Origin: a virus
Length of the DNA stretch: 64,000 nt
Reading direction: 5' to 3' (one strand)
Virus record (IMG/VR): IMGVR_UViG_3300020160_001966
Coordinates: 32,001 to 96,000 of that record
Shown here: in pieces, positions 1 to 64,000 of the stretch
Layout: each line of letters begins with the position of its first letter
How positions within the stretch are numbered: the first letter of the stretch is position 1
The notes under the pieces: generated by a model
Told to the model about the DNA's origin: nothing
The model's database searches: none
The model's input: only the letters and a program-made list of their open reading frames with translations
Program-made: the position numbers and the translations under genes

Positions 1-136
1 TAGATTCTGGAGAATCAGTTACTATAAAAATTTCAGGTTTGATATCTAAGAAATCAAAACTTTCAATCAAACGATTAGTTTGTTTATAATACCTCTCACC
101 ATAACAAAATGTAGAAATAGCATAATCTAAAATCAT
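1..136 (-). CDS. 5' part of a probable glycosyltransferase-like protein (runs off the window edge)
   Basis: Hand-translated from ATG at 136: MILDYAISTFCYGERYYKQTNRLIESFDFLDIKPEIFIVTDSPES. The ATG overlaps the TGA of the upstream methyltransferase (ATGA coupling). The beta-alpha-beta 'IVTD' pattern resembles GT-A N-termini. Confidence 0.45.
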   Translation of the reverse strand, partial: MILDYAISTFCYGERYYKQTNRLIESFDFLDIKPEIFIVTDSPES

Positions 137-723
137 ATTCTAACGTAACAACACCAAGCAGCTTTTTTAAAATCCAACTTTCCATATTCTATTAAATTAT
201 TTCTTGTTATAGAATCACATATATCCGAGTATTGTATCTCAAACCAATTCCAAATCTTTTTTTCAATATCATTTTTAAAAACAACATCACTTTGAGCATA
301 GTCATGTGCCATTATAAAATCGTTTCTCTTAATATAATCGGAATAAAAATTAAATTCATTTATTTTAAACCCACCATCACACAACAATAATACTTTACCC
401 CCATTGTTTATGAGATGTATCACATAATTTTTGAAAGTTTCAGTGGTTTCATCCATCACATGGTAATGAACACCCCTCTCTTTTAATTGAGCCTCAACAT
501 AATCTTTATGTGAAAAATCAAAAGTGTGAATTTTTTTTGACAGATCGTTTTCGACACATACATCATCTATAATATAAGTTAATCCACCTAAAGAAGTTCC
601 TAATTCTATTATAGTATCAAAATTTTCTTCCTTTAAAAAAGTTTCAAAAAAAGATTTAATATCCTTTACTTGTTGCGTGGTATGTAAATTTTTATATAAA
701 AAAAATGAGTCTATAGTTTCCAT
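133..723 (-). CDS. Class I SAM-dependent methyltransferase (CmcI/Methyltransf_24-like)
   Basis: IIELGTSLGGLT SAM-binding motif; LLLCDGG and IMAHDY motifs typical of glycan O-methyltransferases. Confidence 0.7.
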   Translation of the reverse strand: METIDSFFLYKNLHTTQQVKDIKSFFETFLKEENFDTIIELGTSLGGLTYIIDDVCVENDLSKKIHTFDFSHKDYVEAQLKERGVHYHVMDETTETFKNYVIHLINNGGKVLLLCDGGFKINEFNFYSDYIKRNDFIMAHDYAQSDVVFKNDIEKKIWNWFEIQYSDICDSITRNNLIEYGKLDFKKAAWCCYVRI

Positions 724-726
724 AAT

Positions 727-1983
727 TTAAAAAAGATTTCCTGTAATTTTTTCACACCAACCTTTAGATTTGGAATATGGCCAAACCACCCAATACTTGG
801 GTTTACTTGATGTTTGAAATTCTCTCCAAACTTTACAATATTTATCTGGATCGTTTAACATTGTATTGATTTCGGATATATCGGCATCTTTTCTGTATAA
901 AGTTTCATCATTTTCATCGTGGAAAGCAACGCACCAGAATTCATAATCCTTTTCTGGAACTTGATGATAACCCACATCAATACAATGTTTGAACACATTA
1001 GCAAATTGTTTTTTCCAATTTTCTTCTCCACCCAATTCTTCAATAGATGGATTTGGTGGATCTTTCTTATCTAAAGTATATTGCTGAACCGATCTTTCAG
1101 AAAAAAGCAAGCCAGAATATTCTTCATATTCTCTGAGGGTTCTGATTTTACCAAAACCATACTTACCATCGTGACCTTCTTGCTTTTCACCATCCATACC
1201 GAAAAGTTTTCTATTGGTGTGATGAGATATTCTATTCCTTTCACCCCACTGTTTATCATCATCCCACTGTTTCGTTCTACCCTTTCTCGTATATTCGTGC
1301 CAAATTACAGCTTGATGAGGATGAAATAAATCATAACCATAAGTATAAGCTCTAGCCGCTATGGATATTTCTTCTCCATGAAAATAATATTCTGGATTAT
1401 GTTGTACTTCTACACTAAATTCTCCAAGAGTAAAACACATATGAGCAGAATAAAATCTAGCTCTAGTTGGAGATTTTAATTCGGTATGGTTGGGGATATC
1501 TTCTGGAAGGAAGAAGACAGCACCCTCTGGAATAAATCTATCAAACACCATTCTCCAAGGTTTCTGAACTCTTTCTTGTGGATCATTTTCTGGATTAAAT
1601 GATGGAGCGTATGCTGTCAATAAAGGCTTTTTATAACCCATATCTTGCAACTGTTTAACCATTCCTATTAGCGTTTCATCCCAATCTTTATTAAAACGCA
1701 TATGTGAATCTATTTGTAAAGTATATTTTTCATCAGAATATAATTGTTGAACAGCATTTCTAGCCCAACAAACCCCTTTACTATCTTGATAAGGAACGTC
1801 TATTATTTTAAACCTTGTATCATTTTTAAACTCATCCAAATTTTCAGTATCGTCGTGTTGCCAACAGATAGCAAACACCAAATTTTCTGGATTTTTCGCA
1901 TTATTCAAACAATCTTTTATTGTTGGTATTAGTTGAGGATCTCTATAGGATGCTATCTGAATGAATATTTTATTGTTTCGCAT
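727..1983 (-). CDS. GT60-like glycosyltransferase (Skp1-hydroxyproline GlcNAc-transferase/Gnt1 family)
   Basis: IFIQIASYRDPQL, GVCWARN, LQIDSHMRF, FHGEEIS and WHEYTR are hallmark motifs of the GlcNAc/GT60 family. ATG at 1983 is preferred over the TTG at 1998. Confidence 0.85.
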   Translation of the reverse strand: MRNNKIFIQIASYRDPQLIPTIKDCLNNAKNPENLVFAICWQHDDTENLDEFKNDTRFKIIDVPYQDSKGVCWARNAVQQLYSDEKYTLQIDSHMRFNKDWDETLIGMVKQLQDMGYKKPLLTAYAPSFNPENDPQERVQKPWRMVFDRFIPEGAVFFLPEDIPNHTELKSPTRARFYSAHMCFTLGEFSVEVQHNPEYYFHGEEISIAARAYTYGYDLFHPHQAVIWHEYTRKGRTKQWDDDKQWGERNRISHHTNRKLFGMDGEKQEGHDGKYGFGKIRTLREYEEYSGLLFSERSVQQYTLDKKDPPNPSIEELGGEENWKKQFANVFKHCIDVGYHQVPEKDYEFWCVAFHDENDETLYRKDADISEINTMLNDPDKYCKVWREFQTSSKPKYWVVWPYSKSKGWCEKITGNLF

Positions 1984-2001
1984 ATTAAATGATATCAATT
2001 T

Positions 2002-2029
2002 AGTTTATCACAAAAAAGATATAATTCAA
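2002..2029 (-). promoter_or_regulatory. sigma70-type promoter TTGAAT-N16-TAAACT upstream of the GT60 operon
   Basis: Read on the minus strand in the intergenic region; same geometry as about 10 other promoters in the window. Confidence 0.5.
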
Positions 2030-2095
2030 TATAATATATTTTCTCGAATTATATAAAAATATTCTTTAAAGTTACTCTTAGATCCAAGATCGACT

Positions 2096-2812
2096 TTATG
2101 TTTTAGGATCTGTTGGAGTTGGTGTAGGAGTTTCTGTAGGTGTAGGAGTTGGTGTTGGAGTCTCGGTTTCTGTCGGTGTAGGTGTAGGAGTCCCTGTTGG
2201 AGTCTGTGTTGGAGTTTCTGTATTGGTTGGTGTCTGTGTTGGAGTAGGAGTCCCTGTTGGAGTAGGAGTCCCTGTTGGAGTCTGTGTTGGAGTTTCTGTA
2301 TTGGTTGGTGTCTGTGTATTGGTTGGTGTCTGTGTTGGAGTAGGAGTTTCTGTTGGAGTCTGTGTATTGGTTGGTGTCTGTGTTGGAGTAGGAGTTTCTG
2401 TTGGTGTCTGTGTATTGGTTGGTGTCTGTGTTGGTGTTGTAGTCGGTGTTGTAGTTGAAGTCTGTGTTTGTGTGGGCGTTTGAGTCACAGTCTGTGTATT
2501 GGTTGGAGTTTGGGTTTGTGTGGGGGTTAAAGTTTGTGTTGGAGTGGGTGTTGGACTTAAAGGAAGTAATGGAGTTGTTAAAATTGCTCCAATATCTGAA
2601 ATTGTTATTTTAAATCTTGAACCGTTATCTGCCAACATGATAACATTGTTTAATTGCACCAAATCGTTTGCCGTAACACTACCATAAATAGTAGTATTTC
2701 CAGAGACAGAATTATTGTAACAAGAATCTATTAAATCTGAAAATTCAGTTCCTATAGGTTTTTTTAAATCACTAAAACGTTCTTTTAAATATTCTGCACT
2801 CTGTATCGCCAT
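2096..2812 (-). CDS. Probable virion-associated protein with a mucin-like Pro/Thr-repeat C-terminal half
   Basis: The N-terminus ([23 protein letters not shown]) resembles tail-fibre/decoration anchor motifs. About 150 aa of (T/P/Q) repeats follow. ACTAAATA late-promoter variant 5 nt before the ATG. Confidence 0.6.
2108..2557. repeat. Imperfect coding tandem repeats (TPTxT; [16 protein letters not shown] units)
   Basis: Repeated GTTGGAGT/GTTGGTGTCTGTGTTGGAGTAGGAGT blocks with codon periodicity. Confidence 0.9.
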
Positions 2813-2813
2813 T

Positions 2814-3065
2814 CTAATATTTAGTCAGAAAACATGGTGTTTTATCACCAACATAAGAACCTAATTGATTAAATTCAAAATACTCTAAAGCCTCTTCATG
2901 AGACATGCCATCGGACTCTAATTTGTTAATAACTTTATCGAGATTGTAACAAACTTTATAATCTTGACCGAATTGTATCGAAACCCCTTCGATACAATCG
3001 TCAAAACCATCCATAATAATCAAATCATCTCCAAAGTCTGATAAAAAATCTTTTACATTAGACAT
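2814..3065 (-). CDS. Conserved phage hypothetical protein
   Basis: [10 protein letters not shown]...[25 protein letters not shown] resembles a common small phage protein. Start refined to the ATG at 3065. Confidence 0.6.
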
Positions 3066-4140
3066 AAAACGTTTTTTGCAAAGTAGATACTGTAGCCTTT
3101 GAATCATTAATCATAACAGTTTCAAGTCCAAAATTACCATCATCGGACAATGACACTATACCAAAAGCATTCTGCCAATTTGGAGCAGAACCATATAAAG
3201 GATTCAAATCACACATACATCCCATTTCCCAAGCGTATATCTGCTTATCCTTTCTTTTACCTATTGATGGTATCCTTTGCGCTGTATATCCAACTCTATG
3301 AGTATGCCCCATTATGGAAGATTGGTAATACTTTTCTAAAGTACCTCTAGCGGAATATCCACCATATTTTCTAACAACCTCACCATGCAATACAACCAAA
3401 TCGTCAGTCAATTCAACATAATCGGCCATTTTAACAAATTTTTTATATTCTCCCAAAAAAACATTTTCATAACTCAAAGTTTCTTTAATTTCTGGAAGAC
3501 ATGACAATTCTCCAATTCTTTCACTTAAATACCTCCACCATCTACCAAAAGTAGAATCTCCGCTATGATTACCATGAATTTCAACAATTTCAGCACCGTT
3601 AGATACTGATAAAAGATCTGATAAAAATTTATGATATTCAATTCTTTCTTCTAAAAGATTGAATTTTGTTCTAATATCTTTAGGATATCTGGATATGGCT
3701 AACATATCCAGAGAATCTCCATTTATAATGATAGATTTTGGTTGTAGCTCTGAAACAACTGATAAAAATATATCTATGGAAGTTTTACACTGCATCGGAA
3801 AATGTAGATCATTCAAAATCATTACATTATTCGTGTGTGTGTAATTATTTTTAGAATTTAATTTAAGATTTTGAACGTTTATAGGTGCCAATTGAGATAA
3901 AAAATCACAAATATCAAAATTTTTATCAAATTTACTCATATTCTCATATGATTTTATTGGATAAGTTTTAACAGATTCACATACATTAGTTCTACGCCTA
4001 TCGTTAAACCAATCCCACACTGTAGATTTAGGAATATTTAATTTTTCAGAAGTTTCTGAAACTGAATATCCTTTATGTTTTAGATTTAAAGCTTTATTTT
4101 TTAAATCTGAGAGGTTTTGGTGTTTTTCGTTTTTAATCAT
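3058..4140 (-). CDS. Calcineurin-like metallophosphoesterase with N-terminal HTH
   Basis: DLH, GD-x2-D, GNH, HG and GHTH motifs in order. N-terminal HTH: SVSETSEKLNIPKSTVWDW. Confidence 0.85.
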   Translation of the reverse strand: MIKNEKHQNLSDLKNKALNLKHKGYSVSETSEKLNIPKSTVWDWFNDRRRTNVCESVKTYPIKSYENMSKFDKNFDICDFLSQLAPINVQNLKLNSKNNYTHTNNVMILNDLHFPMQCKTSIDIFLSVVSELQPKSIIINGDSLDMLAISRYPKDIRTKFNLLEERIEYHKFLSDLLSVSNGAEIVEIHGNHSGDSTFGRWWRYLSERIGELSCLPEIKETLSYENVFLGEYKKFVKMADYVELTDDLVVLHGEVVRKYGGYSARGTLEKYYQSSIMGHTHRVGYTAQRIPSIGKRKDKQIYAWEMGCMCDLNPLYGSAPNWQNAFGIVSLSDDGNFGLETVMINDSKATVSTLQKTFYV

Positions 4141-4156
4141 ATATGATTTCCTATCG

Positions 4157-4184
4157 ATATTAACAGATTGAACAAATATGTCAA
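4157..4184 (-). promoter_or_regulatory. sigma70-type promoter TTGACA-N16-TAATAT (with extended -10 TG)
   Basis: Consensus -35 and TAnnnT -10, 16 nt upstream of the ATG at 4140. Confidence 0.7.
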
Positions 4185-4200
4185 TAAAAATTATTCAAAC

Positions 4201-4251
4201 CTTAAACAGTACAACCTCTAATGTTGTCCCGCCAACCCTCCCCTGTTTAAG
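4201..4251 (-). other. Intergenic structured element: 9-bp outer stem, inner hairpin and a G-rich (G4-like) insert
   Basis: Minus strand reads CTTAAACAG-GGGAGGGTTGGCGGG-ACAAC-ATTAGAG-GTTGT-A-CTGTTTAAG; perfect 9-bp and 5-bp inverted repeats. Confidence 0.5.
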
Positions 4252-4268
4252 TATGCTCCTTCAAAATT

Positions 4269-5516
4269 TCAATAATCGTAATATATTCGTTCTCGCAAAT
4301 TATTTATTTCAGGTTCTTGTCTTTTTTTCTGTTTATCTGGTTTAACCCCTCTAACCATGTAAACTATAATAGTATCAACCAATTCCAATAAAGCTGCTAA
4401 AAGAAAACATATAAGTGCTGTAATTTCACCTTTTAATAAAGCATTAAAAGATTGCTGAATTACATTATCATATTCAAATTTTACGTAATCTGGTTTGACT
4501 CCTATTTTTGAAGATACTGTATTGATAGCACTGTTTAATTTTATGGAAACATCGGCTAATTCGGTGAAATCTTTAGCTTTATTAACTTCAAAAATTAGAC
4601 CCTTTTCTCCCAACAGAGCATCTATATTGGCAACTCCCTCTTTTAAGGATTGCATTTTAATATCAGTTTCTTTTTTAATTTTTTCCAACTCTTTAATTTT
4701 ATTTTCTTCTAGAGTTTTTATCTCTAATTCTGATATTTTTTGTTGTTTTTCTATTTCCTTTTGTTTATTAGATTCAATTTCCCCTTTTTCTAAATCAACA
4801 TTGGCTTGTTCTCTTCTTAATTCGGATTCTAATTCTTTAGTTTTTGGACCTGTTCCAGCTACACCAGAACTATACTTACCTTTAACACCTTGAGTTTCGT
4901 CTATTATAGCTTGTTGAGCTTTATTAACTCTATCGTTTAAGGATTTTACTTGAGATACAAATTTTTGTTCTATTTCTGTTTGGATTTTATTATTTCTCTC
5001 ATTTATTTCTTTAATTTTTAAATTGAAAATTTGTTCTTGCTCTGTAGATTTTTCGTTTAATTTTTTCTCTAAATCTAAAATTTGAAAATTTAAAGATTCT
5101 CTAGCATCTTTATCGAAATAATTTACAATTTCTAAAACTTCAAATTTTTTAGTCAATAAAGATTGCCTAATACTGGTTTCAGAATAAAAACCAACAAAAT
5201 CAAATATTGTCGGTAATAAACTTATTAAAATACATAAAACAGCATGTTTATATTCGAAAACTTCCTTACCATACATTATAATTTTAATACAATATGGTAA
5301 TCCAACTACGGATAAAGCAGCTAAAAATATTAAACCAGTGTTCCAATCTGTCAATATTAAACTAAGTGCATGATAAGCAAAAGCGATAGCAACCACCATC
5401 ACTATAATATAAACAAAATTTAAAGTCTTAGAAGCGAATCCATTCTTTGTAGGAAATCCAAACAATGTTGGATGTGAATCATTATCTTCAACTTTATTAT
5501 CTATTAGAACTGGCAT
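4269..5516 (-). CDS. Multi-pass membrane protein with a long coiled coil (DUF4407-like)
   Basis: Three N-terminal TM segments, an E/K-rich coiled coil containing 'GVAGTGPKTKEL', and a C-terminal TM. GATAAATA lies 7 nt upstream. Confidence 0.55.
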   Translation of the reverse strand: MPVLIDNKVEDNDSHPTLFGFPTKNGFASKTLNFVYIIVMVVAIAFAYHALSLILTDWNTGLIFLAALSVVGLPYCIKIIMYGKEVFEYKHAVLCILISLLPTIFDFVGFYSETSIRQSLLTKKFEVLEIVNYFDKDARESLNFQILDLEKKLNEKSTEQEQIFNLKIKEINERNNKIQTEIEQKFVSQVKSLNDRVNKAQQAIIDETQGVKGKYSSGVAGTGPKTKELESELRREQANVDLEKGEIESNKQKEIEKQQKISELEIKTLEENKIKELEKIKKETDIKMQSLKEGVANIDALLGEKGLIFEVNKAKDFTELADVSIKLNSAINTVSSKIGVKPDYVKFEYDNVIQQSFNALLKGEITALICFLLAALLELVDTIIVYMVRGVKPDKQKKRQEPEINNLRERIYYDY

Positions 5517-5539
5517 GTTCTAATATTTATCTTTTTTAA

Positions 5540-7207
5540 TCAAGCCTCACATGATTTACAAATCATTATAGATCTAGCTAATTCTTGAGCGGGATTTGCG
5601 CTGCGTTGATAATACAAGGATTTAATTCCCTGTTCCCATGCGAAGATCATAAGTTCATTTACATCTTTTGGTTTCGTATTAGGAGGAATCATAATATTTA
5701 AACTTTGACCCTGATCAATATATTTTTGACGTTGTGCAGCTTGTATAACAATTTCTTTTTGTGAAATTTCACCAAATGTTTTAAACACTTCTTTTTCATT
5801 ATCAGAAAGAAAATCTAAATGTTGAACACTTCCACCCTTAACAAGAATAGATTTCCAAGTTTCATCATCATCTTTACCCTTTTCCTTTAAAAGAGTTTTG
5901 AGATATGGGTTTTTAAATGTAAATTTACCCTTCGCAAGATCTTTTACAAAATAATTACTATTAAGAGGTTCTATACTAGGTGATACCTGTCCAAGAATAA
6001 AACTGGATGAAGTTGTAGGAGCAACCGCAAGAGTTGTTACGTTTCTTCTGTTGTATTCTGACTTATTCTCAGAAAGGGAAAATATTGGGGCGCGACCAAA
6101 AAGTTTCGCTAATTCACATGTTGCATGTTCAGAACGTTGTCTGATGAATCTCCATATCTGATTGTTCAATATTTTCGCCTCCATTGATTCAAATCCAATC
6201 ATCTTGGATTGCAATAAAGAATGCCAACCGAGAACACCTACTCCTAATGCTCTTTGACTAATAGCAAAATTTCTAGGAGCTTCCATGAATTTCATTCCTT
6301 CGGTTTTTTCGATGAACTCTGACATTACCGCATCCAAAAAATAAACCAAAGTTTCTACCGCATCAGTATCTTTCCATTCTTCCCATGTTTCCAAGTTTAA
6401 AGAAGAAAGATCACATACAAACGACTCTTCCTCAGAATTAGAAAGCATAATTTCCGAACACAAGTTGGAATTATTAATTTTAATCCCTTTGTCTTTATAA
6501 ATTTGCGGTGCTTGGTTGTTAGCATTATCACTGAAAAAAATGTAAGGATAACCAGATTCAAATCGTTTCTTGATAACAAGACCCCAAATTTTACGTGCTT
6601 CCTTATCACCCTCTACCATTTTTTTCATCCATTCATCCGACACAGAAACACCAATAGATAGATCTTGAATTTCACAACCTTCTGATTTGATTTTTAGAAA
6701 TTCTTCAATGTCTGGATGATCGATTGGAAGATATGCGGCAAATGATCCTCTACGAACATTTCCTTGCGAAACAACATTCATGAGCTTGTCAAACAATTCC
6801 ATGAAATGTACAGAACCTGTAGATTCTCCACCAGATGAAATTGGAGTTCCTCTTCCTCTTACGTTACCAAAATAAGCAGATGTACCACCTCCATGTTTGG
6901 TCATAACAGCGGTTTCGGAAACTTTCTCCATAATTCCTTCCATTGTGTCTGGTATATATGAACCGAAGCAAGAGATAGGAAGACCTCTTTTACGTCCGAA
7001 ATTGCTCCATATGGGGCTGGATAAGGAATAAAATCCTCTAGCCATATAATCTTCAAATTTATCAGCAAATCCTTCAGAGTTTAAATATTTTTCTGCTGTT
7101 TCTGCAATATCTCTAATTCTTTGTTCTGCTGTTTCTCCCTCTAACAAATAACCTCTTTCCAGAAATTTTCGTGAGTCTTTGTTAAGCCATTCGTATTTGT
7201 TTGTCAT
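5540..7207 (-). CDS. nrdA: Class I ribonucleotide reductase alpha subunit (no ATP cone)
   Basis: PISCFG, KHGGGTS, NSNLCSEI (finger loop), CDLSSLN, AVAPTTSSS, QGQSLN and C-terminal KSLYYQRS...CKSCEA. Confidence 0.97.
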   Translation of the reverse strand: MTNKYEWLNKDSRKFLERGYLLEGETAEQRIRDIAETAEKYLNSEGFADKFEDYMARGFYSLSSPIWSNFGRKRGLPISCFGSYIPDTMEGIMEKVSETAVMTKHGGGTSAYFGNVRGRGTPISSGGESTGSVHFMELFDKLMNVVSQGNVRRGSFAAYLPIDHPDIEEFLKIKSEGCEIQDLSIGVSVSDEWMKKMVEGDKEARKIWGLVIKKRFESGYPYIFFSDNANNQAPQIYKDKGIKINNSNLCSEIMLSNSEEESFVCDLSSLNLETWEEWKDTDAVETLVYFLDAVMSEFIEKTEGMKFMEAPRNFAISQRALGVGVLGWHSLLQSKMIGFESMEAKILNNQIWRFIRQRSEHATCELAKLFGRAPIFSLSENKSEYNRRNVTTLAVAPTTSSSFILGQVSPSIEPLNSNYFVKDLAKGKFTFKNPYLKTLLKEKGKDDDETWKSILVKGGSVQHLDFLSDNEKEVFKTFGEISQKEIVIQAAQRQKYIDQGQSLNIMIPPNTKPKDVNELMIFAWEQGIKSLYYQRSANPAQELARSIMICKSCEA

Positions 7208-7212
7208 ATAAT

Positions 7213-7611
7213 TTAATCTAAAATTGTGCTATCTGGAATATCTTTTTCTGGCACAAGATAAACATCTATTACCTTTTTATGTTCAACATCTCTTGCTTTT
7301 TTTAATCTATTCAATCCATCCGATACCGATAAACCATAACTTTTGTTTTTTATAACCAATAATGGAAAGGAAGTATCAGCCTTCATCATTCTCTTATTTG
7401 ATTTTTCTGGATCATCTTTATTTTGTTTATCCCACCATTTCAACTCATGTTCAAGCTTTGAAATCGAAAAATCTTTTTTAAAGTATTTTTCTTTATTTTT
7501 CTCTGCAAATTTTACAACAGCGTCAACGGATCTTTTAATTCCATTTTCATCTGTCATAATACCTAGATCTTTTTTTTCTAAAATTTGGTTGATAAGTTTA
7601 TCAAATTTCAT
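7213..7611 (-). CDS. ParB/Srx-like small protein with a CTS-like leader, inserted between nrdB and nrdA
   Basis: KADTSFPLLV...VSDGLNRLKKA resembles the ParB-N 'P(I/L)xV...DGxHR' motif with H replaced by N. N-terminus MKFDKLINQILE. Confidence 0.5.
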   Translation of the reverse strand: MKFDKLINQILEKKDLGIMTDENGIKRSVDAVVKFAEKNKEKYFKKDFSISKLEHELKWWDKQNKDDPEKSNKRMMKADTSFPLLVIKNKSYGLSVSDGLNRLKKARDVEHKKVIDVYLVPEKDIPDSTILD

Positions 7612-7614
7612 ATT

Positions 7615-8586
7615 TTAAAATAAATCGTCTTCTGAAAATGATTGGGATTTTTTGGAGTACTCAACTGGTCTGGAATGAAAAAAGTCAGTCATATTATTTC
7701 CCAATAATTCCTCTTCGAACCACATTGTAGAAGAAATAAGTTCTTTGTCAATCTCAAAAGCTGGGGGAAATCCAATCATTTTAAGGGATTCGTTGATTCT
7801 GTTTTTTACAAATTCTTTAAGAATAACGGCACTAAGACCTTCCTCTTTAATTCCATTTATCATCCAGTCGATAATTTTTGCTTCTGATTCATATGCTTCC
7901 TTTGCTTCGGAAACAACTCTTTCTACAAATTCATCATCAAAAAGATCTGGATATTCTTCTCTAATTGTATTGATTATTTTAGCACCAACAAGAGCATGGA
8001 TATTTTCTTCATTGCGAGTATATTTTACTTGTTGATCTGTATCTTTAAGAACGTTCTTAAAACGAGCGAACCAATTGATTACATAGAATTGAGAAAACAA
8101 TGATACGTTTTCAACGAACAATGTAAAAAGAGTCAAGGCGTATACATATTGCTTCTTAGAATCCTTGTAATAACGATGCGTGTATTTCTTTAAATATTTT
8201 ACCCTACCTTCAATCCAATCAAGTTTTAGGTTCTTCTCAAATACATCTTCTAGCCCAAGTGTAGAGATTAGACGTTCATATGCATTATTATGAATAACTT
8301 CTGTGTTAGCCATAACATACCCCAAATCTTGTAATGCAGGATGTGGAAGATTTTCACCAAGCTTTGACCAGAAAGTTTTTACTGCTATTTCAATTTGTCC
8401 AATAGCAGACAAAGTGCGTATGACTATTTCTCTTTCTTGATCGGTTAAATTTACTTTAAATTGTTGAACATCAGACTTAAATGAAAATTCTTTATCTGTC
8501 CAGAATCCATTGTGCATAGCTTCTATAAATTTATCAGTCCATGGATATTTGTTCGGTTTGCGTGAAATTTGTTCTTCGAAAATCAT
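7615..8586 (-). CDS. nrdB: Class I ribonucleotide reductase beta subunit
   Basis: FW motif, E-x2-H-x3-Y (EVIHNNAY, radical Tyr), ENVSLFSQF, RNEENIH and C-terminal DFF. Confidence 0.97.
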   Translation of the reverse strand: MIFEEQISRKPNKYPWTDKFIEAMHNGFWTDKEFSFKSDVQQFKVNLTDQEREIVIRTLSAIGQIEIAVKTFWSKLGENLPHPALQDLGYVMANTEVIHNNAYERLISTLGLEDVFEKNLKLDWIEGRVKYLKKYTHRYYKDSKKQYVYALTLFTLFVENVSLFSQFYVINWFARFKNVLKDTDQQVKYTRNEENIHALVGAKIINTIREEYPDLFDDEFVERVVSEAKEAYESEAKIIDWMINGIKEEGLSAVILKEFVKNRINESLKMIGFPPAFEIDKELISSTMWFEEELLGNNMTDFFHSRPVEYSKKSQSFSEDDLF

Positions 8587-8621
8587 AGTATTATATTTTA
8601 TTTAATATGAACGCTTCTCTA

Positions 8622-9080
8622 TCAGTTTGGAAATAGAAACATCATATTAATAGATTTAATTCTTTGATAACTAGGCAAATTACCATCTTCCGCGAAAAAG
8701 TCATTATATGAAAATTTCGGAAAATATTTTAAAATATGTTTAGAATCAATAGGATATAACCCATAATCTAAATATAAAAAATTATCACCACATGTTAAAT
8801 CGAACTCATTCAATGTTTTATTATAAAAAAACAAATCTATAATTTTATATTTTTCAAATATATTCAATAAACTAGAATGTTCATCCTTTAATGGCAATAA
8901 AGGGCCATAAAAATTTCTATCTAAATGATTTATTCTTATTGGATTGAAAGATTCCTTTATATGTATTCGATTTTCGTCATATTTACTCTTAATATCACAA
9001 CCTATAAATACACCTCTTTTTTCCAAAGGTGAATATTCTAAAATTGGATTTTTTTCAAAAGAATAAAAATCGTGTTCCAT
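8622..9080 (-). CDS. Hypothetical protein
   Basis: Open frame that fills the intergenic space; start refined to the ATG at 9080 (MEHDFY). Confidence 0.5.
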   Translation of the reverse strand: MEHDFYSFEKNPILEYSPLEKRGVFIGCDIKSKYDENRIHIKESFNPIRINHLDRNFYGPLLPLKDEHSSLLNIFEKYKIIDLFFYNKTLNEFDLTCGDNFLYLDYGLYPIDSKHILKYFPKFSYNDFFAEDGNLPSYQRIKSINMMFLFPN

Positions 9081-9113
9081 ATTAGAGTTATAATAACACA
9101 TCAACACATCTTA

Positions 9114-9329
9114 TCAAGCATTAAATGTGGTGGCAACATTGAAATTTGGCAATTTGTATATTACACCTTTAGAATTATTAAAAATTACAGTGCATCTATC
9201 ACCAACAACCATGGGATTCGTTGTGATTTTATCTTGATAATTCACACTTCCCAAAACATTACCATTAGAAGTATCTATACATTTCAACATATTAGCGTCT
9301 AATATCACACCATAAATTAAAGAATTCAT
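9114..9329 (-). CDS. Small hypothetical late protein
   Basis: 71 aa; ATTAAATA 5 nt before the ATG. Confidence 0.55.
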   Translation of the reverse strand: MNSLIYGVILDANMLKCIDTSNGNVLGSVNYQDKITTNPMVVGDRCTVIFNNSKGVIYKLPNFNVATTFNA

Positions 9330-9334
9330 ATAAT

Positions 9335-9356
9335 TATTTAATTGACAACATAAATA
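9335..9356. promoter_or_regulatory. Divergent late-promoter variants (ATTAAATA on -, CATAAATA on +)
   Basis: Each lies exactly 5 nt before a start codon (9329 and 9362). Confidence 0.6.
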
Positions 9357-9361
9357 ACTCT

Positions 9362-10516
9362 ATGGATGATGAGAATAAATTCATAAAATTTATTATAAGA
9401 AAAGGTGCTGAAGTTAACAGGGATGATGTGGTATACGATGAAGCCGAACCCGTTTATGTAACTGATTATAAAAGATTGTTTATAGGAGACGGAATAACAC
9501 CTGGCGGTGTTTTAACATCAAATAAATTTTTAGGTTTTGCCAATTTTAATTTAATAACTAACCAGTCTGGAGTTATATCGGCGTATAAAGGAGATTATGT
9601 TTACGATAATACTACCAACAATTTATACGCATTGAGTGGAACAATTCCTTCGAATATATTGTCTTATGCTAGAATAACTAGAAATTTTGTAGCAGATAAT
9701 ATCACAACCACATTAACAGAAAGTAGTGCTTTTTCTGTTAAAAAGTTAAGTTTAGACGCTCAATATTTACAAGATTCTTCTATAGGTAGAGGTTTAGAGA
9801 AATATTCTAGTACAGAAATAAGATTAGCCAACCCCTCACAAGAATTATATTTCGATCTAGCCAATAAATTAGCCATAAGTCCAAATGGTATTTCTAATGA
9901 TATGTTAGAAATTATCCAAGGTAATCATATTAAAGGTAATCTTGGAGTGACTGGTAATGTTGAAGATATTCCTTTACAAGACTTGGCTAATGTATTGGCA
10001 CCATTATTAGCAAATTCATCTGGTCAAACTTTAGGGGTACCTGTGGGTACGGTCATAGACTATGCTGGACCAACTCCACCCGAAGGTTATCTTTTCTGTA
10101 ATGGTCAAACTTTATCAGCATCAGAGTATCCCGAATTGTACAATTCTATAGAAAATTACTGGGGAGGTACATATCCTTTATTCAATTTACCAGATTTTAG
10201 AAGAAGAGTATCTGTAGGATCTGGTGGTACATCTACGACAAATTTAGAAAATGCTTTAGGTAGTGTTGGTGGATCAGAAACAGTTATTCTGGAAAAAGAT
10301 GATATACCATCACACATTCACACTTATCAAGGATTTTCCGAAGAGAATGGTAATTACTACATACAAAAATTCGAAAATCCTGATGGTAATTTTTCATTTA
10401 AAGATATTCCAAGTGGAGATGGTTCCATTAACGGTTTAAACATTGGACCTTTGGGAAGACCCGCTAATATTATCCAACCTAGTGTTGTTGTAACAAAATG
10501 TATAAAAGCTTTTTAA
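9362..10516 (+). CDS. Tail fibre/baseplate protein with an Mtd-like N-terminus and a phage tail collar domain
   Basis: IIRKG...EPVYVTDYKRLFIGDG.TPGG at the N-terminus; PVGTVIDYAGPTPPEGYLFCNGQ...YPELY...FNLPDFRRR is the collar domain. Confidence 0.8.
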   Translation: MDDENKFIKFIIRKGAEVNRDDVVYDEAEPVYVTDYKRLFIGDGITPGGVLTSNKFLGFANFNLITNQSGVISAYKGDYVYDNTTNNLYALSGTIPSNILSYARITRNFVADNITTTLTESSAFSVKKLSLDAQYLQDSSIGRGLEKYSSTEIRLANPSQELYFDLANKLAISPNGISNDMLEIIQGNHIKGNLGVTGNVEDIPLQDLANVLAPLLANSSGQTLGVPVGTVIDYAGPTPPEGYLFCNGQTLSASEYPELYNSIENYWGGTYPLFNLPDFRRRVSVGSGGTSTTNLENALGSVGGSETVILEKDDIPSHIHTYQGFSEENGNYYIQKFENPDGNFSFKDIPSGDGSINGLNIGPLGRPANIIQPSVVVTKCIKAF

Positions 10517-10755
10517 TGAAATTTGATGATGAAATATTGAGAATAATAGAAGCCTTCAATATATACCCAAGATCTAAAAACGTTCAAGGATTGCAAGCTC
10601 CTGTACCTTCAACTAATATTAACACTGTAGGTTCATTACCAGTAGGTTTTAAAGGTTCTGGACCAGCTGGTATAGCACCGTCCAGCATGTCAACAATTTT
10701 AATAAAAAAACCAAAGAAGAAAAAAATTAAAAAGAAGAAAGATTCTTCTCTTTAA
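10516..10755 (+). CDS. Small basic protein with a CTS-like leader
   Basis: TAATG coupling to the collar gene; MKFDDEILRIIE; Lys-rich tail. Confidence 0.55.
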   Translation: MKFDDEILRIIEAFNIYPRSKNVQGLQAPVPSTNINTVGSLPVGFKGSGPAGIAPSSMSTILIKKPKKKKIKKKKDSSL

Positions 10756-11110
10756 TTTCATTAGAAGCTATTTCCAACATGGATTTTAAATCTGGATTAT
10801 CCATCATTTGAATAATATTTTCGTAAGGATTAACGCCTTTATTATCTTTATCCACTTTAGATAGGTTGTATATATCTTCTAAAATTTGATTGATTTGATC
10901 CTTTAATCTGGAAAATGTCGTTATACCCTTATAACTCTGTTTTAATTTATCAAATTCTTCCTCTTCTTCGGATTTAACAGGTAGTGGGAAATTTGAACCT
11001 CCAGCCATAAAATCTCCAGAAAATTTAGAATTGTTATCCACTGCACTATTATTGGCATCGTTTTCTTTTAAAATCCAATTATCTATAGATGGTTGCCAAA
11101 AGTTTCTCAT
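10727..11110 (-). CDS. Hypothetical late protein (CTS-like ILKE)
   Basis: ACTAAATA 5 nt before the ATG; MRNFWQPSIDNWILKE. Confidence 0.55.
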   Translation of the reverse strand: MRNFWQPSIDNWILKENDANNSAVDNNSKFSGDFMAGGSNFPLPVKSEEEEEFDKLKQSYKGITTFSRLKDQINQILEDIYNLSKVDKDNKGVNPYENIIQMMDNPDLKSMLEIASNEIKEKNLSSF

Positions 11111-11133
11111 ATATTTATTTAGTTTTTAATGTA

Positions 11134-12849
11134 TCAACGACTAACTTCTTCCCAATCCATAGAAGCGAAAATTTCGGAACCATTCGCAGTACGCGCAGCG
11201 GCAACCAAAGTTAATTCAAAAGGAGTATTTGTTAGTTTATTTCGTTCTAATTGAAATTTAAACAAAGCTTCTTTGAGAATATCCAAATTCGGAGAACCTT
11301 GATTCGAAGCATTTAAAAATCCACTAGCCAATATTCTACCACCAGCGTAACTAGTTCCACTTATATTATATTCCACAGCACTATCAATTCCTGAATTTAT
11401 CCAAGATCCTCCTGATGTAACTCCGCTTGCTCTAACTTGCCAGTTGTAATCAATTCCATTCCCTCCCGCAAGAATTGATAAAGCCGTTAAAATAACAATC
11501 GCATCCAATCTATCTGGAGAATCTTTTAATCGAATTGAAATAATTGGATAAAACGTACCAGCTACTGCGAAAGTTCTTGGTGTAGTTATTGGAATCGAGA
11601 CTGCTTGTTGTAAGCCTCCTAATTCATAACCGCCTTCGGAAATTACGGTAGAACATATTTGTTTTAGTGTTTTAGATCCACCTGTTGTAGCTGCTTTATT
11701 AGTAATCTCATATCTTAAAGGTAAAGAAGCTGTAGTAATATAAGTTGAATCTATAATATTAGCATGATGGAATGAGTGGCAAACAATAAACTGTCCATTA
11801 ACACAAAAACCAACTCTTACTGTTCCTACGCCCAACCATTCGATATCCATCCAAAGAATTTGTGCTTTGGATGGATCTAAAATTATACCAGAAGAACCAG
11901 TTCCATCTAGCTTATCGCCATTCCAATTGGATCGAGAAACTACACTCTCTACAATGGAACCTGTGACGAGTGATCTTTTGACTATACTAATATTATCATC
12001 ATCTAACTGAAAGTATATTCCATTCTGATCTCCAAAATATCCCACCCTCTGTCTTAAATTGGTAGCAGAAGAAGCCATGACAAATGTATTCATGACAAGC
12101 AAGGACTTGCCAGGTTGATAGGAGAATACTTTTGTTGTTTCTCTTATCGCACTTGCTCCTGTTGTATTAGTAACATTCAAGTCCATCAATCCCTGTGATT
12201 GATTGAATGAAACTGAACCTCCATTCGCGGATAGCGTAGACCATAAATTATTATCCCTGTAACGATGTGAAGAATCAAAAAGTGTTAAAGGATTTGAAAC
12301 TCGCATTCTATTGAATGCATCAAAATTAGGGGAATCGGCAAATGTTATTGGAAATCCTTTTGTTGTATCTACTGTAGCTACTATATTTCCAGAAACTGGA
12401 ATAGTTCTTGAAGCATGAATTGTAAAATCTGTCGTAGATAATGTTCTAAAATTTGAATTTAATTTTAATAATTCACGATAAGTATCATCACAAGCAGATG
12501 CTGTATCAAAAGTGTTACTTTCTAAATCATCTGTGTAAGTTTGGATATAAAATATTTGAGATGATATGGCGTTTAGTAGGGTTTCAACTCTTTGATTGCT
12601 AACCGTAATGTTATTTGCGCTTAAAGATATTTTTATATCCTCTGGATTTACTAAATGCGTTAAAACGGCATATTTCGAATATACATCCACTGATGAAAGT
12701 GGTTTTAGTGCTGAGTTTTGTGGAAATGCATTGCTAGTATCTGGATAGGAGAAACGTGTGACAGAAATTGGGGGAAAAGTGGTATTTTCTCCCAGTTCTA
12801 AGAATTTTCCTTGCTCTGCTGTTTGATAAGATGTGATATAATTAGCCAC
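11134..12849 (-). CDS. Probable virion structural protein (beta-rich)
   Basis: DAFNRMRVSNPLTLFDS...YQPGKS...WMDIEWLGVG domain, recognisable from aquatic T4-like phage structural proteins. Perfect TATAAATA 6 nt before the GTG. Confidence 0.7.
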   Translation of the reverse strand: MANYITSYQTAEQGKFLELGENTTFPPISVTRFSYPDTSNAFPQNSALKPLSSVDVYSKYAVLTHLVNPEDIKISLSANNITVSNQRVETLLNAISSQIFYIQTYTDDLESNTFDTASACDDTYRELLKLNSNFRTLSTTDFTIHASRTIPVSGNIVATVDTTKGFPITFADSPNFDAFNRMRVSNPLTLFDSSHRYRDNNLWSTLSANGGSVSFNQSQGLMDLNVTNTTGASAIRETTKVFSYQPGKSLLVMNTFVMASSATNLRQRVGYFGDQNGIYFQLDDDNISIVKRSLVTGSIVESVVSRSNWNGDKLDGTGSSGIILDPSKAQILWMDIEWLGVGTVRVGFCVNGQFIVCHSFHHANIIDSTYITTASLPLRYEITNKAATTGGSKTLKQICSTVISEGGYELGGLQQAVSIPITTPRTFAVAGTFYPIISIRLKDSPDRLDAIVILTALSILAGGNGIDYNWQVRASGVTSGGSWINSGIDSAVEYNISGTSYAGGRILASGFLNASNQGSPNLDILKEALFKFQLERNKLTNTPFELTLVAAARTANGSEIFASMDWEEVSR

Positions 12850-12854
12850 TTATA

Positions 12855-13025
12855 TTATTTATATCTTCTAGGCGAACCAAGTTTCTTTCTTTTCGATAAT
12901 TTCTCTTCTACAATTTCGCTTAATATTTTTTTATCTTTTTTCGATATAAAATTAACTATTTTATTAAAATTTAAATATATGATAAAAATAAACGATATTG
13001 AAATTAAACATATAACAAATTCCAT
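12855..13025 (-). CDS. 56-aa protein with a single N-terminal TM and a basic tail (not in the ORF track)
   Basis: Hand translation: MEFVICLISISFIFIIYLNFNKIVNFISKKDKKILSEIVEEKLSKRKKLGSPRRYK; divergent from the lysis cassette. Confidence 0.5.
   Translation of the reverse strand: MEFVICLISISFIFIIYLNFNKIVNFISKKDKKILSEIVEEKLSKRKKLGSPRRYK
12856..12863 (-). promoter_or_regulatory. T4-type late promoter TATAAATA
   Basis: Exact T4 gp55 consensus, 6 nt before the GTG at 12849. Confidence 0.75.
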
Positions 13026-13027
13026 AT

Positions 13028-13035
13028 GTTAAATA
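13028..13035 (+). promoter_or_regulatory. Late-promoter variant GTTAAATA driving the lysis cassette
   Basis: 5 nt before the ATG at 13041. Confidence 0.6.
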
Positions 13036-13040
13036 GTTAT

Positions 13041-13628
13041 ATGAACTATATTCTAATTTCAATATTATCTCTATTGATGGTTTCTTGCACGACCACAAAA
13101 TATGTTGAAAAGCAATCGGAAGAATTGAGTAGATCGGTTTATGCTGTTAAAGACTCTTTAGGCTCCGCTCGTTTTGATCTTGCGGAGAAATATTCTAATG
13201 AAAGTACTAGACTGGTAGCTCCCCCAAAACACAGAATAAAAATAGAATCAATCGTAAAAACCAATAGTAATAATCAAACTGAAAGAGTTGCTCTTTTACC
13301 ACAATCCAATAAAAAAGATAAAGTAATTCTAGCCGAATCTCCAGAATATCTCGATTTGTTAAAGGATGAAAGAGTTTTAAATCAATTAAAAATAGATAAT
13401 GACAATTTAAATTTATATTCTAAAGAAGTTGACAAACAATTAACAGAACAATATAAAATACAAAATGACATGGTTGTGAAAATACAAGATTTGGAAAAAC
13501 AAATTCTTCAAAAAGATAAAAAACTTTTGCAAAAGGATTTAGCAATTCTTTGGAGAAACATAACAATAATATCTTTAATAGGTGTTATGGGAGTTGGTGT
13601 ATATCTCAGAATAAAAGGAATTTTATGA
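13041..13628 (+). CDS. Candidate unimolecular spanin (lipoprotein signal, coiled coil, C-terminal TM)
   Basis: MNYILISILSLLMVS-C lipobox-like signal, a heptad-rich middle region, and C-terminal TM ITIISLIGVMGVGVYL; first gene of the holin/endolysin cassette. Confidence 0.6.
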   Translation: MNYILISILSLLMVSCTTTKYVEKQSEELSRSVYAVKDSLGSARFDLAEKYSNESTRLVAPPKHRIKIESIVKTNSNNQTERVALLPQSNKKDKVILAESPEYLDLLKDERVLNQLKIDNDNLNLYSKEVDKQLTEQYKIQNDMVVKIQDLEKQILQKDKKLLQKDLAILWRNITIISLIGVMGVGVYLRIKGIL

Positions 13629-13732
13629 ATATAATAATGTCGATAAAAAAATGGTGTGACGATAATCCTATAAAATCAATATTTATATGTGGTTTTCTAG
13701 TTGGTTTTATATTTGGGGGTATTTTATTATAA
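13625..13732 (+). CDS. 35-aa single-TM peptide within the lysis cassette
   Basis: MNIIMSIKKWCDDNPIKSIFICGFLVGFIFGGILL; ATGA overlap upstream and TAATG overlap downstream. Confidence 0.55.
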   Translation: MNIIMSIKKWCDDNPIKSIFICGFLVGFIFGGILL

Positions 13733-14169
13733 TGTGGGATAAGATTGTAAATATAGCAAAAACAGCAAGTTCTATGTTGCATAGCGGAGAAGTTCCACCA
13801 AACACTCCAGCTAGATACAAAGAGGATTTGAGTAAGGTGAATTTTTTAGCATCTAAAAAATTCTATGTTGTTTTTTGTTCTGTTATAATTTTGGCATTTT
13901 TTTATATTGGTAGTATTTTTGTTTTATTTTTAACTGCTGCTAGTCCAGCATTAACTCTACCATTTGTTTCTATTTTTACAGAAACAATTAAAATTTTAGC
14001 GGTTATAATAGCTAGTTATCTAGGTGTTCAAACTGTTTTAGATTATAGAATGCAGTCTAATTCTTTGATTGATTTAAAAGGTGAACAAAAATTTATTAAA
14101 GAAGAAATTCGTGTAGAAGAATATCTATCTGGACATAAAGAAGATGACTATAAATTAGAAATTGATTAA
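13732..14169 (+). CDS. Probable holin
   Basis: Two TM segments after 'LASKKF' and a charged C-tail; directly upstream of the endolysin. Start refined to the coupled ATG at 13732. Confidence 0.6.
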   Translation: MWDKIVNIAKTASSMLHSGEVPPNTPARYKEDLSKVNFLASKKFYVVFCSVIILAFFYIGSIFVLFLTAASPALTLPFVSIFTETIKILAVIIASYLGVQTVLDYRMQSNSLIDLKGEQKFIKEEIRVEEYLSGHKEDDYKLEID

Positions 14170-14171
14170 TT

Positions 14172-14786
14172 ATGGGAAAAGAGAAAACATTTTTAGATTA
14201 TGATTGGACTCCTGTTATAGCTTTTGAAAGTGGTGGCGAAAAGTATTACAATAAATTCTTAAAAAAAATGACTTGGCCAAGGGGGGCTTCAGGAATAACT
14301 ATGGGAATAGGTGCAGATCTTGGATATATGAGTGAAAAGGAATTTGATACTTATTTTTCAAAATATTTCACTGATGATGAAAATAAAAAATTAAAATCAA
14401 CAATAGGATTAAAAGGTGAATTAGCTAAAAACGCATTACATAAAGTTCAAAATATAGAGCTTTCTTGGGAAAATGCTTCAGAGGCATTTGTTGATTGGAC
14501 GTTACCCAAATTTTGGAATTTGACCAATGCTCTATGGTCAAAAATGGATGAATTGTGTGAAAATGCTCAAATCGGATTAGTAAGTATTGTGTTTAACAGG
14601 GGAGCATCAACTAAAGGATTTTCTAGAACAGAAATGCTAAACATAAAACCATTGGTATTAAAAAAAGATTACAAAGGAATAGCTAAAGAGATACGTTCCA
14701 TGAAAAGGCTTTGGGAGGGTAAAAATATGGATGGTCTTATAAAAAGAAGAGAAGAGGAAGCGAGAATGGTAGAAAGTTGCATTTAA
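14172..14786 (+). CDS. Endolysin, pesticin/T4-lysozyme-like muramidase
   Basis: FE-SGG...ASGITMGIGADLG (pesticin-like), LVSIVFNRG, and C-terminal GLIKRREEEA. Confidence 0.8.
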   Translation: MGKEKTFLDYDWTPVIAFESGGEKYYNKFLKKMTWPRGASGITMGIGADLGYMSEKEFDTYFSKYFTDDENKKLKSTIGLKGELAKNALHKVQNIELSWENASEAFVDWTLPKFWNLTNALWSKMDELCENAQIGLVSIVFNRGASTKGFSRTEMLNIKPLVLKKDYKGIAKEIRSMKRLWEGKNMDGLIKRREEEARMVESCI

Positions 14787-15322
14787 TCGACAACTATGCA
14801 ATACGTGGGGCATCCATCCTCTGTTAAAAAATCTATTTTTAAATTTTTATCTCTGCAAAATTCATCGACAGCATTAACTACGCTTTGAAATATATTTTTA
14901 GAATAATCGTGACCACATATATGTTTACCTTTTTTAATTTTTCTATAAGAAACTTCTAAGTCTTTTTTGACACCCTCATAACTATGATCTCCATCAATAT
15001 AAATCAAATCAAAATATCCGTCTGGAAAATTATTTAATACATTAAAACTACATCCCTTATGTAGATGAATAATGCTGTTATTATCGTATTCGTTTTTAAG
15101 TTTTAAATATTCATCGTTCAAATTTGTCCATACGACATTATTTCCATCTTTATCACCAGAACACATTTCACCATCGAAAATATCTATTAAATGTAATTCT
15201 TTGGGTTCCATTTTCTCATATATTATTTTTGAAAAATCTCCTTTAAAAACTCCAATTTCAGCTACAATTATATTTTTAGGCAATATATCTAAAAGATCGT
15301 TTCGCGTTTTTAATATTTTCAT
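14783..15322 (-). CDS. Class I SAM methyltransferase (Methyltransf_24-like)
   Basis: AEIGVFKGDFS, FDLIYIDGDHSYEGVKKD, ICGHDY. Confidence 0.85.
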   Translation of the reverse strand: MKILKTRNDLLDILPKNIIVAEIGVFKGDFSKIIYEKMEPKELHLIDIFDGEMCSGDKDGNNVVWTNLNDEYLKLKNEYDNNSIIHLHKGCSFNVLNNFPDGYFDLIYIDGDHSYEGVKKDLEVSYRKIKKGKHICGHDYSKNIFQSVVNAVDEFCRDKNLKIDFLTEDGCPTYCIVVD

Positions 15323-15963
15323 TTTTTTATAATTTTAATTCCAGTATAATCTATCTTTTCAATAGAAATATTAACATTTTCAAAATATTCATCAAATGCT
15401 TTTTTCGAACCTTGCCAATGACCATAATCATCGACAATTAAAACTCCATCATTTTTTAATTTAGGATATAACACATCTAACTCTTTTTTTGTGGATTTAT
15501 ACCAATCAGTATCTAATCGTAATAAACTTATATCTTTTGGAATATTTTTATCACAATTTAATGTTTCAACTATATCACCAACAATATAATGCACATTATC
15601 TACAGGAAATGTTGATTTGGATAAATTGTTTTTCACATCATTCAAATCAGCATATGCTTTCACAAGTGGCAAATTCATGATATCAATCGCTTTTCTACCA
15701 TCACAATCAATATCAGCATCTTCTGGTTCAGTCATTCCTTCAAATGTGTCATACAGCCAAACGTGTCTATTAAACATTTTGTGATGATTCAAATATTCCA
15801 TTATTCCTAAAATATTACCACCTCTCCATACCCCACATTCAACAAAATCGCCATCTATATTTTGCAATCTAACATATTCTAAAGAATCGAATAAAGATCT
15901 TATTCTTTCCAAAGAAGTCATTGTATATGGGTGTACTATTTCTATAAAATCGTTTATATTCAT
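15319..15963 (-). CDS. TylF/MycF (macrocin) sugar O-methyltransferase
   Basis: GDFVECGVWRGG, YDTFEGM, LLRLDTDWYKST, VDDYGHWQG. Confidence 0.92.
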   Translation of the reverse strand: MNINDFIEIVHPYTMTSLERIRSLFDSLEYVRLQNIDGDFVECGVWRGGNILGIMEYLNHHKMFNRHVWLYDTFEGMTEPEDADIDCDGRKAIDIMNLPLVKAYADLNDVKNNLSKSTFPVDNVHYIVGDIVETLNCDKNIPKDISLLRLDTDWYKSTKKELDVLYPKLKNDGVLIVDDYGHWQGSKKAFDEYFENVNISIEKIDYTGIKIIKK

Positions 15964-16691
15964 AAATTATTATCGTTTTTAAAACTTATCATTTTTTCAA
16001 TTTTTTTATGATAATTTCCAGAATCTGTCGTGAAATGTATCGCGGTGCCGTTAAAATTATTCATATGATAACCTTTAGCTGTCACTTCATCGCTAAAAGA
16101 ATCGTTGTATAAATCTTTTCTATATAAAAACACATTCAAATAAGGTTGTTCCAAACAATTATTGCCCTTATCCATATTATTTAACATATATTCTTCAATA
16201 TCTCTAAACACATCCACCATATTGTTATTGAAACCAAAAATACCAGCATTCATGCCATATATATTTTTTTTAAAAATATCATCCCTTTCATAATCATTTA
16301 TAAGATTACCGCCCCACAATTCATGTGACATCAAATCCGTTTCTTTACACAAATATATTTTATTTTCTCTTATTTTATCAAATAAAATGTCAGGATTTTT
16401 CAAAAAAAGAATATCCGAATCACAAAATAATATTTTGTTGAAATCTTTTATTTTTTCAAACTGATATATTTTGAATTTATTAGCACTAGATTGAAATAGA
16501 TTTTCATTTTTTGAAAAAATAAAATAAGGTTTTTTTTGAAATTCAATCTTTTCCAATATTTCATTTTCAAATTCACTTATAAACAAAAAATCACCATCAT
16601 AACCATTCTTATACAAACTTTCTATGCATAATTTCGTTAAATTTAAATACTCTATATTGTATCCTAAAGTAAAATATATTAATCTAGACAT
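15960..16691 (-). CDS. GT-A glycosyltransferase (GT8-like)
   Basis: KILFCDSDILF (DxD), MNAGIFGF, LEQPYLN, AIHF. Confidence 0.75.
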   Translation of the reverse strand: MSRLIYFTLGYNIEYLNLTKLCIESLYKNGYDGDFLFISEFENEILEKIEFQKKPYFIFSKNENLFQSSANKFKIYQFEKIKDFNKILFCDSDILFLKNPDILFDKIRENKIYLCKETDLMSHELWGGNLINDYERDDIFKKNIYGMNAGIFGFNNNMVDVFRDIEEYMLNNMDKGNNCLEQPYLNVFLYRKDLYNDSFSDEVTAKGYHMNNFNGTAIHFTTDSGNYHKKIEKMISFKNDNNL

Positions 16692-16700
16692 CGACCTAAA

Positions 16701-16757
16701 AATTTAATAAGATAATAACAATAATCAAGTTGATATTTGATCGAAAAAAGATAAAAT
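16701..16757. promoter_or_regulatory. Back-to-back sigma70-type promoters: TTGATT-N16-TAAATT (-) and TTGATA-N16-TAAAAT (+)
   Basis: The -35 boxes form ATCAA-G-TTGAT. The + promoter -10 is 6 nt before the GTG at 16764; the - promoter -10 is 9 nt before the ATG at 16691. Confidence 0.6.
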
Positions 16758-16763
16758 ATTATT

Positions 16764-17561
16764 GTGAAAATATGCATAGGTTTTAATCTGCACCATCCTT
16801 TAAATGAAAGAGTTTTAATTTCACAAAAAAGTCTATTGAGACTTAAAGAAAAATTTAATATAGAGTTGGTAAATTTAGATTTTAAGAATAGCGATAAAGT
16901 CAATGATAGTGATGATTTTAAAAATTTATATGTCTTGAAAGAGCATAGTAGTTTTTATACAAATGGTAGCAGTAGAGATTTACCAATGATCCATGATATG
17001 TTTAATTGTTTAAGTGATTACTCAGATGAAAATGGTATAGACATGTTTATATTTGTAAATTCGGACATAATAATATCCGATAGATTCATAAAACATATAT
17101 TAAGCACGAATTTCGACACTTATTGTGCTGCCAGATTAGCTATAGGAAATATTGACTCTTTAGACGAGCAGCCTAAAGAAATTTCACATTATCAAGTTGC
17201 TGGATTTGATGCATATGCTGTAAAAACAAAGTGGTGGAAAGAAAATGGACATAAATTTCCAAAATACATTTATGCTATCAGTGGTTGGGATGTTGATTAT
17301 GCCACTAAGATGAAACGATACGGTAATTGCGATTTTTGTAACAAATGGCCAGCGATGACTTTTCATATAATGCATGAAGAAATATCATCGAAAGATTCTC
17401 CAGAATTAATTTATAATAAAAATCTTTTATGGAATATAAACAAAGAAGATTGTGATATTTGGCATAATTATCTTTACAACGTTTTATTAAAAAGAAAAGG
17501 TGGTAATTATTGGCATCCTTTCGACAATGAAGTTGAATTAGAAAGAATTTATTTTAAATGA
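16764..17561 (+). CDS. Probable GT-A-fold glycosyltransferase
   Basis: FIFVNSDIIIS (NSD variant of DxD), AGFDAY, GWDVDY, FHIMHE; first gene of a coupled GT operon. Confidence 0.55.
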   Translation: MKICIGFNLHHPLNERVLISQKSLLRLKEKFNIELVNLDFKNSDKVNDSDDFKNLYVLKEHSSFYTNGSSRDLPMIHDMFNCLSDYSDENGIDMFIFVNSDIIISDRFIKHILSTNFDTYCAARLAIGNIDSLDEQPKEISHYQVAGFDAYAVKTKWWKENGHKFPKYIYAISGWDVDYATKMKRYGNCDFCNKWPAMTFHIMHEEISSKDSPELIYNKNLLWNINKEDCDIWHNYLYNVLLKRKGGNYWHPFDNEVELERIYFK

Positions 17562-18469
17562 AATATTACGTCGATAAAAATTATTTGAAATTGGAAGATT
17601 TGGAATTGGTTACAGAATTATTATTTTCTTATCAACTTTTATCAAATGATGCTAAAAATTACATAAACAATAATCGTTTTTGGGAGTCTGGTATATTTTA
17701 TAATTTAAATACGGTAGAATATTCAAACGAAAATGAATGTGATTATTTCGCATTACCTTTCAAATTCAAAAGTTCAAAAGAAGACAGATTTTTAAAAGTT
17801 TTACACAAAGCTAAAGAATTTAATAAAAAATTAATATGTTTGAATAACGATGATTTTGGTGGTGATTACGAAATACCTAGCGATATAATTCTCTTTAGAA
17901 CATCTTTCGATTATAAATCTAAAATGGAAAATGAATACGCTTTTCCAGTTTTTATACCAGATATAATAAAAAACTCTAAAGGATATTCGAATAATTTATC
18001 TATAGGTTTTTGTGGAGATAGTAATAGGCCAGTTAGAAAAGAAGCTTTATTTGAACTCAAAAAAGGAAATATTCCATTGAATCATGATGAAGTGTTTTCT
18101 TTTTTTCAAAACCCAATAATTGATAAAAAAATTGGCAGGGAAAGATTTTTTAAAAATTTAGAGAATAACATTTTTGTATTATGCCCAAGAGGTTGTGGAA
18201 ATTTTTCATATAGATTTTACGAGACAATGTGTTATGGTAGAATACCGATTTTCATAAACACTGATTGTGTTTTACCTTTTGAAAACTTAATAGATTATAA
18301 AAAAGAAATAGTTTTTGTCGAAGAGAGTGAGTTGACAAACATAAACGATATAATTAAAGAATATTGTGACAAAAAAGATTTAATATTACAACAAAAAAAG
18401 TGTAGAGAAATATGGGAAAATTACCTATCACCTAATGGTTTTTTAAAAAATATAGAAAATATATTATGA
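17558..18469 (+). CDS. Exostosin-family (GT47) glycosyltransferase
   Basis: IGFCG...FVLCPRGCGNFSYRFYETMCYGRIPIFI. Confidence 0.85.
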   Translation: MKYYVDKNYLKLEDLELVTELLFSYQLLSNDAKNYINNNRFWESGIFYNLNTVEYSNENECDYFALPFKFKSSKEDRFLKVLHKAKEFNKKLICLNNDDFGGDYEIPSDIILFRTSFDYKSKMENEYAFPVFIPDIIKNSKGYSNNLSIGFCGDSNRPVRKEALFELKKGNIPLNHDEVFSFFQNPIIDKKIGRERFFKNLENNIFVLCPRGCGNFSYRFYETMCYGRIPIFINTDCVLPFENLIDYKKEIVFVEESELTNINDIIKEYCDKKDLILQQKKCREIWENYLSPNGFLKNIENIL

Positions 18470-19146
18470 AAATTTATACAACCTTTTCATCTTCTCATAA
18501 AATTCTTTTTGATGAGTACTTTTTACCGTCATATAAGAAAGCGAACGCTAATAAACAATTTTCCCTATATGTTTCAGAAATGGAGCAGATAAGCAAAAAC
18601 GGTTCTTACAGCACCTATGGATTTAGAGAATCGACTTCAGATAAATTGAAGGTTATTATAAAGGCAATATCGGATAATATGGGGGAATGGATAATATTTT
18701 CAGATCCAGATATTCAATTTTTTGAAGGTTTTGCGGATGATGTTTTAAAATATTCTGATAAAAATGTAGATATATATTGTCAATGTGATACTCCAAAATG
18801 TCCAGAAAATGTCATAATGTGTACTGGGTTTATGATTATAAATTGCAATGAGCAAATTAAAAAAACATTCGAATCATCTTTAACATACATTAACAGTTTC
18901 GAGCATGATCAATATGCTTTTAATTATTTCGCAAGAGATAATAAAATTAAGTTTAAGACTTTACCAGAAGACAAATATTATACCATAGCATATAACACAG
19001 GAAATGCTGTTTGGAATGGTGAGACGTATAATAACATTCCTAAAAATATTCTAATGCATCATGCTAACTGGACTGCTGGTATAGAAAATAAAATAAAACT
19101 TTTAAAATATATTAAAGATGAAATTACAGGAAAAGTTACTATTTGA
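18466..19146 (+). CDS. Nucleotide-diphospho-sugar transferase (GT77-like)
   Basis: IIFSDPDIQFF, MCTGFMII, HDQYAFN, MHHANWTAGIENKIKLL. Confidence 0.8.
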   Translation: MKIYTTFSSSHKILFDEYFLPSYKKANANKQFSLYVSEMEQISKNGSYSTYGFRESTSDKLKVIIKAISDNMGEWIIFSDPDIQFFEGFADDVLKYSDKNVDIYCQCDTPKCPENVIMCTGFMIINCNEQIKKTFESSLTYINSFEHDQYAFNYFARDNKIKFKTLPEDKYYTIAYNTGNAVWNGETYNNIPKNILMHHANWTAGIENKIKLLKYIKDEITGKVTI

Positions 19147-19993
19147 TACCACATATTTAAGGATAAAATATCCTTTAACGCCATATCCTTCTTATCATCA
19201 AGGTTTGTATTTAGAAGAATATTTTTGTGATTATTTTATAAAAAATTGTTTACACGAAGTATATGATAGATATTACCTTCCTATATTTTGGACCAACATA
19301 TATTTAAAAAATTGGTTACACAATTACAGAAACCCAGTGCTGCAATGTTTCTTAGACACTTTGCCAAAAAATCAAAAATATTTCACCGTTTGTCAACACG
19401 ATGACGCTCCTTCTGAAAATATAGATGGTTTTGACATCAAAGTTTTTTCCGCTGGTGGTAATTATTCTAAAGGCATACCAATACCTTTAATATGCGCCCC
19501 GATGAATGTCGATAATATTATAAAGGATAAAAATATTTTTTGCAGTTTTGTCGGATCTTTAACACATGATGTTAGGAAAAAATTTATAGAAACATATAAA
19601 AATGATGAGGAATTTTACATATCTTCCAGAGAATGGAATTATGGAATAAACGCGCAACAATTAGATTTATTCTCAAATATAACATCCAAGTCTCATTTTA
19701 CTATATGTGCGAGAGGTTATGGTAAACAAAGTTTTAGATTTTACGAGACTTTACAATTAAGAAGCATACCAGTATACATTTATGATAATGATCCATATCT
19801 GCCTTTTTCGGACGTTATTGATTATAATTCTTTTTCTATAATACTAAATGTTAAAGATATTGGCAAATTAAAAGATATTTTAAAGTCTATTGATTTTAAT
19901 AAAAGGATTGAAATGATTGAAAAGGGATGGGAAATATATAAAAATTTCTTCACTTTTGAAAAAGTAACAGAAAGAATTTTAAAAAATGTCTAA
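19118..19993 (+). CDS. Second exostosin-family (GT47) glycosyltransferase
   Basis: FCSFVGSLTHDVR...FTICARGYGKQSFRFYETLQLRSIPVYI. Confidence 0.85.
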   Translation: MKLQEKLLFDTTYLRIKYPLTPYPSYHQGLYLEEYFCDYFIKNCLHEVYDRYYLPIFWTNIYLKNWLHNYRNPVLQCFLDTLPKNQKYFTVCQHDDAPSENIDGFDIKVFSAGGNYSKGIPIPLICAPMNVDNIIKDKNIFCSFVGSLTHDVRKKFIETYKNDEEFYISSREWNYGINAQQLDLFSNITSKSHFTICARGYGKQSFRFYETLQLRSIPVYIYDNDPYLPFSDVIDYNSFSIILNVKDIGKLKDILKSIDFNKRIEMIEKGWEIYKNFFTFEKVTERILKNV

Positions 19994-20759
19994 TACGAAT
20001 GGTGTAATATATTTTGAAGGTGTTGGTAAAAATAAAGGAGGATTATGTGACAGGTTAAAAGGTATGTATTCTTGTTGGATTTTATCCGAAAAATTGAATA
20101 AAGATTTTATATATAATATACCTCATCCAGTAGCTTTAAAAGTTAAAAATTATAAACAAATAAATAGCGAGGCTTTCACGGAATTGAATGTGATAGATTG
20201 GGAAAATTATTTACAATATTCTTCAAAAATAAAAAATTTGGATTTTCCAGAATTAAATTATAAAATACACACAAATATTGATTTCTCTAACGATTTCAAT
20301 CATTATAATAGTTTTCAAATTTTTATAAAACAATTTTTCAATTTAAATCAATTTGAAAAAGAACATAATGTTCAAAAATACGATATAGGTATACATGTAA
20401 GATGTGGTGGAGAAATGGTTGAATGGAACGATTATGATTTTGGTAAAAAAATAATAGAAACGGAATTTAAAAAAAGATTGGAAGAAATAGCAAATTTTAA
20501 AAAAGAAATATTTTTATGCTCAGATTCCAAAAAAGTTTTAGATATGGTTGATAGTTATAATATAAAAAACATATACTTGAGTCCATATGAACCCAATCAT
20601 ATTGATAGAGGTTTCAATGTTACAGAAAATGACTATATTTCAACTTTTTATGATCTATTGACTTTGGCTAATTGTCGATCAATATATGCGACTCTCGGAG
20701 AGTTTGCTAAAACATCTTCTAGAATTTACAACAATGAATTACAATATTTTTACAACTGA
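19986..20759 (+). CDS. Fucosyltransferase-like GT-B protein (NodZ/O-FucT-like)
   Basis: GGLCDRLKG, IGIHVR, IFLCSD, DLLTLANC: the motif I/II/III pattern of inverting fucosyltransferases. Confidence 0.65.
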   Translation: MSNTNGVIYFEGVGKNKGGLCDRLKGMYSCWILSEKLNKDFIYNIPHPVALKVKNYKQINSEAFTELNVIDWENYLQYSSKIKNLDFPELNYKIHTNIDFSNDFNHYNSFQIFIKQFFNLNQFEKEHNVQKYDIGIHVRCGGEMVEWNDYDFGKKIIETEFKKRLEEIANFKKEIFLCSDSKKVLDMVDSYNIKNIYLSPYEPNHIDRGFNVTENDYISTFYDLLTLANCRSIYATLGEFAKTSSRIYNNELQYFYN

Positions 20760-21654
20760 AAAAGAACAATATCTAGTGGGTAATATCGAGTATGGTGGTT
20801 TTGGGGCCATGTATGCTAGAAGAAAACTCATAATGCAAATAGCTCAAGCCTTTAACAGAATACCCATCTTTAGATATTCTAAAGATTATGTATACGATGA
20901 TCCATTTTTAGAATTTAATCCAAATATAAATGATTTAAAAAATAAAGGCATAAAAGAAATTAAAAAATTTGATTTCACTGATAATGATGAGGTAGCGGTT
21001 TTTTTCGATTTCGGTTCGTATTGGAATAGTGAAAACATGCATAAGTATCAATGCTGGAGTCCTGATAAAGAAGATTATGTTCAATATTCTGGATATATGT
21101 ACAATCTTTTAAAGTTAAAGGAAGAATATTCATTAAAGGTAGAAGAAAAGATAGATTTTTTAAAACATAAGTATGATATAAAATCTTTCGATGATTATAT
21201 AGCAATACATTTAAGAAGAGGCGATAAAATAACAGAAACTAATTACATTAACGATGTTACATTGTTTGATTATGTGGAAAATTTAAACATAGGGAATAAA
21301 ATTTTTGTTACTAGCGATGAGTTGGATTATATATATGAAATTGAGCAAAAATATCCAAATTTTGAATTTATTTACGATTCTGAAGAAAAAAGATATGGGA
21401 ATAAAACTATTTCTAATGTTGATATGGTGGCTATGAATCCTTCATTAAAAGAACAAGAGACTTTAACATTTGTAAAAAATGTGGAGATTTTAAAAAGATG
21501 TAAAGTTGTTATTGGACCTCATAGCGCACAAATGACTAAAATAGCAGGTTCTATGAATTCTTATTTAAAAAATAAAAAGACTTTGCTTCTTATAAATACA
21601 GAAAGCGATAAATGGGAATTAGAGACTATGGGTAGCTCTGAGCAAACTGCTTAA
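20734..21654 (+). CDS. alpha-1,6-fucosyltransferase (FUT8/GT23)-like protein
   Basis: YGGFGAM, IAIHLRRGDK (FUT8 has VHVRRTDK), IFVTSDE, VEILKRC. Start refined to the ATG at 20734. Confidence 0.7.
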   Translation: MNYNIFTTEKEQYLVGNIEYGGFGAMYARRKLIMQIAQAFNRIPIFRYSKDYVYDDPFLEFNPNINDLKNKGIKEIKKFDFTDNDEVAVFFDFGSYWNSENMHKYQCWSPDKEDYVQYSGYMYNLLKLKEEYSLKVEEKIDFLKHKYDIKSFDDYIAIHLRRGDKITETNYINDVTLFDYVENLNIGNKIFVTSDELDYIYEIEQKYPNFEFIYDSEEKRYGNKTISNVDMVAMNPSLKEQETLTFVKNVEILKRCKVVIGPHSAQMTKIAGSMNSYLKNKKTLLLINTESDKWELETMGSSEQTA

Positions 21655-22432
21655 AAATATTTTTCATAATAGTCTTGACTTGTTGTTCTGATGTATCTGG
21701 AACACAATTATTCCAAGCTGGTAAGACTCCATGTTTTTGTTTGAAATATTCAGCCCCCCTTTGAATATTATCAGACCAGTCTTTTCTAGGTCTAATTGTA
21801 CTGCTATTTTCCGAACATTCTATTTCATCCAAATATTCACAACTATTGGCCAGATCAGGCCAATTCCAATAAGGTGTGGTATAGCCTTCCTTTGAAATTC
21901 TATAAGAATGCTCAACATGCTCAAACGCATTTACAAAATTTTCATCTATAGTTCCACATTTATATAGAACTTCTCTACTATAATAACAGAACGCCCCAAC
22001 ACTGTGAGTATTTATAGACAATTTTATATCCCCATAATCCACTATATATCTAGGACAAGGTTTCCCCTTAGATACCCCATTTTTATTAGCTGGACCATGA
22101 TATGCAAAACAAAAATGTTGTATACCAGTTATTTTTCTAGCACGAATATATTCGTTAAAAACATTCGGGTCTTTTACAATTATATCGTCTTCAATAATAA
22201 AAATATGGTCCGCTCCAGATTTAATAGCATTTTGAAATAAAATATTTTTACTTTTACCCACTCCCAAATTTGTTTTATTTTTTATATAAAAATCATTTCT
22301 TTCAACCTCAACATCGATCTTACCATCATTAACAACTCCAATAAAATCAACATTATTAGATTTTTTAACAGATTGATAACATTTTTTAAAAAAATCTGTT
22401 CTATCGCAAGTAACTATTCCAACAAATACCAT
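21626..22432 (-). CDS. GT2-family glycosyltransferase
   Basis: VGIVTCDR, GVGKSKN, IFIIEDD, IDENF..AFEHVEHSYR. Confidence 0.85.
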   Translation of the reverse strand: MVFVGIVTCDRTDFFKKCYQSVKKSNNVDFIGVVNDGKIDVEVERNDFYIKNKTNLGVGKSKNILFQNAIKSGADHIFIIEDDIIVKDPNVFNEYIRARKITGIQHFCFAYHGPANKNGVSKGKPCPRYIVDYGDIKLSINTHSVGAFCYYSREVLYKCGTIDENFVNAFEHVEHSYRISKEGYTTPYWNWPDLANSCEYLDEIECSENSSTIRPRKDWSDNIQRGAEYFKQKHGVLPAWNNCVPDTSEQQVKTIMKNIFKQFAQSYP

Positions 22433-22454
22433 ACTTGTTTAACTTATCTCCAAA

Positions 22455-22462
22455 TATAAATA
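22455..22462 (+). promoter_or_regulatory. T4-type late promoter TATAAATA
   Basis: 6 nt before the ATG at 22469. Confidence 0.75.
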
Positions 22463-22468
22463 ATTCAA

Positions 22469-22804
22469 ATGGCTGATGGAATTAATATTAGAATTTTACC
22501 AAGAACTGAAGTTTTAGATCCTCAAGATCTTTTTATTTTGGACAATAAATTTTTAGGAACACAAACACTGGCTTTCAGTTCTGTGGTTCTTTCTGGTTCT
22601 CAAGTATCCTTTTATTCAGATTTTTTAAAATTATCATCTTATACCACAAGCACTTTACTTAGTGGAGGTATATCACCTTCTGGTAACATAATACCATCAA
22701 AAGAAGGTATTATATATTATTCGTCAAATACAAAAGATTTATTCGTTTCCGTTGGAAGATATTCTGAAAAAGACTGGAAGAGAATATTAACAGTAAATTA
22801 TTAA
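22469..22804 (+). CDS. Small probable structural protein (tail-fibre-like N-terminal motif)
   Basis: Late promoter; 'IRILPRTEVLDPQDLFILD' resembles 'I.DLP...D.D...I' fibre anchors. Confidence 0.5.
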   Translation: MADGINIRILPRTEVLDPQDLFILDNKFLGTQTLAFSSVVLSGSQVSFYSDFLKLSSYTTSTLLSGGISPSGNIIPSKEGIIYYSSNTKDLFVSVGRYSEKDWKRILTVNY

Positions 22805-22806
22805 AT

Positions 22807-23376
22807 ATGGCATTATACAATACTAAAAGCGTTAAAGATTTACCACAAGTTGAAGAAGTTATAGATGGCAATTATCTTCTTATTGAAAATGATTTGGGTA
22901 CCAATATTATAGATTTTAAAGATTTTGTAATAGGTCCAAATAATGCATCTTTTTATAACACTATAGTATCATTATGTTCTAGATCCATTTCAATGTCTGC
23001 CACAGTAGACACTAAGTTACAATCAACGAGTGCCAAAATAGTCGAGGAAAATAACACTAAGATAGATGCATTAACAGCAAATTATCCTAGATATTTTGTA
23101 GTTTATCCGAAGAATCAATTAACAGTGGTTCAAGGCTTGAGATATGGTCAAACCATATTTAATAGTGAATTGGCGAGCATTGTTCCAGCCGATGTTAATG
23201 TGATACCAACCAATACATATGCTGCAAACATGAATTGGGTATTATTGTTATCGAGCACACAAAATCCAGGTAATCCTCCAAGCCCAACGCCTTACAGTTA
23301 CACAATAACAATTTCCTCAACGACTACACTTTCTCAAAATGCGGAGTTCGATTTACGAGTTTTAACCTTTTATTAA
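22807..23376 (+). CDS. Probable structural protein (tail-fibre-like N-terminal motif)
   Basis: SVKDLPQVEEVIDGNYLLIENDLGTNIIDFKDF anchor motif; co-transcribed with the previous gene. Confidence 0.5.
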   Translation: MALYNTKSVKDLPQVEEVIDGNYLLIENDLGTNIIDFKDFVIGPNNASFYNTIVSLCSRSISMSATVDTKLQSTSAKIVEENNTKIDALTANYPRYFVVYPKNQLTVVQGLRYGQTIFNSELASIVPADVNVIPTNTYAANMNWVLLLSSTQNPGNPPSPTPYSYTITISSTTTLSQNAEFDLRVLTFY

Positions 23377-23379
23377 TTT

Positions 23380-23589
23380 TTATTTTAAATGAAAATGTAA
23401 GGCTTTTGTAATTTTTCTCAAAATATCTCTATCAGATACCTTCTCGGCCTTTAATCTAGTTACTTCCTTTTTAAACGCATTAACAAATTCAGAAGATAAA
23501 TTAAAATTTCTAGGGTAAAACATCCTAGACTTTGTTAATATTGAACCGTAACTCTCTAAAACTGTATTGACTTTTTTATAAAACTTCAC
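23380..23589 (-). CDS. Small late protein with a CTS-like leader
   Basis: GTG start 5 nt after a perfect TATAAATA (23595-23602); MKFYKKVNTVLE. Confidence 0.6.
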   Translation of the reverse strand: MKFYKKVNTVLESYGSILTKSRMFYPRNFNLSSEFVNAFKKEVTRLKAEKVSDRDILRKITKALHFHLK

Positions 23590-23597
23590 ATTATTAT

Positions 23598-24305
23598 TTA
23601 TATCTTAATAATAGGAGTTTTCTCATCGTTCAAAGCTTCTTTTTGTTCATACAAAAGCTTTTGCATTTCTGCCAATTCGTTAATATCTAAAAGAGATTGA
23701 TCCTCACCATACATATTACCATCATCTGTAACATACATGGCTATTTGAGCAATTCTTTCATGCGGTTGACCATATATGTCGATAATAGCTGGTGCATTAT
23801 CTTTTTCAAAGAAAGGTAGTTCTTCAGCACCTTTTTTATACTTCTTTAAGATTGCTTTAAATAAATTATCAATTTCTTCAACGTATTTAGGATCAACTTC
23901 TCTTACACCATTCTTTTCAATAGGAGGCATTAAATCTCTAGTACATATGAAAATGACATCGAAATGCGCCATCGATTTCCTAACTTTAAATAAAGAATTT
24001 TCTATAAATTTATCGTTAAAACCTTTAACTCCATTACCATAACACCACATGGAATATATTAAATTATCTAAAGGACATCTATCAAAAACAACATTTTGAT
24101 GCAATGTGTAGGGTTCAGCTTCAGCGCATAAGATGTCTAAAATTTCTTCCTGCAATTTTGGAGTAGTATTTTTAGAATGATTTTTCTTTTTAATCAATTT
24201 CCTATAATTACTATTAATTAGTTGATATTTAGGCCATTTTTGCAAAAAATGTTGAATTATTGTACTTTTACCAGTACATGCGGCTCCACTAAATGCAATT
24301 CTCAT
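23598..24305 (-). CDS. P-loop nucleotide kinase/ATPase (AAA_28, NMP-kinase-like)
   Basis: MRIAFSGAACTGKST Walker A; VVFDRCPLDNLIYS kinase motif. Confidence 0.75.
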   Translation of the reverse strand: MRIAFSGAACTGKSTIIQHFLQKWPKYQLINSNYRKLIKKKNHSKNTTPKLQEEILDILCAEAEPYTLHQNVVFDRCPLDNLIYSMWCYGNGVKGFNDKFIENSLFKVRKSMAHFDVIFICTRDLMPPIEKNGVREVDPKYVEEIDNLFKAILKKYKKGAEELPFFEKDNAPAIIDIYGQPHERIAQIAMYVTDDGNMYGEDQSLLDINELAEMQKLLYEQKEALNDEKTPIIKI

Positions 24306-24359
24306 AATGATATATTATCTCAAAAATTACAATATTCAACTAAAATATATTACCAAACA

Positions 24360-25595
24360 TTATCTAGATTGTATTCTAGCAGGAGGTCTATCTGCTGTAG
24401 GAGATTGTTGTTGTCTAACAGAAGGTCTATTAGTTGTTTGAGACTCTTGGCTGTTCTTCTCATCTTCCTTTTTACCACCTGAGAAAAAGTTTTTAATCGA
24501 TGTGCCAACATCTCCAGCAAAATTGGAAGCAGAACCAGCGGCACCGCTCATTCCAGATTGTGGTCTAAAATCTTTACCTTCTCTTCTAACCTGAACATAT
24601 TCTGGTTTATTATACTCACCTCTACCTTTTTTTGGATTTCTGATATATAATTGAGTTTTTGGATTATTAACATCTTCCTGTGTTGCTGGTCTATATTTCC
24701 CACCACCCATATCAACATATGATGGAAGAGTGTCTTTTCCAAATTTGATAGGCGTTGGTACTTGATATTTTGGGGTCTGATCCGATGTTGTGGGTGTCGT
24801 TGAAGATCCTTGAACATTTCTTCCTAAAGTAGCTGCATTTTTATAATCAGATGAAGCATATGCCTTGTTTATGATGGGTTGAAACTTTTTAACATCATCT
24901 GGATTGTTTATATCGAATCTTTTACCGTTATTATCGTAAAATTGTTTTAAAGCAGATTTTAATACTTCATTTTTACCTTTATCTAATGAACTTGCTGAAT
25001 CATATTCACCACCCATGTATTTTTTAAACACATTTTTAAGTCTTTCATCAGCGGCTAATTCAGCTTCACTTCCAGTAGCTTGTGTCGTTTTTTCCGCTTC
25101 TGAAGATACTTCATTTCCAGCAGTTTCTTGTGACGGCGCGGCATCTACTCCACCATCTGGTACACTCACAGGTTCAATTTCTTCTATAGATGCATCTTTG
25201 CCAGCAGTGGGAGTTTCACTTTCAACTTCTTCTGGAGTATCACCAGAGTTTATTATCTCTATTACAACTGGTTGAAAATCTGAATTATAAACACTTGGAA
25301 ATACAGTTACTAAATTGTTTTGAAATTCTCTAAAAGCATTTGTGGCTTTTTGATCATTGGAATTTAGATAAGCTTTACCAGCATCTGTATTTGCAGCATC
25401 TTTATATCCATTTAAAAATTCCAAAGCTTTTTCATACATGCTAACGCCGCCAGGTGTTTCGACTTTAGGATTATTTAAAAATTCCTTTTTTTGTTCTTCG
25501 GATAAATTTGAAAAATAATTGTTAAATTTAATTATTTTAGAAATTACATCTTCCATGTTATTTTCATTCTGTTCTCTCAATATTTTATATTTCAT
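24360..25595 (-). CDS. Large low-complexity protein with a CTS-like leader (candidate internal/ejection protein)
   Basis: Start refined to the ATG at 25595 (MKYKILRE), just downstream of the 25603 stop; acidic and Ser/Thr/Gly-rich linkers. Confidence 0.55.
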   Translation of the reverse strand: MKYKILREQNENNMEDVISKIIKFNNYFSNLSEEQKKEFLNNPKVETPGGVSMYEKALEFLNGYKDAANTDAGKAYLNSNDQKATNAFREFQNNLVTVFPSVYNSDFQPVVIEIINSGDTPEEVESETPTAGKDASIEEIEPVSVPDGGVDAAPSQETAGNEVSSEAEKTTQATGSEAELAADERLKNVFKKYMGGEYDSASSLDKGKNEVLKSALKQFYDNNGKRFDINNPDDVKKFQPIINKAYASSDYKNAATLGRNVQGSSTTPTTSDQTPKYQVPTPIKFGKDTLPSYVDMGGGKYRPATQEDVNNPKTQLYIRNPKKGRGEYNKPEYVQVRREGKDFRPQSGMSGAAGSASNFAGDVGTSIKNFFSGGKKEDEKNSQESQTTNRPSVRQQQSPTADRPPARIQSR

Positions 25596-25602
25596 AATAC
25601 TA

Positions 25603-26400
25603 TTAAAAAGTGGGTTCTGGCAAGTTTGCACTTGAAGATGATCTTTTAGGTTTAGGTGATGGTTTAGGGGATGGGGAAGGCGATGCTTTAGGAGTTGCTT
25701 TTGAAGATGGTGAGGGGGTTGGTTTTGGTGATGGTTTACCATTCTCGGAATCTTGAGGTTGATTTTCATCAGATGATGTAGACATCGCAACATTCGCACC
25801 AACATGTGCCAATAATGTTCTAGCACCAATAGCACCTAAAACTGCAACTAAAATTTCTTGCATATTTTTTGGTGAAGATTTAAATATTGTTTTAAAACCA
25901 TTTATAAATTCTGGTTTTGAAAAAATAATATTTAGTATTTTTTGAATAATAGCCATTATACCTTTAAAAACATAAGCATTTTTGGATGCAGCACTTATAG
26001 CAGAACCGCCTTTCCAAGCCACTTTCAAAACCTTTAATCTACCAATCATTGGTATTGAGAAGAATATACTCAATAAAAGTTCAAATTTATTTTCATCTGA
26101 AGGATCGGATTGGTATTTTTTTAAATTTTTTTCAACATCTGGCCAACTGGTAATGCCTGTTGGATCAAGACATGATAAAAATTCCCCAATTGGATGTTCG
26201 AGTATTCCTTGCAAATCGATCAATCCATCAGTGCTTCTTTTTATGGATTCCATAAAATCTGAAGTTAAACTATATTTTCCAGAAAAATATCCTGCTATCG
26301 GTGCTGCTATAGCGGCTAACAACGCTAACGGCACTGCTTCATTTATAAGTTGTACATTATTTTTATAATTTTCAAAAATTAACTCGCAGTCTTTATTCAT
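25603..26400 (-). CDS. Candidate ejection/membrane-inserting internal protein
   Basis: MNKDCELIFENY...LINE leader followed by hydrophobic AVPLALLAAIAAPIAG; DPTG...IPMIG motif; PSPKP-repeat tail. Confidence 0.5.
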   Translation of the reverse strand: MNKDCELIFENYKNNVQLINEAVPLALLAAIAAPIAGYFSGKYSLTSDFMESIKRSTDGLIDLQGILEHPIGEFLSCLDPTGITSWPDVEKNLKKYQSDPSDENKFELLLSIFFSIPMIGRLKVLKVAWKGGSAISAASKNAYVFKGIMAIIQKILNIIFSKPEFINGFKTIFKSSPKNMQEILVAVLGAIGARTLLAHVGANVAMSTSSDENQPQDSENGKPSPKPTPSPSSKATPKASPSPSPKPSPKPKRSSSSANLPEPTF

Positions 26401-26473
26401 AATATCTTTATTTATTTAGTTTTTTTTTATTTATGATATCAATTTAAGGTTTGAGTTTATAATACAAATATTT

Positions 26474-27067
26474 TTAATTATATACAAGAGCAGGATTCCT
26501 CCAGACACTACCATCCCACCATTCAAAACCTTGAAGATTCTTTTTATAGGACAAAAAATGTACATAGTATTGAGATATGTATAAATACTCGTAACCTTCT
26601 TTGAATAATTTGTCTATCATAAAATAATAAGATAGAGTTCCATAAGAATGTTTTTTACTCGACTCATCCCAAACCATCATTGGAAAGTAAGGTATATTAT
26701 CTCTAAAATATAAAAGTCCGCAAAAACAATCATCGAAAAAGAATTTGAAAGTATTGGGGTCTTCTAGAAGAATAGGTAAAGTTATACTACAGTATTTTTC
26801 TTTATTCGCCATTTGAGCGATTTCCAGTACATCTTTATCATATGTTATATTAATTTTTGAAAGTCTTTTCTGTCTTTTTTTAGATATGGGTTTTAATTTC
26901 AACCTCGAAGATCTAACTTGATACCAAGAATCGCTTTTAGGAAATTCAGGCAACCACCCGTTCTCAAACATATATTCGGATGTTTCATGCTCTTGTTTTG
27001 CTGTAACAGTCAAATAATTGTGTCCATCGGTATACAAGCCGTCATTGTGATCAAAAAAAATTTTCAT
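26474..27067 (-). CDS. Aminoacyl-tRNA-protein transferase-like protein (ATE1/Bpt fold)
   Basis: ENGW at the N-terminus. SYGTLSYYFMI...GYEYLYISQYY...SYKKNLQGFEWWDG..W parallels the ATE_C pattern SLG.YS.L..I...YLYLGY.I....M.YK..F.P.E....W. Confidence 0.65.
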   Translation of the reverse strand: MKIFFDHNDGLYTDGHNYLTVTAKQEHETSEYMFENGWLPEFPKSDSWYQVRSSRLKLKPISKKRQKRLSKINITYDKDVLEIAQMANKEKYCSITLPILLEDPNTFKFFFDDCFCGLLYFRDNIPYFPMMVWDESSKKHSYGTLSYYFMIDKLFKEGYEYLYISQYYVHFLSYKKNLQGFEWWDGSVWRNPALVYN

Positions 27068-27812
27068 TTGTTTTTTTAAATTTTAATTCAAAAGGCTCCA
27101 CATAAGGATAACCATCTTCTATATAAAGTTTGTTGTAATTTAAAATTTCATCAGTATGGTACTTTATACTTCTTTCGCCAAATGAAAAATTGACTTCTGG
27201 TAAGTGATTAACGCTTAAACATTCAAAACCATATTTTTCAGCTATTTTTATCACATTAGATACAGTTTGGGGATAGTACTTGAAAAAATTTTCATAATAT
27301 TTCCTATTTTGTGTTTTTTCAAAAGTATCAGAAACATCAAACGTTTCTTTTAGAAATAAAATTCCTCCGTCTGCAAGAACTATATTACAATTTTTTAAAG
27401 TATTTTCTATTTTGGAGTGAAATAAACTCTCTAAAAAAACACAATGGGTCATGTCTTTTCCAGTATAATTTTCCATGTCTTCGACTTTAAATACGCAATT
27501 TGGAAAATTTGTTCTGGCTTGTTTTACACATTCTTCACTATTAGAAATGCCTTCAGCGTAACATATTTTACTTAATTTATCAACCATATAACCTGTACCA
27601 CATCCCATATCAACTACCCTAGAATTTTTGTCGATACCGCTTTGCTTGATAATATGATCCATGAATTCTTTTTCATCTTTACCCACTGCAAAATTGCAAT
27701 AAAAGGGAACCTCTAATGGATGACTAAGCAATCCAATTTGAGCGTTGTAAAATTCTCTAGCGTCTTTCCAAGGAACTTCTATTGTTATATAATTCTCACC
27801 AATTTCGGTCAT
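27051..27812 (-). CDS. Class I SAM methyltransferase (sterol/CMAS/amine-MT-like)
   Basis: VVDMGCGTG, GISNSEE, VEDM, FLESLFH, GGILFLKE. Confidence 0.85.
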   Translation of the reverse strand: MTEIGENYITIEVPWKDAREFYNAQIGLLSHPLEVPFYCNFAVGKDEKEFMDHIIKQSGIDKNSRVVDMGCGTGYMVDKLSKICYAEGISNSEECVKQARTNFPNCVFKVEDMENYTGKDMTHCVFLESLFHSKIENTLKNCNIVLADGGILFLKETFDVSDTFEKTQNRKYYENFFKYYPQTVSNVIKIAEKYGFECLSVNHLPEVNFSFGERSIKYHTDEILNYNKLYIEDGYPYVEPFELKFKKTNENFF

Positions 27813-27850
27813 ATGTATTATATACTAATAATAAATAAAATTACAAAATA

Positions 27851-28597
27851 TTATTTATTAATAAAATTTTGTAATTTCTTACCACTCTCAGAATTTGATA
27901 TAGCACCCCATGCTTGAGATAATGTTCCTTGTAAAGCTTTTTGCATTGCAGATGTTGAAAAATCCATAACAGCGTTTCCAGCATTTTGTAAAGTATCTTT
28001 CCAAGAATTATTTTCTGGTGGCGTGGTATTACCATCTTTATCAACATTTTCTTCTTTATCATCTGGAATTGTATTATTCTGTTCTATTCCAACCTTAGAA
28101 GATCTTGCAACTCCAAGATGAACGTGATCATAATGATTACCACCAACATTTGATAACCAAATAATCTGGATTCTAAAACCATCTGGTGTATAATATTTGA
28201 AATCTCTACCCTCATAAGGTTTCCAAGAAGTAACATTTGCTCCACAATTTCTAGCAACAGCTATTGCAAATTGCGTTCCAGCCTCAACGTTTCCATTAAA
28301 TGTCGTATTCAAACCAAAATCTGCTGCATATGCTGTCGTATTTCCAACATAATGATCTGACATATACCCCGATTTCGTATTTTTTGTCCCCCTTTTTAAA
28401 GAATATGCTTTCCAATTACCCATGGGTAAAAGCGATATAAGTTTTGGCATGGAACCTCCCCAATCCCCATTTGAACCTCCAGCACTAGGTTGACCAGATG
28501 CATTTGCAACACCCACCAATGACCCTAAAGGGTTTTTATATGCCTCAAGAATAATATTATATTGTTTTAATATATTATGTGTGTCGGAATTAAACAT
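27851..28597 (-). CDS. M15-like Zn peptidase domain protein with a CTS-like leader
   Basis: SDHYVG...AADF and GNHYDHVHLG (H...D...HxH); leader ends in IILE. Confidence 0.6.
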   Translation of the reverse strand: MFNSDTHNILKQYNIILEAYKNPLGSLVGVANASGQPSAGGSNGDWGGSMPKLISLLPMGNWKAYSLKRGTKNTKSGYMSDHYVGNTTAYAADFGLNTTFNGNVEAGTQFAIAVARNCGANVTSWKPYEGRDFKYYTPDGFRIQIIWLSNVGGNHYDHVHLGVARSSKVGIEQNNTIPDDKEENVDKDGNTTPPENNSWKDTLQNAGNAVMDFSTSAMQKALQGTLSQAWGAISNSESGKKLQNFINK

Positions 28598-28603
28598 ATT
28601 CGA

Positions 28604-29278
28604 TTATTTCATATAGCTACTCATAAAATCTTCGTATTTTTTACCAATAGCCCCCTTTGCTGTATTTAAAACAGAAGATAATGCTTTTTTCATTCCCTCT
28701 TTACTAAAATCCCCACCAGTTAAATCATATACTTGTTGTTTAACATCATCGTATGTACTAGATGCAACATCTCCAATTTTAGACAATGTATCATTTTCTT
28801 CCGAACCATTATCACTTTCATCGTTTGATTTAATATTTGAAACTATTTCTCTTTCGTAATCGGAATTAGGTTTTATATTTAAAGGTGTAACTACCAAGTT
28901 ATTACTATTTTTACCCAAATTTGCAAAATAATTGTACATTTGTTTATCAGATCCAGAGTAAAAATCTATATTGTTTGTGACAGAACCACCACCTTTATCA
29001 TCAACTCTATATATACCTTCAGTATTTCCAAATTCAGAACCTACAGGTCTTCCAGTTCTTTTATCTACTATTTTGACAATAGTACCGTGTGGAAGTTTAT
29101 TATTTGCTACAGAATATCCTGCTATTAATTTGTTGTTTTTATTTCCCATGTATTGCCACTCTGGTTTCAATATACCGTTCCTTATTTCACTTGCAGTTGT
29201 GCTATCAATATCAGCATTTCCATAAGCTGTGGCTCCAAACATATATTTTTCCAAAACAAATTGTTTAAATGTTCTCAC
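28604..29278 (-). CDS. 3D-domain (MltA-like) peptidoglycan hydrolase with a CTS-like leader
   Basis: ATAYG...SVANNKLPHGTIVKI...YRVDDKGGG...NIDFY; leader MRTFKQFVLE; TATAAATA 5 nt before the GTG. Confidence 0.7.
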   Translation of the reverse strand: MRTFKQFVLEKYMFGATAYGNADIDSTTASEIRNGILKPEWQYMGNKNNKLIAGYSVANNKLPHGTIVKIVDKRTGRPVGSEFGNTEGIYRVDDKGGGSVTNNIDFYSGSDKQMYNYFANLGKNSNNLVVTPLNIKPNSDYEREIVSNIKSNDESDNGSEENDTLSKIGDVASSTYDDVKQQVYDLTGGDFSKEGMKKALSSVLNTAKGAIGKKYEDFMSSYMK

Positions 29279-29283
29279 GTTAA

Positions 29284-29309
29284 TATTTATAATAAAGAAA
29301 CACTAAATA
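29284..29309. promoter_or_regulatory. Divergent late promoters: TATAAATA (-, 29284-29291) and ACTAAATA (+, 29302-29309)
   Basis: 5 nt and 7 nt before the starts at 29278 and 29317. Confidence 0.7.
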
Positions 29310-29316
29310 TTCTTAT

Positions 29317-29841
29317 ATGGTTGGAAAAAAAGATACAGTAATGATATTTGAAAAATATCGCAACGTTTTAGCTGAACAACAACAAAACAATAATATACAG
29401 TCTATAATAAATCAAATAAACACTTCAGCTTTAGCTCCAGAAGTTAAACAAGGTCTAGTTTCTTTATTAAAAAATCCCGAAGTTGCATCTAAATGGCAAA
29501 GTGGTGATGCTGATACTGTGAATGCTGGTGATTCAAATTTTGCTAAAGAATTATCAATGGCAAAATATGGCGCTCCAGATCAAGATTTAGCAAATGCTCC
29601 AGATCCCAATTTTGCTAAAGAAATGGCCGCTGAAAGAGCTAAACAACAAAAGCAATATCCAGAACAAGAAGAAAACGAAGAATCTCCAGTAAATTGTGCA
29701 ACTCTCCCCACACCAGAGGAAAGAAACAATTGTAACGTTAGAAGAAAACAAGTTGCAATCAACAGTTTTTCAAAAATTCAAAATCCAGAGAAAAAAACGG
29801 TTTATAACGATCCTAACACCAGCAATAAAAGCTGGTTTTAA
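29317..29841 (+). CDS. Hypothetical late protein with a CTS-like leader and an internal NFAKE repeat
   Basis: MVGKKDTVMIFEKYRNVLAE; DSNFAKELS and DPNFAKEMA duplicated motif. Confidence 0.55.
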   Translation: MVGKKDTVMIFEKYRNVLAEQQQNNNIQSIINQINTSALAPEVKQGLVSLLKNPEVASKWQSGDADTVNAGDSNFAKELSMAKYGAPDQDLANAPDPNFAKEMAAERAKQQKQYPEQEENEESPVNCATLPTPEERNNCNVRRKQVAINSFSKIQNPEKKTVYNDPNTSNKSWF

Positions 29842-29850
29842 TATAAAAAA

Positions 29851-30171
29851 TTAAACACCCCAACTTGTACCACCGAAAGGATTGCTCCATCCAGTAGTTG
29901 TTTTTTGTCCTATTTCAGCTGGAATGGGTAAAGGTTTTTGTGGTTGATTATCTGTGATTTTTTGCAAAGGAACTCCAAACAAATTTTGATTATCTTTATT
30001 GTCAAAATGAGTCTCTTTCATTTTTGAATAACTATCTCTTTTATCTATAGTAGCGTAAAAAGTTTCAATACAATTTACAATATAATCACATAGAATGTAA
30101 TCTGGAGTATTACATTTATTGTCTAAAGAAAATTTATTAATTAAATCTGTTAGTTCTTTCTTAAATTCCAT
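29851..30171 (-). CDS. Conserved phage hypothetical protein (early)
   Basis: FKKELTDLINKFSLDN..NTPDYILCDY motif; TTGATT-N16-TAAATT promoter (30177-30204) 5 nt before the ATG. Confidence 0.6.
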   Translation of the reverse strand: MEFKKELTDLINKFSLDNKCNTPDYILCDYIVNCIETFYATIDKRDSYSKMKETHFDNKDNQNLFGVPLQKITDNQPQKPLPIPAEIGQKTTTGWSNPFGGTSWGV

Positions 30172-30200
30172 ATTAAAATTTAGAAAGATTTTTTAAAAAA

Positions 30201-30563
30201 TCAAACCAAACCGAAAGATTTTTTAACTAATAAATTAATCCATCTATCAAAAGACTCTTTGACTATGGATTTTTTCTTTTTCTTTTTGTCCATGAAAGCT
30301 TTTTTCATAGGTTCTTTTTTATTACCATCTCTATCAACATCCAAATAATCTGGTTTTCTAGATTCTTTTATTTGTTTCTTTTTTGGAATTTTTGCACCAG
30401 ACTCTTTAGCTTTATTTAAAGAAATAGCCACTGCTTGTTTTTGAGCTTTTTTCTTCGTTTTGGGTTTAGAAGTCCCAATTTTACCAGTTTTCTTATATTT
30501 CCCCATTTCAGATTTAATGTTTTTGGAGATTGTTTCTTTAGATTTTCCTTTTTTAAGTGGCAT
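30201..30563 (-). CDS. Highly basic late protein (DUF6496-like) with a DxDxDG motif
   Basis: MPLKKGKSKETISKNIKSEM...KQAVAISL; KPDYLDVDRDGNKKEPMKKA. Confidence 0.55.
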   Translation of the reverse strand: MPLKKGKSKETISKNIKSEMGKYKKTGKIGTSKPKTKKKAQKQAVAISLNKAKESGAKIPKKKQIKESRKPDYLDVDRDGNKKEPMKKAFMDKKKKKKSIVKESFDRWINLLVKKSFGLV

Positions 30564-30577
30564 AGTGAAATTATTTA

Positions 30578-31051
30578 TTATTTTTGAAGTGTTTTTCTAT
30601 ACAAATTTAAAATATCCTCATCATTTAAACCCATTTGCTTTAGATAAGTTTCTATGAAAGATATATCATTTGATGTTATTGCTTGTTGAACATCTGCGGA
30701 TTCCAAATCCTTACCAAGTTCTTTCAATTTTTCGACAAGGTGTTTTTTAAATGTTGAAAGTCTTGAGCTATTAATTTTCGTTGCTTTTCCAGTTTCTTGA
30801 GTATTTTCATCTTCAACAGGCTCCAAATTAGACTTAGAGACAGTTTGAATAGGATTAATTCCTGTTGGAGTGTTGATAATGAAAACTTTGAACTCTGTGG
30901 GAGAACCTCCACATTCTTGCAATACATATCCTTCATAATAAGGTGAATTGATTATACCCAACTTCTCAGACCACATAGGATCTACCTTAATGCGGACTTT
31001 TTGAAGTTTTGTTGTTCCAATCGCTTTTTCCAACAGGTTTAAAAATTTCAC
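30578..31051 (-). CDS. Hypothetical late protein with a CTS-like leader
   Basis: TATAAATA (31057-31064) 5 nt before the GTG; MKFLNLLE. Confidence 0.6.
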   Translation of the reverse strand: MKFLNLLEKAIGTTKLQKVRIKVDPMWSEKLGIINSPYYEGYVLQECGGSPTEFKVFIINTPTGINPIQTVSKSNLEPVEDENTQETGKATKINSSRLSTFKKHLVEKLKELGKDLESADVQQAITSNDISFIETYLKQMGLNDEDILNLYRKTLQK

Positions 31052-31086
31052 TTAATTATTTATACAAATGATGTATTAAAATTCAT

Positions 31087-31497
31087 TTAGTCTTTTTTAC
31101 TAACATCAACCAACCCACCATTTATTTTAATAAATGGTTCTCCCAATAACACCTTATATTCATTTTCCGTTCTATCCGCAATTGAAAATGGAACGTTGGA
31201 ATATTTTTTACCATTTATAGAAACATTAAATTCAACCACTGGTCTATTTTCTTTATTGCCAGATCCTATATGTATTTTTATATCGTCTTTAAATGGACAT
31301 GTTATTATTTTCCCATCTATGGTTTCGAACGTAACTTGTCCGTTTTTAGTAGCTTTGACTATACCATGTAAAACATTGTGTGCGGTATTTCCAGTATCTG
31401 TTTTTGCTTTTAAAAATCCAATACCTTCAATTTCAATATCCTCTACAATACCTAGAGCTTTTTCTAAAATAGTTTTATATAGTTTTATAAATTTCAC
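31087..31497 (-). CDS. Retropepsin-like aspartic protease (RimK-associated/RimB-like family) with a CTS-like leader
   Basis: KAKTDTGN (DTG), RPVV, DRTENEYKVLLG; leader MKFIKLYKTILE. Confidence 0.75.
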   Translation of the reverse strand: MKFIKLYKTILEKALGIVEDIEIEGIGFLKAKTDTGNTAHNVLHGIVKATKNGQVTFETIDGKIITCPFKDDIKIHIGSGNKENRPVVEFNVSINGKKYSNVPFSIADRTENEYKVLLGEPFIKINGGLVDVSKKD

Positions 31498-31501
31498 TTG
31501 A

Positions 31502-31519
31502 ATTATTTATATAAATAAT
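31502..31519. promoter_or_regulatory. Perfect 18-bp palindrome made of two overlapping divergent TATAAATA late promoters
   Basis: ATTATTTATATAAATAAT; GTG starts at 31497 (-) and 31523 (+). Confidence 0.8.
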
Positions 31520-31522
31520 AAG

Positions 31523-33136
31523 GTGAATAAAGATTGTTATTTAATTTTTGAACAATATAGATTAATTTCAGAAAATTTAATTCTAGAAAATGTACAAAAG
31601 GCTATAGAAATAAGAAACAAATATTACCCATCTTTAAAATATCAAGGAGAATTGATAGGAGATTATGAAGTTGAGGAAATATACAACGCCTTGGCTAGAC
31701 AGCAAGTGGCGAAAACGATATATTTGAATTGGATATTCCTTTTAATACAAAATCGTGTTCCTAGAATAATGGAAGATTTACAAACAATAGCCAAAAATTT
31801 AAAAGTTTTTAATTCCAAGAGTAGTAAAATAGCAGCAGATGGATACCCAACTCAACTTTTCAAACCAAATAAAGAATTAATATATAAAACACCTCAAGAC
31901 TTATATAAAGTTGTTGAAAATTATATGAATACTGATGATGTTGGTGAAAGAGGATTGTTAAAAACAGCTGAATATTTGAAATCAAAAGGAGAAGTTGGAA
32001 AAATTTATGAAGATGATGTTTATGCGGTTTATACTCCAAAAACATATGATGCATCGAAAGAATTAGCGTGTTTGACTAATTGGTGTACTAGGTTTCCAGA
32101 CATGTATAAAAGATATTCTGGTGATGGACCTTTATATATTATTTTAAACAAACAATCTCTTGGCAATACGGAAGATAATAATAGAATGATACAATTTCAT
32201 ATTCCCTCAAAACAATTTAAAGATATAAAAGATAGAGAAATTAGAGAAAGACCCGTATTTATGAATAATTTGAAAGGTTTATTCAATACATTATACCCTA
32301 ATGCATTATCTCAATTTAAAAAATTATCCAATGGTGAAATTGAAAGATCGGAATTAAGTGACGAAGCTAAACAATCTTTATATCTGATGCCTCAAGAATA
32401 TAAAGAAGGATTGAATTTACCTTGTGGTGAAATGGAAGAAAAAATAGCCTCTGAATTAGGTGTTGATTGTGCTTTGGTTTTTGAAACTGACGGAAGATAT
32501 GAAGTCAATGGTGAAATTTATGAGGTGCAAGAAGTATCACAAGTTAAAAATCAAGCAGTAGAAGGTATATTAGATTCTGGACTGGAAAGTGATTGGTTTT
32601 ACAAAAATGTTTTAGATTATGGTAGACAGTATTCATGGGAAACAATTTACCGAAAAGAAGAATACGAAAACACACATTGGAATCAAAGAAAATATGAATT
32701 TGAAGATTTATTTGGAAATGATAATTATGTTGAAATTTATAATGAACATTTAAAACCTTATCTGTCTGAAGAAGAAGAATATAAAGTTAGAAAAGCTACA
32801 GAATATGGTTACGATACATGGGTTGAAACAAAATTACCACCAAAAGTTTACGATGAGTATGATTTGGAAGATGGTTCTTATTTGAAAGATGTCCCATATG
32901 AAGTGTATATAAGTTTCATGGAAGACTTTAGAGGAGATAATCCCATAAAATGGTATGTTGAAGAAAGAGGAGATAACGTTCAAGACATACCTAACATAGA
33001 TTTGGATGCAGCTGTTGGTGAATTTGTTGAAAATTTAAATTGGGATGACTTGGTATCATGGTCAGGAAGCTACGATGGTACAGGTTATAATTTTGATTTA
33101 AACGGTACGGAATATATGTTATACAGGATGGAGTAG
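31523..33136 (+). CDS. Large CTS-leader protein with a PcfJ-like domain
   Basis: VYTPKTYDASKELACLTNWCT...Y...GPLYIIL...IQFH...QFKD motif common in large phages; leader MNKDCYLIFEQY...LILE. Confidence 0.55.
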   Translation: MNKDCYLIFEQYRLISENLILENVQKAIEIRNKYYPSLKYQGELIGDYEVEEIYNALARQQVAKTIYLNWIFLLIQNRVPRIMEDLQTIAKNLKVFNSKSSKIAADGYPTQLFKPNKELIYKTPQDLYKVVENYMNTDDVGERGLLKTAEYLKSKGEVGKIYEDDVYAVYTPKTYDASKELACLTNWCTRFPDMYKRYSGDGPLYIILNKQSLGNTEDNNRMIQFHIPSKQFKDIKDREIRERPVFMNNLKGLFNTLYPNALSQFKKLSNGEIERSELSDEAKQSLYLMPQEYKEGLNLPCGEMEEKIASELGVDCALVFETDGRYEVNGEIYEVQEVSQVKNQAVEGILDSGLESDWFYKNVLDYGRQYSWETIYRKEEYENTHWNQRKYEFEDLFGNDNYVEIYNEHLKPYLSEEEEYKVRKATEYGYDTWVETKLPPKVYDEYDLEDGSYLKDVPYEVYISFMEDFRGDNPIKWYVEERGDNVQDIPNIDLDAAVGEFVENLNWDDLVSWSGSYDGTGYNFDLNGTEYMLYRME

Positions 33137-33139
33137 TAA

Positions 33140-33418
33140 TTACCAATTTTTACAACTTAAATATTTTGCCGTACCTGGCTTTGCCGTAGAGCATTTATGT
33201 CTAGCTCGAAAAGATTTTTTACGTTTTGTATTTCCACTCTTTCCAGTAACTTTCACACCCTTTTGCCCAAAATGTACTCTTTTATAACCTTTTCCTTTTG
33301 GGTTTTTCACACACTGCATCCATTTTTTACCTTTGGCTGTTGAAGATGTTTTTTTAGTTGGGCCAGTACATTTTGAGGATTCTAATAAAACATTAACCAA
33401 TTGATCGAAATTATTCAT
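33140..33418 (-). CDS. Small basic Cys-containing late protein with a CTS-like leader
   Basis: KRVHFGQKG...RKKSFRARHKC...YLSCKNW motif typical of aquatic phages; leader ends in VLLE; AATAAATA 5 nt upstream. Confidence 0.65.
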   Translation of the reverse strand: MNNFDQLVNVLLESSKCTGPTKKTSSTAKGKKWMQCVKNPKGKGYKRVHFGQKGVKVTGKSGNTKRKKSFRARHKCSTAKPGTAKYLSCKNW

Positions 33419-33448
33419 AAAACTATTTATTATTTAATAAATAATAAT

Positions 33449-34054
33449 ATGAGTAGAAAAAATAGTCTTTTGGAAATTTCCAAAGCTTATGAACAAATTT
33501 TAAACGAAATGAATATTGGGATAGATTCATCTGCTCAAAACACTTTGTTGAAAAACACAATGAAGCCATATGCATCCGAAAAAAAAGAATATCAATTCGT
33601 GATTCCCAAAAAACAATCTTCTAAACAAATGTTTAATACAGCTATGAAAGGGGATTTAGAAGGTGGTAAATGCCCTTGCGATTCCAATAAATGTGGAGAG
33701 CAAAATGACGAAGAAGAATCCAATGAAGATTCCAATTTAAACATGGCAAAATCAGAAACTTATAAAATATTAAATTATGCAAAAGATTTGATGGAATTGT
33801 TGGAAAAAACTGATAAAATAGAGGCATGGATGTTAGCAAAATTAGTAAATGCAGCAGATTATTTGTGTTCAGTAAGAGGCGTATTGGAATACGAAGATTA
33901 CGAACAAAATGTCAAACAGTGCGTTGATGATTTATCAAGTGATATGAAAATCGTAACCCATATAAATAATATGCTTAGTGGAGAAAACGAACATGTTAAT
34001 GAAGAAGTTTTAAAAAGAGCAATTTTTAATTTGGAGATATTAAGATCAAAATGA
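33449..34054 (+). CDS. Prohead-core-like late protein
   Basis: MAKSE...EAWMLAKLVNAADYL motif seen in T4-like core/scaffold-type proteins; AATAAATA 5 nt before the ATG at 33449. Confidence 0.55.
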   Translation: MSRKNSLLEISKAYEQILNEMNIGIDSSAQNTLLKNTMKPYASEKKEYQFVIPKKQSSKQMFNTAMKGDLEGGKCPCDSNKCGEQNDEEESNEDSNLNMAKSETYKILNYAKDLMELLEKTDKIEAWMLAKLVNAADYLCSVRGVLEYEDYEQNVKQCVDDLSSDMKIVTHINNMLSGENEHVNEEVLKRAIFNLEILRSK

Positions 34055-34437
34055 GTAGATTTCACACATTATTAAACAGAGCGTATAGGGAGATAATAAC
34101 AGAACAAGAACAACCTCCAGTTCCACAAGGAACCCCTGAACAAGCAGTACCAACACCTATTCCAGAAGTTCCTGAAACTCAACCACAACCTCAATCCCCA
34201 ATTAAACCTTTAACATCAGAAGGTGAAACAGTTTTGGTTAGAATATTAGCTAAAGCTATATTAGTGGATATAACAGATCCAGTAGATGAACTTTCTGTTA
34301 AAGATATTTCTGAGAACAAAATCAATGCAGAAAACGCCCAAGAGTCTTTAACAAAATTAGTATCTATCATAAGAAAATATGATCAATCTGTTTCTAATGA
34401 GTTAGATATAGACAAGATTTTTCAATCAACTAAATAA
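34051..34437 (+). CDS. Hypothetical late protein (CTS-like, Pro-rich linker)
   Basis: ATGA-coupled; MSRFHTLLNRAYREIITE. Confidence 0.55.
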   Translation: MSRFHTLLNRAYREIITEQEQPPVPQGTPEQAVPTPIPEVPETQPQPQSPIKPLTSEGETVLVRILAKAILVDITDPVDELSVKDISENKINAENAQESLTKLVSIIRKYDQSVSNELDIDKIFQSTK

Positions 34438-34891
34438 TTAAGTATAAACCAACTTTCCATTTAATTATTTTTTCTTTTAAATCGGAGCATTTTAGATTTT
34501 TATCTAGAATATTTTGTATTTTTTTAAATGAAATATTGTTATTCTCATAAAAAAGATCCGATTTTATAGACAATTCTTTTATGAAACCTTTAGAGAAATC
34601 ACTTTCATCATGGTATATTTCTGGAATTTGAAATATTTTACTTATTTTATTAATAATGAACTTTTCATCTAATTCCAACACTGAATGTAATAGTATGGGT
34701 TTTTTAATATTTTTATCTAAAATAAAATTTAATACATGCTTAACGGAAAAATATAAAAATATGTTTCTTTTTGTATTTTTCTTTTGCTCTTTAAAATCTA
34801 TTTCAAATTGCTTACAGAAACACTCAACGTCTTCCGAGATTTTTTGTTTCAGCTTAGAAAAATTTACTATTCTAAATTCTATATTCTCCAT
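34430..34891 (-). CDS. Hypothetical protein (early)
   Basis: Open frame downstream of the TTGACT-N17-TATAAT promoter. Confidence 0.55.
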   Translation of the reverse strand: MENIEFRIVNFSKLKQKISEDVECFCKQFEIDFKEQKKNTKRNIFLYFSVKHVLNFILDKNIKKPILLHSVLELDEKFIINKISKIFQIPEIYHDESDFSKGFIKELSIKSDLFYENNNISFKKIQNILDKNLKCSDLKEKIIKWKVGLYLII

Positions 34892-34931
34892 ATTCTAAGT
34901 ATAGAACTATATCAAAAACTCCCACAGAATT

Positions 34932-34960
34932 ATTATAGTGAGTGAATGTGTAAAAGTCAA
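34932..34960 (-). promoter_or_regulatory. sigma70 promoter TTGACT-N17-TATAAT
   Basis: Near-consensus sequence. Confidence 0.7.
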
Positions 34961-35442
34961 TAGGTAAAATTTTTCTTTTTTGATAATCTTACGTTAATTA
35001 TTCCATTTATTGATTTTTCCTCAAAGAGACAATTGTTATCTACTTGATATTTCATTTCACAATATTTCAATTCAAATTTTCCACCTCTAACTATAGTTAG
35101 AATTTCAAAATTGATATTTTCTTTACCTTTTTTTGAAATATAATCCTTAATATAATTAGAAGACGATGAGTAATCTTTCCAATCGCTTTCAACTATTCGC
35201 CTTCTGGCATTTGTTCTACCCTTTAATGGTTTTAACTTTTTTTTTGAATTGAATTGTTTAGATCCTATATACCAGCAACCGTCAGGTAGTGTTATTTTGT
35301 AAACAAATCCGAATAAATTAGAATTTAAATTACCAAAATAGTTTATATTTTCGGCAATAATCCAGTGTCCACATTCTTTAAGATCTATTTCTAGTTCTTT
35401 TGTTTCTTTTTCGTTTTCTTCTTTTGGCGTTTTTTTTGGCAT
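34957..35442 (-). CDS. GIY-YIG nuclease, T4 endonuclease II (DenA)-like
   Basis: FGFVYKIT...WYIGSKQF...ESDWKDYSSSS...E.KYQ...NGII. Confidence 0.7.
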   Translation of the reverse strand: MPKKTPKEENEKETKELEIDLKECGHWIIAENINYFGNLNSNLFGFVYKITLPDGCWYIGSKQFNSKKKLKPLKGRTNARRRIVESDWKDYSSSSNYIKDYISKKGKENINFEILTIVRGGKFELKYCEMKYQVDNNCLFEEKSINGIINVRLSKKKNFTY

Positions 35443-35614
35443 TTCTTTTAAATGTTCCTAACACGTGTGCTATTTGTGTGCTTCCACTATTCCAAAAATC
35501 ACTGTTACCAAAATCCCCTCCGTGATTAAATGAAGACCCATCCCCAAAAACCCCACCTCCTCCAGAGGCGTTATCTTCTAAAATAGTGTTAACTGTTGCA
35601 TCAAAAAGTCTCAT
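35378..35614 (-). CDS. Small Gly-rich/basic protein with a CTS-like leader
   Basis: MRLFDATVNTILE; Arg/Lys-rich tail. Confidence 0.55.
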   Translation of the reverse strand: MRLFDATVNTILEDNASGGGGVFGDGSSFNHGGDFGNSDFWNSGSTQIAHVLGTFKRNAKKNAKRRKRKRNKRTRNRS

Positions 35615-35642
35615 TTGACAAATGGATAATTTATATTATAAT
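35615..35642 (+). promoter_or_regulatory. sigma70 promoter TTGACA-N16-TATAAT
   Basis: Perfect hexamers upstream of the uvsY-uvsW-55-47-46 operon. Confidence 0.8.
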
Positions 35643-35657
35643 TATTTAATTAAATAT

Positions 35658-36050
35658 ATGTCTTTATCAAATTTTATAGAAGAATTGAAGAACGATTGTA
35701 TTGTGGATGAGATAAATTTGAAAGAATCTGCATTATTGTTACCAGCTAAAAAGGCGAAATGGGTTTCTAGGTTAATTTTACATAAAAATGAGCTAATAAA
35801 ATTGGAGAATGATAAAAAAAACATGTTAAATTCTATAATGGATGACTTAAAAAAGAATTCAGTGACTTCATTATCTCAACCAGTATTGAAAAATATTGCA
35901 GAAAAAGATCCAAATATGAGATCTATAGATGAAAAAATTGAAAATAGTAAAAATAATATAGAATTTCTCGAAAGAGTTGAAAAAATTATAAGCTCCATGA
36001 GTTTTGATATAGGTAATATCATTAAAATTGTACAATTGGAGACAACATGA
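35658..36050 (+). CDS. uvsY: Recombination mediator UvsY
   Basis: D..I....L..S...P....KW, helical coiled coil, ending SMSFDIGNIIKIVQLE; precedes uvsW. Confidence 0.75.
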   Translation: MSLSNFIEELKNDCIVDEINLKESALLLPAKKAKWVSRLILHKNELIKLENDKKNMLNSIMDDLKKNSVTSLSQPVLKNIAEKDPNMRSIDEKIENSKNNIEFLERVEKIISSMSFDIGNIIKIVQLETT

Positions 36051-37504
36051 TAGATATAACTTTAGATTCGAAGAAAAATAAAGGAATATATTCTGGAAAA
36101 TACTTTGATGAGATTAAAGAGTTCTTTTCTGTAAAAAACGATGCTGCAAAATTTGCAAGAAATAGATTTGTGCCATCTAGAAAATATGCCATAACTAGCA
36201 CTGGTCGGTTTGACCCTTGCTTATTGAGTGAAATAATTAAATTTTTAGAACAAAAAACTGAAACAAAAATAAAAGATATTAAAATAGACCCTCTTTTATT
36301 GGATGAGAATATGCCATCCAATCGTGGATGGAGGCAAAACCCCGCATTTTCGTTAAATGAATATGAATTATCGTTAAAATTGAGGGATTATCAAAAGGAT
36401 ATCGTTGATAAATGTTTGAATTTGGGTAGAGGTACTGTTTTATTGGCGACAGCTGGTGGTAAAACGTTGGTTATGGCATCACTTTTGTCTAAAGTGTGGA
36501 CAATGCATTCTTCTTTTAAGGTTTGTTTGATAGTTCCGAATAGAGGTTTGGTTGAACAGACTAATAATGATTTCAACGATTATAAAGTACCCTTCACTTT
36601 TTCTAAGTGGACTGGCGACGATCCTTTGGATCTTACTAAGAATGTTATAATCTGTAACAGTTCCATTTTACAATCTAAAAAAAGTGATACGTCTTGGATG
36701 GAATTTGTCGATTTGTTGATGATTGACGAATGTCATCACTTGAAAAAGGATAATGAGATAACGAAAATAGTAGATTCATGTAAAACCAAGTATAAATTTG
36801 GTTTTACTGGCACCTTACCAGAGGATAAAATAGATCAATGGTCTATTATAGGTAAAATAGGGCCAGTCATATATCAAAAAAGAAGTTTTGAATTGAGAGA
36901 TCAGAAACATGTTGTACCTGCTATAGCCCAAATATTGGAAATTCATTATAAAACTAAACCTGTTAGGAGTTTCGGTACTTTGCTGGCCACGGAAAACTAT
37001 AAAAATGAAATAAACTTTATAAAAAGTAATAAATTCAGAAATAATGTTATAAAAAAAATAGCCAAAAACTCGAATAATAACATATTAATATTGTTGGATT
37101 ATCTGGATCATGGTGATATACTATACAATATATTGAAAAGCGAACTCAAAGATAAAGAAGTCTTTTATATAAAGGGTGAGGTTGATGTTTCTGATAGAGA
37201 AACGATGAGGAAGACTATGGAATGTAAAGATAACGTTGTCTGCATAGCTATTTCTAAAATTTTCTCAACTGGTATAAATATAAAAAATTTACACTATATA
37301 GTTTTTGCTGGTGGTGGTAAATCCAAAATTAAAACGCTTCAAAGTATAGGTAGAGGATTGCGTTTACATGAAAAGAAAAATACTTTATACATAGTTGATA
37401 TTGCAGATCAACTATATTATGGAATGCAGCATCAGAGTAAAAGAATCGAGTTTTATGATCAAGAGAAAATATCTTCACAATTGTTAAAATTATATGAAAA
37501 TTAA
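36047..37504 (+). CDS. uvsW: SF2 helicase UvsW
   Basis: LRDYQ, ATAGGKT, IDECHH, FTGTL, FSTGINIKNLH, LQSIGRGLRLH. Confidence 0.93.
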   Translation: MIDITLDSKKNKGIYSGKYFDEIKEFFSVKNDAAKFARNRFVPSRKYAITSTGRFDPCLLSEIIKFLEQKTETKIKDIKIDPLLLDENMPSNRGWRQNPAFSLNEYELSLKLRDYQKDIVDKCLNLGRGTVLLATAGGKTLVMASLLSKVWTMHSSFKVCLIVPNRGLVEQTNNDFNDYKVPFTFSKWTGDDPLDLTKNVIICNSSILQSKKSDTSWMEFVDLLMIDECHHLKKDNEITKIVDSCKTKYKFGFTGTLPEDKIDQWSIIGKIGPVIYQKRSFELRDQKHVVPAIAQILEIHYKTKPVRSFGTLLATENYKNEINFIKSNKFRNNVIKKIAKNSNNNILILLDYLDHGDILYNILKSELKDKEVFYIKGEVDVSDRETMRKTMECKDNVVCIAISKIFSTGINIKNLHYIVFAGGGKSKIKTLQSIGRGLRLHEKKNTLYIVDIADQLYYGMQHQSKRIEFYDQEKISSQLLKLYEN

Positions 37505-37982
37505 AGAACCAGTTAAAGAACCAGTTAAGGAAAAAGTTAAAAGAAAAAAACAAGATAAGCCGCATTATGTCAATGCGAGAGAATTCGAAGATGCTTTGAT
37601 AAAATATTATGATGATGATAAAATAAGCGATTATATTGGGCAGAGTTTACATAAAATAGCAACAGGGTTATCGTACGCTCCCAACTTTATAAATTATTCC
37701 TTCAAAGAAGATATGGTAGGTGATGCAGTTGTTAAAATGTACCAAGCCATATTGCATAAAAAATTTAAATTGAATAAAGGTTTTTCTCCTTTTGGTTATT
37801 TTACAACCATCGCATATCATGCTTTCATATGTCGAATAAAAAAGGAAAAGAAACATCATGAGGTCATTGAAGAGTATAAGGAAAGAAACTTTGATTTAAT
37901 GATGCAAGGTTCAGAGGATTTTCCCTCACATAAAGTTTATAGTAGACCAGCACCTTTGGACAAAGCCGATTATACCTACTAA
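37494..37982 (+). CDS. gp55: Late-transcription sigma factor gp55
   Basis: HYVNAREF, IATGLSYAPNFINYSFKEDMVGD, FGYFTTIAYHAFICRIKKEKK. Confidence 0.92.
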   Translation: MKIKEPVKEPVKEKVKRKKQDKPHYVNAREFEDALIKYYDDDKISDYIGQSLHKIATGLSYAPNFINYSFKEDMVGDAVVKMYQAILHKKFKLNKGFSPFGYFTTIAYHAFICRIKKEKKHHEVIEEYKERNFDLMMQGSEDFPSHKVYSRPAPLDKADYTY

Positions 37983-37985
37983 TAA

Positions 37986-38999
37986 ATGAAAAAAATAGCG
38001 ATATATAGCGATTTACATTTAGGTATACATCAGAATAATTCAAATTGGCACAAGATAGCCGATGAGTGGTCTGATTGGTTTATTGATGATTTAAAAAAAC
38101 AAAATTTAGATACTTTGTTTTTTCTAGGAGATTATTTTCATTCTAGATCAGAGATATCTGTCAATACTCTTCATTTTGCATCGAGTATGATACATAAATT
38201 TAAAGATTTTGATATCAAAATGCTGGTTGGTAATCATTGTAGTTTTTATAAAGATAGGCCAGATATACATTCACTTTCCATATTTAAAGGATATTCCAAT
38301 ATTGAGATTGTGGATAAGCCTAAAAATTTTGAAATCTTTGGTAAAAACGTTTTTATGGCTCCTTGGGGTACTGAAATTGATCAGATAAATGATTGTGATG
38401 TATTGATGGGGCATTTTGAAATTGAATCGTTCAAAATGAATCCTTCAAAATTTTGCGAACATGGTTTCACGGCTACTCAGTTGTTGAAAAAAACCCATCT
38501 TATATTCAGTGGCCATTTTCATTTGAGAGATGAACGAGAATATAAGAACGGTAAAATAGTATACGTTGGAAATCCTTTTCAAATGGATTTTGGTGATTAT
38601 GGTGATAGCAAAGGTTATTATGTTTTAAATTTTGAAGATTTGAGCTATGATTTTTTTGAAAACAATATATCACCTAAACATAAAAAGGTTAAACTGTCTG
38701 AATTGGATACGAATAAAGATGCCATTTCTAATAATATTGTTAAAATTATTGTAGATAAAAAGATAGAAGATGGTGGATACGACAAATATTCTCAAAATGT
38801 ATCTAATTTAAAACCCTTTTCTTTTTCTTTTGACAATTCTATGGATTTAGATGAGCCTAAATTAGATGAGGAATCTGAAAATATTGATATGTCTGGTGTT
38901 GATTTTTCCAAAGCTATAACAGATTTTGTCGATATTATGAACATCGACAATAAAGAAGATGTTTTGAATTACATAATGGATTTATATAAAAGAATATGA
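37986..38999 (+). CDS. gp47: Recombination endonuclease gp47 (Mre11/SbcD-like)
   Basis: SDLHLG, LGDYFH, VGNH, MGHFE, FSGHFH, YVGNP. Confidence 0.93.
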   Translation: MKKIAIYSDLHLGIHQNNSNWHKIADEWSDWFIDDLKKQNLDTLFFLGDYFHSRSEISVNTLHFASSMIHKFKDFDIKMLVGNHCSFYKDRPDIHSLSIFKGYSNIEIVDKPKNFEIFGKNVFMAPWGTEIDQINDCDVLMGHFEIESFKMNPSKFCEHGFTATQLLKKTHLIFSGHFHLRDEREYKNGKIVYVGNPFQMDFGDYGDSKGYYVLNFEDLSYDFFENNISPKHKKVKLSELDTNKDAISNNIVKIIVDKKIEDGGYDKYSQNVSNLKPFSFSFDNSMDLDEPKLDEESENIDMSGVDFSKAITDFVDIMNIDNKEDVLNYIMDLYKRI

Positions 39000-40786
39000 A
39001 AAAAATAATATTTAAAACTTTAAAATTAAAAAATTTTTTTAGTGTTGGAAATGAACCTGTTGTTATAAATTTTCAAAAAGGTCTTAATATTATAACAGGT
39101 ATCAATAAAGACTTAATGGATAGACAAAATGGGACTGGTAAAAGTACTATTATAGACGCTTTTCATTTTTCTTTGTTTGGGGAGACTACTAGAGATTTAA
39201 AAAAGGAATTTGTTTGCAATAATATAACGAATGAAATGTCTGAAGTGTCTTTAGCATTTTCTATAGGTGATGATCGATATGAAATATATAGAACATTGAA
39301 GCCTTCCAAATGCTACTTGTACCATAATGAGGAAGATATAAGCAGGGATAGTATGTCTAATACTACTGAATATGTTTTATCATTACTTAAAATAACACCA
39401 GAGATTTTTTCTAATTGCATATGTCTTTCTATAAATTCTACAGTTCCTTTCATGGCTCAGAAAAAGATAGAAAAAAGAAAATTCATAGAAAATGTTTTTA
39501 ATTTGAACATTTTTTCTGAAATGAATTGTTTTTTAAAAGAAGATTATTCTGATGTTAAGAAAAAATTGGAATATAATAGAGAAATGCATGTCCAATCGGA
39601 AAACAATTTAAAAATATTATTTGAAAAAAATAAAAAAATAACCGAGGAGCGTCTTAATAGAATTTTACATTGTGAGGATAATGTAAAAGAATACTCTGAG
39701 GAGATTGCTCAGTTGAATGAGTTCATATCTAATTATAACCCATCAGATAGTAAAAAAAATGAAATAAAAATACAGAAATTGTCAGATAAGGAAATTGAAA
39801 GAAATAATGCTAAAGATATTCAAATTAATGAAATCTCTAGATTAAAAACTAGTATAGATTTTTTGAATAAGAATCTATCTAAAATAGGGACCAAGGAAAG
39901 TAAATGTCCAGTTTGTTTAAAATCGTTAGATGATCACGATTTTGAATACATTGAAGAGGAGAAAAACAAAATTTTAAAAGATATTGAAAATTTCAATAAA
40001 GAAATGTCTTCAAAAAGTGTAGAACTTCAAAATTTAAAAAAAGAAATAGAGTTGATAATAAAGGCTAAAAATGTTTTAAATCAAGAAATAAACATTGATA
40101 AATTAAAAGAACAAAAAATAGTTAATGATAGAAATAAAATAACATCTTTGAATAAAAAGATGTTAGATCAACAGAAAGAAATAGATTCTTTAAAAAGTTT
40201 AAACATTAAAGAGAATGACGATACGGAACTATATGAAAAAAAATTACAAGAGATAAAGGATGGGATCGATGTATTAGTTTCCAAGATGTATATTTTGGAA
40301 AATGTTAAATTTGCTTTGTCCGAGGAAGGTATAAAAAGTTTTGTGGTCAACAAAATGTTGAAATTGTTCAATGGTAAAATATCGCATTACTTGAAAGAAA
40401 TGAACTCAAACATAACCGTGCAATTCGATCAATATTTTGAAGAAACTATTAAAAATGAGAGAAATAAACCTACGATGTATTTTAATTATAGCGGAGCGGA
40501 GAGAAAGGCTATAGACTTGGCTATCATGTTTGCTTTCATAGATATTTTGAAAATGCAGACCAATATTAATTACAATGTTCAATTTTATGATGAATTATTG
40601 GATACTAGTTTAGATTCATCTGGAGTTGAAAGTGTTGTGAAAATATTGAATAGTTTTGTGGATAATGATAATTATGGCATATATGTCATCTCCCACAGAA
40701 AAGAATGTTCGAAAATGTCAACTGGTGAAGTTGTATTTTTGGAAAAGGATAATGGTATAACGAAAAGAGTTGCTATTGAGGTTTGA
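38996..40786 (+). CDS. gp46: Recombination ATPase gp46 (Rad50/SbcC-like)
   Basis: KNFFSVGN, NGTGKST, CPVC zinc hook, YSGAERKAIDL signature, FYDELLDTSLD, VISH. Confidence 0.95.
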   Translation: MKKIIFKTLKLKNFFSVGNEPVVINFQKGLNIITGINKDLMDRQNGTGKSTIIDAFHFSLFGETTRDLKKEFVCNNITNEMSEVSLAFSIGDDRYEIYRTLKPSKCYLYHNEEDISRDSMSNTTEYVLSLLKITPEIFSNCICLSINSTVPFMAQKKIEKRKFIENVFNLNIFSEMNCFLKEDYSDVKKKLEYNREMHVQSENNLKILFEKNKKITEERLNRILHCEDNVKEYSEEIAQLNEFISNYNPSDSKKNEIKIQKLSDKEIERNNAKDIQINEISRLKTSIDFLNKNLSKIGTKESKCPVCLKSLDDHDFEYIEEEKNKILKDIENFNKEMSSKSVELQNLKKEIELIIKAKNVLNQEINIDKLKEQKIVNDRNKITSLNKKMLDQQKEIDSLKSLNIKENDDTELYEKKLQEIKDGIDVLVSKMYILENVKFALSEEGIKSFVVNKMLKLFNGKISHYLKEMNSNITVQFDQYFEETIKNERNKPTMYFNYSGAERKAIDLAIMFAFIDILKMQTNINYNVQFYDELLDTSLDSSGVESVVKILNSFVDNDNYGIYVISHRKECSKMSTGEVVFLEKDNGITKRVAIEV

Positions 40787-40821
40787 TTTATTCGATGTTT
40801 TAAGTATATATTTTAAATACC

Positions 40822-42045
40822 ATGATTCAGTTACCAAGCAATTTTATAACGTCTCCCTTATTGAAAAATTCTAGAAATTATGAACCTATTTTGCAGAAAA
40901 AAAATAATGTTGATGATTTAACTCCACCAGAGGCCAATGTTCCTAGAGTATTACAATACTACGCTGATTATAGTGGGTGTGGTTTCTGGAGAATGATATG
41001 GCCAGAGCATTTGTTGAATGCTTTCAATCACTTCACGGTTCATGGTTCTACAGTGATGAATTTGGATCCTAGATATTATGTTAATGTCAAAGCTGTAAGA
41101 ATACAAAGGCAAGCTACTTCACATCAACTTAGATTCGTCCAATTCTTAAAAGAGATATCTAAAGAAATTGGGTTTAGAGTTATATATGAAATTGATGATT
41201 TAATATTTGCCGAAGATATTCCAGAGTATAACAAATATAAGCCAGCTTTTACTGATCCAGAAATTAGAAAAAACTGTCAAGAAATTATGTCTTTGTGTGA
41301 TGAAATTACGGTAACTTGTCCATTCATGAAGCAATATTATATGGAAAAAACTGGACACAAGAATGTCACAATAATTCCAAATTTCCCTCCTAAATTTTGG
41401 CTTGGTCATTTTTATGACGAAAAGCAAATATCTAATAATTACGATACTTATAAATCCAAACCTCGTATACTATATGCTGGATCTGGTGCTCACTTTGATG
41501 TTGATAATAGAGTAAATCAAAACGATGATTTCGCCCACGTTATTGATGTTATAGCTAAAACTGTAGACAAATATCAATGGGTTTTCTTAGGTGCATATCC
41601 ATTGCCTCTTAGAAATTTGGTACAATCTGGTAAAATAGAGTTTCATCCTTGGACTAATTTATATTTTTACGGTGAGAAAATTAAAAATCTAAGAATAAAC
41701 ATGCTAGTTGCTCCTTTGCAGAATAATAATTTTAATAAATCCAAATCAGATTTGAAATTGATAGAGGCTAATGCTTTTGGTTTACCAATTGCTTGTCAAA
41801 ATCTATGCACTTATGAAAACGCTAGATTTAAATTTGATACTGGGGAAGAAATGATAGATATGATTGGCGATGTTCTTAGTAAGAAGGGTAGATACATGAA
41901 TATATCTGGTAGAGCTAGATCCGATGCTAATAAAAGATGGTTAGAGAATGATGATAATATTAAATGCTATCAAGAATTATTTTCTTTACCCTATGGTCAT
42001 AAAGATAGGAAAATTTTGAATGCTATTAACGGTATAGTTGTTTAA
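40822..42045 (+). CDS. GT-B-fold glycosyltransferase within the replication module
   Basis: YYADYSGCGFWRMIWP, IYEIDDLIF, ILYAGSGAH, LVAPLQNNNFNKSKSDLKLIEA. Confidence 0.75.
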   Translation: MIQLPSNFITSPLLKNSRNYEPILQKKNNVDDLTPPEANVPRVLQYYADYSGCGFWRMIWPEHLLNAFNHFTVHGSTVMNLDPRYYVNVKAVRIQRQATSHQLRFVQFLKEISKEIGFRVIYEIDDLIFAEDIPEYNKYKPAFTDPEIRKNCQEIMSLCDEITVTCPFMKQYYMEKTGHKNVTIIPNFPPKFWLGHFYDEKQISNNYDTYKSKPRILYAGSGAHFDVDNRVNQNDDFAHVIDVIAKTVDKYQWVFLGAYPLPLRNLVQSGKIEFHPWTNLYFYGEKIKNLRINMLVAPLQNNNFNKSKSDLKLIEANAFGLPIACQNLCTYENARFKFDTGEEMIDMIGDVLSKKGRYMNISGRARSDANKRWLENDDNIKCYQELFSLPYGHKDRKILNAINGIVV

Positions 42046-42349
42046 TTAAAAACAAAATGCTTGGATATGTAAAATATGTTAATATTGGATACCATAGTGG
42101 ATAATTCAATATTAACATTGTTAAGCCTCCAATTATTAATGATAGCCAAAAACTCATACATATCCAACAGGATAAAAGTTTTCCTAAAAATTCATTTTTA
42201 AAAGATACGATATCTATGAATTTATCAAAAGTGTATATGTATTTTTTATTAAAAAAAATATGGGATATTGTTGTTGTTAGTGGTGAAAAGAACCATAGTA
42301 TGAGTATGCTGTTTACTATAAATAACCCCATTACATACGCCGTTGTCAT
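42026..42349 (-). CDS. Membrane protein with CxxC (DUF1360-like)
   Basis: Three hydrophobic segments; GKLLSCWICMSFW. Confidence 0.55.
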   Translation of the reverse strand: MTTAYVMGLFIVNSILILWFFSPLTTTISHIFFNKKYIYTFDKFIDIVSFKNEFLGKLLSCWICMSFWLSLIIGGLTMLILNYPLWYPILTYFTYPSILFLIKQLYR

Positions 42350-42540
42350 TTTTTCAAATACTCTTTAATTCTGGATATAAAACCGTTTCTCAAATTTCTT
42401 TCCGCACATGAATTACATCCACCTTGTCTTTTTATAGCGTCTAATGTTCTATTGTATTCGTCTCTAAGGGATTGACAATCGGTTATCTCTTGTGGACACG
42501 GTTGGTTGTTATCGAAAAATCTGCTTGCAATGTCTTCCAT
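42346..42540 (-). CDS. Small Cys-rich protein
   Basis: Start refined to the ATG at 42540; CPQEITDC...GGCNSC; ATGA-coupled to the DUF1360-like gene. Confidence 0.5.
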   Translation of the reverse strand: MEDIASRFFDNNQPCPQEITDCQSLRDEYNRTLDAIKRQGGCNSCAERNLRNGFISRIKEYLKK

Positions 42541-42581
42541 AAACTGTATAATTATATTTATAATTAAAACAAAAAATTCAA

Positions 42582-45155
42582 ATGTATAGAAATTTGTCAT
42601 ATAATTCTAAAAAACAATGTATGAAAATCTTCACTTGGAGTGAAGATGGTCAAAGAATCGTAGCAGATACATCATATCGACCTTATTTGTATTTGGAGAC
42701 TAATGGTGATCATGAAGCGGTGAGTATTTTTAACACAAAATTAAAAAAGAAATCATTTTCAACTCAATTTGATAGATTAAAATATGTAAAAGAACTTGAC
42801 CCATCTACTAGATTATTCGAGAACTTAAATGTTTATCAGCAATTTTTGATCGACATGTTTCATAATGAATATCAAAAACCTGATTTTTTAAAACATCCTT
42901 TAAAGGTTTATTACTTGGATATTGAGGTTTATTCTAAAGATGAAGGATTTCCCCATCCAGAACAAGCCAATGCTATAGTTAATGTCATAACGTTATATAA
43001 TTCTTTGGATGATGTATATCATACTTGGGGTTTGAAGCAATACAAATCCAAAGAATCGAATATATATTATCACCATTGTTCTTCGGAGAAACAATTGTTG
43101 GAGAAATTTATATCTTATATCGAAAAGGATCATATGGATGTATTGTCTGGTTGGAATAGTAAACTTTTCGATATACCATATTTGGTTAATAGGATTCGAA
43201 AGATATGTGGAGATGAAGATGTTTTAAGATTGTCTCCAACCAATAATGTTTATAGTAGAAAAGCATTTGGTAAATTTGGAAGAGAAGAGACTGTTTGGGT
43301 TTTAGATGGAGTCTCTTCTGTGGATTATATTGATGCGTATAGAAAATTTTGTTTAATTCCTAGAGAGAATTACAAATTAGACACTATAGCATCCATAGAG
43401 TTGGGTGAGAATAAAGTGGATTATGGTGGTGGTAATTTTTCTGATTTGGCCGATAATAATTGGGAAACATTCGTAGACTATAATATTCAAGACGTTAAAA
43501 TTCTAGTAAAGCTGGATAACAATTTAAGATATATGGAGCTTTTAAGGTCTTTGTCCGTGACTGGTTTGACAACGATGGAGAGTGCTTTGCATAGTATAGG
43601 TGTTATAACTGGAGCAGCTGCAATAAGAGCTAGGGCTAGAGATAAAAAAATACCTACTTTTATAAGAGATTCTGATAAAATTTCCAAAAACGAAGGAGCT
43701 TTTGTGAAAGAGCCAGAGTCTGGTATACATAAACATTTGGTATCTTTCGATGCCAATTCTCTTTATCCCAACACTATGATAACTCTAAACATATCTCCTG
43801 AAACAAAGATTGGTGTTGTTATAGAAGAGAATGAAAATGAGATAAAATTGAGGGATGTTAACGATAAAACTCATACTTTATCTAAAAGTTCATTTAAAAA
43901 ACTTATAGAAAAGGAAAGTATATCTATTTCTAAAGCAAATGTTTTATTTACTCAAAAGAAAAAGGGTTTATTTCCTGAGATAATTGATATTTACTATAAA
44001 AAGCGGGTTGATGCTAGGAAAGAATTGAACAAATTAGAAAGGGAAATATCGGAAATGGAGGATGGAGATGCTAAAGATGTATTAAAAAATGAGGCGAAAC
44101 TTTTCGATATCAAGCAAATGACTTATAAAATTTTCTTAAATTCAATTTATGGCGCTTTTGGTAACAAGTATTTTGTTTTAGGTGATGATGATTTGGCTAG
44201 ATCTATAACTTTGACAGGTCAATCTATTATTAATGAAGGATCGAGTGTTTTAACAAATTATGTGGAGAATATAGTTGAAAAGAAAGTGTCTAGGGATGTT
44301 ATTAGATATATAGACACCGACAGTTTGTTTTTTTCATTTGATGAAATTATCGAAAATAATAAAATTGTTTTTTCTGAAAAAAATAAAGTTACAAAAGAGA
44401 TGTATGATCTTATAGATGATGCTACAAAATATTTAAACGAAAATATTAAAAAATGGGCTGAGATTGAACTTAACAGTAAAGATCCTAGAATAGAATTTAA
44501 GAGAGAAAAAATATGTGATCTTGGTATGTTCTTGAAAAAGAAACATTACATATTACACATATTAGATTCTGAAGGCATAAAATGTGATAAATTTAAATAT
44601 ACTGGTGTTGATGTGGTAAAAAGCACTATGCCTAAAAAAGTTAAACCTTTTGTAAAAAATATCGCAGAAACTCTTTTGACCACGATGGATCATTCTAAAA
44701 CGAATGATGTTATTGTTAAAGCGCATGATGAATTTTTGAAACTTTCATTGGAGGAAATTTCTACTATAGTTGGTATAAAAAATTACGATAAGTATTCCAA
44801 AATGTGTCAAGAGTTTCAAACTGTTAAAGGTATGCCTTATCACGTTAAAGCTGCATATTATCACAATTTACTTTTGGATAGGTTGGAATTGGGTAAAAAA
44901 TATGAAAAAATACAAAGCGGAGATAAGATTAAATTGTTTTATTTGAAACAACCTAATCGTTTTGGTATAGATTCCATAGCTTTTAAATACTATTATCCAG
45001 ATGAATTTAGGAGTTTGTTTGAAATAGATTATGAAAAAATGTTTGATAAAATAATATATTCTCCAGTTCAAAAATTTTTCAAAACAGTGAATTGGATACC
45101 TCAAAAACCTAACAATATGGTAGCTTGTAATTTGATGGATTTTTTATCTGAATAG
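42582..45155 (+). CDS. gp43: Family B DNA polymerase gp43
   Basis: Exonuclease motif LDIE; SFDANSLYP; KIFLNSIYG; YIDTDS; YTGVDVVKST. No intein visible. Confidence 0.97.
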   Translation: MYRNLSYNSKKQCMKIFTWSEDGQRIVADTSYRPYLYLETNGDHEAVSIFNTKLKKKSFSTQFDRLKYVKELDPSTRLFENLNVYQQFLIDMFHNEYQKPDFLKHPLKVYYLDIEVYSKDEGFPHPEQANAIVNVITLYNSLDDVYHTWGLKQYKSKESNIYYHHCSSEKQLLEKFISYIEKDHMDVLSGWNSKLFDIPYLVNRIRKICGDEDVLRLSPTNNVYSRKAFGKFGREETVWVLDGVSSVDYIDAYRKFCLIPRENYKLDTIASIELGENKVDYGGGNFSDLADNNWETFVDYNIQDVKILVKLDNNLRYMELLRSLSVTGLTTMESALHSIGVITGAAAIRARARDKKIPTFIRDSDKISKNEGAFVKEPESGIHKHLVSFDANSLYPNTMITLNISPETKIGVVIEENENEIKLRDVNDKTHTLSKSSFKKLIEKESISISKANVLFTQKKKGLFPEIIDIYYKKRVDARKELNKLEREISEMEDGDAKDVLKNEAKLFDIKQMTYKIFLNSIYGAFGNKYFVLGDDDLARSITLTGQSIINEGSSVLTNYVENIVEKKVSRDVIRYIDTDSLFFSFDEIIENNKIVFSEKNKVTKEMYDLIDDATKYLNENIKKWAEIELNSKDPRIEFKREKICDLGMFLKKKHYILHILDSEGIKCDKFKYTGVDVVKSTMPKKVKPFVKNIAETLLTTMDHSKTNDVIVKAHDEFLKLSLEEISTIVGIKNYDKYSKMCQEFQTVKGMPYHVKAAYYHNLLLDRLELGKKYEKIQSGDKIKLFYLKQPNRFGIDSIAFKYYYPDEFRSLFEIDYEKMFDKIIYSPVQKFFKTVNWIPQKPNNMVACNLMDFLSE

Positions 45156-45157
45156 TG

Positions 45158-45185
45158 TTGACATTTCGTATATTTTTGTTAAATT
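45158..45185 (+). promoter_or_regulatory. sigma70 promoter TTGACA-N16-TAAATT (leaderless geometry)
   Basis: -10 ends 7 nt before the ATG at 45193. Confidence 0.65.
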
Positions 45186-45192
45186 ATAGTCT

Positions 45193-45540
45193 ATGGAAAA
45201 TAAAGTTAAAGTATTCATTGATCATGTTGGACACACAATTGTTGGAGAACTTTTGGGTGAAGAAAATAAAATTTTAAAAATCAAAAATCCAGCAATTTTG
45301 ATCGCATCTCCAAATAATAACGGTCAACTTACAGTTCAACTTGTTCCCGTCTTCTTTAAAGAATTTATAAAGCAAGATAAGAGGGAAAATGGTTCTGTTT
45401 TTAATTATAATGTGGATAACATTGTGTCTTCTGAAGTCGATTTGGAAACACGTTTGTTGGAACAATATGTTGGAATGTTCACACCAGCACCTAAAGTTGA
45501 AAATAAGGAGACTCCGACAATCAAATTGTTTGATGAGTAA
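45193..45540 (+). CDS. Conserved T4-like hypothetical protein (Sm-like beta fold)
   Basis: G.TIVGEL...LKIKNPA.L beta pattern; located between gp43 and uvsX. Confidence 0.55.
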   Translation: MENKVKVFIDHVGHTIVGELLGEENKILKIKNPAILIASPNNNGQLTVQLVPVFFKEFIKQDKRENGSVFNYNVDNIVSSEVDLETRLLEQYVGMFTPAPKVENKETPTIKLFDE

Positions 45541-45562
45541 TTAAATCTAATATTTGATGCTA

Positions 45563-45599
45563 AAAAAATCCGTGAGAGTTTGACTTTCACGGATTTTTT
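45563..45599. terminator. Bidirectional intrinsic terminator overlapping the uvsX promoter
   Basis: AAAAAATCCGTGAGAG-TTTGA-CTTTCACGGATTTTTT stem-loop with flanking A and T tracts. Confidence 0.75.
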
Positions 45600-45607
45600 G
45601 TTAACAT
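45580..45607 (+). promoter_or_regulatory. sigma70 promoter TTGACT-N16-TAACAT (leaderless geometry)
   Basis: -10 ends 6 nt before the uvsX ATG. Confidence 0.65.
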
Positions 45608-45613
45608 ATATAC

Positions 45614-46711
45614 ATGGCTAAAAATAAAAAAGAATCCGATGTAGGTGATGAAACTGTTGGTGATATTGAAGACGCTTTTAAGGTTTTAGAGGACTTGAAT
45701 CCAGAAGCTGCGTATCTTAATCAGAACACCTTGTCTACGGTTAAGGATTGGATTGACACTGGTTCAATGGCTCTAAATGCTGTTATATCTGGTTCTATAT
45801 ATGGCGGTATTCCTATGGGTAGGATTACTGGATTAGTTGGTCCACAAGCTTGTGGTAAAACCTTAATTGCAAATAAAGTTATGGCAAATGCTCAAAAGAA
45901 AGGAATGCATGTTGTATATTTCGATACTGAAAATGCTTTAGATCCAGATACCGCTATTTCTTTAGGTTGCGATGCTAAAAGAATTAAACATTGTCCCATA
46001 GAAATCATTGAAGATTGTAGAAATCAAATAGTTAAATTTTTGAAGAATATTGTGGATAATAAACTTCAAGGAAAGGTTATGATAGTTATAGATTCTTTGG
46101 GTAATTTGATATCCTCCAGAGAGGCTAAAATTATAGAAGATGGGAAGGATAGTGCTGACATGGGAGCCAGAGCCGTTTCTTTAAAAAGCATGTTGAGAGC
46201 TATTACACACGCCGCAGCTAAGGCTAATTGCGCTGTTTTATTCACAAATCATGTATATGATAATCCAGCAGCACTATATCCAACATTGGTAAAAAACCAG
46301 AGTGGAGGTTCAGGTCCACTTTATATGTCTTCTGTAATCGTTCAATTAGCTACCAAACAAGAAAAAGTTGGAAAATCTGATAACAAAGACGCTGAAGAGG
46401 ATGCTACAGCTTTAGCTAAAGGTATAAATGGTTTAACTATCAGGGCTTTCTGTGTGAAAAATAGATTTTCTATTCCGTTCTTGGAGACTGAAATGTATTT
46501 AAATTTTAAGACTGGTTTGAATGAATTGTCTGGTTTATTGGAAATGGCAGAAGGTTATAATGTTTTACAAAAACAAGGTCATCGTTACGTTTTTAACGAT
46601 GAAGTTTTGGGTTTTTATAAAGATTGGAAAAATGATGAAAATGTGTGGAATAAATTTTTACCACTTTTGGATGAAACTTTGAAAAAAGAATTGAGATTTA
46701 AAAAGGAATAA
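45614..46711 (+). CDS. uvsX: RecA-like recombinase UvsX
   Basis: DWIDTGSMALNAVISGS, GPQACGKT, IDSLGNL, SGGSGPLY, KNRF. Confidence 0.93.
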   Translation: MAKNKKESDVGDETVGDIEDAFKVLEDLNPEAAYLNQNTLSTVKDWIDTGSMALNAVISGSIYGGIPMGRITGLVGPQACGKTLIANKVMANAQKKGMHVVYFDTENALDPDTAISLGCDAKRIKHCPIEIIEDCRNQIVKFLKNIVDNKLQGKVMIVIDSLGNLISSREAKIIEDGKDSADMGARAVSLKSMLRAITHAAAKANCAVLFTNHVYDNPAALYPTLVKNQSGGSGPLYMSSVIVQLATKQEKVGKSDNKDAEEDATALAKGINGLTIRAFCVKNRFSIPFLETEMYLNFKTGLNELSGLLEMAEGYNVLQKQGHRYVFNDEVLGFYKDWKNDENVWNKFLPLLDETLKKELRFKKE

Positions 46712-46715
46712 TATT

Positions 46716-46949
46716 ATGTATATATCAACTTGGGTATCAAAAAAATCACCTATAATGGAAGAAATCAGATTAGCTTTGAAGAAAAAAGCTGGCAAGGGAG
46801 AGCCTTCATTGTCTAGAAGAGAAGCTAATAGAACTTGGAGAGAAGACGTATTGGGCATATTGTCCGATGAACAAAAAAGAGAAAGAAAGAATAAAAATAG
46901 AGAGAGAAATAATAGAAGTAAGAAAATAATTCAAATAGAGGAGGAATAA
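46716..46949 (+). CDS. Small basic hypothetical protein
   Basis: 77-aa frame that fills the gap in the operon. Confidence 0.45.
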   Translation: MYISTWVSKKSPIMEEIRLALKKKAGKGEPSLSRREANRTWREDVLGILSDEQKRERKNKNRERNNRSKKIIQIEEE

Positions 46950-46950
46950 T

Positions 46951-48219
46951 ATGAAATTCTTAAAATTGGGTAAGGATCTTGATCTTCATGCTCCAGATCA
47001 ACATGGTCACAGTTTTAATATAAAAAGATATTATGAGTTGGAATATGGGTATGAATCTTCTTCTTTAAATATTTTTCAATATTTTGATATATCTCTTTTG
47101 GAGTATTTCTTCTCCAATTTTGAGTTTATATATCATTCTACCATAACTTTAAACGTGAAGGGTTTTGATGATAAATTAACTAAAGATAATTTTTTAAACT
47201 TCTTGAATGTAAAAAAAAGACCCAATTTTTATTTTAAACATGATGACTCTATTATAGTTTTGAGCATAGTTGATAATGATAATCAAGACGGATGTGAAAA
47301 TTCGGAAGATGTTTTAAACGACAACTATGTTCAGCAAATGATAGATGATGAAGAAGAGGAATCTTCTTTAAACATAAAAAATGTTTATAAAAATATAAAC
47401 AAAATGAATTCTAAGATACATGTTTCGCTTCATTATCCTAGTAATAAAATTTTTGATTCTTGGATGAAAGACTTTTCTTTCTTACAGAAGTATGTATTGG
47501 CAGACACTAAAAAAAATCAAGTTTGCGTATTGATGAAGAATCAATATGGTGAATATGATTTTGAACCTTTGAACATAAAAGTTCCCAAAATAAATTTGGA
47601 ATTGAATTATGGTCAAAGTTTTGGTAGTATATATGATAAAATTGTAAATAAGCTCTCCAATATCAATAAAGGTCTTTATATGTTCCATGGACCGCCAGGT
47701 ACTGGTAAAAGCAGCTTCATTAAACATTTGACTTCCGTTATAGATAAAGAGTTCATATTTATACCAGCAACTTTTTTGGAAAAATTTATTTCCGATCCAG
47801 ATTTATTCTCCATTCTTATCAGAAGAAAAAAGTGCATATTAATTTTAGAAGATGCTGAAAAGATTTTAATATCTAGGGACGATCAAGAGAATCAATTCAT
47901 ATCGACTTTACTCAACATTTCAGATGGTATATTGTCTGATATTCTTGAGGCTTCTATAATTTTAACTTTTAATTGTGAACACACTAAAATAGATAAAGCC
48001 TTGCGTAGAAAGGGTAGAACTATGATTGATTATAAATTCGACAAATTGAAAGTTGAAGAGGCTAAAAAGATGGCGAAATATTTAAATTTGTCTGAAGAGT
48101 TATTGAATAGCATAAATGAGCCAATGACTTTGAGTGAGATTTATAACATGAGTGATGATAATAAATTCTATAATGAAGACGATAATAAGAGTAAAGTTAT
48201 AGGGTTTGGAGTTAAATGA
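46951..48219 (+). CDS. AAA+ ATPase
   Basis: HGPPGTGKS, LILEDAE, LLNISDG, IDKALRRKGR. Confidence 0.88.
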   Translation: MKFLKLGKDLDLHAPDQHGHSFNIKRYYELEYGYESSSLNIFQYFDISLLEYFFSNFEFIYHSTITLNVKGFDDKLTKDNFLNFLNVKKRPNFYFKHDDSIIVLSIVDNDNQDGCENSEDVLNDNYVQQMIDDEEEESSLNIKNVYKNINKMNSKIHVSLHYPSNKIFDSWMKDFSFLQKYVLADTKKNQVCVLMKNQYGEYDFEPLNIKVPKINLELNYGQSFGSIYDKIVNKLSNINKGLYMFHGPPGTGKSSFIKHLTSVIDKEFIFIPATFLEKFISDPDLFSILIRRKKCILILEDAEKILISRDDQENQFISTLLNISDGILSDILEASIILTFNCEHTKIDKALRRKGRTMIDYKFDKLKVEEAKKMAKYLNLSEELLNSINEPMTLSEIYNMSDDNKFYNEDDNKSKVIGFGVK

Positions 48220-48220
48220 T

Positions 48221-48859
48221 ATGATATATGGATCTAGTAGTAGGAAAAATTTTATAAAATTAAAGAATGTAAATAAAATTTCAAAATCTGATGATGTTTC
48301 AATGTTGTTGATATTGAAAGAAAGTTTTGATGTTTATAAGATCAATCATTTATCTAAAATGAAACAACCTCCTTCCTCCAATAAGGATGTTATTGCTTAC
48401 TATGGGATAAATTCTCCAAATATTTCAAATGTTTTGGAGTCTAAAAAAATGCCTCCATTTTTTTATGAAAATTGGATTGTTGCTTTTTCTGGAGAAATGT
48501 TGAACGTCAATACTATATCTAATGTTTTTGAAAATTGTGATTTTTTAATACCAGACAATAATTCGTGTTTAATAAATTGTATGTTAAATTTCATGCAACG
48601 AAACATTAAAAATGAGGTTGATGTTCTAAAGGAAGTTTTTTGTTTAATTGAGGGTTCTTATTCTTGTTGGATTTTTAACATTAAAACTAAAAATTGTTTT
48701 TTATTAAAATGCAATTCGGATTTATATGCAAATATATATGATAATGATTTTTCAACAAAAGAAATTAATGGTTTTGAGCTATTAAATGATGGTGAGATAT
48801 ATCAATTGACCAAAGAAGGTATAACTTCTGTGGCGTATTTCGACTGTAGTTTATATTGA
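48221..48859 (+). CDS. Degenerate class II glutamine amidotransferase-like (Ntn fold) protein
   Basis: Layout matches GATase-II (M-x-x-G...; W.VA[HN->FS]G..N; IEGS.S.W; DLY) but Cys1 and HNG are absent. Confidence 0.5.
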   Translation: MIYGSSSRKNFIKLKNVNKISKSDDVSMLLILKESFDVYKINHLSKMKQPPSSNKDVIAYYGINSPNISNVLESKKMPPFFYENWIVAFSGEMLNVNTISNVFENCDFLIPDNNSCLINCMLNFMQRNIKNEVDVLKEVFCLIEGSYSCWIFNIKTKNCFLLKCNSDLYANIYDNDFSTKEINGFELLNDGEIYQLTKEGITSVAYFDCSLY

Positions 48860-49525
48860 TTAATAGTTAGATGATCTAAAATCTTCATCATCTTTTCTAA
48901 AATCTGTACCCATGTCTCTGATTATATCTTCCCACTTACCCTTTAGTTCTTGTTTTTTCCAGTCTTGTTCTCTTTCATCAGAGTCGTCAAATTCCGAATA
49001 GTCATCATCTTCGAAAGACTGAAGAACGTCTGGTTCTTTATCTGGATCAAAATCTTCAAACTTATCATCATCCATTTCTTCTTCGCTAATAGCGTTTAGT
49101 TCTATCAATTTATCGTAAATTGATAGAGGTGATGCGGTGATAATCCCCTCTTCATCATTTGTTGAAGAGTTTACTCTTTCTATAGCTTTTTTGATAGCGG
49201 ATAAAATATCGACATCTTCCGTTACATTTGGAATATTTCTAAGAATTTCTCTAAGCTTTGGTCCAATATTCGTACTCAAATCTTCTGCTTTTACAACAAC
49301 TTTTCTTTTAGGTTTTTCCTCTTGTTCTGTATCATTACCTTCTAAGTCAATATTTTCAGCATCATTATCCAAATCTCCCGTATCTATGTCATTTTCCACA
49401 CTTGATTCTATATCACCAGTGTTGTCTTTCTCGTTATCGTTCTCATCAGAAACACTATCTTTGAACTTTTTTAAAATTTCTTCTCTATAGGATTCGAATA
49501 TTGCTACTTGATCATTATTTCTCAT
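48860..49525 (-). CDS. Highly acidic late protein with a CTS-like leader
   Basis: MRNNDQVAIFESY; D/E-rich; ACTAAATA upstream. Confidence 0.6.
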   Translation of the reverse strand: MRNNDQVAIFESYREEILKKFKDSVSDENDNEKDNTGDIESSVENDIDTGDLDNDAENIDLEGNDTEQEEKPKRKVVVKAEDLSTNIGPKLREILRNIPNVTEDVDILSAIKKAIERVNSSTNDEEGIITASPLSIYDKLIELNAISEEEMDDDKFEDFDPDKEPDVLQSFEDDDYSEFDDSDEREQDWKKQELKGKWEDIIRDMGTDFRKDDEDFRSSNY

Positions 49526-49530
49526 ATTTG

Positions 49531-49558
49531 TTGAATTATTTAGTTTTTGGGTTACAAT
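49531..49558 (+). promoter_or_regulatory. sigma70 promoter TTGAAT-N16-TACAAT (leaderless geometry)
   Basis: -10 ends 7 nt before the ATG at 49566. Confidence 0.6.
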
Positions 49559-49565
49559 AATCTCA

Positions 49566-50249
49566 ATGAAAATTGTAGCTTGTAGTATAACCAGAGAACA
49601 TGATCCTTGTCAAACAAAAATTTTTAAAACTTTTCAAAAAATAAACCAATACCACCCTTCTAAAAAAATAGAATTAAAATTAAAATGTGGTAACTTCACC
49701 ATGGGGTTGAGTGAATATTATAATAATTGTATTGACAATTACGCTGAAAGTTGCGACTATATGGTTCTTGTTCACGATGACGTTGAATTTATTAATATGG
49801 ATTTACATTACCAAATAGAGAAATCTATGGAATTTTACGATATAGTAGGTGTCGCTGGATGCTCCAACCCAAAAATTGGGGATACGAATCTTTGGCATTT
49901 GATGAGCGAGAAGCAAAATTTAAAAGGATTTGCGGGGCATAACTGTAAGGAAACGTTGAACGAATACTATATTACTGCTTTTGGGGCATCTCCATCTAGA
50001 GTTGCCATGATAGATGGCGTTTTTATGGTTATTAAGTGTGATAAAATTTTAAAAACAAAAACTAGGTTTGATGAGAGTTTCAAATTCCATCATTATGATC
50101 TGGATTTTAGTCTTTCTAGTAATTTGAATAGGTTAAAAATTGGTGTTTGGCCGATACTAATCGATCATTCATCGCCAGGTCTAAGATCATTTAATGAGAG
50201 TTGGAAAACTTCAAACGAATATTTTAAACAAAAATGGATAAAGAAATAA
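49566..50249 (+). CDS. GT-A glycosyltransferase (GT2-like, Glyco_tranf_2_5-like) overlapping the helicase start
   Basis: GLSEYYN, VLVHDDV, DIVGVAG, IDGVFM, FDESFKFHHYDLDF, HSSPG. Confidence 0.8.
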   Translation: MKIVACSITREHDPCQTKIFKTFQKINQYHPSKKIELKLKCGNFTMGLSEYYNNCIDNYAESCDYMVLVHDDVEFINMDLHYQIEKSMEFYDIVGVAGCSNPKIGDTNLWHLMSEKQNLKGFAGHNCKETLNEYYITAFGASPSRVAMIDGVFMVIKCDKILKTKTRFDESFKFHHYDLDFSLSSNLNRLKIGVWPILIDHSSPGLRSFNESWKTSNEYFKQKWIKK

Positions 50250-51571
50250 CAAAAATAGATTTGGACTTTTATGAAAAAGTCGTAATATATAATTGCCTGT
50301 TCAACTCTGAATATTTGGCATCTGTAATAGATCATTTGAATGTTGATTTATTTTCTGATAAAGATATTAAATCGAGTATAGGTATTATAAAAGATTTCTA
50401 TTTAAAACGTAGTGAAATTCCTACAATTACTGAAATTAAAACATATTTAAATGATCCAGATCTTAAACAATCTTTTAAAAACGTTTTAACCAAATTGGAC
50501 GAATTAGACAATGTTAAATTTAACAGAGATGAGCTTTATGAAAATACTGAAATATTTCTAAAAGAAAAATCCGTATATAAAGTTTTATTAGAAGCTGCTC
50601 AGAAAATAGATAACAATAAATTAGACTCTTCCGATCTTTTAATGAAGATGGAAAAGGCTGTTAGTATAAATCTTTCAAATTCCATGGGTTTGAGTTTATT
50701 GGACGATGTTGATTATTTCATTACAGAAATGTCGAAAAATGAATCCAAAATATCCAGTGGGTGGAAATGGCTGGATAATAAAATAAGTGGTGGGTTCGCT
50801 GAGAACGGTAGAGCATTATACGTTTTTATAGGTGAAACGAATGTTGGTAAGTCTATATTTTTAGGGAATGTTGCCGCAAACGTTGCAATGCAAGGAAAAA
50901 CGGCACTTGTCATATCTCTAGAAATGTCGGAGATAATGTATGGAATGAGATTTGCATCCAATTTGACCAAGATACCGATGTTTGAATTGAAGAAAGACGT
51001 ATCTATTTTAAGAAATGAATTATTAGATTTGAAGACTAAAAATAAAAAATCTAAAATTTTAATTAAAGAATTCCCACCATCAACGTTATCCACTTTCCAA
51101 GTTTCAGCATATATCAAAAAGTTGCAACAAAATGGTATAAAAGTGGATTGTTTAGTATTGGATTATTTAAATTTGATGGATAGTTCCAAGGGTACTAATA
51201 TGTATGAAAGGATCAAATACATATCAGAACAATTGAGAGCTATTTCTTACAAATATAGCATACCTGTCATTACAGCTTCTCAAATTAATAGATCTGGTTA
51301 TAATTCATCAAATCCTAGTTTGGAAACAATATCCGAGGGTATTAGCTTGGCGAATACCGCCGATTGTATTTTCAATATATGGCAATCGGATGAGGATAAA
51401 GACATGGGTGTTATAAACATGGGTATAGCTAAAAATCGCTTTGGTCCGAATTTCGGATCTACTATATTAAAAATTGATTATACCACACTCACTTTGGAAG
51501 AGGATGATTTGAGAAACGACACTAGCGAGTTGGCAGAATTTAGTAAATCAATAAAAGAACTTGAAGATTAA
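50234..51571 (+). CDS. gp41: Replicative helicase gp41 (DnaB-like)
   Basis: GETNVGKS, ISLEMSE, IKEFPP, VLDYLNLM, TASQINRSG, ISEGISLANTAD, KNRFG. Confidence 0.95.
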   Translation: MDKEITKIDLDFYEKVVIYNCLFNSEYLASVIDHLNVDLFSDKDIKSSIGIIKDFYLKRSEIPTITEIKTYLNDPDLKQSFKNVLTKLDELDNVKFNRDELYENTEIFLKEKSVYKVLLEAAQKIDNNKLDSSDLLMKMEKAVSINLSNSMGLSLLDDVDYFITEMSKNESKISSGWKWLDNKISGGFAENGRALYVFIGETNVGKSIFLGNVAANVAMQGKTALVISLEMSEIMYGMRFASNLTKIPMFELKKDVSILRNELLDLKTKNKKSKILIKEFPPSTLSTFQVSAYIKKLQQNGIKVDCLVLDYLNLMDSSKGTNMYERIKYISEQLRAISYKYSIPVITASQINRSGYNSSNPSLETISEGISLANTADCIFNIWQSDEDKDMGVINMGIAKNRFGPNFGSTILKIDYTTLTLEEDDLRNDTSELAEFSKSIKELED

Positions 51572-51608
51572 AAATATATTGATAAATTATATATAACAAT
51601 ATAAACAA

Positions 51609-52526
51609 ATGGATAATATTAAAAAGATACACGTATTTACACATGCAGATTTGGACGGAAGTGCTTCTTATTTGGTATTATCTTGGTATATGTGGAATAG
51701 TCCAACATATGTTTTATGTACACATGATTCGTTGAGATCTACGGTGTCGAAATGGTTGTTGAAAAATAAAATAGAAGATTACGATGCTGTTTATTTTTTA
51801 GGTTTGGATACTTGCGATATATGTGATTTGATAGATTATAAAAAAGTATATGTATTGGATCATCATCAAGAGGCTAACAGGTGTAAAGATCTTTATAAGA
51901 ATTTGAACATTGAACTTTTTGAATATGGTTCTAGTGTTTTGGGTGTATATAGATATTTTAAAAATAAATATCAAGATAGAAAAATAACGGCAAATCAAAG
52001 AAAATTTGTAGCTTTGGTGGATGATTACATTTCTTATAGACTTTTAGAAAAGGATTTATCTATTGGATTGAATATGTTATACTGGAATTATCAAGGGGAT
52101 AAACTTCAAAAGTTGAAAAAAGATTTTAACGATGGCTTCTCTCATCTTTCAGATGATCAAATTAAGATAATTGATTTCTATAAACAAAAAATACATAAAA
52201 TAGTACAGGATGCCGATTTTTATGTTGGCGATTTTAAAATTCAAGGAGTTTTTAGAAAAATCATAGCTACTTTTGCGGATACTTGTGTCAATGAGGTTGC
52301 TTCAGAATTGACAAATATGGGATATGAAATCGCTGTGATCGTGAATACCAAAACTCAAAAGGTGAGTTTTAGGAAAAATCATTTTTCCAATGTTGATTTA
52401 CCGAAAATAGCTAAAACTTTAGCCGATGGTGGGGGTTATAAAAACATGGCTGGTGGATTACTTAATGATAAATTTATGAATTTTACAAAACTTTTAAAAA
52501 AACATGACATTGGAAAAAGAATATAA
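51609..52526 (+). CDS. DHH/DHHA1 phosphoesterase
   Basis: THADLDG, VLDHH, VSFR, GGG...AGG. Confidence 0.85.
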   Translation: MDNIKKIHVFTHADLDGSASYLVLSWYMWNSPTYVLCTHDSLRSTVSKWLLKNKIEDYDAVYFLGLDTCDICDLIDYKKVYVLDHHQEANRCKDLYKNLNIELFEYGSSVLGVYRYFKNKYQDRKITANQRKFVALVDDYISYRLLEKDLSIGLNMLYWNYQGDKLQKLKKDFNDGFSHLSDDQIKIIDFYKQKIHKIVQDADFYVGDFKIQGVFRKIIATFADTCVNEVASELTNMGYEIAVIVNTKTQKVSFRKNHFSNVDLPKIAKTLADGGGYKNMAGGLLNDKFMNFTKLLKKHDIGKRI

Positions 52527-52788
52527 AGAGATTGAACATATTTTCAACTCCTTTTGTAGTTTTATGTGTATCATAAACAACAAGAAGATGAATTATGCTT
52601 CTATTTTACTTTTATACATACAAGATAAAAAAATAAGAGAATTTTTTAAGATGCTACATAATGTTGATAATGATATGTCTGCTGTTAAGATTTTTTTAGA
52701 ACAAGATCCGAGTCTTCATAAATCGAAATATATTATGAAGTTTATAAATAACAAAAAAAATAAAAAAATTCTAGAAGCTTTAAAGTGA
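52504..52788 (+). CDS. Hypothetical protein
   Basis: Coupled ORF in the replication operon. Confidence 0.5.
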   Translation: MTLEKEYKEIEHIFNSFCSFMCIINNKKMNYASILLLYIQDKKIREFFKMLHNVDNDMSAVKIFLEQDPSLHKSKYIMKFINNKKNKKILEALK

Positions 52789-53435
52789 AAGATATAGAAG
52801 ATATATATAACACTCACTTACGTATAAGTAGGAGTAAAAAAAATCTACCTTTTACTTTGAAAAAAGATTTTTCGAAGATAGAAGAACATGAAAAATATGC
52901 TGTCTTGTTGAAATTGAAAAATTTCTTTGAAAGAAATTCCTATGTTAACATGAGTGATTTCATGGAAGCTCCCTACATTGTGTATGAGGACGAAAGTTAT
53001 TTTGATTTGGATTTTTATTTAACACAAAAAGCTGTTAAGAGCTATAATCTATATAGAAGAAAAAAGACATATTCTGAACCAGATTCTGAAATTCAAAAGA
53101 AAGCTGTAACTGATGGGCTTATGTTTATCTACAGATTTTGCAAGGATCATGATTTAAATATTGAAGAATATTTCCACCATAAAAACGGTGCTATCAATAC
53201 TATTTTTTTACACTTGAAACAGAAAAATATATCTATTTATAACTGTTTAGCTTATGAAAATTTTCAAACAATATTGAACCAAAACAATTATGAATTGTTA
53301 GAATTTATGCTTGGAGATGTAATCTCTAAAATTTCTATTTTTAGGACAAAATTTTACATATCAAAGTCTTGTAAAAAAATTTCAATCGAAGGTCTAAAAA
53401 TAATAAAAGAAAAGCTTGCAAAAGAAAAAAAATAA
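52785..53435 (+). CDS. Possible helicase loader (gp59-like)
   Basis: 216 aa, helical, directly upstream of gp32 as in T4. The sequence resemblance itself is weak. Confidence 0.45.
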   Translation: MKDIEDIYNTHLRISRSKKNLPFTLKKDFSKIEEHEKYAVLLKLKNFFERNSYVNMSDFMEAPYIVYEDESYFDLDFYLTQKAVKSYNLYRRKKTYSEPDSEIQKKAVTDGLMFIYRFCKDHDLNIEEYFHHKNGAINTIFLHLKQKNISIYNCLAYENFQTILNQNNYELLEFMLGDVISKISIFRTKFYISKSCKKISIEGLKIIKEKLAKEKK

Positions 53436-53443
53436 CGTAATAT
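53416..53443 (+). promoter_or_regulatory. sigma70-type promoter TTGCAA-N16-TAATAT for gp32
   Basis: 11 nt before the ATG at 53455. Confidence 0.5.
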
Positions 53444-53454
53444 CTAAAAAGTAT

Positions 53455-54318
53455 ATGAATACATACACCAACAAAATGTTCAACAGCATCAAAGACGCAC
53501 TGCAAAAAAATTCAACTCAATCGAGTGGAAGAAACATTCTCAAGTTTGAGAAAGACAAGACGTATACCATTCGTCTCATTCCTAATATCAATAATCCAGA
53601 GAAGACATTCTTCCACTATTACACATATGACTGGACTTCTTATGGTAATGGTCAATACACCACCGCATTGTCTCCAGCAACCTTTGGTCAAAAGTGCGTG
53701 ATTACAGATACAAAGTATCGTTTATTGAGGAATGGTTCAGATGAGGAAAAGCAAAAGGCTGATTTGCTCAGAAGGAATGAACGTTGGCTCGTAAATGCAT
53801 ATGTAGTGGACGATCCTACCAATCCTGACAATAATGGATGTGTCAAGATTATGCGTTATGGTAAACAGTTGCATAAGATTATTTCTGATGCTATTGATGG
53901 TGAGGGTTCTGAGGATTATGGCGCTAGGATTTTCGATCTATCTGAAAATGGCGTTAACTTGAAGGTTAAGTGTGAACAGCAAGGTGATTACATTACATAT
54001 GTCTCTTCTAAGTTTAGTTTACCTAGAAAGATTGAAGGTCTTGATGACGCTAAGGCTGAAAAGTTATACTCTTCGATTTTTGATTTGGAGTCTATCGTAC
54101 CAACCAAATCTAATGAGGAGTTGGTTGCTGTTTTGGATGAGCATTTTTTCGCAAAGCCAACTCTTATTTCAGAGAAAAAAGTTGTTAGTTTCTCTGAAGA
54201 GGAATCTTCTTCAAATACATCCAATTTGATCGATAATCAAAAGATTACTACATTGGAATCTTTGAACGATGACGATGATGATGAAAATTTGAAAAAGCTC
54301 ATTGCGGATTTAGATTAA
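53455..54318 (+). CDS. gp32: Single-stranded DNA-binding protein gp32
   Basis: IRLIP, VNAYVVDDP.NPDNNG.V...YGKQLHK, IFDL...GVN..K, Y.SSKF, acidic C-tail. Confidence 0.9.
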   Translation: MNTYTNKMFNSIKDALQKNSTQSSGRNILKFEKDKTYTIRLIPNINNPEKTFFHYYTYDWTSYGNGQYTTALSPATFGQKCVITDTKYRLLRNGSDEEKQKADLLRRNERWLVNAYVVDDPTNPDNNGCVKIMRYGKQLHKIISDAIDGEGSEDYGARIFDLSENGVNLKVKCEQQGDYITYVSSKFSLPRKIEGLDDAKAEKLYSSIFDLESIVPTKSNEELVAVLDEHFFAKPTLISEKKVVSFSEEESSSNTSNLIDNQKITTLESLNDDDDDENLKKLIADLD

Positions 54319-54319
54319 T

Positions 54320-54796
54320 ATGAATTTTGATTCAATAGTTCCAGAGGGTGATTTGCCCCCCAATCACCCTCTGGTTTTGGAGGCTTTAAAGGGTATAATA
54401 TCTGGTCCGATTTCTGAATTACGTCAGAAAGTTGACAAGAATATTACTGAAGAAACTAGTCAAGCTGGACTTAGGAGCGGTAAAATAGATTATGAAAATA
54501 TTTTACCAAACTTTAATTCTAATAATAATATTAATATTATACCCAATAGGGAATATAATAACACTGCGAATAATGTCCTTGAGACTTTGGTTTCTTCTCA
54601 AAAACATAATGTTTTACAAAACAATAATGTAGAAATTCGCAACCACTCTTCTCCAGAAAAGGAATATGATGATCCAGATCAAATGCAACTTCCTTTATTT
54701 AAGCCTACTGAAATGTCGGATTTATATTCTAAAATGTTTGATTTGGAGAGAAAACTTGATACTATTATAAAGTATGTCAAACCAAATAAAAATTAA
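54320..54796 (+). CDS. Hypothetical protein
   Basis: Coupled ORF between gp32 and gp45. Confidence 0.55.
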   Translation: MNFDSIVPEGDLPPNHPLVLEALKGIISGPISELRQKVDKNITEETSQAGLRSGKIDYENILPNFNSNNNINIIPNREYNNTANNVLETLVSSQKHNVLQNNNVEIRNHSSPEKEYDDPDQMQLPLFKPTEMSDLYSKMFDLERKLDTIIKYVKPNKN

Positions 54797-55514
54797 AAAT
54801 AAAATATCTTTTGTAAAAAATTTTTTATCTCCCATTTGTAAAGTTTCCGATTCAGCCGTTTTGGAAATTGAAAATGGTGTTATAAAGGCTTTGGTCTGTA
54901 CTTCTGACAATTCTATCATTTTTCATAATACCCATGCTATAGAATCTTCTAGTGAAGATTTGGTTGTTTTAAATTGTTCAGACTTGAAAAAGTTAATTCG
55001 TGCTTTGGATACTATAGTTTCTAAAAATGAAATTATGTTTACTTTGGAAGAAAATAATATTTCTTATAATGATTCAAAGATTAAATTTAAATATCATCTT
55101 TTAGAAAATGATATTATCAAAAAACCTAAAATTAGTTTAAAAAAATTAGAAAGTATGGATGCTCTCTCATCTTTTGTTATCACTAAAGATTCTTTAAAGG
55201 AGCTTGTTAGGGGGTCCGTTTTTAGTTCAGATTCGAATAAATTCTATTTAAATAGTGAAAATAACGGAGTTTTTGCTGAGTTGACAGATAAGACTAGAAA
55301 CAATATAGACACTATAACAATGCAAGTTTCTGATAGTTTTGATGGAAATTCTTTTGAAGCGTTGCCTTTGAATTTTGAAATTTTTAGAATTATGGAAATT
55401 GGTGATTCTAATGATATAATTGTTAAAATTAATAGTAAATTAGGAATTGTATTATTCGAGATTTGTAATAATTATAATAAGATGTTATACATTATGTCAT
55501 CTTTAATAAAATGA
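54774..55514 (+). CDS. gp45: Sliding clamp gp45
   Basis: 246 aa with the clamp-like alternating pattern; K.KYHL...II..P linker; DKTRNNIDT loop. Confidence 0.65.
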   Translation: MSNQIKIKNKISFVKNFLSPICKVSDSAVLEIENGVIKALVCTSDNSIIFHNTHAIESSSEDLVVLNCSDLKKLIRALDTIVSKNEIMFTLEENNISYNDSKIKFKYHLLENDIIKKPKISLKKLESMDALSSFVITKDSLKELVRGSVFSSDSNKFYLNSENNGVFAELTDKTRNNIDTITMQVSDSFDGNSFEALPLNFEIFRIMEIGDSNDIIVKINSKLGIVLFEICNNYNKMLYIMSSLIK

Positions 55515-55891
55515 AAAAAAACAAAAATTCGATTAAAACTCCTAGTTATTTCATAAAACGTTTAAAAGACTCTGGTTTCATAGTTTGGAAAATTTTTGAC
55601 GATTATGGTGTCCATGATCCTAGATGTTGGACTGTTTTAGTAGACCCTAAAGGAGCCTCCGTATATATCACATGTTTTTTAAATAAAGAGTTTTTTGGTG
55701 ATGTTATGTTTGAGTTAAGTGACGGTGGGCAAAAGTTTTTAAAAAATTTTTCTATTAAAACTGAAAGCTTGGAAGTTATCATTACCCACTTAATAAGTGC
55801 TGGTGTGAAAAACGATGCTGGAAATAGTCCATTTAGAAAAGATAAATATTCATATCATGAGTCAACAGAGGGGCAAAAAGAAAGATCCTAG
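55511..55891 (+). CDS. Hypothetical protein
   Basis: ATGA-coupled ORF. Confidence 0.55.
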   Translation: MKKNKNSIKTPSYFIKRLKDSGFIVWKIFDDYGVHDPRCWTVLVDPKGASVYITCFLNKEFFGDVMFELSDGGQKFLKNFSIKTESLEVIITHLISAGVKNDAGNSPFRKDKYSYHESTEGQKERS

Positions 55892-56189
55892 AATATTTCT
55901 TGGAAAAGAAAAGGAAAAATTGTCTTCTCTAGACAAAGCTCAGATAAATGAACTTTTATCTGAGTCTATTAGTAGTTATGTATCCAAGGTCGCTAAAGAG
56001 GTTAAGAACACTGATGATATGGTTTCACTATTGAATGGATACATAACTGAATTTTTGGAAGCTTTTTTATTATTCGGATATGATATAAAAGGCACTCCGC
56101 TTTGTATTCATTATGCGAGAAATCAAAAAGATGCTGATGCTTTGAATTGCTTGGTGAATAAAGCATTGTTTAATAAAATGAATGAATAG
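55857..56189 (+). CDS. Hypothetical late protein
   Basis: GATAAATA (55841-55848) 8 nt before the ATG at 55857. Confidence 0.55.
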   Translation: MSQQRGKKKDPRIFLGKEKEKLSSLDKAQINELLSESISSYVSKVAKEVKNTDDMVSLLNGYITEFLEAFLLFGYDIKGTPLCIHYARNQKDADALNCLVNKALFNKMNE

Positions 56190-56475
56190 TTTTATTAAAA
56201 AGTTAATTACCGAGAAATCTAATAAAACACATATACCTTTAGGTTCTTGCTATGCGGTGTTGCGAGGTGATTATCATGGTGAAATATTTGTATTTTTTAA
56301 ACAAATTGCAAATGATTTGATGTTTGTCTCTTTACCTAAAATGATATTAAGAGAGGTTGATGTGGTTAAATTTGATATAGGGTTGAAGGAAAATATACTA
56401 GATTCTTTTAATATATTACCAGAAGATATATATAAAGTTATAGAATCTCATGGAAATAATCTCATCGAGAGTTAA
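56182..56475 (+). CDS. Hypothetical protein
   Basis: Coupled ORF. Confidence 0.5.
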   Translation: MNSFIKKLITEKSNKTHIPLGSCYAVLRGDYHGEIFVFFKQIANDLMFVSLPKMILREVDVVKFDIGLKENILDSFNILPEDIYKVIESHGNNLIES

Positions 56476-56483
56476 ATAATTGA

Positions 56484-56675
56484 ATGAATAGAGTAGAAGC
56501 TAGAATAATAACATCGCCTATTTCTGGACAACCTTGCGCTCCTAGAATTATTGAAACTAGAGTTGGTAACAATATAGTTAAAGAAGCTCATTGGATCGAT
56601 CCAGCATCTGGCGCTTTTATAAGAAAAGGGGTCATTGAAGTGAAGCCCTATATCAGAGAAGATAAAAAGTCTTGA
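56484..56675 (+). CDS. Small hypothetical protein
   Basis: 63 aa, beta-rich; fills the gap before the primase promoter. Confidence 0.5.
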   Translation: MNRVEARIITSPISGQPCAPRIIETRVGNNIVKEAHWIDPASGAFIRKGVIEVKPYIREDKKS

Positions 56676-56699
56676 CATGTATTTTTGAAGATGTAAAGT
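56672..56699 (+). promoter_or_regulatory. sigma70 promoter TTGACA-N16-TAAAGT (leaderless geometry)
   Basis: -10 ends 6 nt before the primase GTG. Confidence 0.65.
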
Positions 56700-56705
56700 G
56701 GGTAT

Positions 56706-57725
56706 GTGGTCAAATTACCTGAAACTTACGTTGTAAATAAATTCTATCAATATGCTGGTTCGCCTAAACATAATAGGGGTACTAATGTTTATCAAGCTAG
56801 TTGCCCGATTTGTAGGGAAGGTAAATCTTGGTTGAGAAAAAAAAGGTGTTATTACATTCCTTCTAAAAATGTAATCCATTGTCATAATTGTGGTTGGCAT
56901 GGTAATCCTGTTAATTGGATCATGGAATTGCAGTCTTCTTCCTTATCCGAAATTCTAAGCGAGTCTAATAATTATGACACGATAGTTATTCCTATCAATG
57001 AGAGTAAAGATGATAAAAAGGTTACAAATTATGAATTACCTTGCGATTGTATAGATTTGGAAAATAGCGACGAATTGAATTTTTATAGTAATAACAATAT
57101 AGTAATGCAAGCTGCATCGATTCTAAAAGATAGGGGATTGTTGACATGCATAAATAGGCCGAAGAAATATTATATTACTTTAACAGATTTTGTTCATAAA
57201 AATCGTATAATTATACCTTTTTATGATGAAAATAACAAAATCATCTTTTATCAATCTAGGAAAATATTGAACAATGACGATAGACCTAGATATCTTTCTA
57301 AAAAGAATAGTGAGAGAAGTGTTTTCAATATAAACAATGTTATTGAAGATATTCCATATGTTTTTATAACGGAGGGTCCGTTTGATTGTACTTTTATTAA
57401 AAATGGTATAGCTTTGGCTGGAATAACTGAGAGTGGATCAGATACATTTACTGAAAAACAAAGGGTGCAGATGCAAATGTTTCCATTGCATGAAAATGTT
57501 TTTGTTTTAGATAATCAATGGAACGATACAACATCTAAGAAAAAAACTAAAGATTTAATTGATGCTGGTAAAAAGGTATTCTTGTGGCCAAAAGAATATA
57601 ATAAATTTAAAGATATAAATGATGTATGTATTAGATATAAATTGAACGAGTTTCCTTATAAGTTTATATTAAAAAATTCTTTTTCTGGAATGGTTGGTAA
57701 GTTGAAATTAGCTGAAATTAAATAA
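56706..57725 (+). CDS. gp61: DNA primase gp61
   Basis: CPIC...HCHNC zinc finger, RIIIPFYD, YLSKK, TOPRIM ITEGPFDC, KDIND. Confidence 0.93.
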   Translation: MVKLPETYVVNKFYQYAGSPKHNRGTNVYQASCPICREGKSWLRKKRCYYIPSKNVIHCHNCGWHGNPVNWIMELQSSSLSEILSESNNYDTIVIPINESKDDKKVTNYELPCDCIDLENSDELNFYSNNNIVMQAASILKDRGLLTCINRPKKYYITLTDFVHKNRIIIPFYDENNKIIFYQSRKILNNDDRPRYLSKKNSERSVFNINNVIEDIPYVFITEGPFDCTFIKNGIALAGITESGSDTFTEKQRVQMQMFPLHENVFVLDNQWNDTTSKKKTKDLIDAGKKVFLWPKEYNKFKDINDVCIRYKLNEFPYKFILKNSFSGMVGKLKLAEIK

Positions 57726-57735
57726 ATATTTTTCT

Positions 57736-58335
57736 ATGAACAAATATATAATTTATCTTTTAGGCTGTATTTTATTCTCCTTTGGAGCTACACTATTTAT
57801 TACTAGCAATTTGGGTACTGACCCCTTGGATGTTCTGGCTATTGGAATGAAAGACACATTTGGTTGGATGATAGGTACAACTCAAAGCGTTTTCGCATTA
57901 TGTTGTTTATTTCTATATAGTTATTTGAATAAATGGAAATTCCCACCAATCTCAACCTTCTTGACTTTTTTCATATGTGGATATCTTATAGATTTTTTTC
58001 TATTTTTATTAAACCATCAACACATTGTTAATCCATTTCTGGAAATGCTTTTTGGGGTTATTATTTGTACCCAAGCTAGTGCTTTAATAATGATGTCTGG
58101 ATTTGGTATAAGAGCCATGGATTTGGTTGCAATATCATTATCCGAGATAACCAAAAAACCATTTTGGCTGTTTAAAGGTATTGCCGAGGTATTGCTTTTG
58201 ACCGTTGGTTATTTTTTGGGAGGCATTGTTGGTATCGGCACTATTTTCTTTTTACTATTTGTGGGTTGGTTAATACAACCATGTATTCGTTTAAATAGTA
58301 AATTGGGAATACCTAATTACGGCAAGGTTCATTAA
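57736..58335 (+). CDS. YczE/YitT-family integral membrane protein
   Basis: SNLGTDPLDVL motif, about 6 TM segments, duplicated half with GG.VGIGTI. Confidence 0.75.
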   Translation: MNKYIIYLLGCILFSFGATLFITSNLGTDPLDVLAIGMKDTFGWMIGTTQSVFALCCLFLYSYLNKWKFPPISTFLTFFICGYLIDFFLFLLNHQHIVNPFLEMLFGVIICTQASALIMMSGFGIRAMDLVAISLSEITKKPFWLFKGIAEVLLLTVGYFLGGIVGIGTIFFLLFVGWLIQPCIRLNSKLGIPNYGKVH

Positions 58336-58751
58336 TCTTGCTCACCAGCAATTAAGTATCCCTTTAATGCTTCAGCTAAACCGCTGAGTTCAACTGCTAT
58401 ACGAGATATTCTACGATGTTCCGAGGATGCTATTTTCTCGAAAAGGGTATCGCAACCAGCATTGTGTAATTGAGCTTGAACGGATGTTTGATTCACACCA
58501 TTCACATATTCAACAAATTTTTCAATTTCTGCAACCCATTCAGATAAAATTTTCTTTTGTTTAGCTAAAGATTCTTTTCTAATAACTTCAACTTGACCAA
58601 CATCTGTATTGAAAGATTCTGGTGGTGTCCCAGCATCTAATTCAGCGGTCATAGCTGCTGTTTCCGCATTCGCGGTAGCTTCTGGTGCAGCCACAGCCTC
58701 TTGTTCATCTTGTTCCAAGATGGCGTTGAAATATTTTTCGTATATACCCAT
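58332..58751 (-). CDS. Late protein with a CTS-like leader
   Basis: MGIYEKYFNAILE; AATAAATA (58757-58764) 5 nt upstream. Confidence 0.6.
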   Translation of the reverse strand: MGIYEKYFNAILEQDEQEAVAAPEATANAETAAMTAELDAGTPPESFNTDVGQVEVIRKESLAKQKKILSEWVAEIEKFVEYVNGVNQTSVQAQLHNAGCDTLFEKIASSEHRRISRIAVELSGLAEALKGYLIAGEQD

Positions 58752-58789
58752 AAGATTATTTATTTATTACGTCTAAATATTTATAACAA

Positions 58790-59176
58790 ATGAAAGAAAA
58801 TTTTAAAATACTTCAAGAAGACGATCAAAAAATATACAATAAATGGGTTAAAGGTATAGCAAAACAGGAAGCTCCGTCTCAAGTTATTACAGTTGATGAT
58901 ATTGTAAATAGATATAGAAATAATGTTTCCTATGAAGCTAGTAGGCAATTACCATTTGGTTTAGATTTTTTATTGGATAGAATAGGTGATATTTTCGTAA
59001 AATGTTCAAATGTGAGAATGGATTTGGCAAATGCTATGAAGAATCCAGTCATATATGAACATAATCAAAGAATATCAGCTGTTAAAAAATTGAATGATAA
59101 AATAGACAAAGTACAAGAAATGTTATTTTCCTGTACGGAAGAGATGAATGAAATAGTTGAAAGTCACGAAAAGTGA
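58790..59176 (+). CDS. Hypothetical late protein
   Basis: TCTAAATA upstream; MKENFKILQE. Confidence 0.55.
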   Translation: MKENFKILQEDDQKIYNKWVKGIAKQEAPSQVITVDDIVNRYRNNVSYEASRQLPFGLDFLLDRIGDIFVKCSNVRMDLANAMKNPVIYEHNQRISAVKKLNDKIDKVQEMLFSCTEEMNEIVESHEK

Positions 59177-59192
59177 TATAATTATTGATGTA

Positions 59193-59669
59193 ATGTTTAA
59201 TGTCACAAATCCTATCATTAAAAGAATAATATCTAGCTTGCTCATAACATCAACAATATCCTTTCTAGGAGCTTTGTTTTTATTAAATTTTGGTTTTAAT
59301 TTTATAGTTAGTTTGTTTTTTATTTTTATTCTACAATTTGTAGTTTTTTATTTTTATGGAGAGCATGTTAAAAGGAAAAATGCATATATTGAGGCAGAAT
59401 TGGAATTGCAAGCTGCTTCTGAATTGAGAAAAATAACCGCTGATGTTGTATGCCCATGTGATCAAAAAGTTCAAACTACCATACCAGTAGAGATGAATCG
59501 TGAAAATTCATATGTGTGCGGTCAATGTAATAAAAGAGTTGGAATTTTGATAGATCTTAAAACCGTATTAAAAACAGATCCGATAATTGATGATCCGTTA
59601 AAAAATTCTGAAATTTTAAAAAATGTAAATGAAGCTTTAAAAGACCCATCTCATAATGATAGAATTTAA
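59193..59669 (+). CDS. Two-TM membrane protein with a Zn-ribbon-like CPC...CxxC
   Basis: Hydrophobic N-terminus; VCPCDQ and YVCGQCNK. Confidence 0.55.
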   Translation: MFNVTNPIIKRIISSLLITSTISFLGALFLLNFGFNFIVSLFFIFILQFVVFYFYGEHVKRKNAYIEAELELQAASELRKITADVVCPCDQKVQTTIPVEMNRENSYVCGQCNKRVGILIDLKTVLKTDPIIDDPLKNSEILKNVNEALKDPSHNDRI

Positions 59670-60024
59670 AAAAACAGATAGTAGTTCCATTCCTCCAGAA
59701 ATTACATCTAGAGAAATTGTTAAAAATGAAGATGTTTTATATTTTTTTGAACAATTGTGTAAAAAAAATGTTGAGGATTATATGGTTTTTAAAAAAAATA
59801 GTTTTAAAAATCAAAATTTAGATATAATTAAAGATTTTTTAAACAAATTTGAGAATTTCATAAAAGATGAAAGTTCAAATAAAGACAATAAAGAAGTTGT
59901 TAATATAATTTTTAACAATATAAAGAACAATATAAAAATATTAGAACATTTGGAAATGCTTCCAAAAGATAATAAAAACAAAGCATTTTTATTATCATTC
60001 GTATCTTCTAGATTATTTCCTTGA
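59656..60024 (+). CDS. Hypothetical protein
   Basis: Coupled ORF. Confidence 0.45.
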   Translation: MIEFKKTDSSSIPPEITSREIVKNEDVLYFFEQLCKKNVEDYMVFKKNSFKNQNLDIIKDFLNKFENFIKDESSNKDNKEVVNIIFNNIKNNIKILEHLEMLPKDNKNKAFLLSFVSSRLFP

Positions 60025-60058
60025 CTTTCTTTTTAAAAATTGAGACACTGCATGTCTT

Positions 60059-60346
60059 ATGAATGAAAAAGTTGTAATCAAAACAAGCAAAGAAGAACAT
60101 GTAATGGATAAAGACGCTTTTATACGTTGGCTATGCTTGATAGAGATTGTTCAATTGGCCGAAGAAAAAGCGATTGATTTGAAGGTAGATTTGGAAGATG
60201 TTGATTGGGTCAAACCATTGGCTTTTAAAAAATATATGAATGAGCGTTTTAAAAGTATGGAAATTGATTTAATGGCTGACGAACGAAATGGTAGTATGGT
60301 CTTGGATTACGTCAATAATAACCACCATATTCCAGAGTATTGTTAA
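60059..60346 (+). CDS. Hypothetical protein
   Basis: Preceded by TTGACT-N17-GACACT. Confidence 0.5.
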   Translation: MNEKVVIKTSKEEHVMDKDAFIRWLCLIEIVQLAEEKAIDLKVDLEDVDWVKPLAFKKYMNERFKSMEIDLMADERNGSMVLDYVNNNHHIPEYC

Positions 60347-61067
60347 TGCTCATATCGAATACGAATTTTTTAGATTCGGTGTCTGAATCTTGTGGATATG
60401 ATGATAGTCTTTCTGTTGGGGTTTGTAAAGACCCCGACAGATCTCCATAGAATGTATCATCATGTACTTGATAATTTCCCTTTTCTTGGGGTATATTCTC
60501 AAAAGAATGTTCAAGACGTTTAGCTTTCAATAACCAAACATAATGGCCAGCTAAAGGATTTATGGAAGAATTGTCCTCATCACATCTTTCTGTAATTTCG
60601 TACATTTTACCGTCTCTTTCACCAGGTCTATCTGAACCGTATTCCACTAATTTAAAAACATCTCCAGATTTAGGTTCTAATTTTTTATCTGGAAAATGAG
60701 CATAAAATGAACTTATGTGTAAATATGCTGTTACTTGATCATCAGATCTATAGCCGAATTTTGATAATACCAAAGCATTCTCAGCCAAAGTGAATATCAT
60801 TATCATCTCTTTAGGTTCTTCGAATTGATCGACTGGCATTTCCCCATAAGTATTATCACCGTCTTTTAAATTGTATAAATTTCTATAATACAATATTTTT
60901 TGACCATATAAATCTATTTGCTCTCTCCAATAATTACTATATAATAATCTTTCAGCTTCATTTTTTTCTTTATCTGTAAAACGCAATGTTGATGACACAT
61001 AGTTATTGTAATTATCGGGATAAGTCCTGATACAATTCACACCTTTATGTTTATCGTAAGTTATCAT
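60312..61067 (-). CDS. gp14: Neck/head-closure protein (T4 gp14-like)
   Basis: WREQIDLYGQKILYY, YGE, LSKFG, P.SGDV, YVW.L: pattern of gp14-type adaptors. Confidence 0.6.
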   Translation of the reverse strand: MITYDKHKGVNCIRTYPDNYNNYVSSTLRFTDKEKNEAERLLYSNYWREQIDLYGQKILYYRNLYNLKDGDNTYGEMPVDQFEEPKEMIMIFTLAENALVLSKFGYRSDDQVTAYLHISSFYAHFPDKKLEPKSGDVFKLVEYGSDRPGERDGKMYEITERCDEDNSSINPLAGHYVWLLKAKRLEHSFENIPQEKGNYQVHDDTFYGDLSGSLQTPTERLSSYPQDSDTESKKFVFDMSINNTLEYGGYY

Positions 61068-61444
61068 TTTTTTAATATAAAGGATTTTTTACTATCATCC
61101 CAAACTATTTGTATTCCAGTATTTCCTAATTTTTTTGGTTCCGTTTTAGATACGCTATATATACCATATTTTTTACATACCTTTTTCAATTGTACACTAT
61201 TTAAAGGGACATTCACAGATGGATTATTTTTCAATTTCTCCACTTGCTGAATGATTGTCATATCTGGTTTATGCATATCTGGAACAGTTTGTGCATGTTT
61301 TCTTTTAAAAGGATCTAATATTAAAGACCTTCTGTGTCTGGCTCCCTTTTTTATAGGTGGTTTTTGTGGTAAAAACATGTTCACGTAACCATGATTCCAT
61401 GTTTGCTCTAAAATAATAGAAAATGTTTTTGCGAATAGCCCCAT
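61064..61444 (-). CDS. Basic late protein with a CTS-like leader
   Basis: Start refined to the ATG at 61444 (MGLFAKTFSIILE), 5 nt after AATAAATA (61450-61457). Confidence 0.6.
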   Translation of the reverse strand: MGLFAKTFSIILEQTWNHGYVNMFLPQKPPIKKGARHRRSLILDPFKRKHAQTVPDMHKPDMTIIQQVEKLKNNPSVNVPLNSVQLKKVCKKYGIYSVSKTEPKKLGNTGIQIVWDDSKKSFILKK

Positions 61445-61460
61445 GGAACTATTTATTATT

Positions 61461-63284
61461 TTATGCTTCTGGAGTTGGAGCCTTACCTTCGTTACTAGGT
61501 GGAGGCGTTGGGGCCGATGCTCCAGATGGAGGAGGTCCAAAATCTGGTGGGGCTTCTTCCGCACCACCTCCTGCTCCACCTATTGGTGATCCAGCAGGAG
61601 CGCCACCACCACTTCCAGTCGGAATAGCTCCACCACTTCCAGCAGCCATAGGTTGCCCTTCTACAACTTCACCTCCAGCGGTTGTCAATTGCCTCCAATT
61701 TGGTCCCATAGCTGTGATTTGAGCCAATTCAAATTCCAATTCTTTATCCTTTTTCAAGAATGCTCTATTTGCTAAAATTTCTTGATCACTCCATCTCAAA
61801 TATTTTTTCTGAGCATATGTTTTTGATATGGATTCGTTTTGAGTCATATTGTTGAATGTTGTGTATTTTATTTCAGCCTTTTGAGCCTCTCTCATTTCAA
61901 AAAAGTTGGTTGGTGGGGTAAATTTGATATCAAAGTCTGTTTCTTTAACATCATATTTACTCCATAATTTTTTTAATTTTAAATGCACTATAAAAGTATT
62001 CTTTAAACTTTCCGCAAAATGCATTTGCATACGCATAATAAATTTAGCAAATTTTAATTCCTCTCTCAAAATTTGCATACCATCACCATATGCTGAATCT
62101 GGAGCTATTCTATTGACAGGTACTTTTAAAGATTTATACAATTTGATTAAAAAATAATCCAAATCTGGCAAAGTGTTTAATTGAGGTCCACCTTGAAGCT
62201 CTCTAACATCTGTTCCTTCAGAACCTTGTCTTTTTGCAAACCAATAATTATCCAAATAACTCTGAGGATTGAATTTGTTCACTTGACCAGCTTGATCAAC
62301 ATCAAATGTTCTTTTAGACCAATAATCTTGAATCATTTTTCTCAAATATGATTCAGCTTTAGGTGCTGGCATTGTTCCAACATCAACGTTGAAAACTAGT
62401 CTTGAAGGCGCTCTTGCTAGTCTATGAATGACTACACTATCTTCTATCAGAGATAGTTGACGATATGCGCGTCTAGCGTTTTCAATGAAAGGTATTCTCA
62501 TTGTTTTATTTTCATTCCATATTCCAGAATTGACATATGTAATTTGATTTTTATCCATAGGCACTAAAGCATAATCAACCACTTTAGATGGATTTGTCTG
62601 ATCGAATACAGGTTTTCTTAAAAGAAATCCTTTTATCAACATGTTTTGAATATTTCCAAAAATAGGATCTATTAGTTCTGTTGGAACACTGACAACACCG
62701 AGTACACCTTCTTCTTCTCTTTCTTTATGTATAATGTTTTCCCAATATAATTCTCCATCAACCATTACATTTCTAAAATACTCCCAACCCTTTTTTTCAA
62801 ATTCAAAATAATTTATAATTTTATCAAATTCTTCTGTTAAATCAGATTTTGCGTCAGATTTTAAATCTTCATTGGGGAATTCCAATTTAACAATCTTGTT
62901 ATTCTCATCTTTATTAACAGATTCATCACATATTTCATCCAATGCTTCAGCCACTTCCGAAAAAGCTGCCATTACTCTATAGTCACGCAATCTTGCAATT
63001 TTATCCGCTTGGACATTCGCATACATGTATTGTGTGAAATTCGAATCAATATTAAAAAATGCCGTTGGAGATAACTCGTTATATTCTGAAGATGAACTTA
63101 TACTCTGTCTAGCTAACGCTTCTGTCCTTTTGGAACCCGTATCTTGGAAAGATTTAAACTTTGGATTTAATTTAGAGATGGTATCTATTACAGTATATGA
63201 CTGATATGGAAGGTATGAATTTACATAATTCATTAAGCTTCTTCCAAATGTAGACTCTCTTCCTGATGATGAATTTGTTGGCAC
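61461..63284 (-). CDS. gp20: Portal protein gp20 with a Gly/Pro-rich C-terminal tail
   Basis: IEDSVVIHRLARAPSRLVFNVDVGTMP..KAESYL, DNYWFAKRQGSEGTDV..L.GG, REELKFAKFI. Start refined to the GTG at 63284, 5 nt after TATAAATA. Confidence 0.95.
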   Translation of the reverse strand: MPTNSSSGRESTFGRSLMNYVNSYLPYQSYTVIDTISKLNPKFKSFQDTGSKRTEALARQSISSSSEYNELSPTAFFNIDSNFTQYMYANVQADKIARLRDYRVMAAFSEVAEALDEICDESVNKDENNKIVKLEFPNEDLKSDAKSDLTEEFDKIINYFEFEKKGWEYFRNVMVDGELYWENIIHKEREEEGVLGVVSVPTELIDPIFGNIQNMLIKGFLLRKPVFDQTNPSKVVDYALVPMDKNQITYVNSGIWNENKTMRIPFIENARRAYRQLSLIEDSVVIHRLARAPSRLVFNVDVGTMPAPKAESYLRKMIQDYWSKRTFDVDQAGQVNKFNPQSYLDNYWFAKRQGSEGTDVRELQGGPQLNTLPDLDYFLIKLYKSLKVPVNRIAPDSAYGDGMQILREELKFAKFIMRMQMHFAESLKNTFIVHLKLKKLWSKYDVKETDFDIKFTPPTNFFEMREAQKAEIKYTTFNNMTQNESISKTYAQKKYLRWSDQEILANRAFLKKDKELEFELAQITAMGPNWRQLTTAGGEVVEGQPMAAGSGGAIPTGSGGGAPAGSPIGGAGGGAEEAPPDFGPPPSGASAPTPPPSNEGKAPTPEA

Positions 63285-63289
63285 AGTAT

Positions 63290-63297
63290 TATTTATA
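63290..63297 (-). promoter_or_regulatory. T4-type late promoter TATAAATA for the portal gene
   Basis: Exact consensus, 5 nt before the GTG at 63284. Confidence 0.75.
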
Positions 63298-63363
63298 TCG
63301 GAAAATGCTAAAGAAAACAAATTTTATCATTGGAATGTTTATAAAACGTGATAATATTGATAT

Positions 63364-63645
63364 ATGGAAATTTTTGATTTTATAAACAACGTACTTTTTT
63401 TTAAAAAAGATGTTGTTGAATTGAATTGTGAGGAATATAAAAAATATAATTCTTATTTGATTAATAGATGGATTTCTATGCACAGTCCAGACAATGCAAT
63501 GATCATAAATCAAACAGTCAATAGAAAAAATTTCTTATGCAAGGACTCCGATTCTCAGTATAAGTTTTTATTAAATGTGATCCCAAAATCAAAGTATAAA
63601 AAAATCGAATATATTAAAAAAAATACAAATGAAGATAAAGCTTGA
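63364..63645 (+). CDS. gp62: Clamp-loader small subunit (gp62-like)
   Basis: F...N.V.F.K...Y.SYLINRWISM...QYKFLLNVIPKSK....YIKK. Confidence 0.65.
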   Translation: MEIFDFINNVLFFKKDVVELNCEEYKKYNSYLINRWISMHSPDNAMIINQTVNRKNFLCKDSDSQYKFLLNVIPKSKYKKIEYIKKNTNEDKA

Positions 63646-63676
63646 TTTCTATATATCATATCTTAAATAAAAAAAC

Positions 63677-64000
63677 ATGAATATAGATGCATTAACACCA
63701 CAAAAATCTTTAATTGACCTAGATGGCTTTTCACAAAATTCTTTAAATAGTGTTTTTATTGGTTACAACTTATCAAAAGTATTAGACGATATTATATTGG
63801 TAGAACTTGTAGATTTGGGTGGCAATTCCAATGAAATTGTTAGGAACGGTATCGTTGTTCCAATTAACGCCGAAACTCAAGCTTGGAGAATTGGTAAGGT
63901 TATTCTTTGTGGGCAAGGTACATCTTTAGTAAAACAAGGAGATCATGTCATATTTCCCAATAATAAAGGTATAATGATTTCAAATGTTGAAATTGAGGGT
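63677..64000 (+). CDS. groES: GroES/Cpn10-like co-chaperonin (gp31 analogue), 3'-truncated by the window edge
   Basis: Hand translation: ...VLDDIILVELVD...RNGIVVP...IGKVILCGQGTSLVKQGDHVIFP. Confidence 0.8.
   Translation, partial: MNIDALTPQKSLIDLDGFSQNSLNSVFIGYNLSKVLDDIILVELVDLGGNSNEIVRNGIVVPINAETQAWRIGKVILCGQGTSLVKQGDHVIFPNNKGIMISNVEIEG

Follow-up and report, generated by a model that had tools for sequence, protein, structure and literature searches.

Some twenty open reading frames (ORFs) of a giant, distantly T4-like phage quite probably carry an N-terminal propeptide of the kind known in T4 as the capsid-targeting sequence (CTS), which would direct their products to a T4-type prohead core and be removed by a gp21-type protease, leaving the mature proteins in the head and much of the set to be ejected. 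The leader is a label for a large group of proteins that probably reside in the capsid and many of which probably enter the host. An earlier note on this DNA had proposed that many unrelated proteins share a T4-like capsid-targeting/prohead-protease leader as a portable tag. Comparison strongly supports this proposal, since the short leader matches the CTS by position, the leaders are swapped between orthologues, the genes are of the late class, and the head module is of the T4 type.

By analogy with T4, the first 8-22 residues would form a helical propeptide, the counterpart of the CTS, that docks the protein on the scaffolding core during prohead assembly. A gp21-type prohead protease would then cut past the leader-terminal [ILVM]-x-Glu, the mature protein would be freed within the DNA-filled head, and many mature proteins would be ejected into the host along with the DNA. 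Three leader versions, namely a T4-like 10-mer, a 13-mer, and type B of about 20 residues, would be interchangeable in this process.

The window, i.e. the whole stretch of 64,000 nucleotides that was analysed, is part of a 116-kb contig (about 55% complete; genome coordinates beyond the window refer to the whole contig). Its source is a deep-branching, uncultured myovirus of the T4 superfamily. G001, an independent complete relative of 229,717 bp, was used as the comparison genome.

Leader types and the T4 capsid-targeting sequence

The leaders were sorted into A-short, M-[KI]-[TS]-F-K-x-[FY]-[ILV]-x-E; A-long, M-x-x-F-x3-Φ-N-x-[IV]-L-E (13-mer); and type B, M-N-K-D-x3-I-F-E-x-Y…Φ-x-E, which has two candidate cut sites. 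Type B was not found in five cultured T4-like genomes scanned. The ten type A starts (A-long, A-short, and short in Table 1) and four type B starts listed in the earlier note were all confirmed as genuine start codons, each with the quoted leader behind it, GTG being used in five of these 14 genes. The leaders span 8-22 residues and the motif always starts 0-5 residues past the start codon, which is the N-terminal position of a CTS propeptide. The contig has further copies outside the window (genome 18625, 20655, 21398, 111788, and 112063). Leader genes are scattered but form one dense island at 23-36 kb of the window.

Table 1 Leader-bearing and candidate ORFs in the window, with the N-terminus of the G001 counterpart.
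Coordinates	Strand	Leader	Product	G001 counterpart
7213..7611	-	A-long MKFDKLINQILE	132 aa, phrog_17560	
10516..10755	+	A-long MKFDDEILRIIE	79 aa, basic tail	MKFDDSIKKIYE
10727..11110	-	loose candidate MRNFWQPSIDNWILKE	127 aa	
23380..23589	-	A-long MKFYKKVNTVLE, GTG start	69 aa, basic	MLFDKNYNFIME
24360..25595	-	loose candidate MKYKILRE...	411 aa	
25603..26400	-	type B MNKDCELIFENY...LINE	265 aa, hydrophobic segments, Pro/Ser-rich tail	
27851..28597	-	degenerate type B/A hybrid	248 aa, LAS/M15-like zinc peptidase candidate	
28604..29278	-	A-short, T4-like MRTFKQFVLE, GTG start	224 aa, 3D-domain-like	
29317..29841	+	type B ...DTVMIFEKYRNVLAE	174 aa, divergent from 29278	
30578..31051	-	short MKFLNLLE, GTG start	157 aa	MLNKLIE
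31087..31497	-	A-long MKFIKLYKTILE, GTG start	136 aa, PF05618 protease-like	10-mer MRSYKEFFYE
31523..33136	+	type B MNKDCYLIFEQY...LILE, GTG start	537 aa	
33140..33418	-	A-long MNNFDQLVNVLLE	92 aa, very basic, Cys-containing, phrog_7595; DUF5754 match just under Pfam cut-off	
33449..34054	+	loose MSRKNSLLE...ILNE	201 aa	similar N-terminus
34051..34437	+	loose MSRFHTLLNRAYREIITE	128 aa	best match begins MKFNKLLE
35378..35614	-	A-long MRLFDATVNTILE	78 aa, Gly-rich, basic tail	MITFKQFVMNE
48860..49525	-	type B MRNNDQVAIFESY, no clear second Φ-x-E site	221 aa, very acidic	
58332..58751	-	A-long MGIYEKYFNAILE	139 aa, acidic	MSLFANHFNSILE
58790..59176	+	loose 10-mer MKENFKILQE	128 aa	V-L-N-E, same place
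61064..61444	-	A-long MGLFAKTFSIILE	126 aa, basic	VSLFEKVFVSLLE

In leave-one-out scoring with position-specific matrices (PSSM), nine of 11 type A leaders were among the 17 best of about 126,000 six-frame positions, and the five type B leaders all ranked in the top 2 of about 133,000; the lowest leave-one-out score was that of 10516..10755. Regular expressions for the three types matched 18 start-codon positions on the contig and 16 in G001, against 2.9 and 1.85, respectively, expected from non-start positions. Furthermore, when a type B PSSM built from the contig only was applied to the six-frame translation of G001, the four best matches were all N-terminal, each exactly three codons past a start codon. 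These ranks, counts, and the type B scan exclude a chance origin of the leaders. Of the 159 ORFs called, 45 had [IL]-x-E as such in the first 25 residues, where internal positions would predict 29, and with this background the loose cases are not callable one by one. Among the six looser cases of the earlier note, 28597 was accepted because its orthologues carry clear leaders, the G001 counterparts make 33449, 58790, and 34051 plausible, and 11110 and 25595 remain candidates.

Leader codons vary synonymously with the residues kept, and G001 orthologues retain the leader though their mature parts are just 35-57% identical. Sequence comparison indicates that the leaders are maintained by selection at the protein level. 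In AF2 models, they lie within an N-terminal helix.

In the T4 CTS, residues 4 and 7 serve targeting and residues 8 and 10 processing, and the propeptides of the internal proteins (IPs) are 10-19 residues long (PMC9026906). The T4 record has MKTYQEFIAE at ipII/ipIII, and the A-short leaders agree with it at all four of these residues, which were defined by mutagenesis. MRTFKQFVLE (window 29278) and MRSFSSFINE (genome 21398), as well as 49 distinct 10-mers in relatives, combine F/Y at residues 4 and 7 with I/L/V/F at 8 and Glu at 10, and thus have both the targeting and the processing determinants of a CTS propeptide; they also have T/S at position 3, a site left free by the selection filter. 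In A-long and type B leaders, the aromatic residue and the terminal Φ-x-E are kept with a different spacing. An early [LI]-x-E was also observed in the T4 core proteins gp67 (MEGLIE), gp68 (...LVLE), and gp21 (...LLIE), and likewise in gp22 (...LIAE) and Alt (MELITE). Since T4 gene 61.1, an uncharacterised ORF adjoining the primase gene, starts with MKTFKEFIKE, the leader motif by itself is no proof of packaging.

The leader genes are late-class genes. A late-promoter motif, TATAAATA, is common to them and the structural genes; with at most one mismatch allowed, 13 of 19 leader genes had it at 3-14 nt upstream, in agreement with the claim that most follow a late promoter, compared with 22 of the 137 remaining genes (Fisher P = 5e-6). 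The motif stands just 5-9 nt before many leader starts, no Shine-Dalgarno sequence is evident, and GTG starts are frequent among the listed genes as given above, so that the shared N-termini might be read as a translation-initiation constraint of near-leaderless late mRNAs with no protein targeting signal. However, it is the amino acids that are conserved, the variation being synonymous and conservative, and the sheath, tube, and terminase genes have the same promoter spacing without the leader motif. A protease site and an amphipathic helix would explain the invariant Glu and the hydrophobic spacing, and the same motif occurs in T4, in which late mRNAs have ordinary leaders. We regard this reading as the least probable of those considered.

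Head module and prohead protease

The head module is of the T4 type, comprising a gp23-like capsid protein with an N-terminal propeptide region and a gp22-like scaffold. The major capsid protein (MCP) matched phrog_138 at 8e-83 and aligned to T4 gp23 from residue 4, propeptide region included, and its identity to that of the nearest cultured phage was only 34%. No Glu was found where the T4 gp23 cleavage site, after Glu65, aligns. The scaffold gene is located upstream of the MCP gene; its product of 290 aa is full of Φ-x-E sites, and the G001 orthologue matched phrog_237 weakly. The contig thus has the scaffolding core and the propeptide-bearing capsid protein expected beside a CTS.

A PF03420/gp21 protease was not found on the contig by HMM or tblastn, which is not decisive because the contig is only about 55% complete. 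In G001-G005, G009, and 80 further fetched loci, a PF03420 (Peptidase_S77) protease adjoins the scaffold gene, and in G001 and at least 80 other relatives the protease itself starts with M-x-L-[RK]-L-L-[VI]-E. In the contig's subclade, type B proteins occupy the usual protease slot, and the closest subclade loci have no protease there. The type B protein adjoining the scaffold gene (genome 18625) has a C-terminal domain in common with a small core protein that sits just after the protease in more than 40 relatives.

Leader exchange and predicted cargo

All-vs-all BLASTP indicated that the mature parts of the leader proteins are mutually unrelated, and known domains begin past the leader (PF05618 from residue 19 and DUF5754 from residue 25). 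Among 86 orthologues of 27851-28597, 45 had type B, 26 A-short, and 3 A-long leaders; the core tree of this family requires five leader-type changes, just one of which is forced by well-supported branches alone. The 28604-29278 family had 33 A-short and 11 A-long leaders, and orthologues of the 537-aa protein had type B or MLRELVRKILINE-type leaders. Since orthologues of one cargo bear different leader types, the leaders are interchangeable modules, as portable as a CTS, being exchanged in three cargo families and attached to unrelated proteins. Leader proteins also turn over fast between relatives.

The earlier note had named proteases, peptidoglycan hydrolases, PcfJ-like, ParB-like, and basic DNA-binding proteins as cargo. 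One leader protein looks like a retropepsin-type protease (PF05618, 31087-31497), as claimed. Two look like cell-wall hydrolases, a claim that is moderately supported; these proteins, 27851-28597 and 28604-29278, have a C-terminal tag in common. With regard to the His/Asp/His metal triad of LAS peptidases, H82, H155, H158, and H160 of the former are invariant among orthologues and D93 nearly so. This protein had no match in Pfam, and its best structural match was the VldE C-terminal domain (9flh; Z 6.9, rmsd 2.8 Å, 88 aligned); the Zn DD-peptidase 1lbu (Z 6.0, rmsd 3.9 Å, 109 aligned), hedgehog N-domains (Z 5.0-5.2), and two phage L-Ala-D-Glu peptidases (Z 3.6-3.7) were also matched, all at Z < 8. 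For the latter, the query had no Pfam match, 13 among the homologues listed are named '3D domain-containing protein' by JGI, and the best Atlas cluster was 3D at 0.87, which is a lead only. The PcfJ-like claim concerns 31523-33136, which had no match in Pfam or PHROG; the PcfJ-like matches in BFVD were structurally weak (E = 1e-3 to 0.2, TM about 0.2) and ranked below a PA5oct structural protein (6e-9). The ParB-like claim found no support in Pfam. Several leader proteins are small and basic, and of the DNA-binding claim it is this basic composition that stood.

In T4, wall hydrolases are associated with the tail, a gp5-type OB domain (PF04717) is fused to one homologue of 28604-29278, and two leader proteins have hydrophobic segments. 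Such features would suit leaders that signal a fate other than the capsid interior, such as tail/baseplate incorporation, membrane association, or regulated degradation. We consider this very unlikely, because the 10-mer reproduces the T4 capsid-targeting determinants position by position and the prohead protease of relatives bears the same terminal motif. Capsid-internal wall hydrolases also exist elsewhere; for example, a lytic transglycosylase is part of gp16, the internal core protein of T7.

It is also conceivable, though rather unlikely, that the leaders do target the prohead core but that most bearers are assembly-core or scaffold accessories like gp67, gp68, and gp22, which would be degraded and leave the prohead before the DNA is packaged and hence form no injected effector set. 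The early [LI]-x-E of T4 core proteins, the Φ-x-E-rich scaffold, the core-protein domain of genome 18625, and the very acidic or low-complexity leader proteins adjoining the scaffold gene (genome 18625, genome 14351-15220, and window 48860-49525) are consistent with this. However, many bearers resemble folded enzymes or, as the T4 IPs do, are small and basic (the candidate LAS peptidase, the 3D-domain-like protein, PF05618, and DUF5754), their genes are scattered far from the head module, and their fast turnover is expected of host-interaction cargo. Within the preferred reading of a CTS-like tag on head-borne proteins, some acidic leader proteins adjoining the scaffold gene are more likely to be assembly-core proteins than injected effectors, and delivery is likelier for the small basic proteins, the two putative wall hydrolases, and the enzyme-like proteins.

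Comparison with known head-internal proteins

The inner-body and ejection proteins of phiKZ, 201phi2-1, and SPN3US also form a large and diverse head-internal set in giant phages, and the gp175-type protease of phiKZ-like phages is a gp21 relative that cleaves after Glu (PMC9026906). Their propeptides, unlike the leaders here, are long and without a common short N-terminal tag, cleavage is at S/A-x-E (P3 Ser/Ala versus Ile/Leu/Val here), and the capsid proteins and genome type differ from those of this phage. The proposed head-packaged cargo can also be likened to the Dar proteins of P1, whose incorporation follows an ordered dependency among them and which are not known to have a common cleavable 10-mer tag. 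The Dar proteins are head-borne anti-defence proteins that enter the host together with the DNA (PMC12810830, PMC9024508). T7 gp16 and the P22 ejection proteins reside in the capsid and are ejected ahead of or with the DNA, as proposed here, and the wall-degrading role of gp16 parallels that proposed for the two putative wall hydrolases; unlike the proteins here, T7 and P22 ejection proteins are few and conserved, form an ejection conduit, and have no common cleavable leader.

T4 IPI, IPII, IPIII, and Alt have, as here, an N-terminal propeptide (10-19 residues) ending in [LI]-x-E. The T4 internal proteins further resemble the leader proteins in the aromatic residues at 4 and 7, late expression, a gp22/gp23 head module, and a propeptide placed on unrelated, fast-evolving mature proteins, small basic ones included. 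Unlike in T4, a protease gene was not detected on this contig (about 55% complete), the leader genes are scattered apart from their dense island, two extra leader versions (the 13-mer and type B) are present, and the cargo extends to likely wall hydrolases and a protein that resembles a protease. Whereas T4 has four CTS cargo proteins, 18-24 leader proteins are encoded here on half a genome.

Leader motifs at protein starts

The earlier note had listed ten type A and four type B leader starts in the window, and all fourteen proved to be real start codons followed by the quoted leader, with GTG used at five of them. The leaders are of three types, the 10-residue A-short, the 13-residue A-long and B, whose patterns are given in the table. 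When a type A position matrix built from the final ten residues of 11 leaders was run over the six-frame translation of the contig, the seeds scored 18-29 bits and the top non-seed position 15.6. In leave-one-out ranking, 9 of the 11 type A leaders were still among the 17 best of about 126,000 positions, and each of the five type B leaders came first or second among about 133,000. Regular expressions for the three types matched 18 start codons on the contig, against 2.9 expected from non-start positions. The same expressions gave 16 start matches (1.85 expected) in the relative G001 (229,717 bp, rated 100% complete), which had no part in defining the motifs; furthermore, the four best G001 matches to a type B matrix from the present contig alone were all N-terminal, each three codons past a start. 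The leave-one-out ranks, the counts and the G001 results therefore indicate that the leader motifs are real, N-terminal and not due to chance.

Conservation of the leaders was at the protein level: synonymous codons differed and substitutions were conservative. In AF2 models of two cargo proteins (cargo being the mature protein behind a leader), the leader formed an N-terminal helix. Alignment of orthologues showed that the conserved mature protein begins past the second Φ-x-E; hence the type B leader is taken as about 20 residues with two candidate cut sites. In public gene calls, an internal Met is taken as the start of several cargo genes, so that the leader is lost (the 3D-domain candidate, whose own call on this contig begins at residue 13, and the homologous proteins P0028, P0034, P0047-P0049, and P0094). 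Because of these truncated calls and the GTG starts, automatic annotation hides the leaders.

Leader types, cargo proteins and neighbouring features (window positions unless marked genome, i.e. whole contig)
Feature	Position	Pattern or evidence
A-short leader	29278; genome 21398	M-[KI]-[TS]-F-K-x-[FY]-[ILV]-x-E; MRTFKQFVLE (29278), MRSFSSFINE (genome 21398)
A-long leader	7611	M-x-x-F-[DK]-x-x-Φ-N-x-[IV]-L-E; MKFDKLINQILE
B leader	26400	M-N-K-D-x3-I-F-E-x-Y, second Φ-x-E about 8-10 residues on; MNKDCELIFENY...LINE
PF05618 protease-like cargo	31087-31497	E = 7e-9, above cut-off
LAS/M15-like zinc peptidase	27851-28597	invariant His/Asp/His pattern; moderate support
3D domain, candidate	28604-29278	source names and Atlas lead only
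Small, strongly basic proteins	10516, 23589, 33418, 35614, 61444; genome 112063	composition only
537-aa protein	31523-33136	
Protein read as ParB-like	7213-7611	
Glycosyltransferase and methyltransferase-like gene run	14783-22432	
197-aa ORF	26474-27067	
Class I methyltransferase	27051-27812	
SegE-type GIY-YIG homing endonuclease	34957-35442	PF19835, 9e-24
uvsY	35622-36050	
Type B proteins in the protease slot	genome 17813-18625	
289-aa acidic protein	genome 14351-15220	type B-like N-terminus

Leader exchange, cargo and gene layout

The IMG/VR contig, of which the window covers bases 32001-96000, has 116,359 bp and about 30% G+C, and its completeness was estimated at about 55% (CheckV). Judged by its proteins, the phage belongs, distantly, to the T4 superfamily. 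Its DNA polymerase shared about 30% identity with the enzymes of cyanophage-type and other T4-like phages, and its capsid protein matched the gp23 family (phrog_138, 8e-83), aligning with T4 gp23 from residue 4 on, the ...LL.KWKP.L propeptide region included; terminase, tail tube, and sheath genes adjoin the capsid gene. The capsid of the closest cultured phage was just 34% identical. Since capsid-protein relatives were encoded by at least 599 IMG/VR stretches (the best 80 being 71-94% identical), the clade is abundant but uncultured. Cultured phages gave no megablast match to 10 kb of the window and no tblastn match to the LAS/M15-like peptidase. A 198,024-bp contig encodes cargo proteins identical to those of the present one; an exact-pattern scan for it among metagenome contigs had no hits.

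Behind their leaders, 27 proteins were mutually dissimilar in the mature part, two short local matches excepted, and known domains start downstream of the leader. Among 86 homologues of the peptidase, 45 carried type B, 26 a T4-like 10-mer, and 3 the 13-mer, all preceding the same mature start; a tree of the catalytic core only needed five leader-type changes, only one of which was forced by strongly supported branches. The 3D-domain candidate occurred in 33 A-short and 11 A-long versions, and orthologues of the 537-aa protein had either type B or a MLRELVRKILINE-type leader. Between the contig and G001, orthologues kept the leader with mature parts just 35-57% identical, and changes of leader type were also found (MKFIKLYKTILE vs MRSYKEFFYE; MRLFDATVNTILE vs MITFKQFVMNE). 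These swaps among orthologues suggest that the three leaders behave as equivalent, exchangeable modules.

Pfam and PHROGs searches with 20 window cargo proteins matched only PF05618, DUF5754 (just under the cut-off), and three unannotated PHROGs; the ParB-like reading proposed earlier for one protein found no Pfam support. No useful match to the cargo was returned by phmmer against PDB, and none to either AF2 model by Foldseek against PDB. The peptidase, which we assign with moderate confidence to the LAS/M15-like zinc peptidases, had VldE as its best structural match (Z 6.9, rmsd 2.8 Å, 88 aligned), and comparison with a Zn DD-peptidase gave Z 6.0 (rmsd 3.9 Å, 109 aligned). The 537-aa protein resembled a PA5oct virion structural protein and, weakly, PcfJ-like proteins; all Z were below 6 in a wide structural search (VIA) with its model. 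The peptidase and the 3D-domain candidate, both putative wall hydrolases, share a helical tag at their C-termini (about 35 aa, 46% identity); it comes after a disordered linker and has no relation to the catalytic domains. T4 Alt undergoes C-terminal processing, and by analogy this tag may be a further element for targeting or processing.

The statement in the earlier note that most leader genes follow a late promoter was borne out: the putative late-promoter motif TATAAATA (at most one mismatch) preceded 13 of 19 leader genes by 3-14 nt, against 22 of 137 other genes (P = 5e-6), many of these 22 being structural genes. Replication genes are on the opposite strand to most leader genes. Of the 20 leader genes listed for the window, 13 lie in a dense island at 23-36 kb, several of them in divergent pairs with a common 25-40-bp promoter region; a palindromic TTATTTATATAAATAA at 31497/31523 serves one divergent pair. 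In late genes such as those at 23589, 29278, 31051, 31497, and 31523, TATAAATA ends just 5-9 nt before the start codon, which is often GTG and without a Shine-Dalgarno sequence; this spacing suggests that late mRNAs may be nearly leaderless. The SegE-type endonuclease gene lies inside the island and adjoins uvsY, and the glycosyltransferase and methyltransferase-like run lies between tail-fibre-like genes and the island. The class I methyltransferase gene overlaps the 197-aa ORF, for which an ATE1/Bpt-like reading was rejected, there being no Pfam match at E ≤ 0.001.

Prohead protease and head core

In relatives with 72-84% capsid identity, a PF03420 (gp21-type) protease gene lies immediately upstream of the scaffold gene, and its product begins with M-x-L-[RK]-L-L-[VI]-E; in G001 the gene is at L086:1354-2028 on the minus strand. 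Neither a PF03420 search nor tblastn with the G001 protease found one on the present, about 55%-complete contig, and two IMG/VR scans gave only loci whose DNA identity to the contig did not exceed about 76%, none attributable to its subclade. Here and in the nearest relatives, one to three type B proteins instead take the slot between the core-protein and scaffold genes, and the protease appears to have been displaced or lost from its canonical slot in this subclade. The slot-filling proteins of the contig and of the relatives' loci L004, L005, L006, and L019 are paralogous. Their C-terminal domain (FLK.L.EKNY...HKYLK) matched the small core protein whose gene comes after that of the protease in over 40 relatives. 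The type B protein at genome 18625 was considered as a diverged protease; this reading was rejected, as the protein is largely low-complexity, has no protease similarity, and matches the small core protein in its C-terminal domain instead. Because the portal gene is also absent from the contig, we assume that the protease is probably encoded in the unsequenced half of the genome. Some leader proteins are probably assembly-core proteins and not effectors. The 289-aa acidic protein, whose gene lies between those for terminase and capsid protein, has near residue 100 an internal ...NF-MSIFDKLYE... motif, kept in five relatives; this motif may mark an internal start or else a site of internal cleavage.

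A probable expanded T4-type propeptide system

These findings are best explained by a propeptide system of the T4 type, for capsid targeting and prohead-protease cleavage, in which the set of leaders and cargo is expanded and diversified. By analogy with T4, the leader proteins would be packaged, cleaved, and injected. Tentatively, and with somewhat less than even confidence, the leaders may define an "injectome" in an abundant freshwater clade with at least 600 MCP-bearing contigs, in which one tag system serves 15 to more than 30 proteins per genome, including capsid-delivered wall hydrolases and many fast-evolving host-takeover or anti-defence effectors, with type B as an undescribed lineage-specific two-site leader. 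Phage proteins injected with the DNA act ahead of any phage gene expression, which makes them prime candidates for roles in anti-restriction and host takeover; T4 IPI* and Alt are examples. Because they evolve fast, such proteins are hard to find by sequence; through a short leader, the whole set can be approached from sequence alone in this large and uncultured lineage, which is of practical use in the search for injected proteins of uncultured phages. The leaders could also serve directly as alternative packaging tags for delivering foreign proteins in capsids, provided that they function as they do in T4.

The back-translated A-short pattern, with zero matches in reversed-pattern controls, was scanned against five cultured T4-like genomes. 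It matched ipII, ipIII, and gene 61.1 in T4, one ORF start in P-SSM2, four sites in the Kyanoviridae phage C48C1 that coincide with annotated CDS starts or lie 3 nt inside them, and two sites in Caulobacter phage Cr30, one of them with an in-frame stop codon; pf16 had none. T4 gene 61.1 (NC_000866 18966-19130) is a 54-aa ORF beside the primase gene, and its N-terminal MKTFKEFIKE is a near-perfect T4 capsid-targeting sequence (CTS). The strict type B pattern was absent from the five genomes and occurred at four sites in G001 and one in the present contig. With A-short-like 10-mers at ORF starts of cyanophage-type and Caulobacter T4-like phages, the short tag looks ancient in the T4 superfamily; type B and the size of the set look lineage-specific.

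In the T4 record, ipII and ipIII both read MKTYQEFIAE, and an early [LI]-x-E end is found in the prohead core proteins gp67 (MEGLIE), gp68 (...LVLE), gp21 (...LLIE), gp22 (...LIAE), and Alt (MELITE). The small basic cargo proteins resemble T4 internal proteins by composition only. T-even internal proteins are diverse defence proteins with the CTS alone in common (PMC3012670); their propeptides have 10-19 residues, and the CTS has been suggested as an evolutionary device to load varied proteins (PMC9026906). Mutagenesis of the CTS placed targeting at residues 4 and 7 and processing at residues 8 and 10 (PMC9026906), and A-short fits exactly at these positions. Among 49 distinct 10-mers pooled from two cargo families with a filter that left positions 3 and 8 unconstrained, 48 had T/S at position 3 and all 49 had I/L/V/F at position 8; one relative reads MKTFKQFIAE. 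The 13-mer and type B are regarded as extensions of the T4-like tag.
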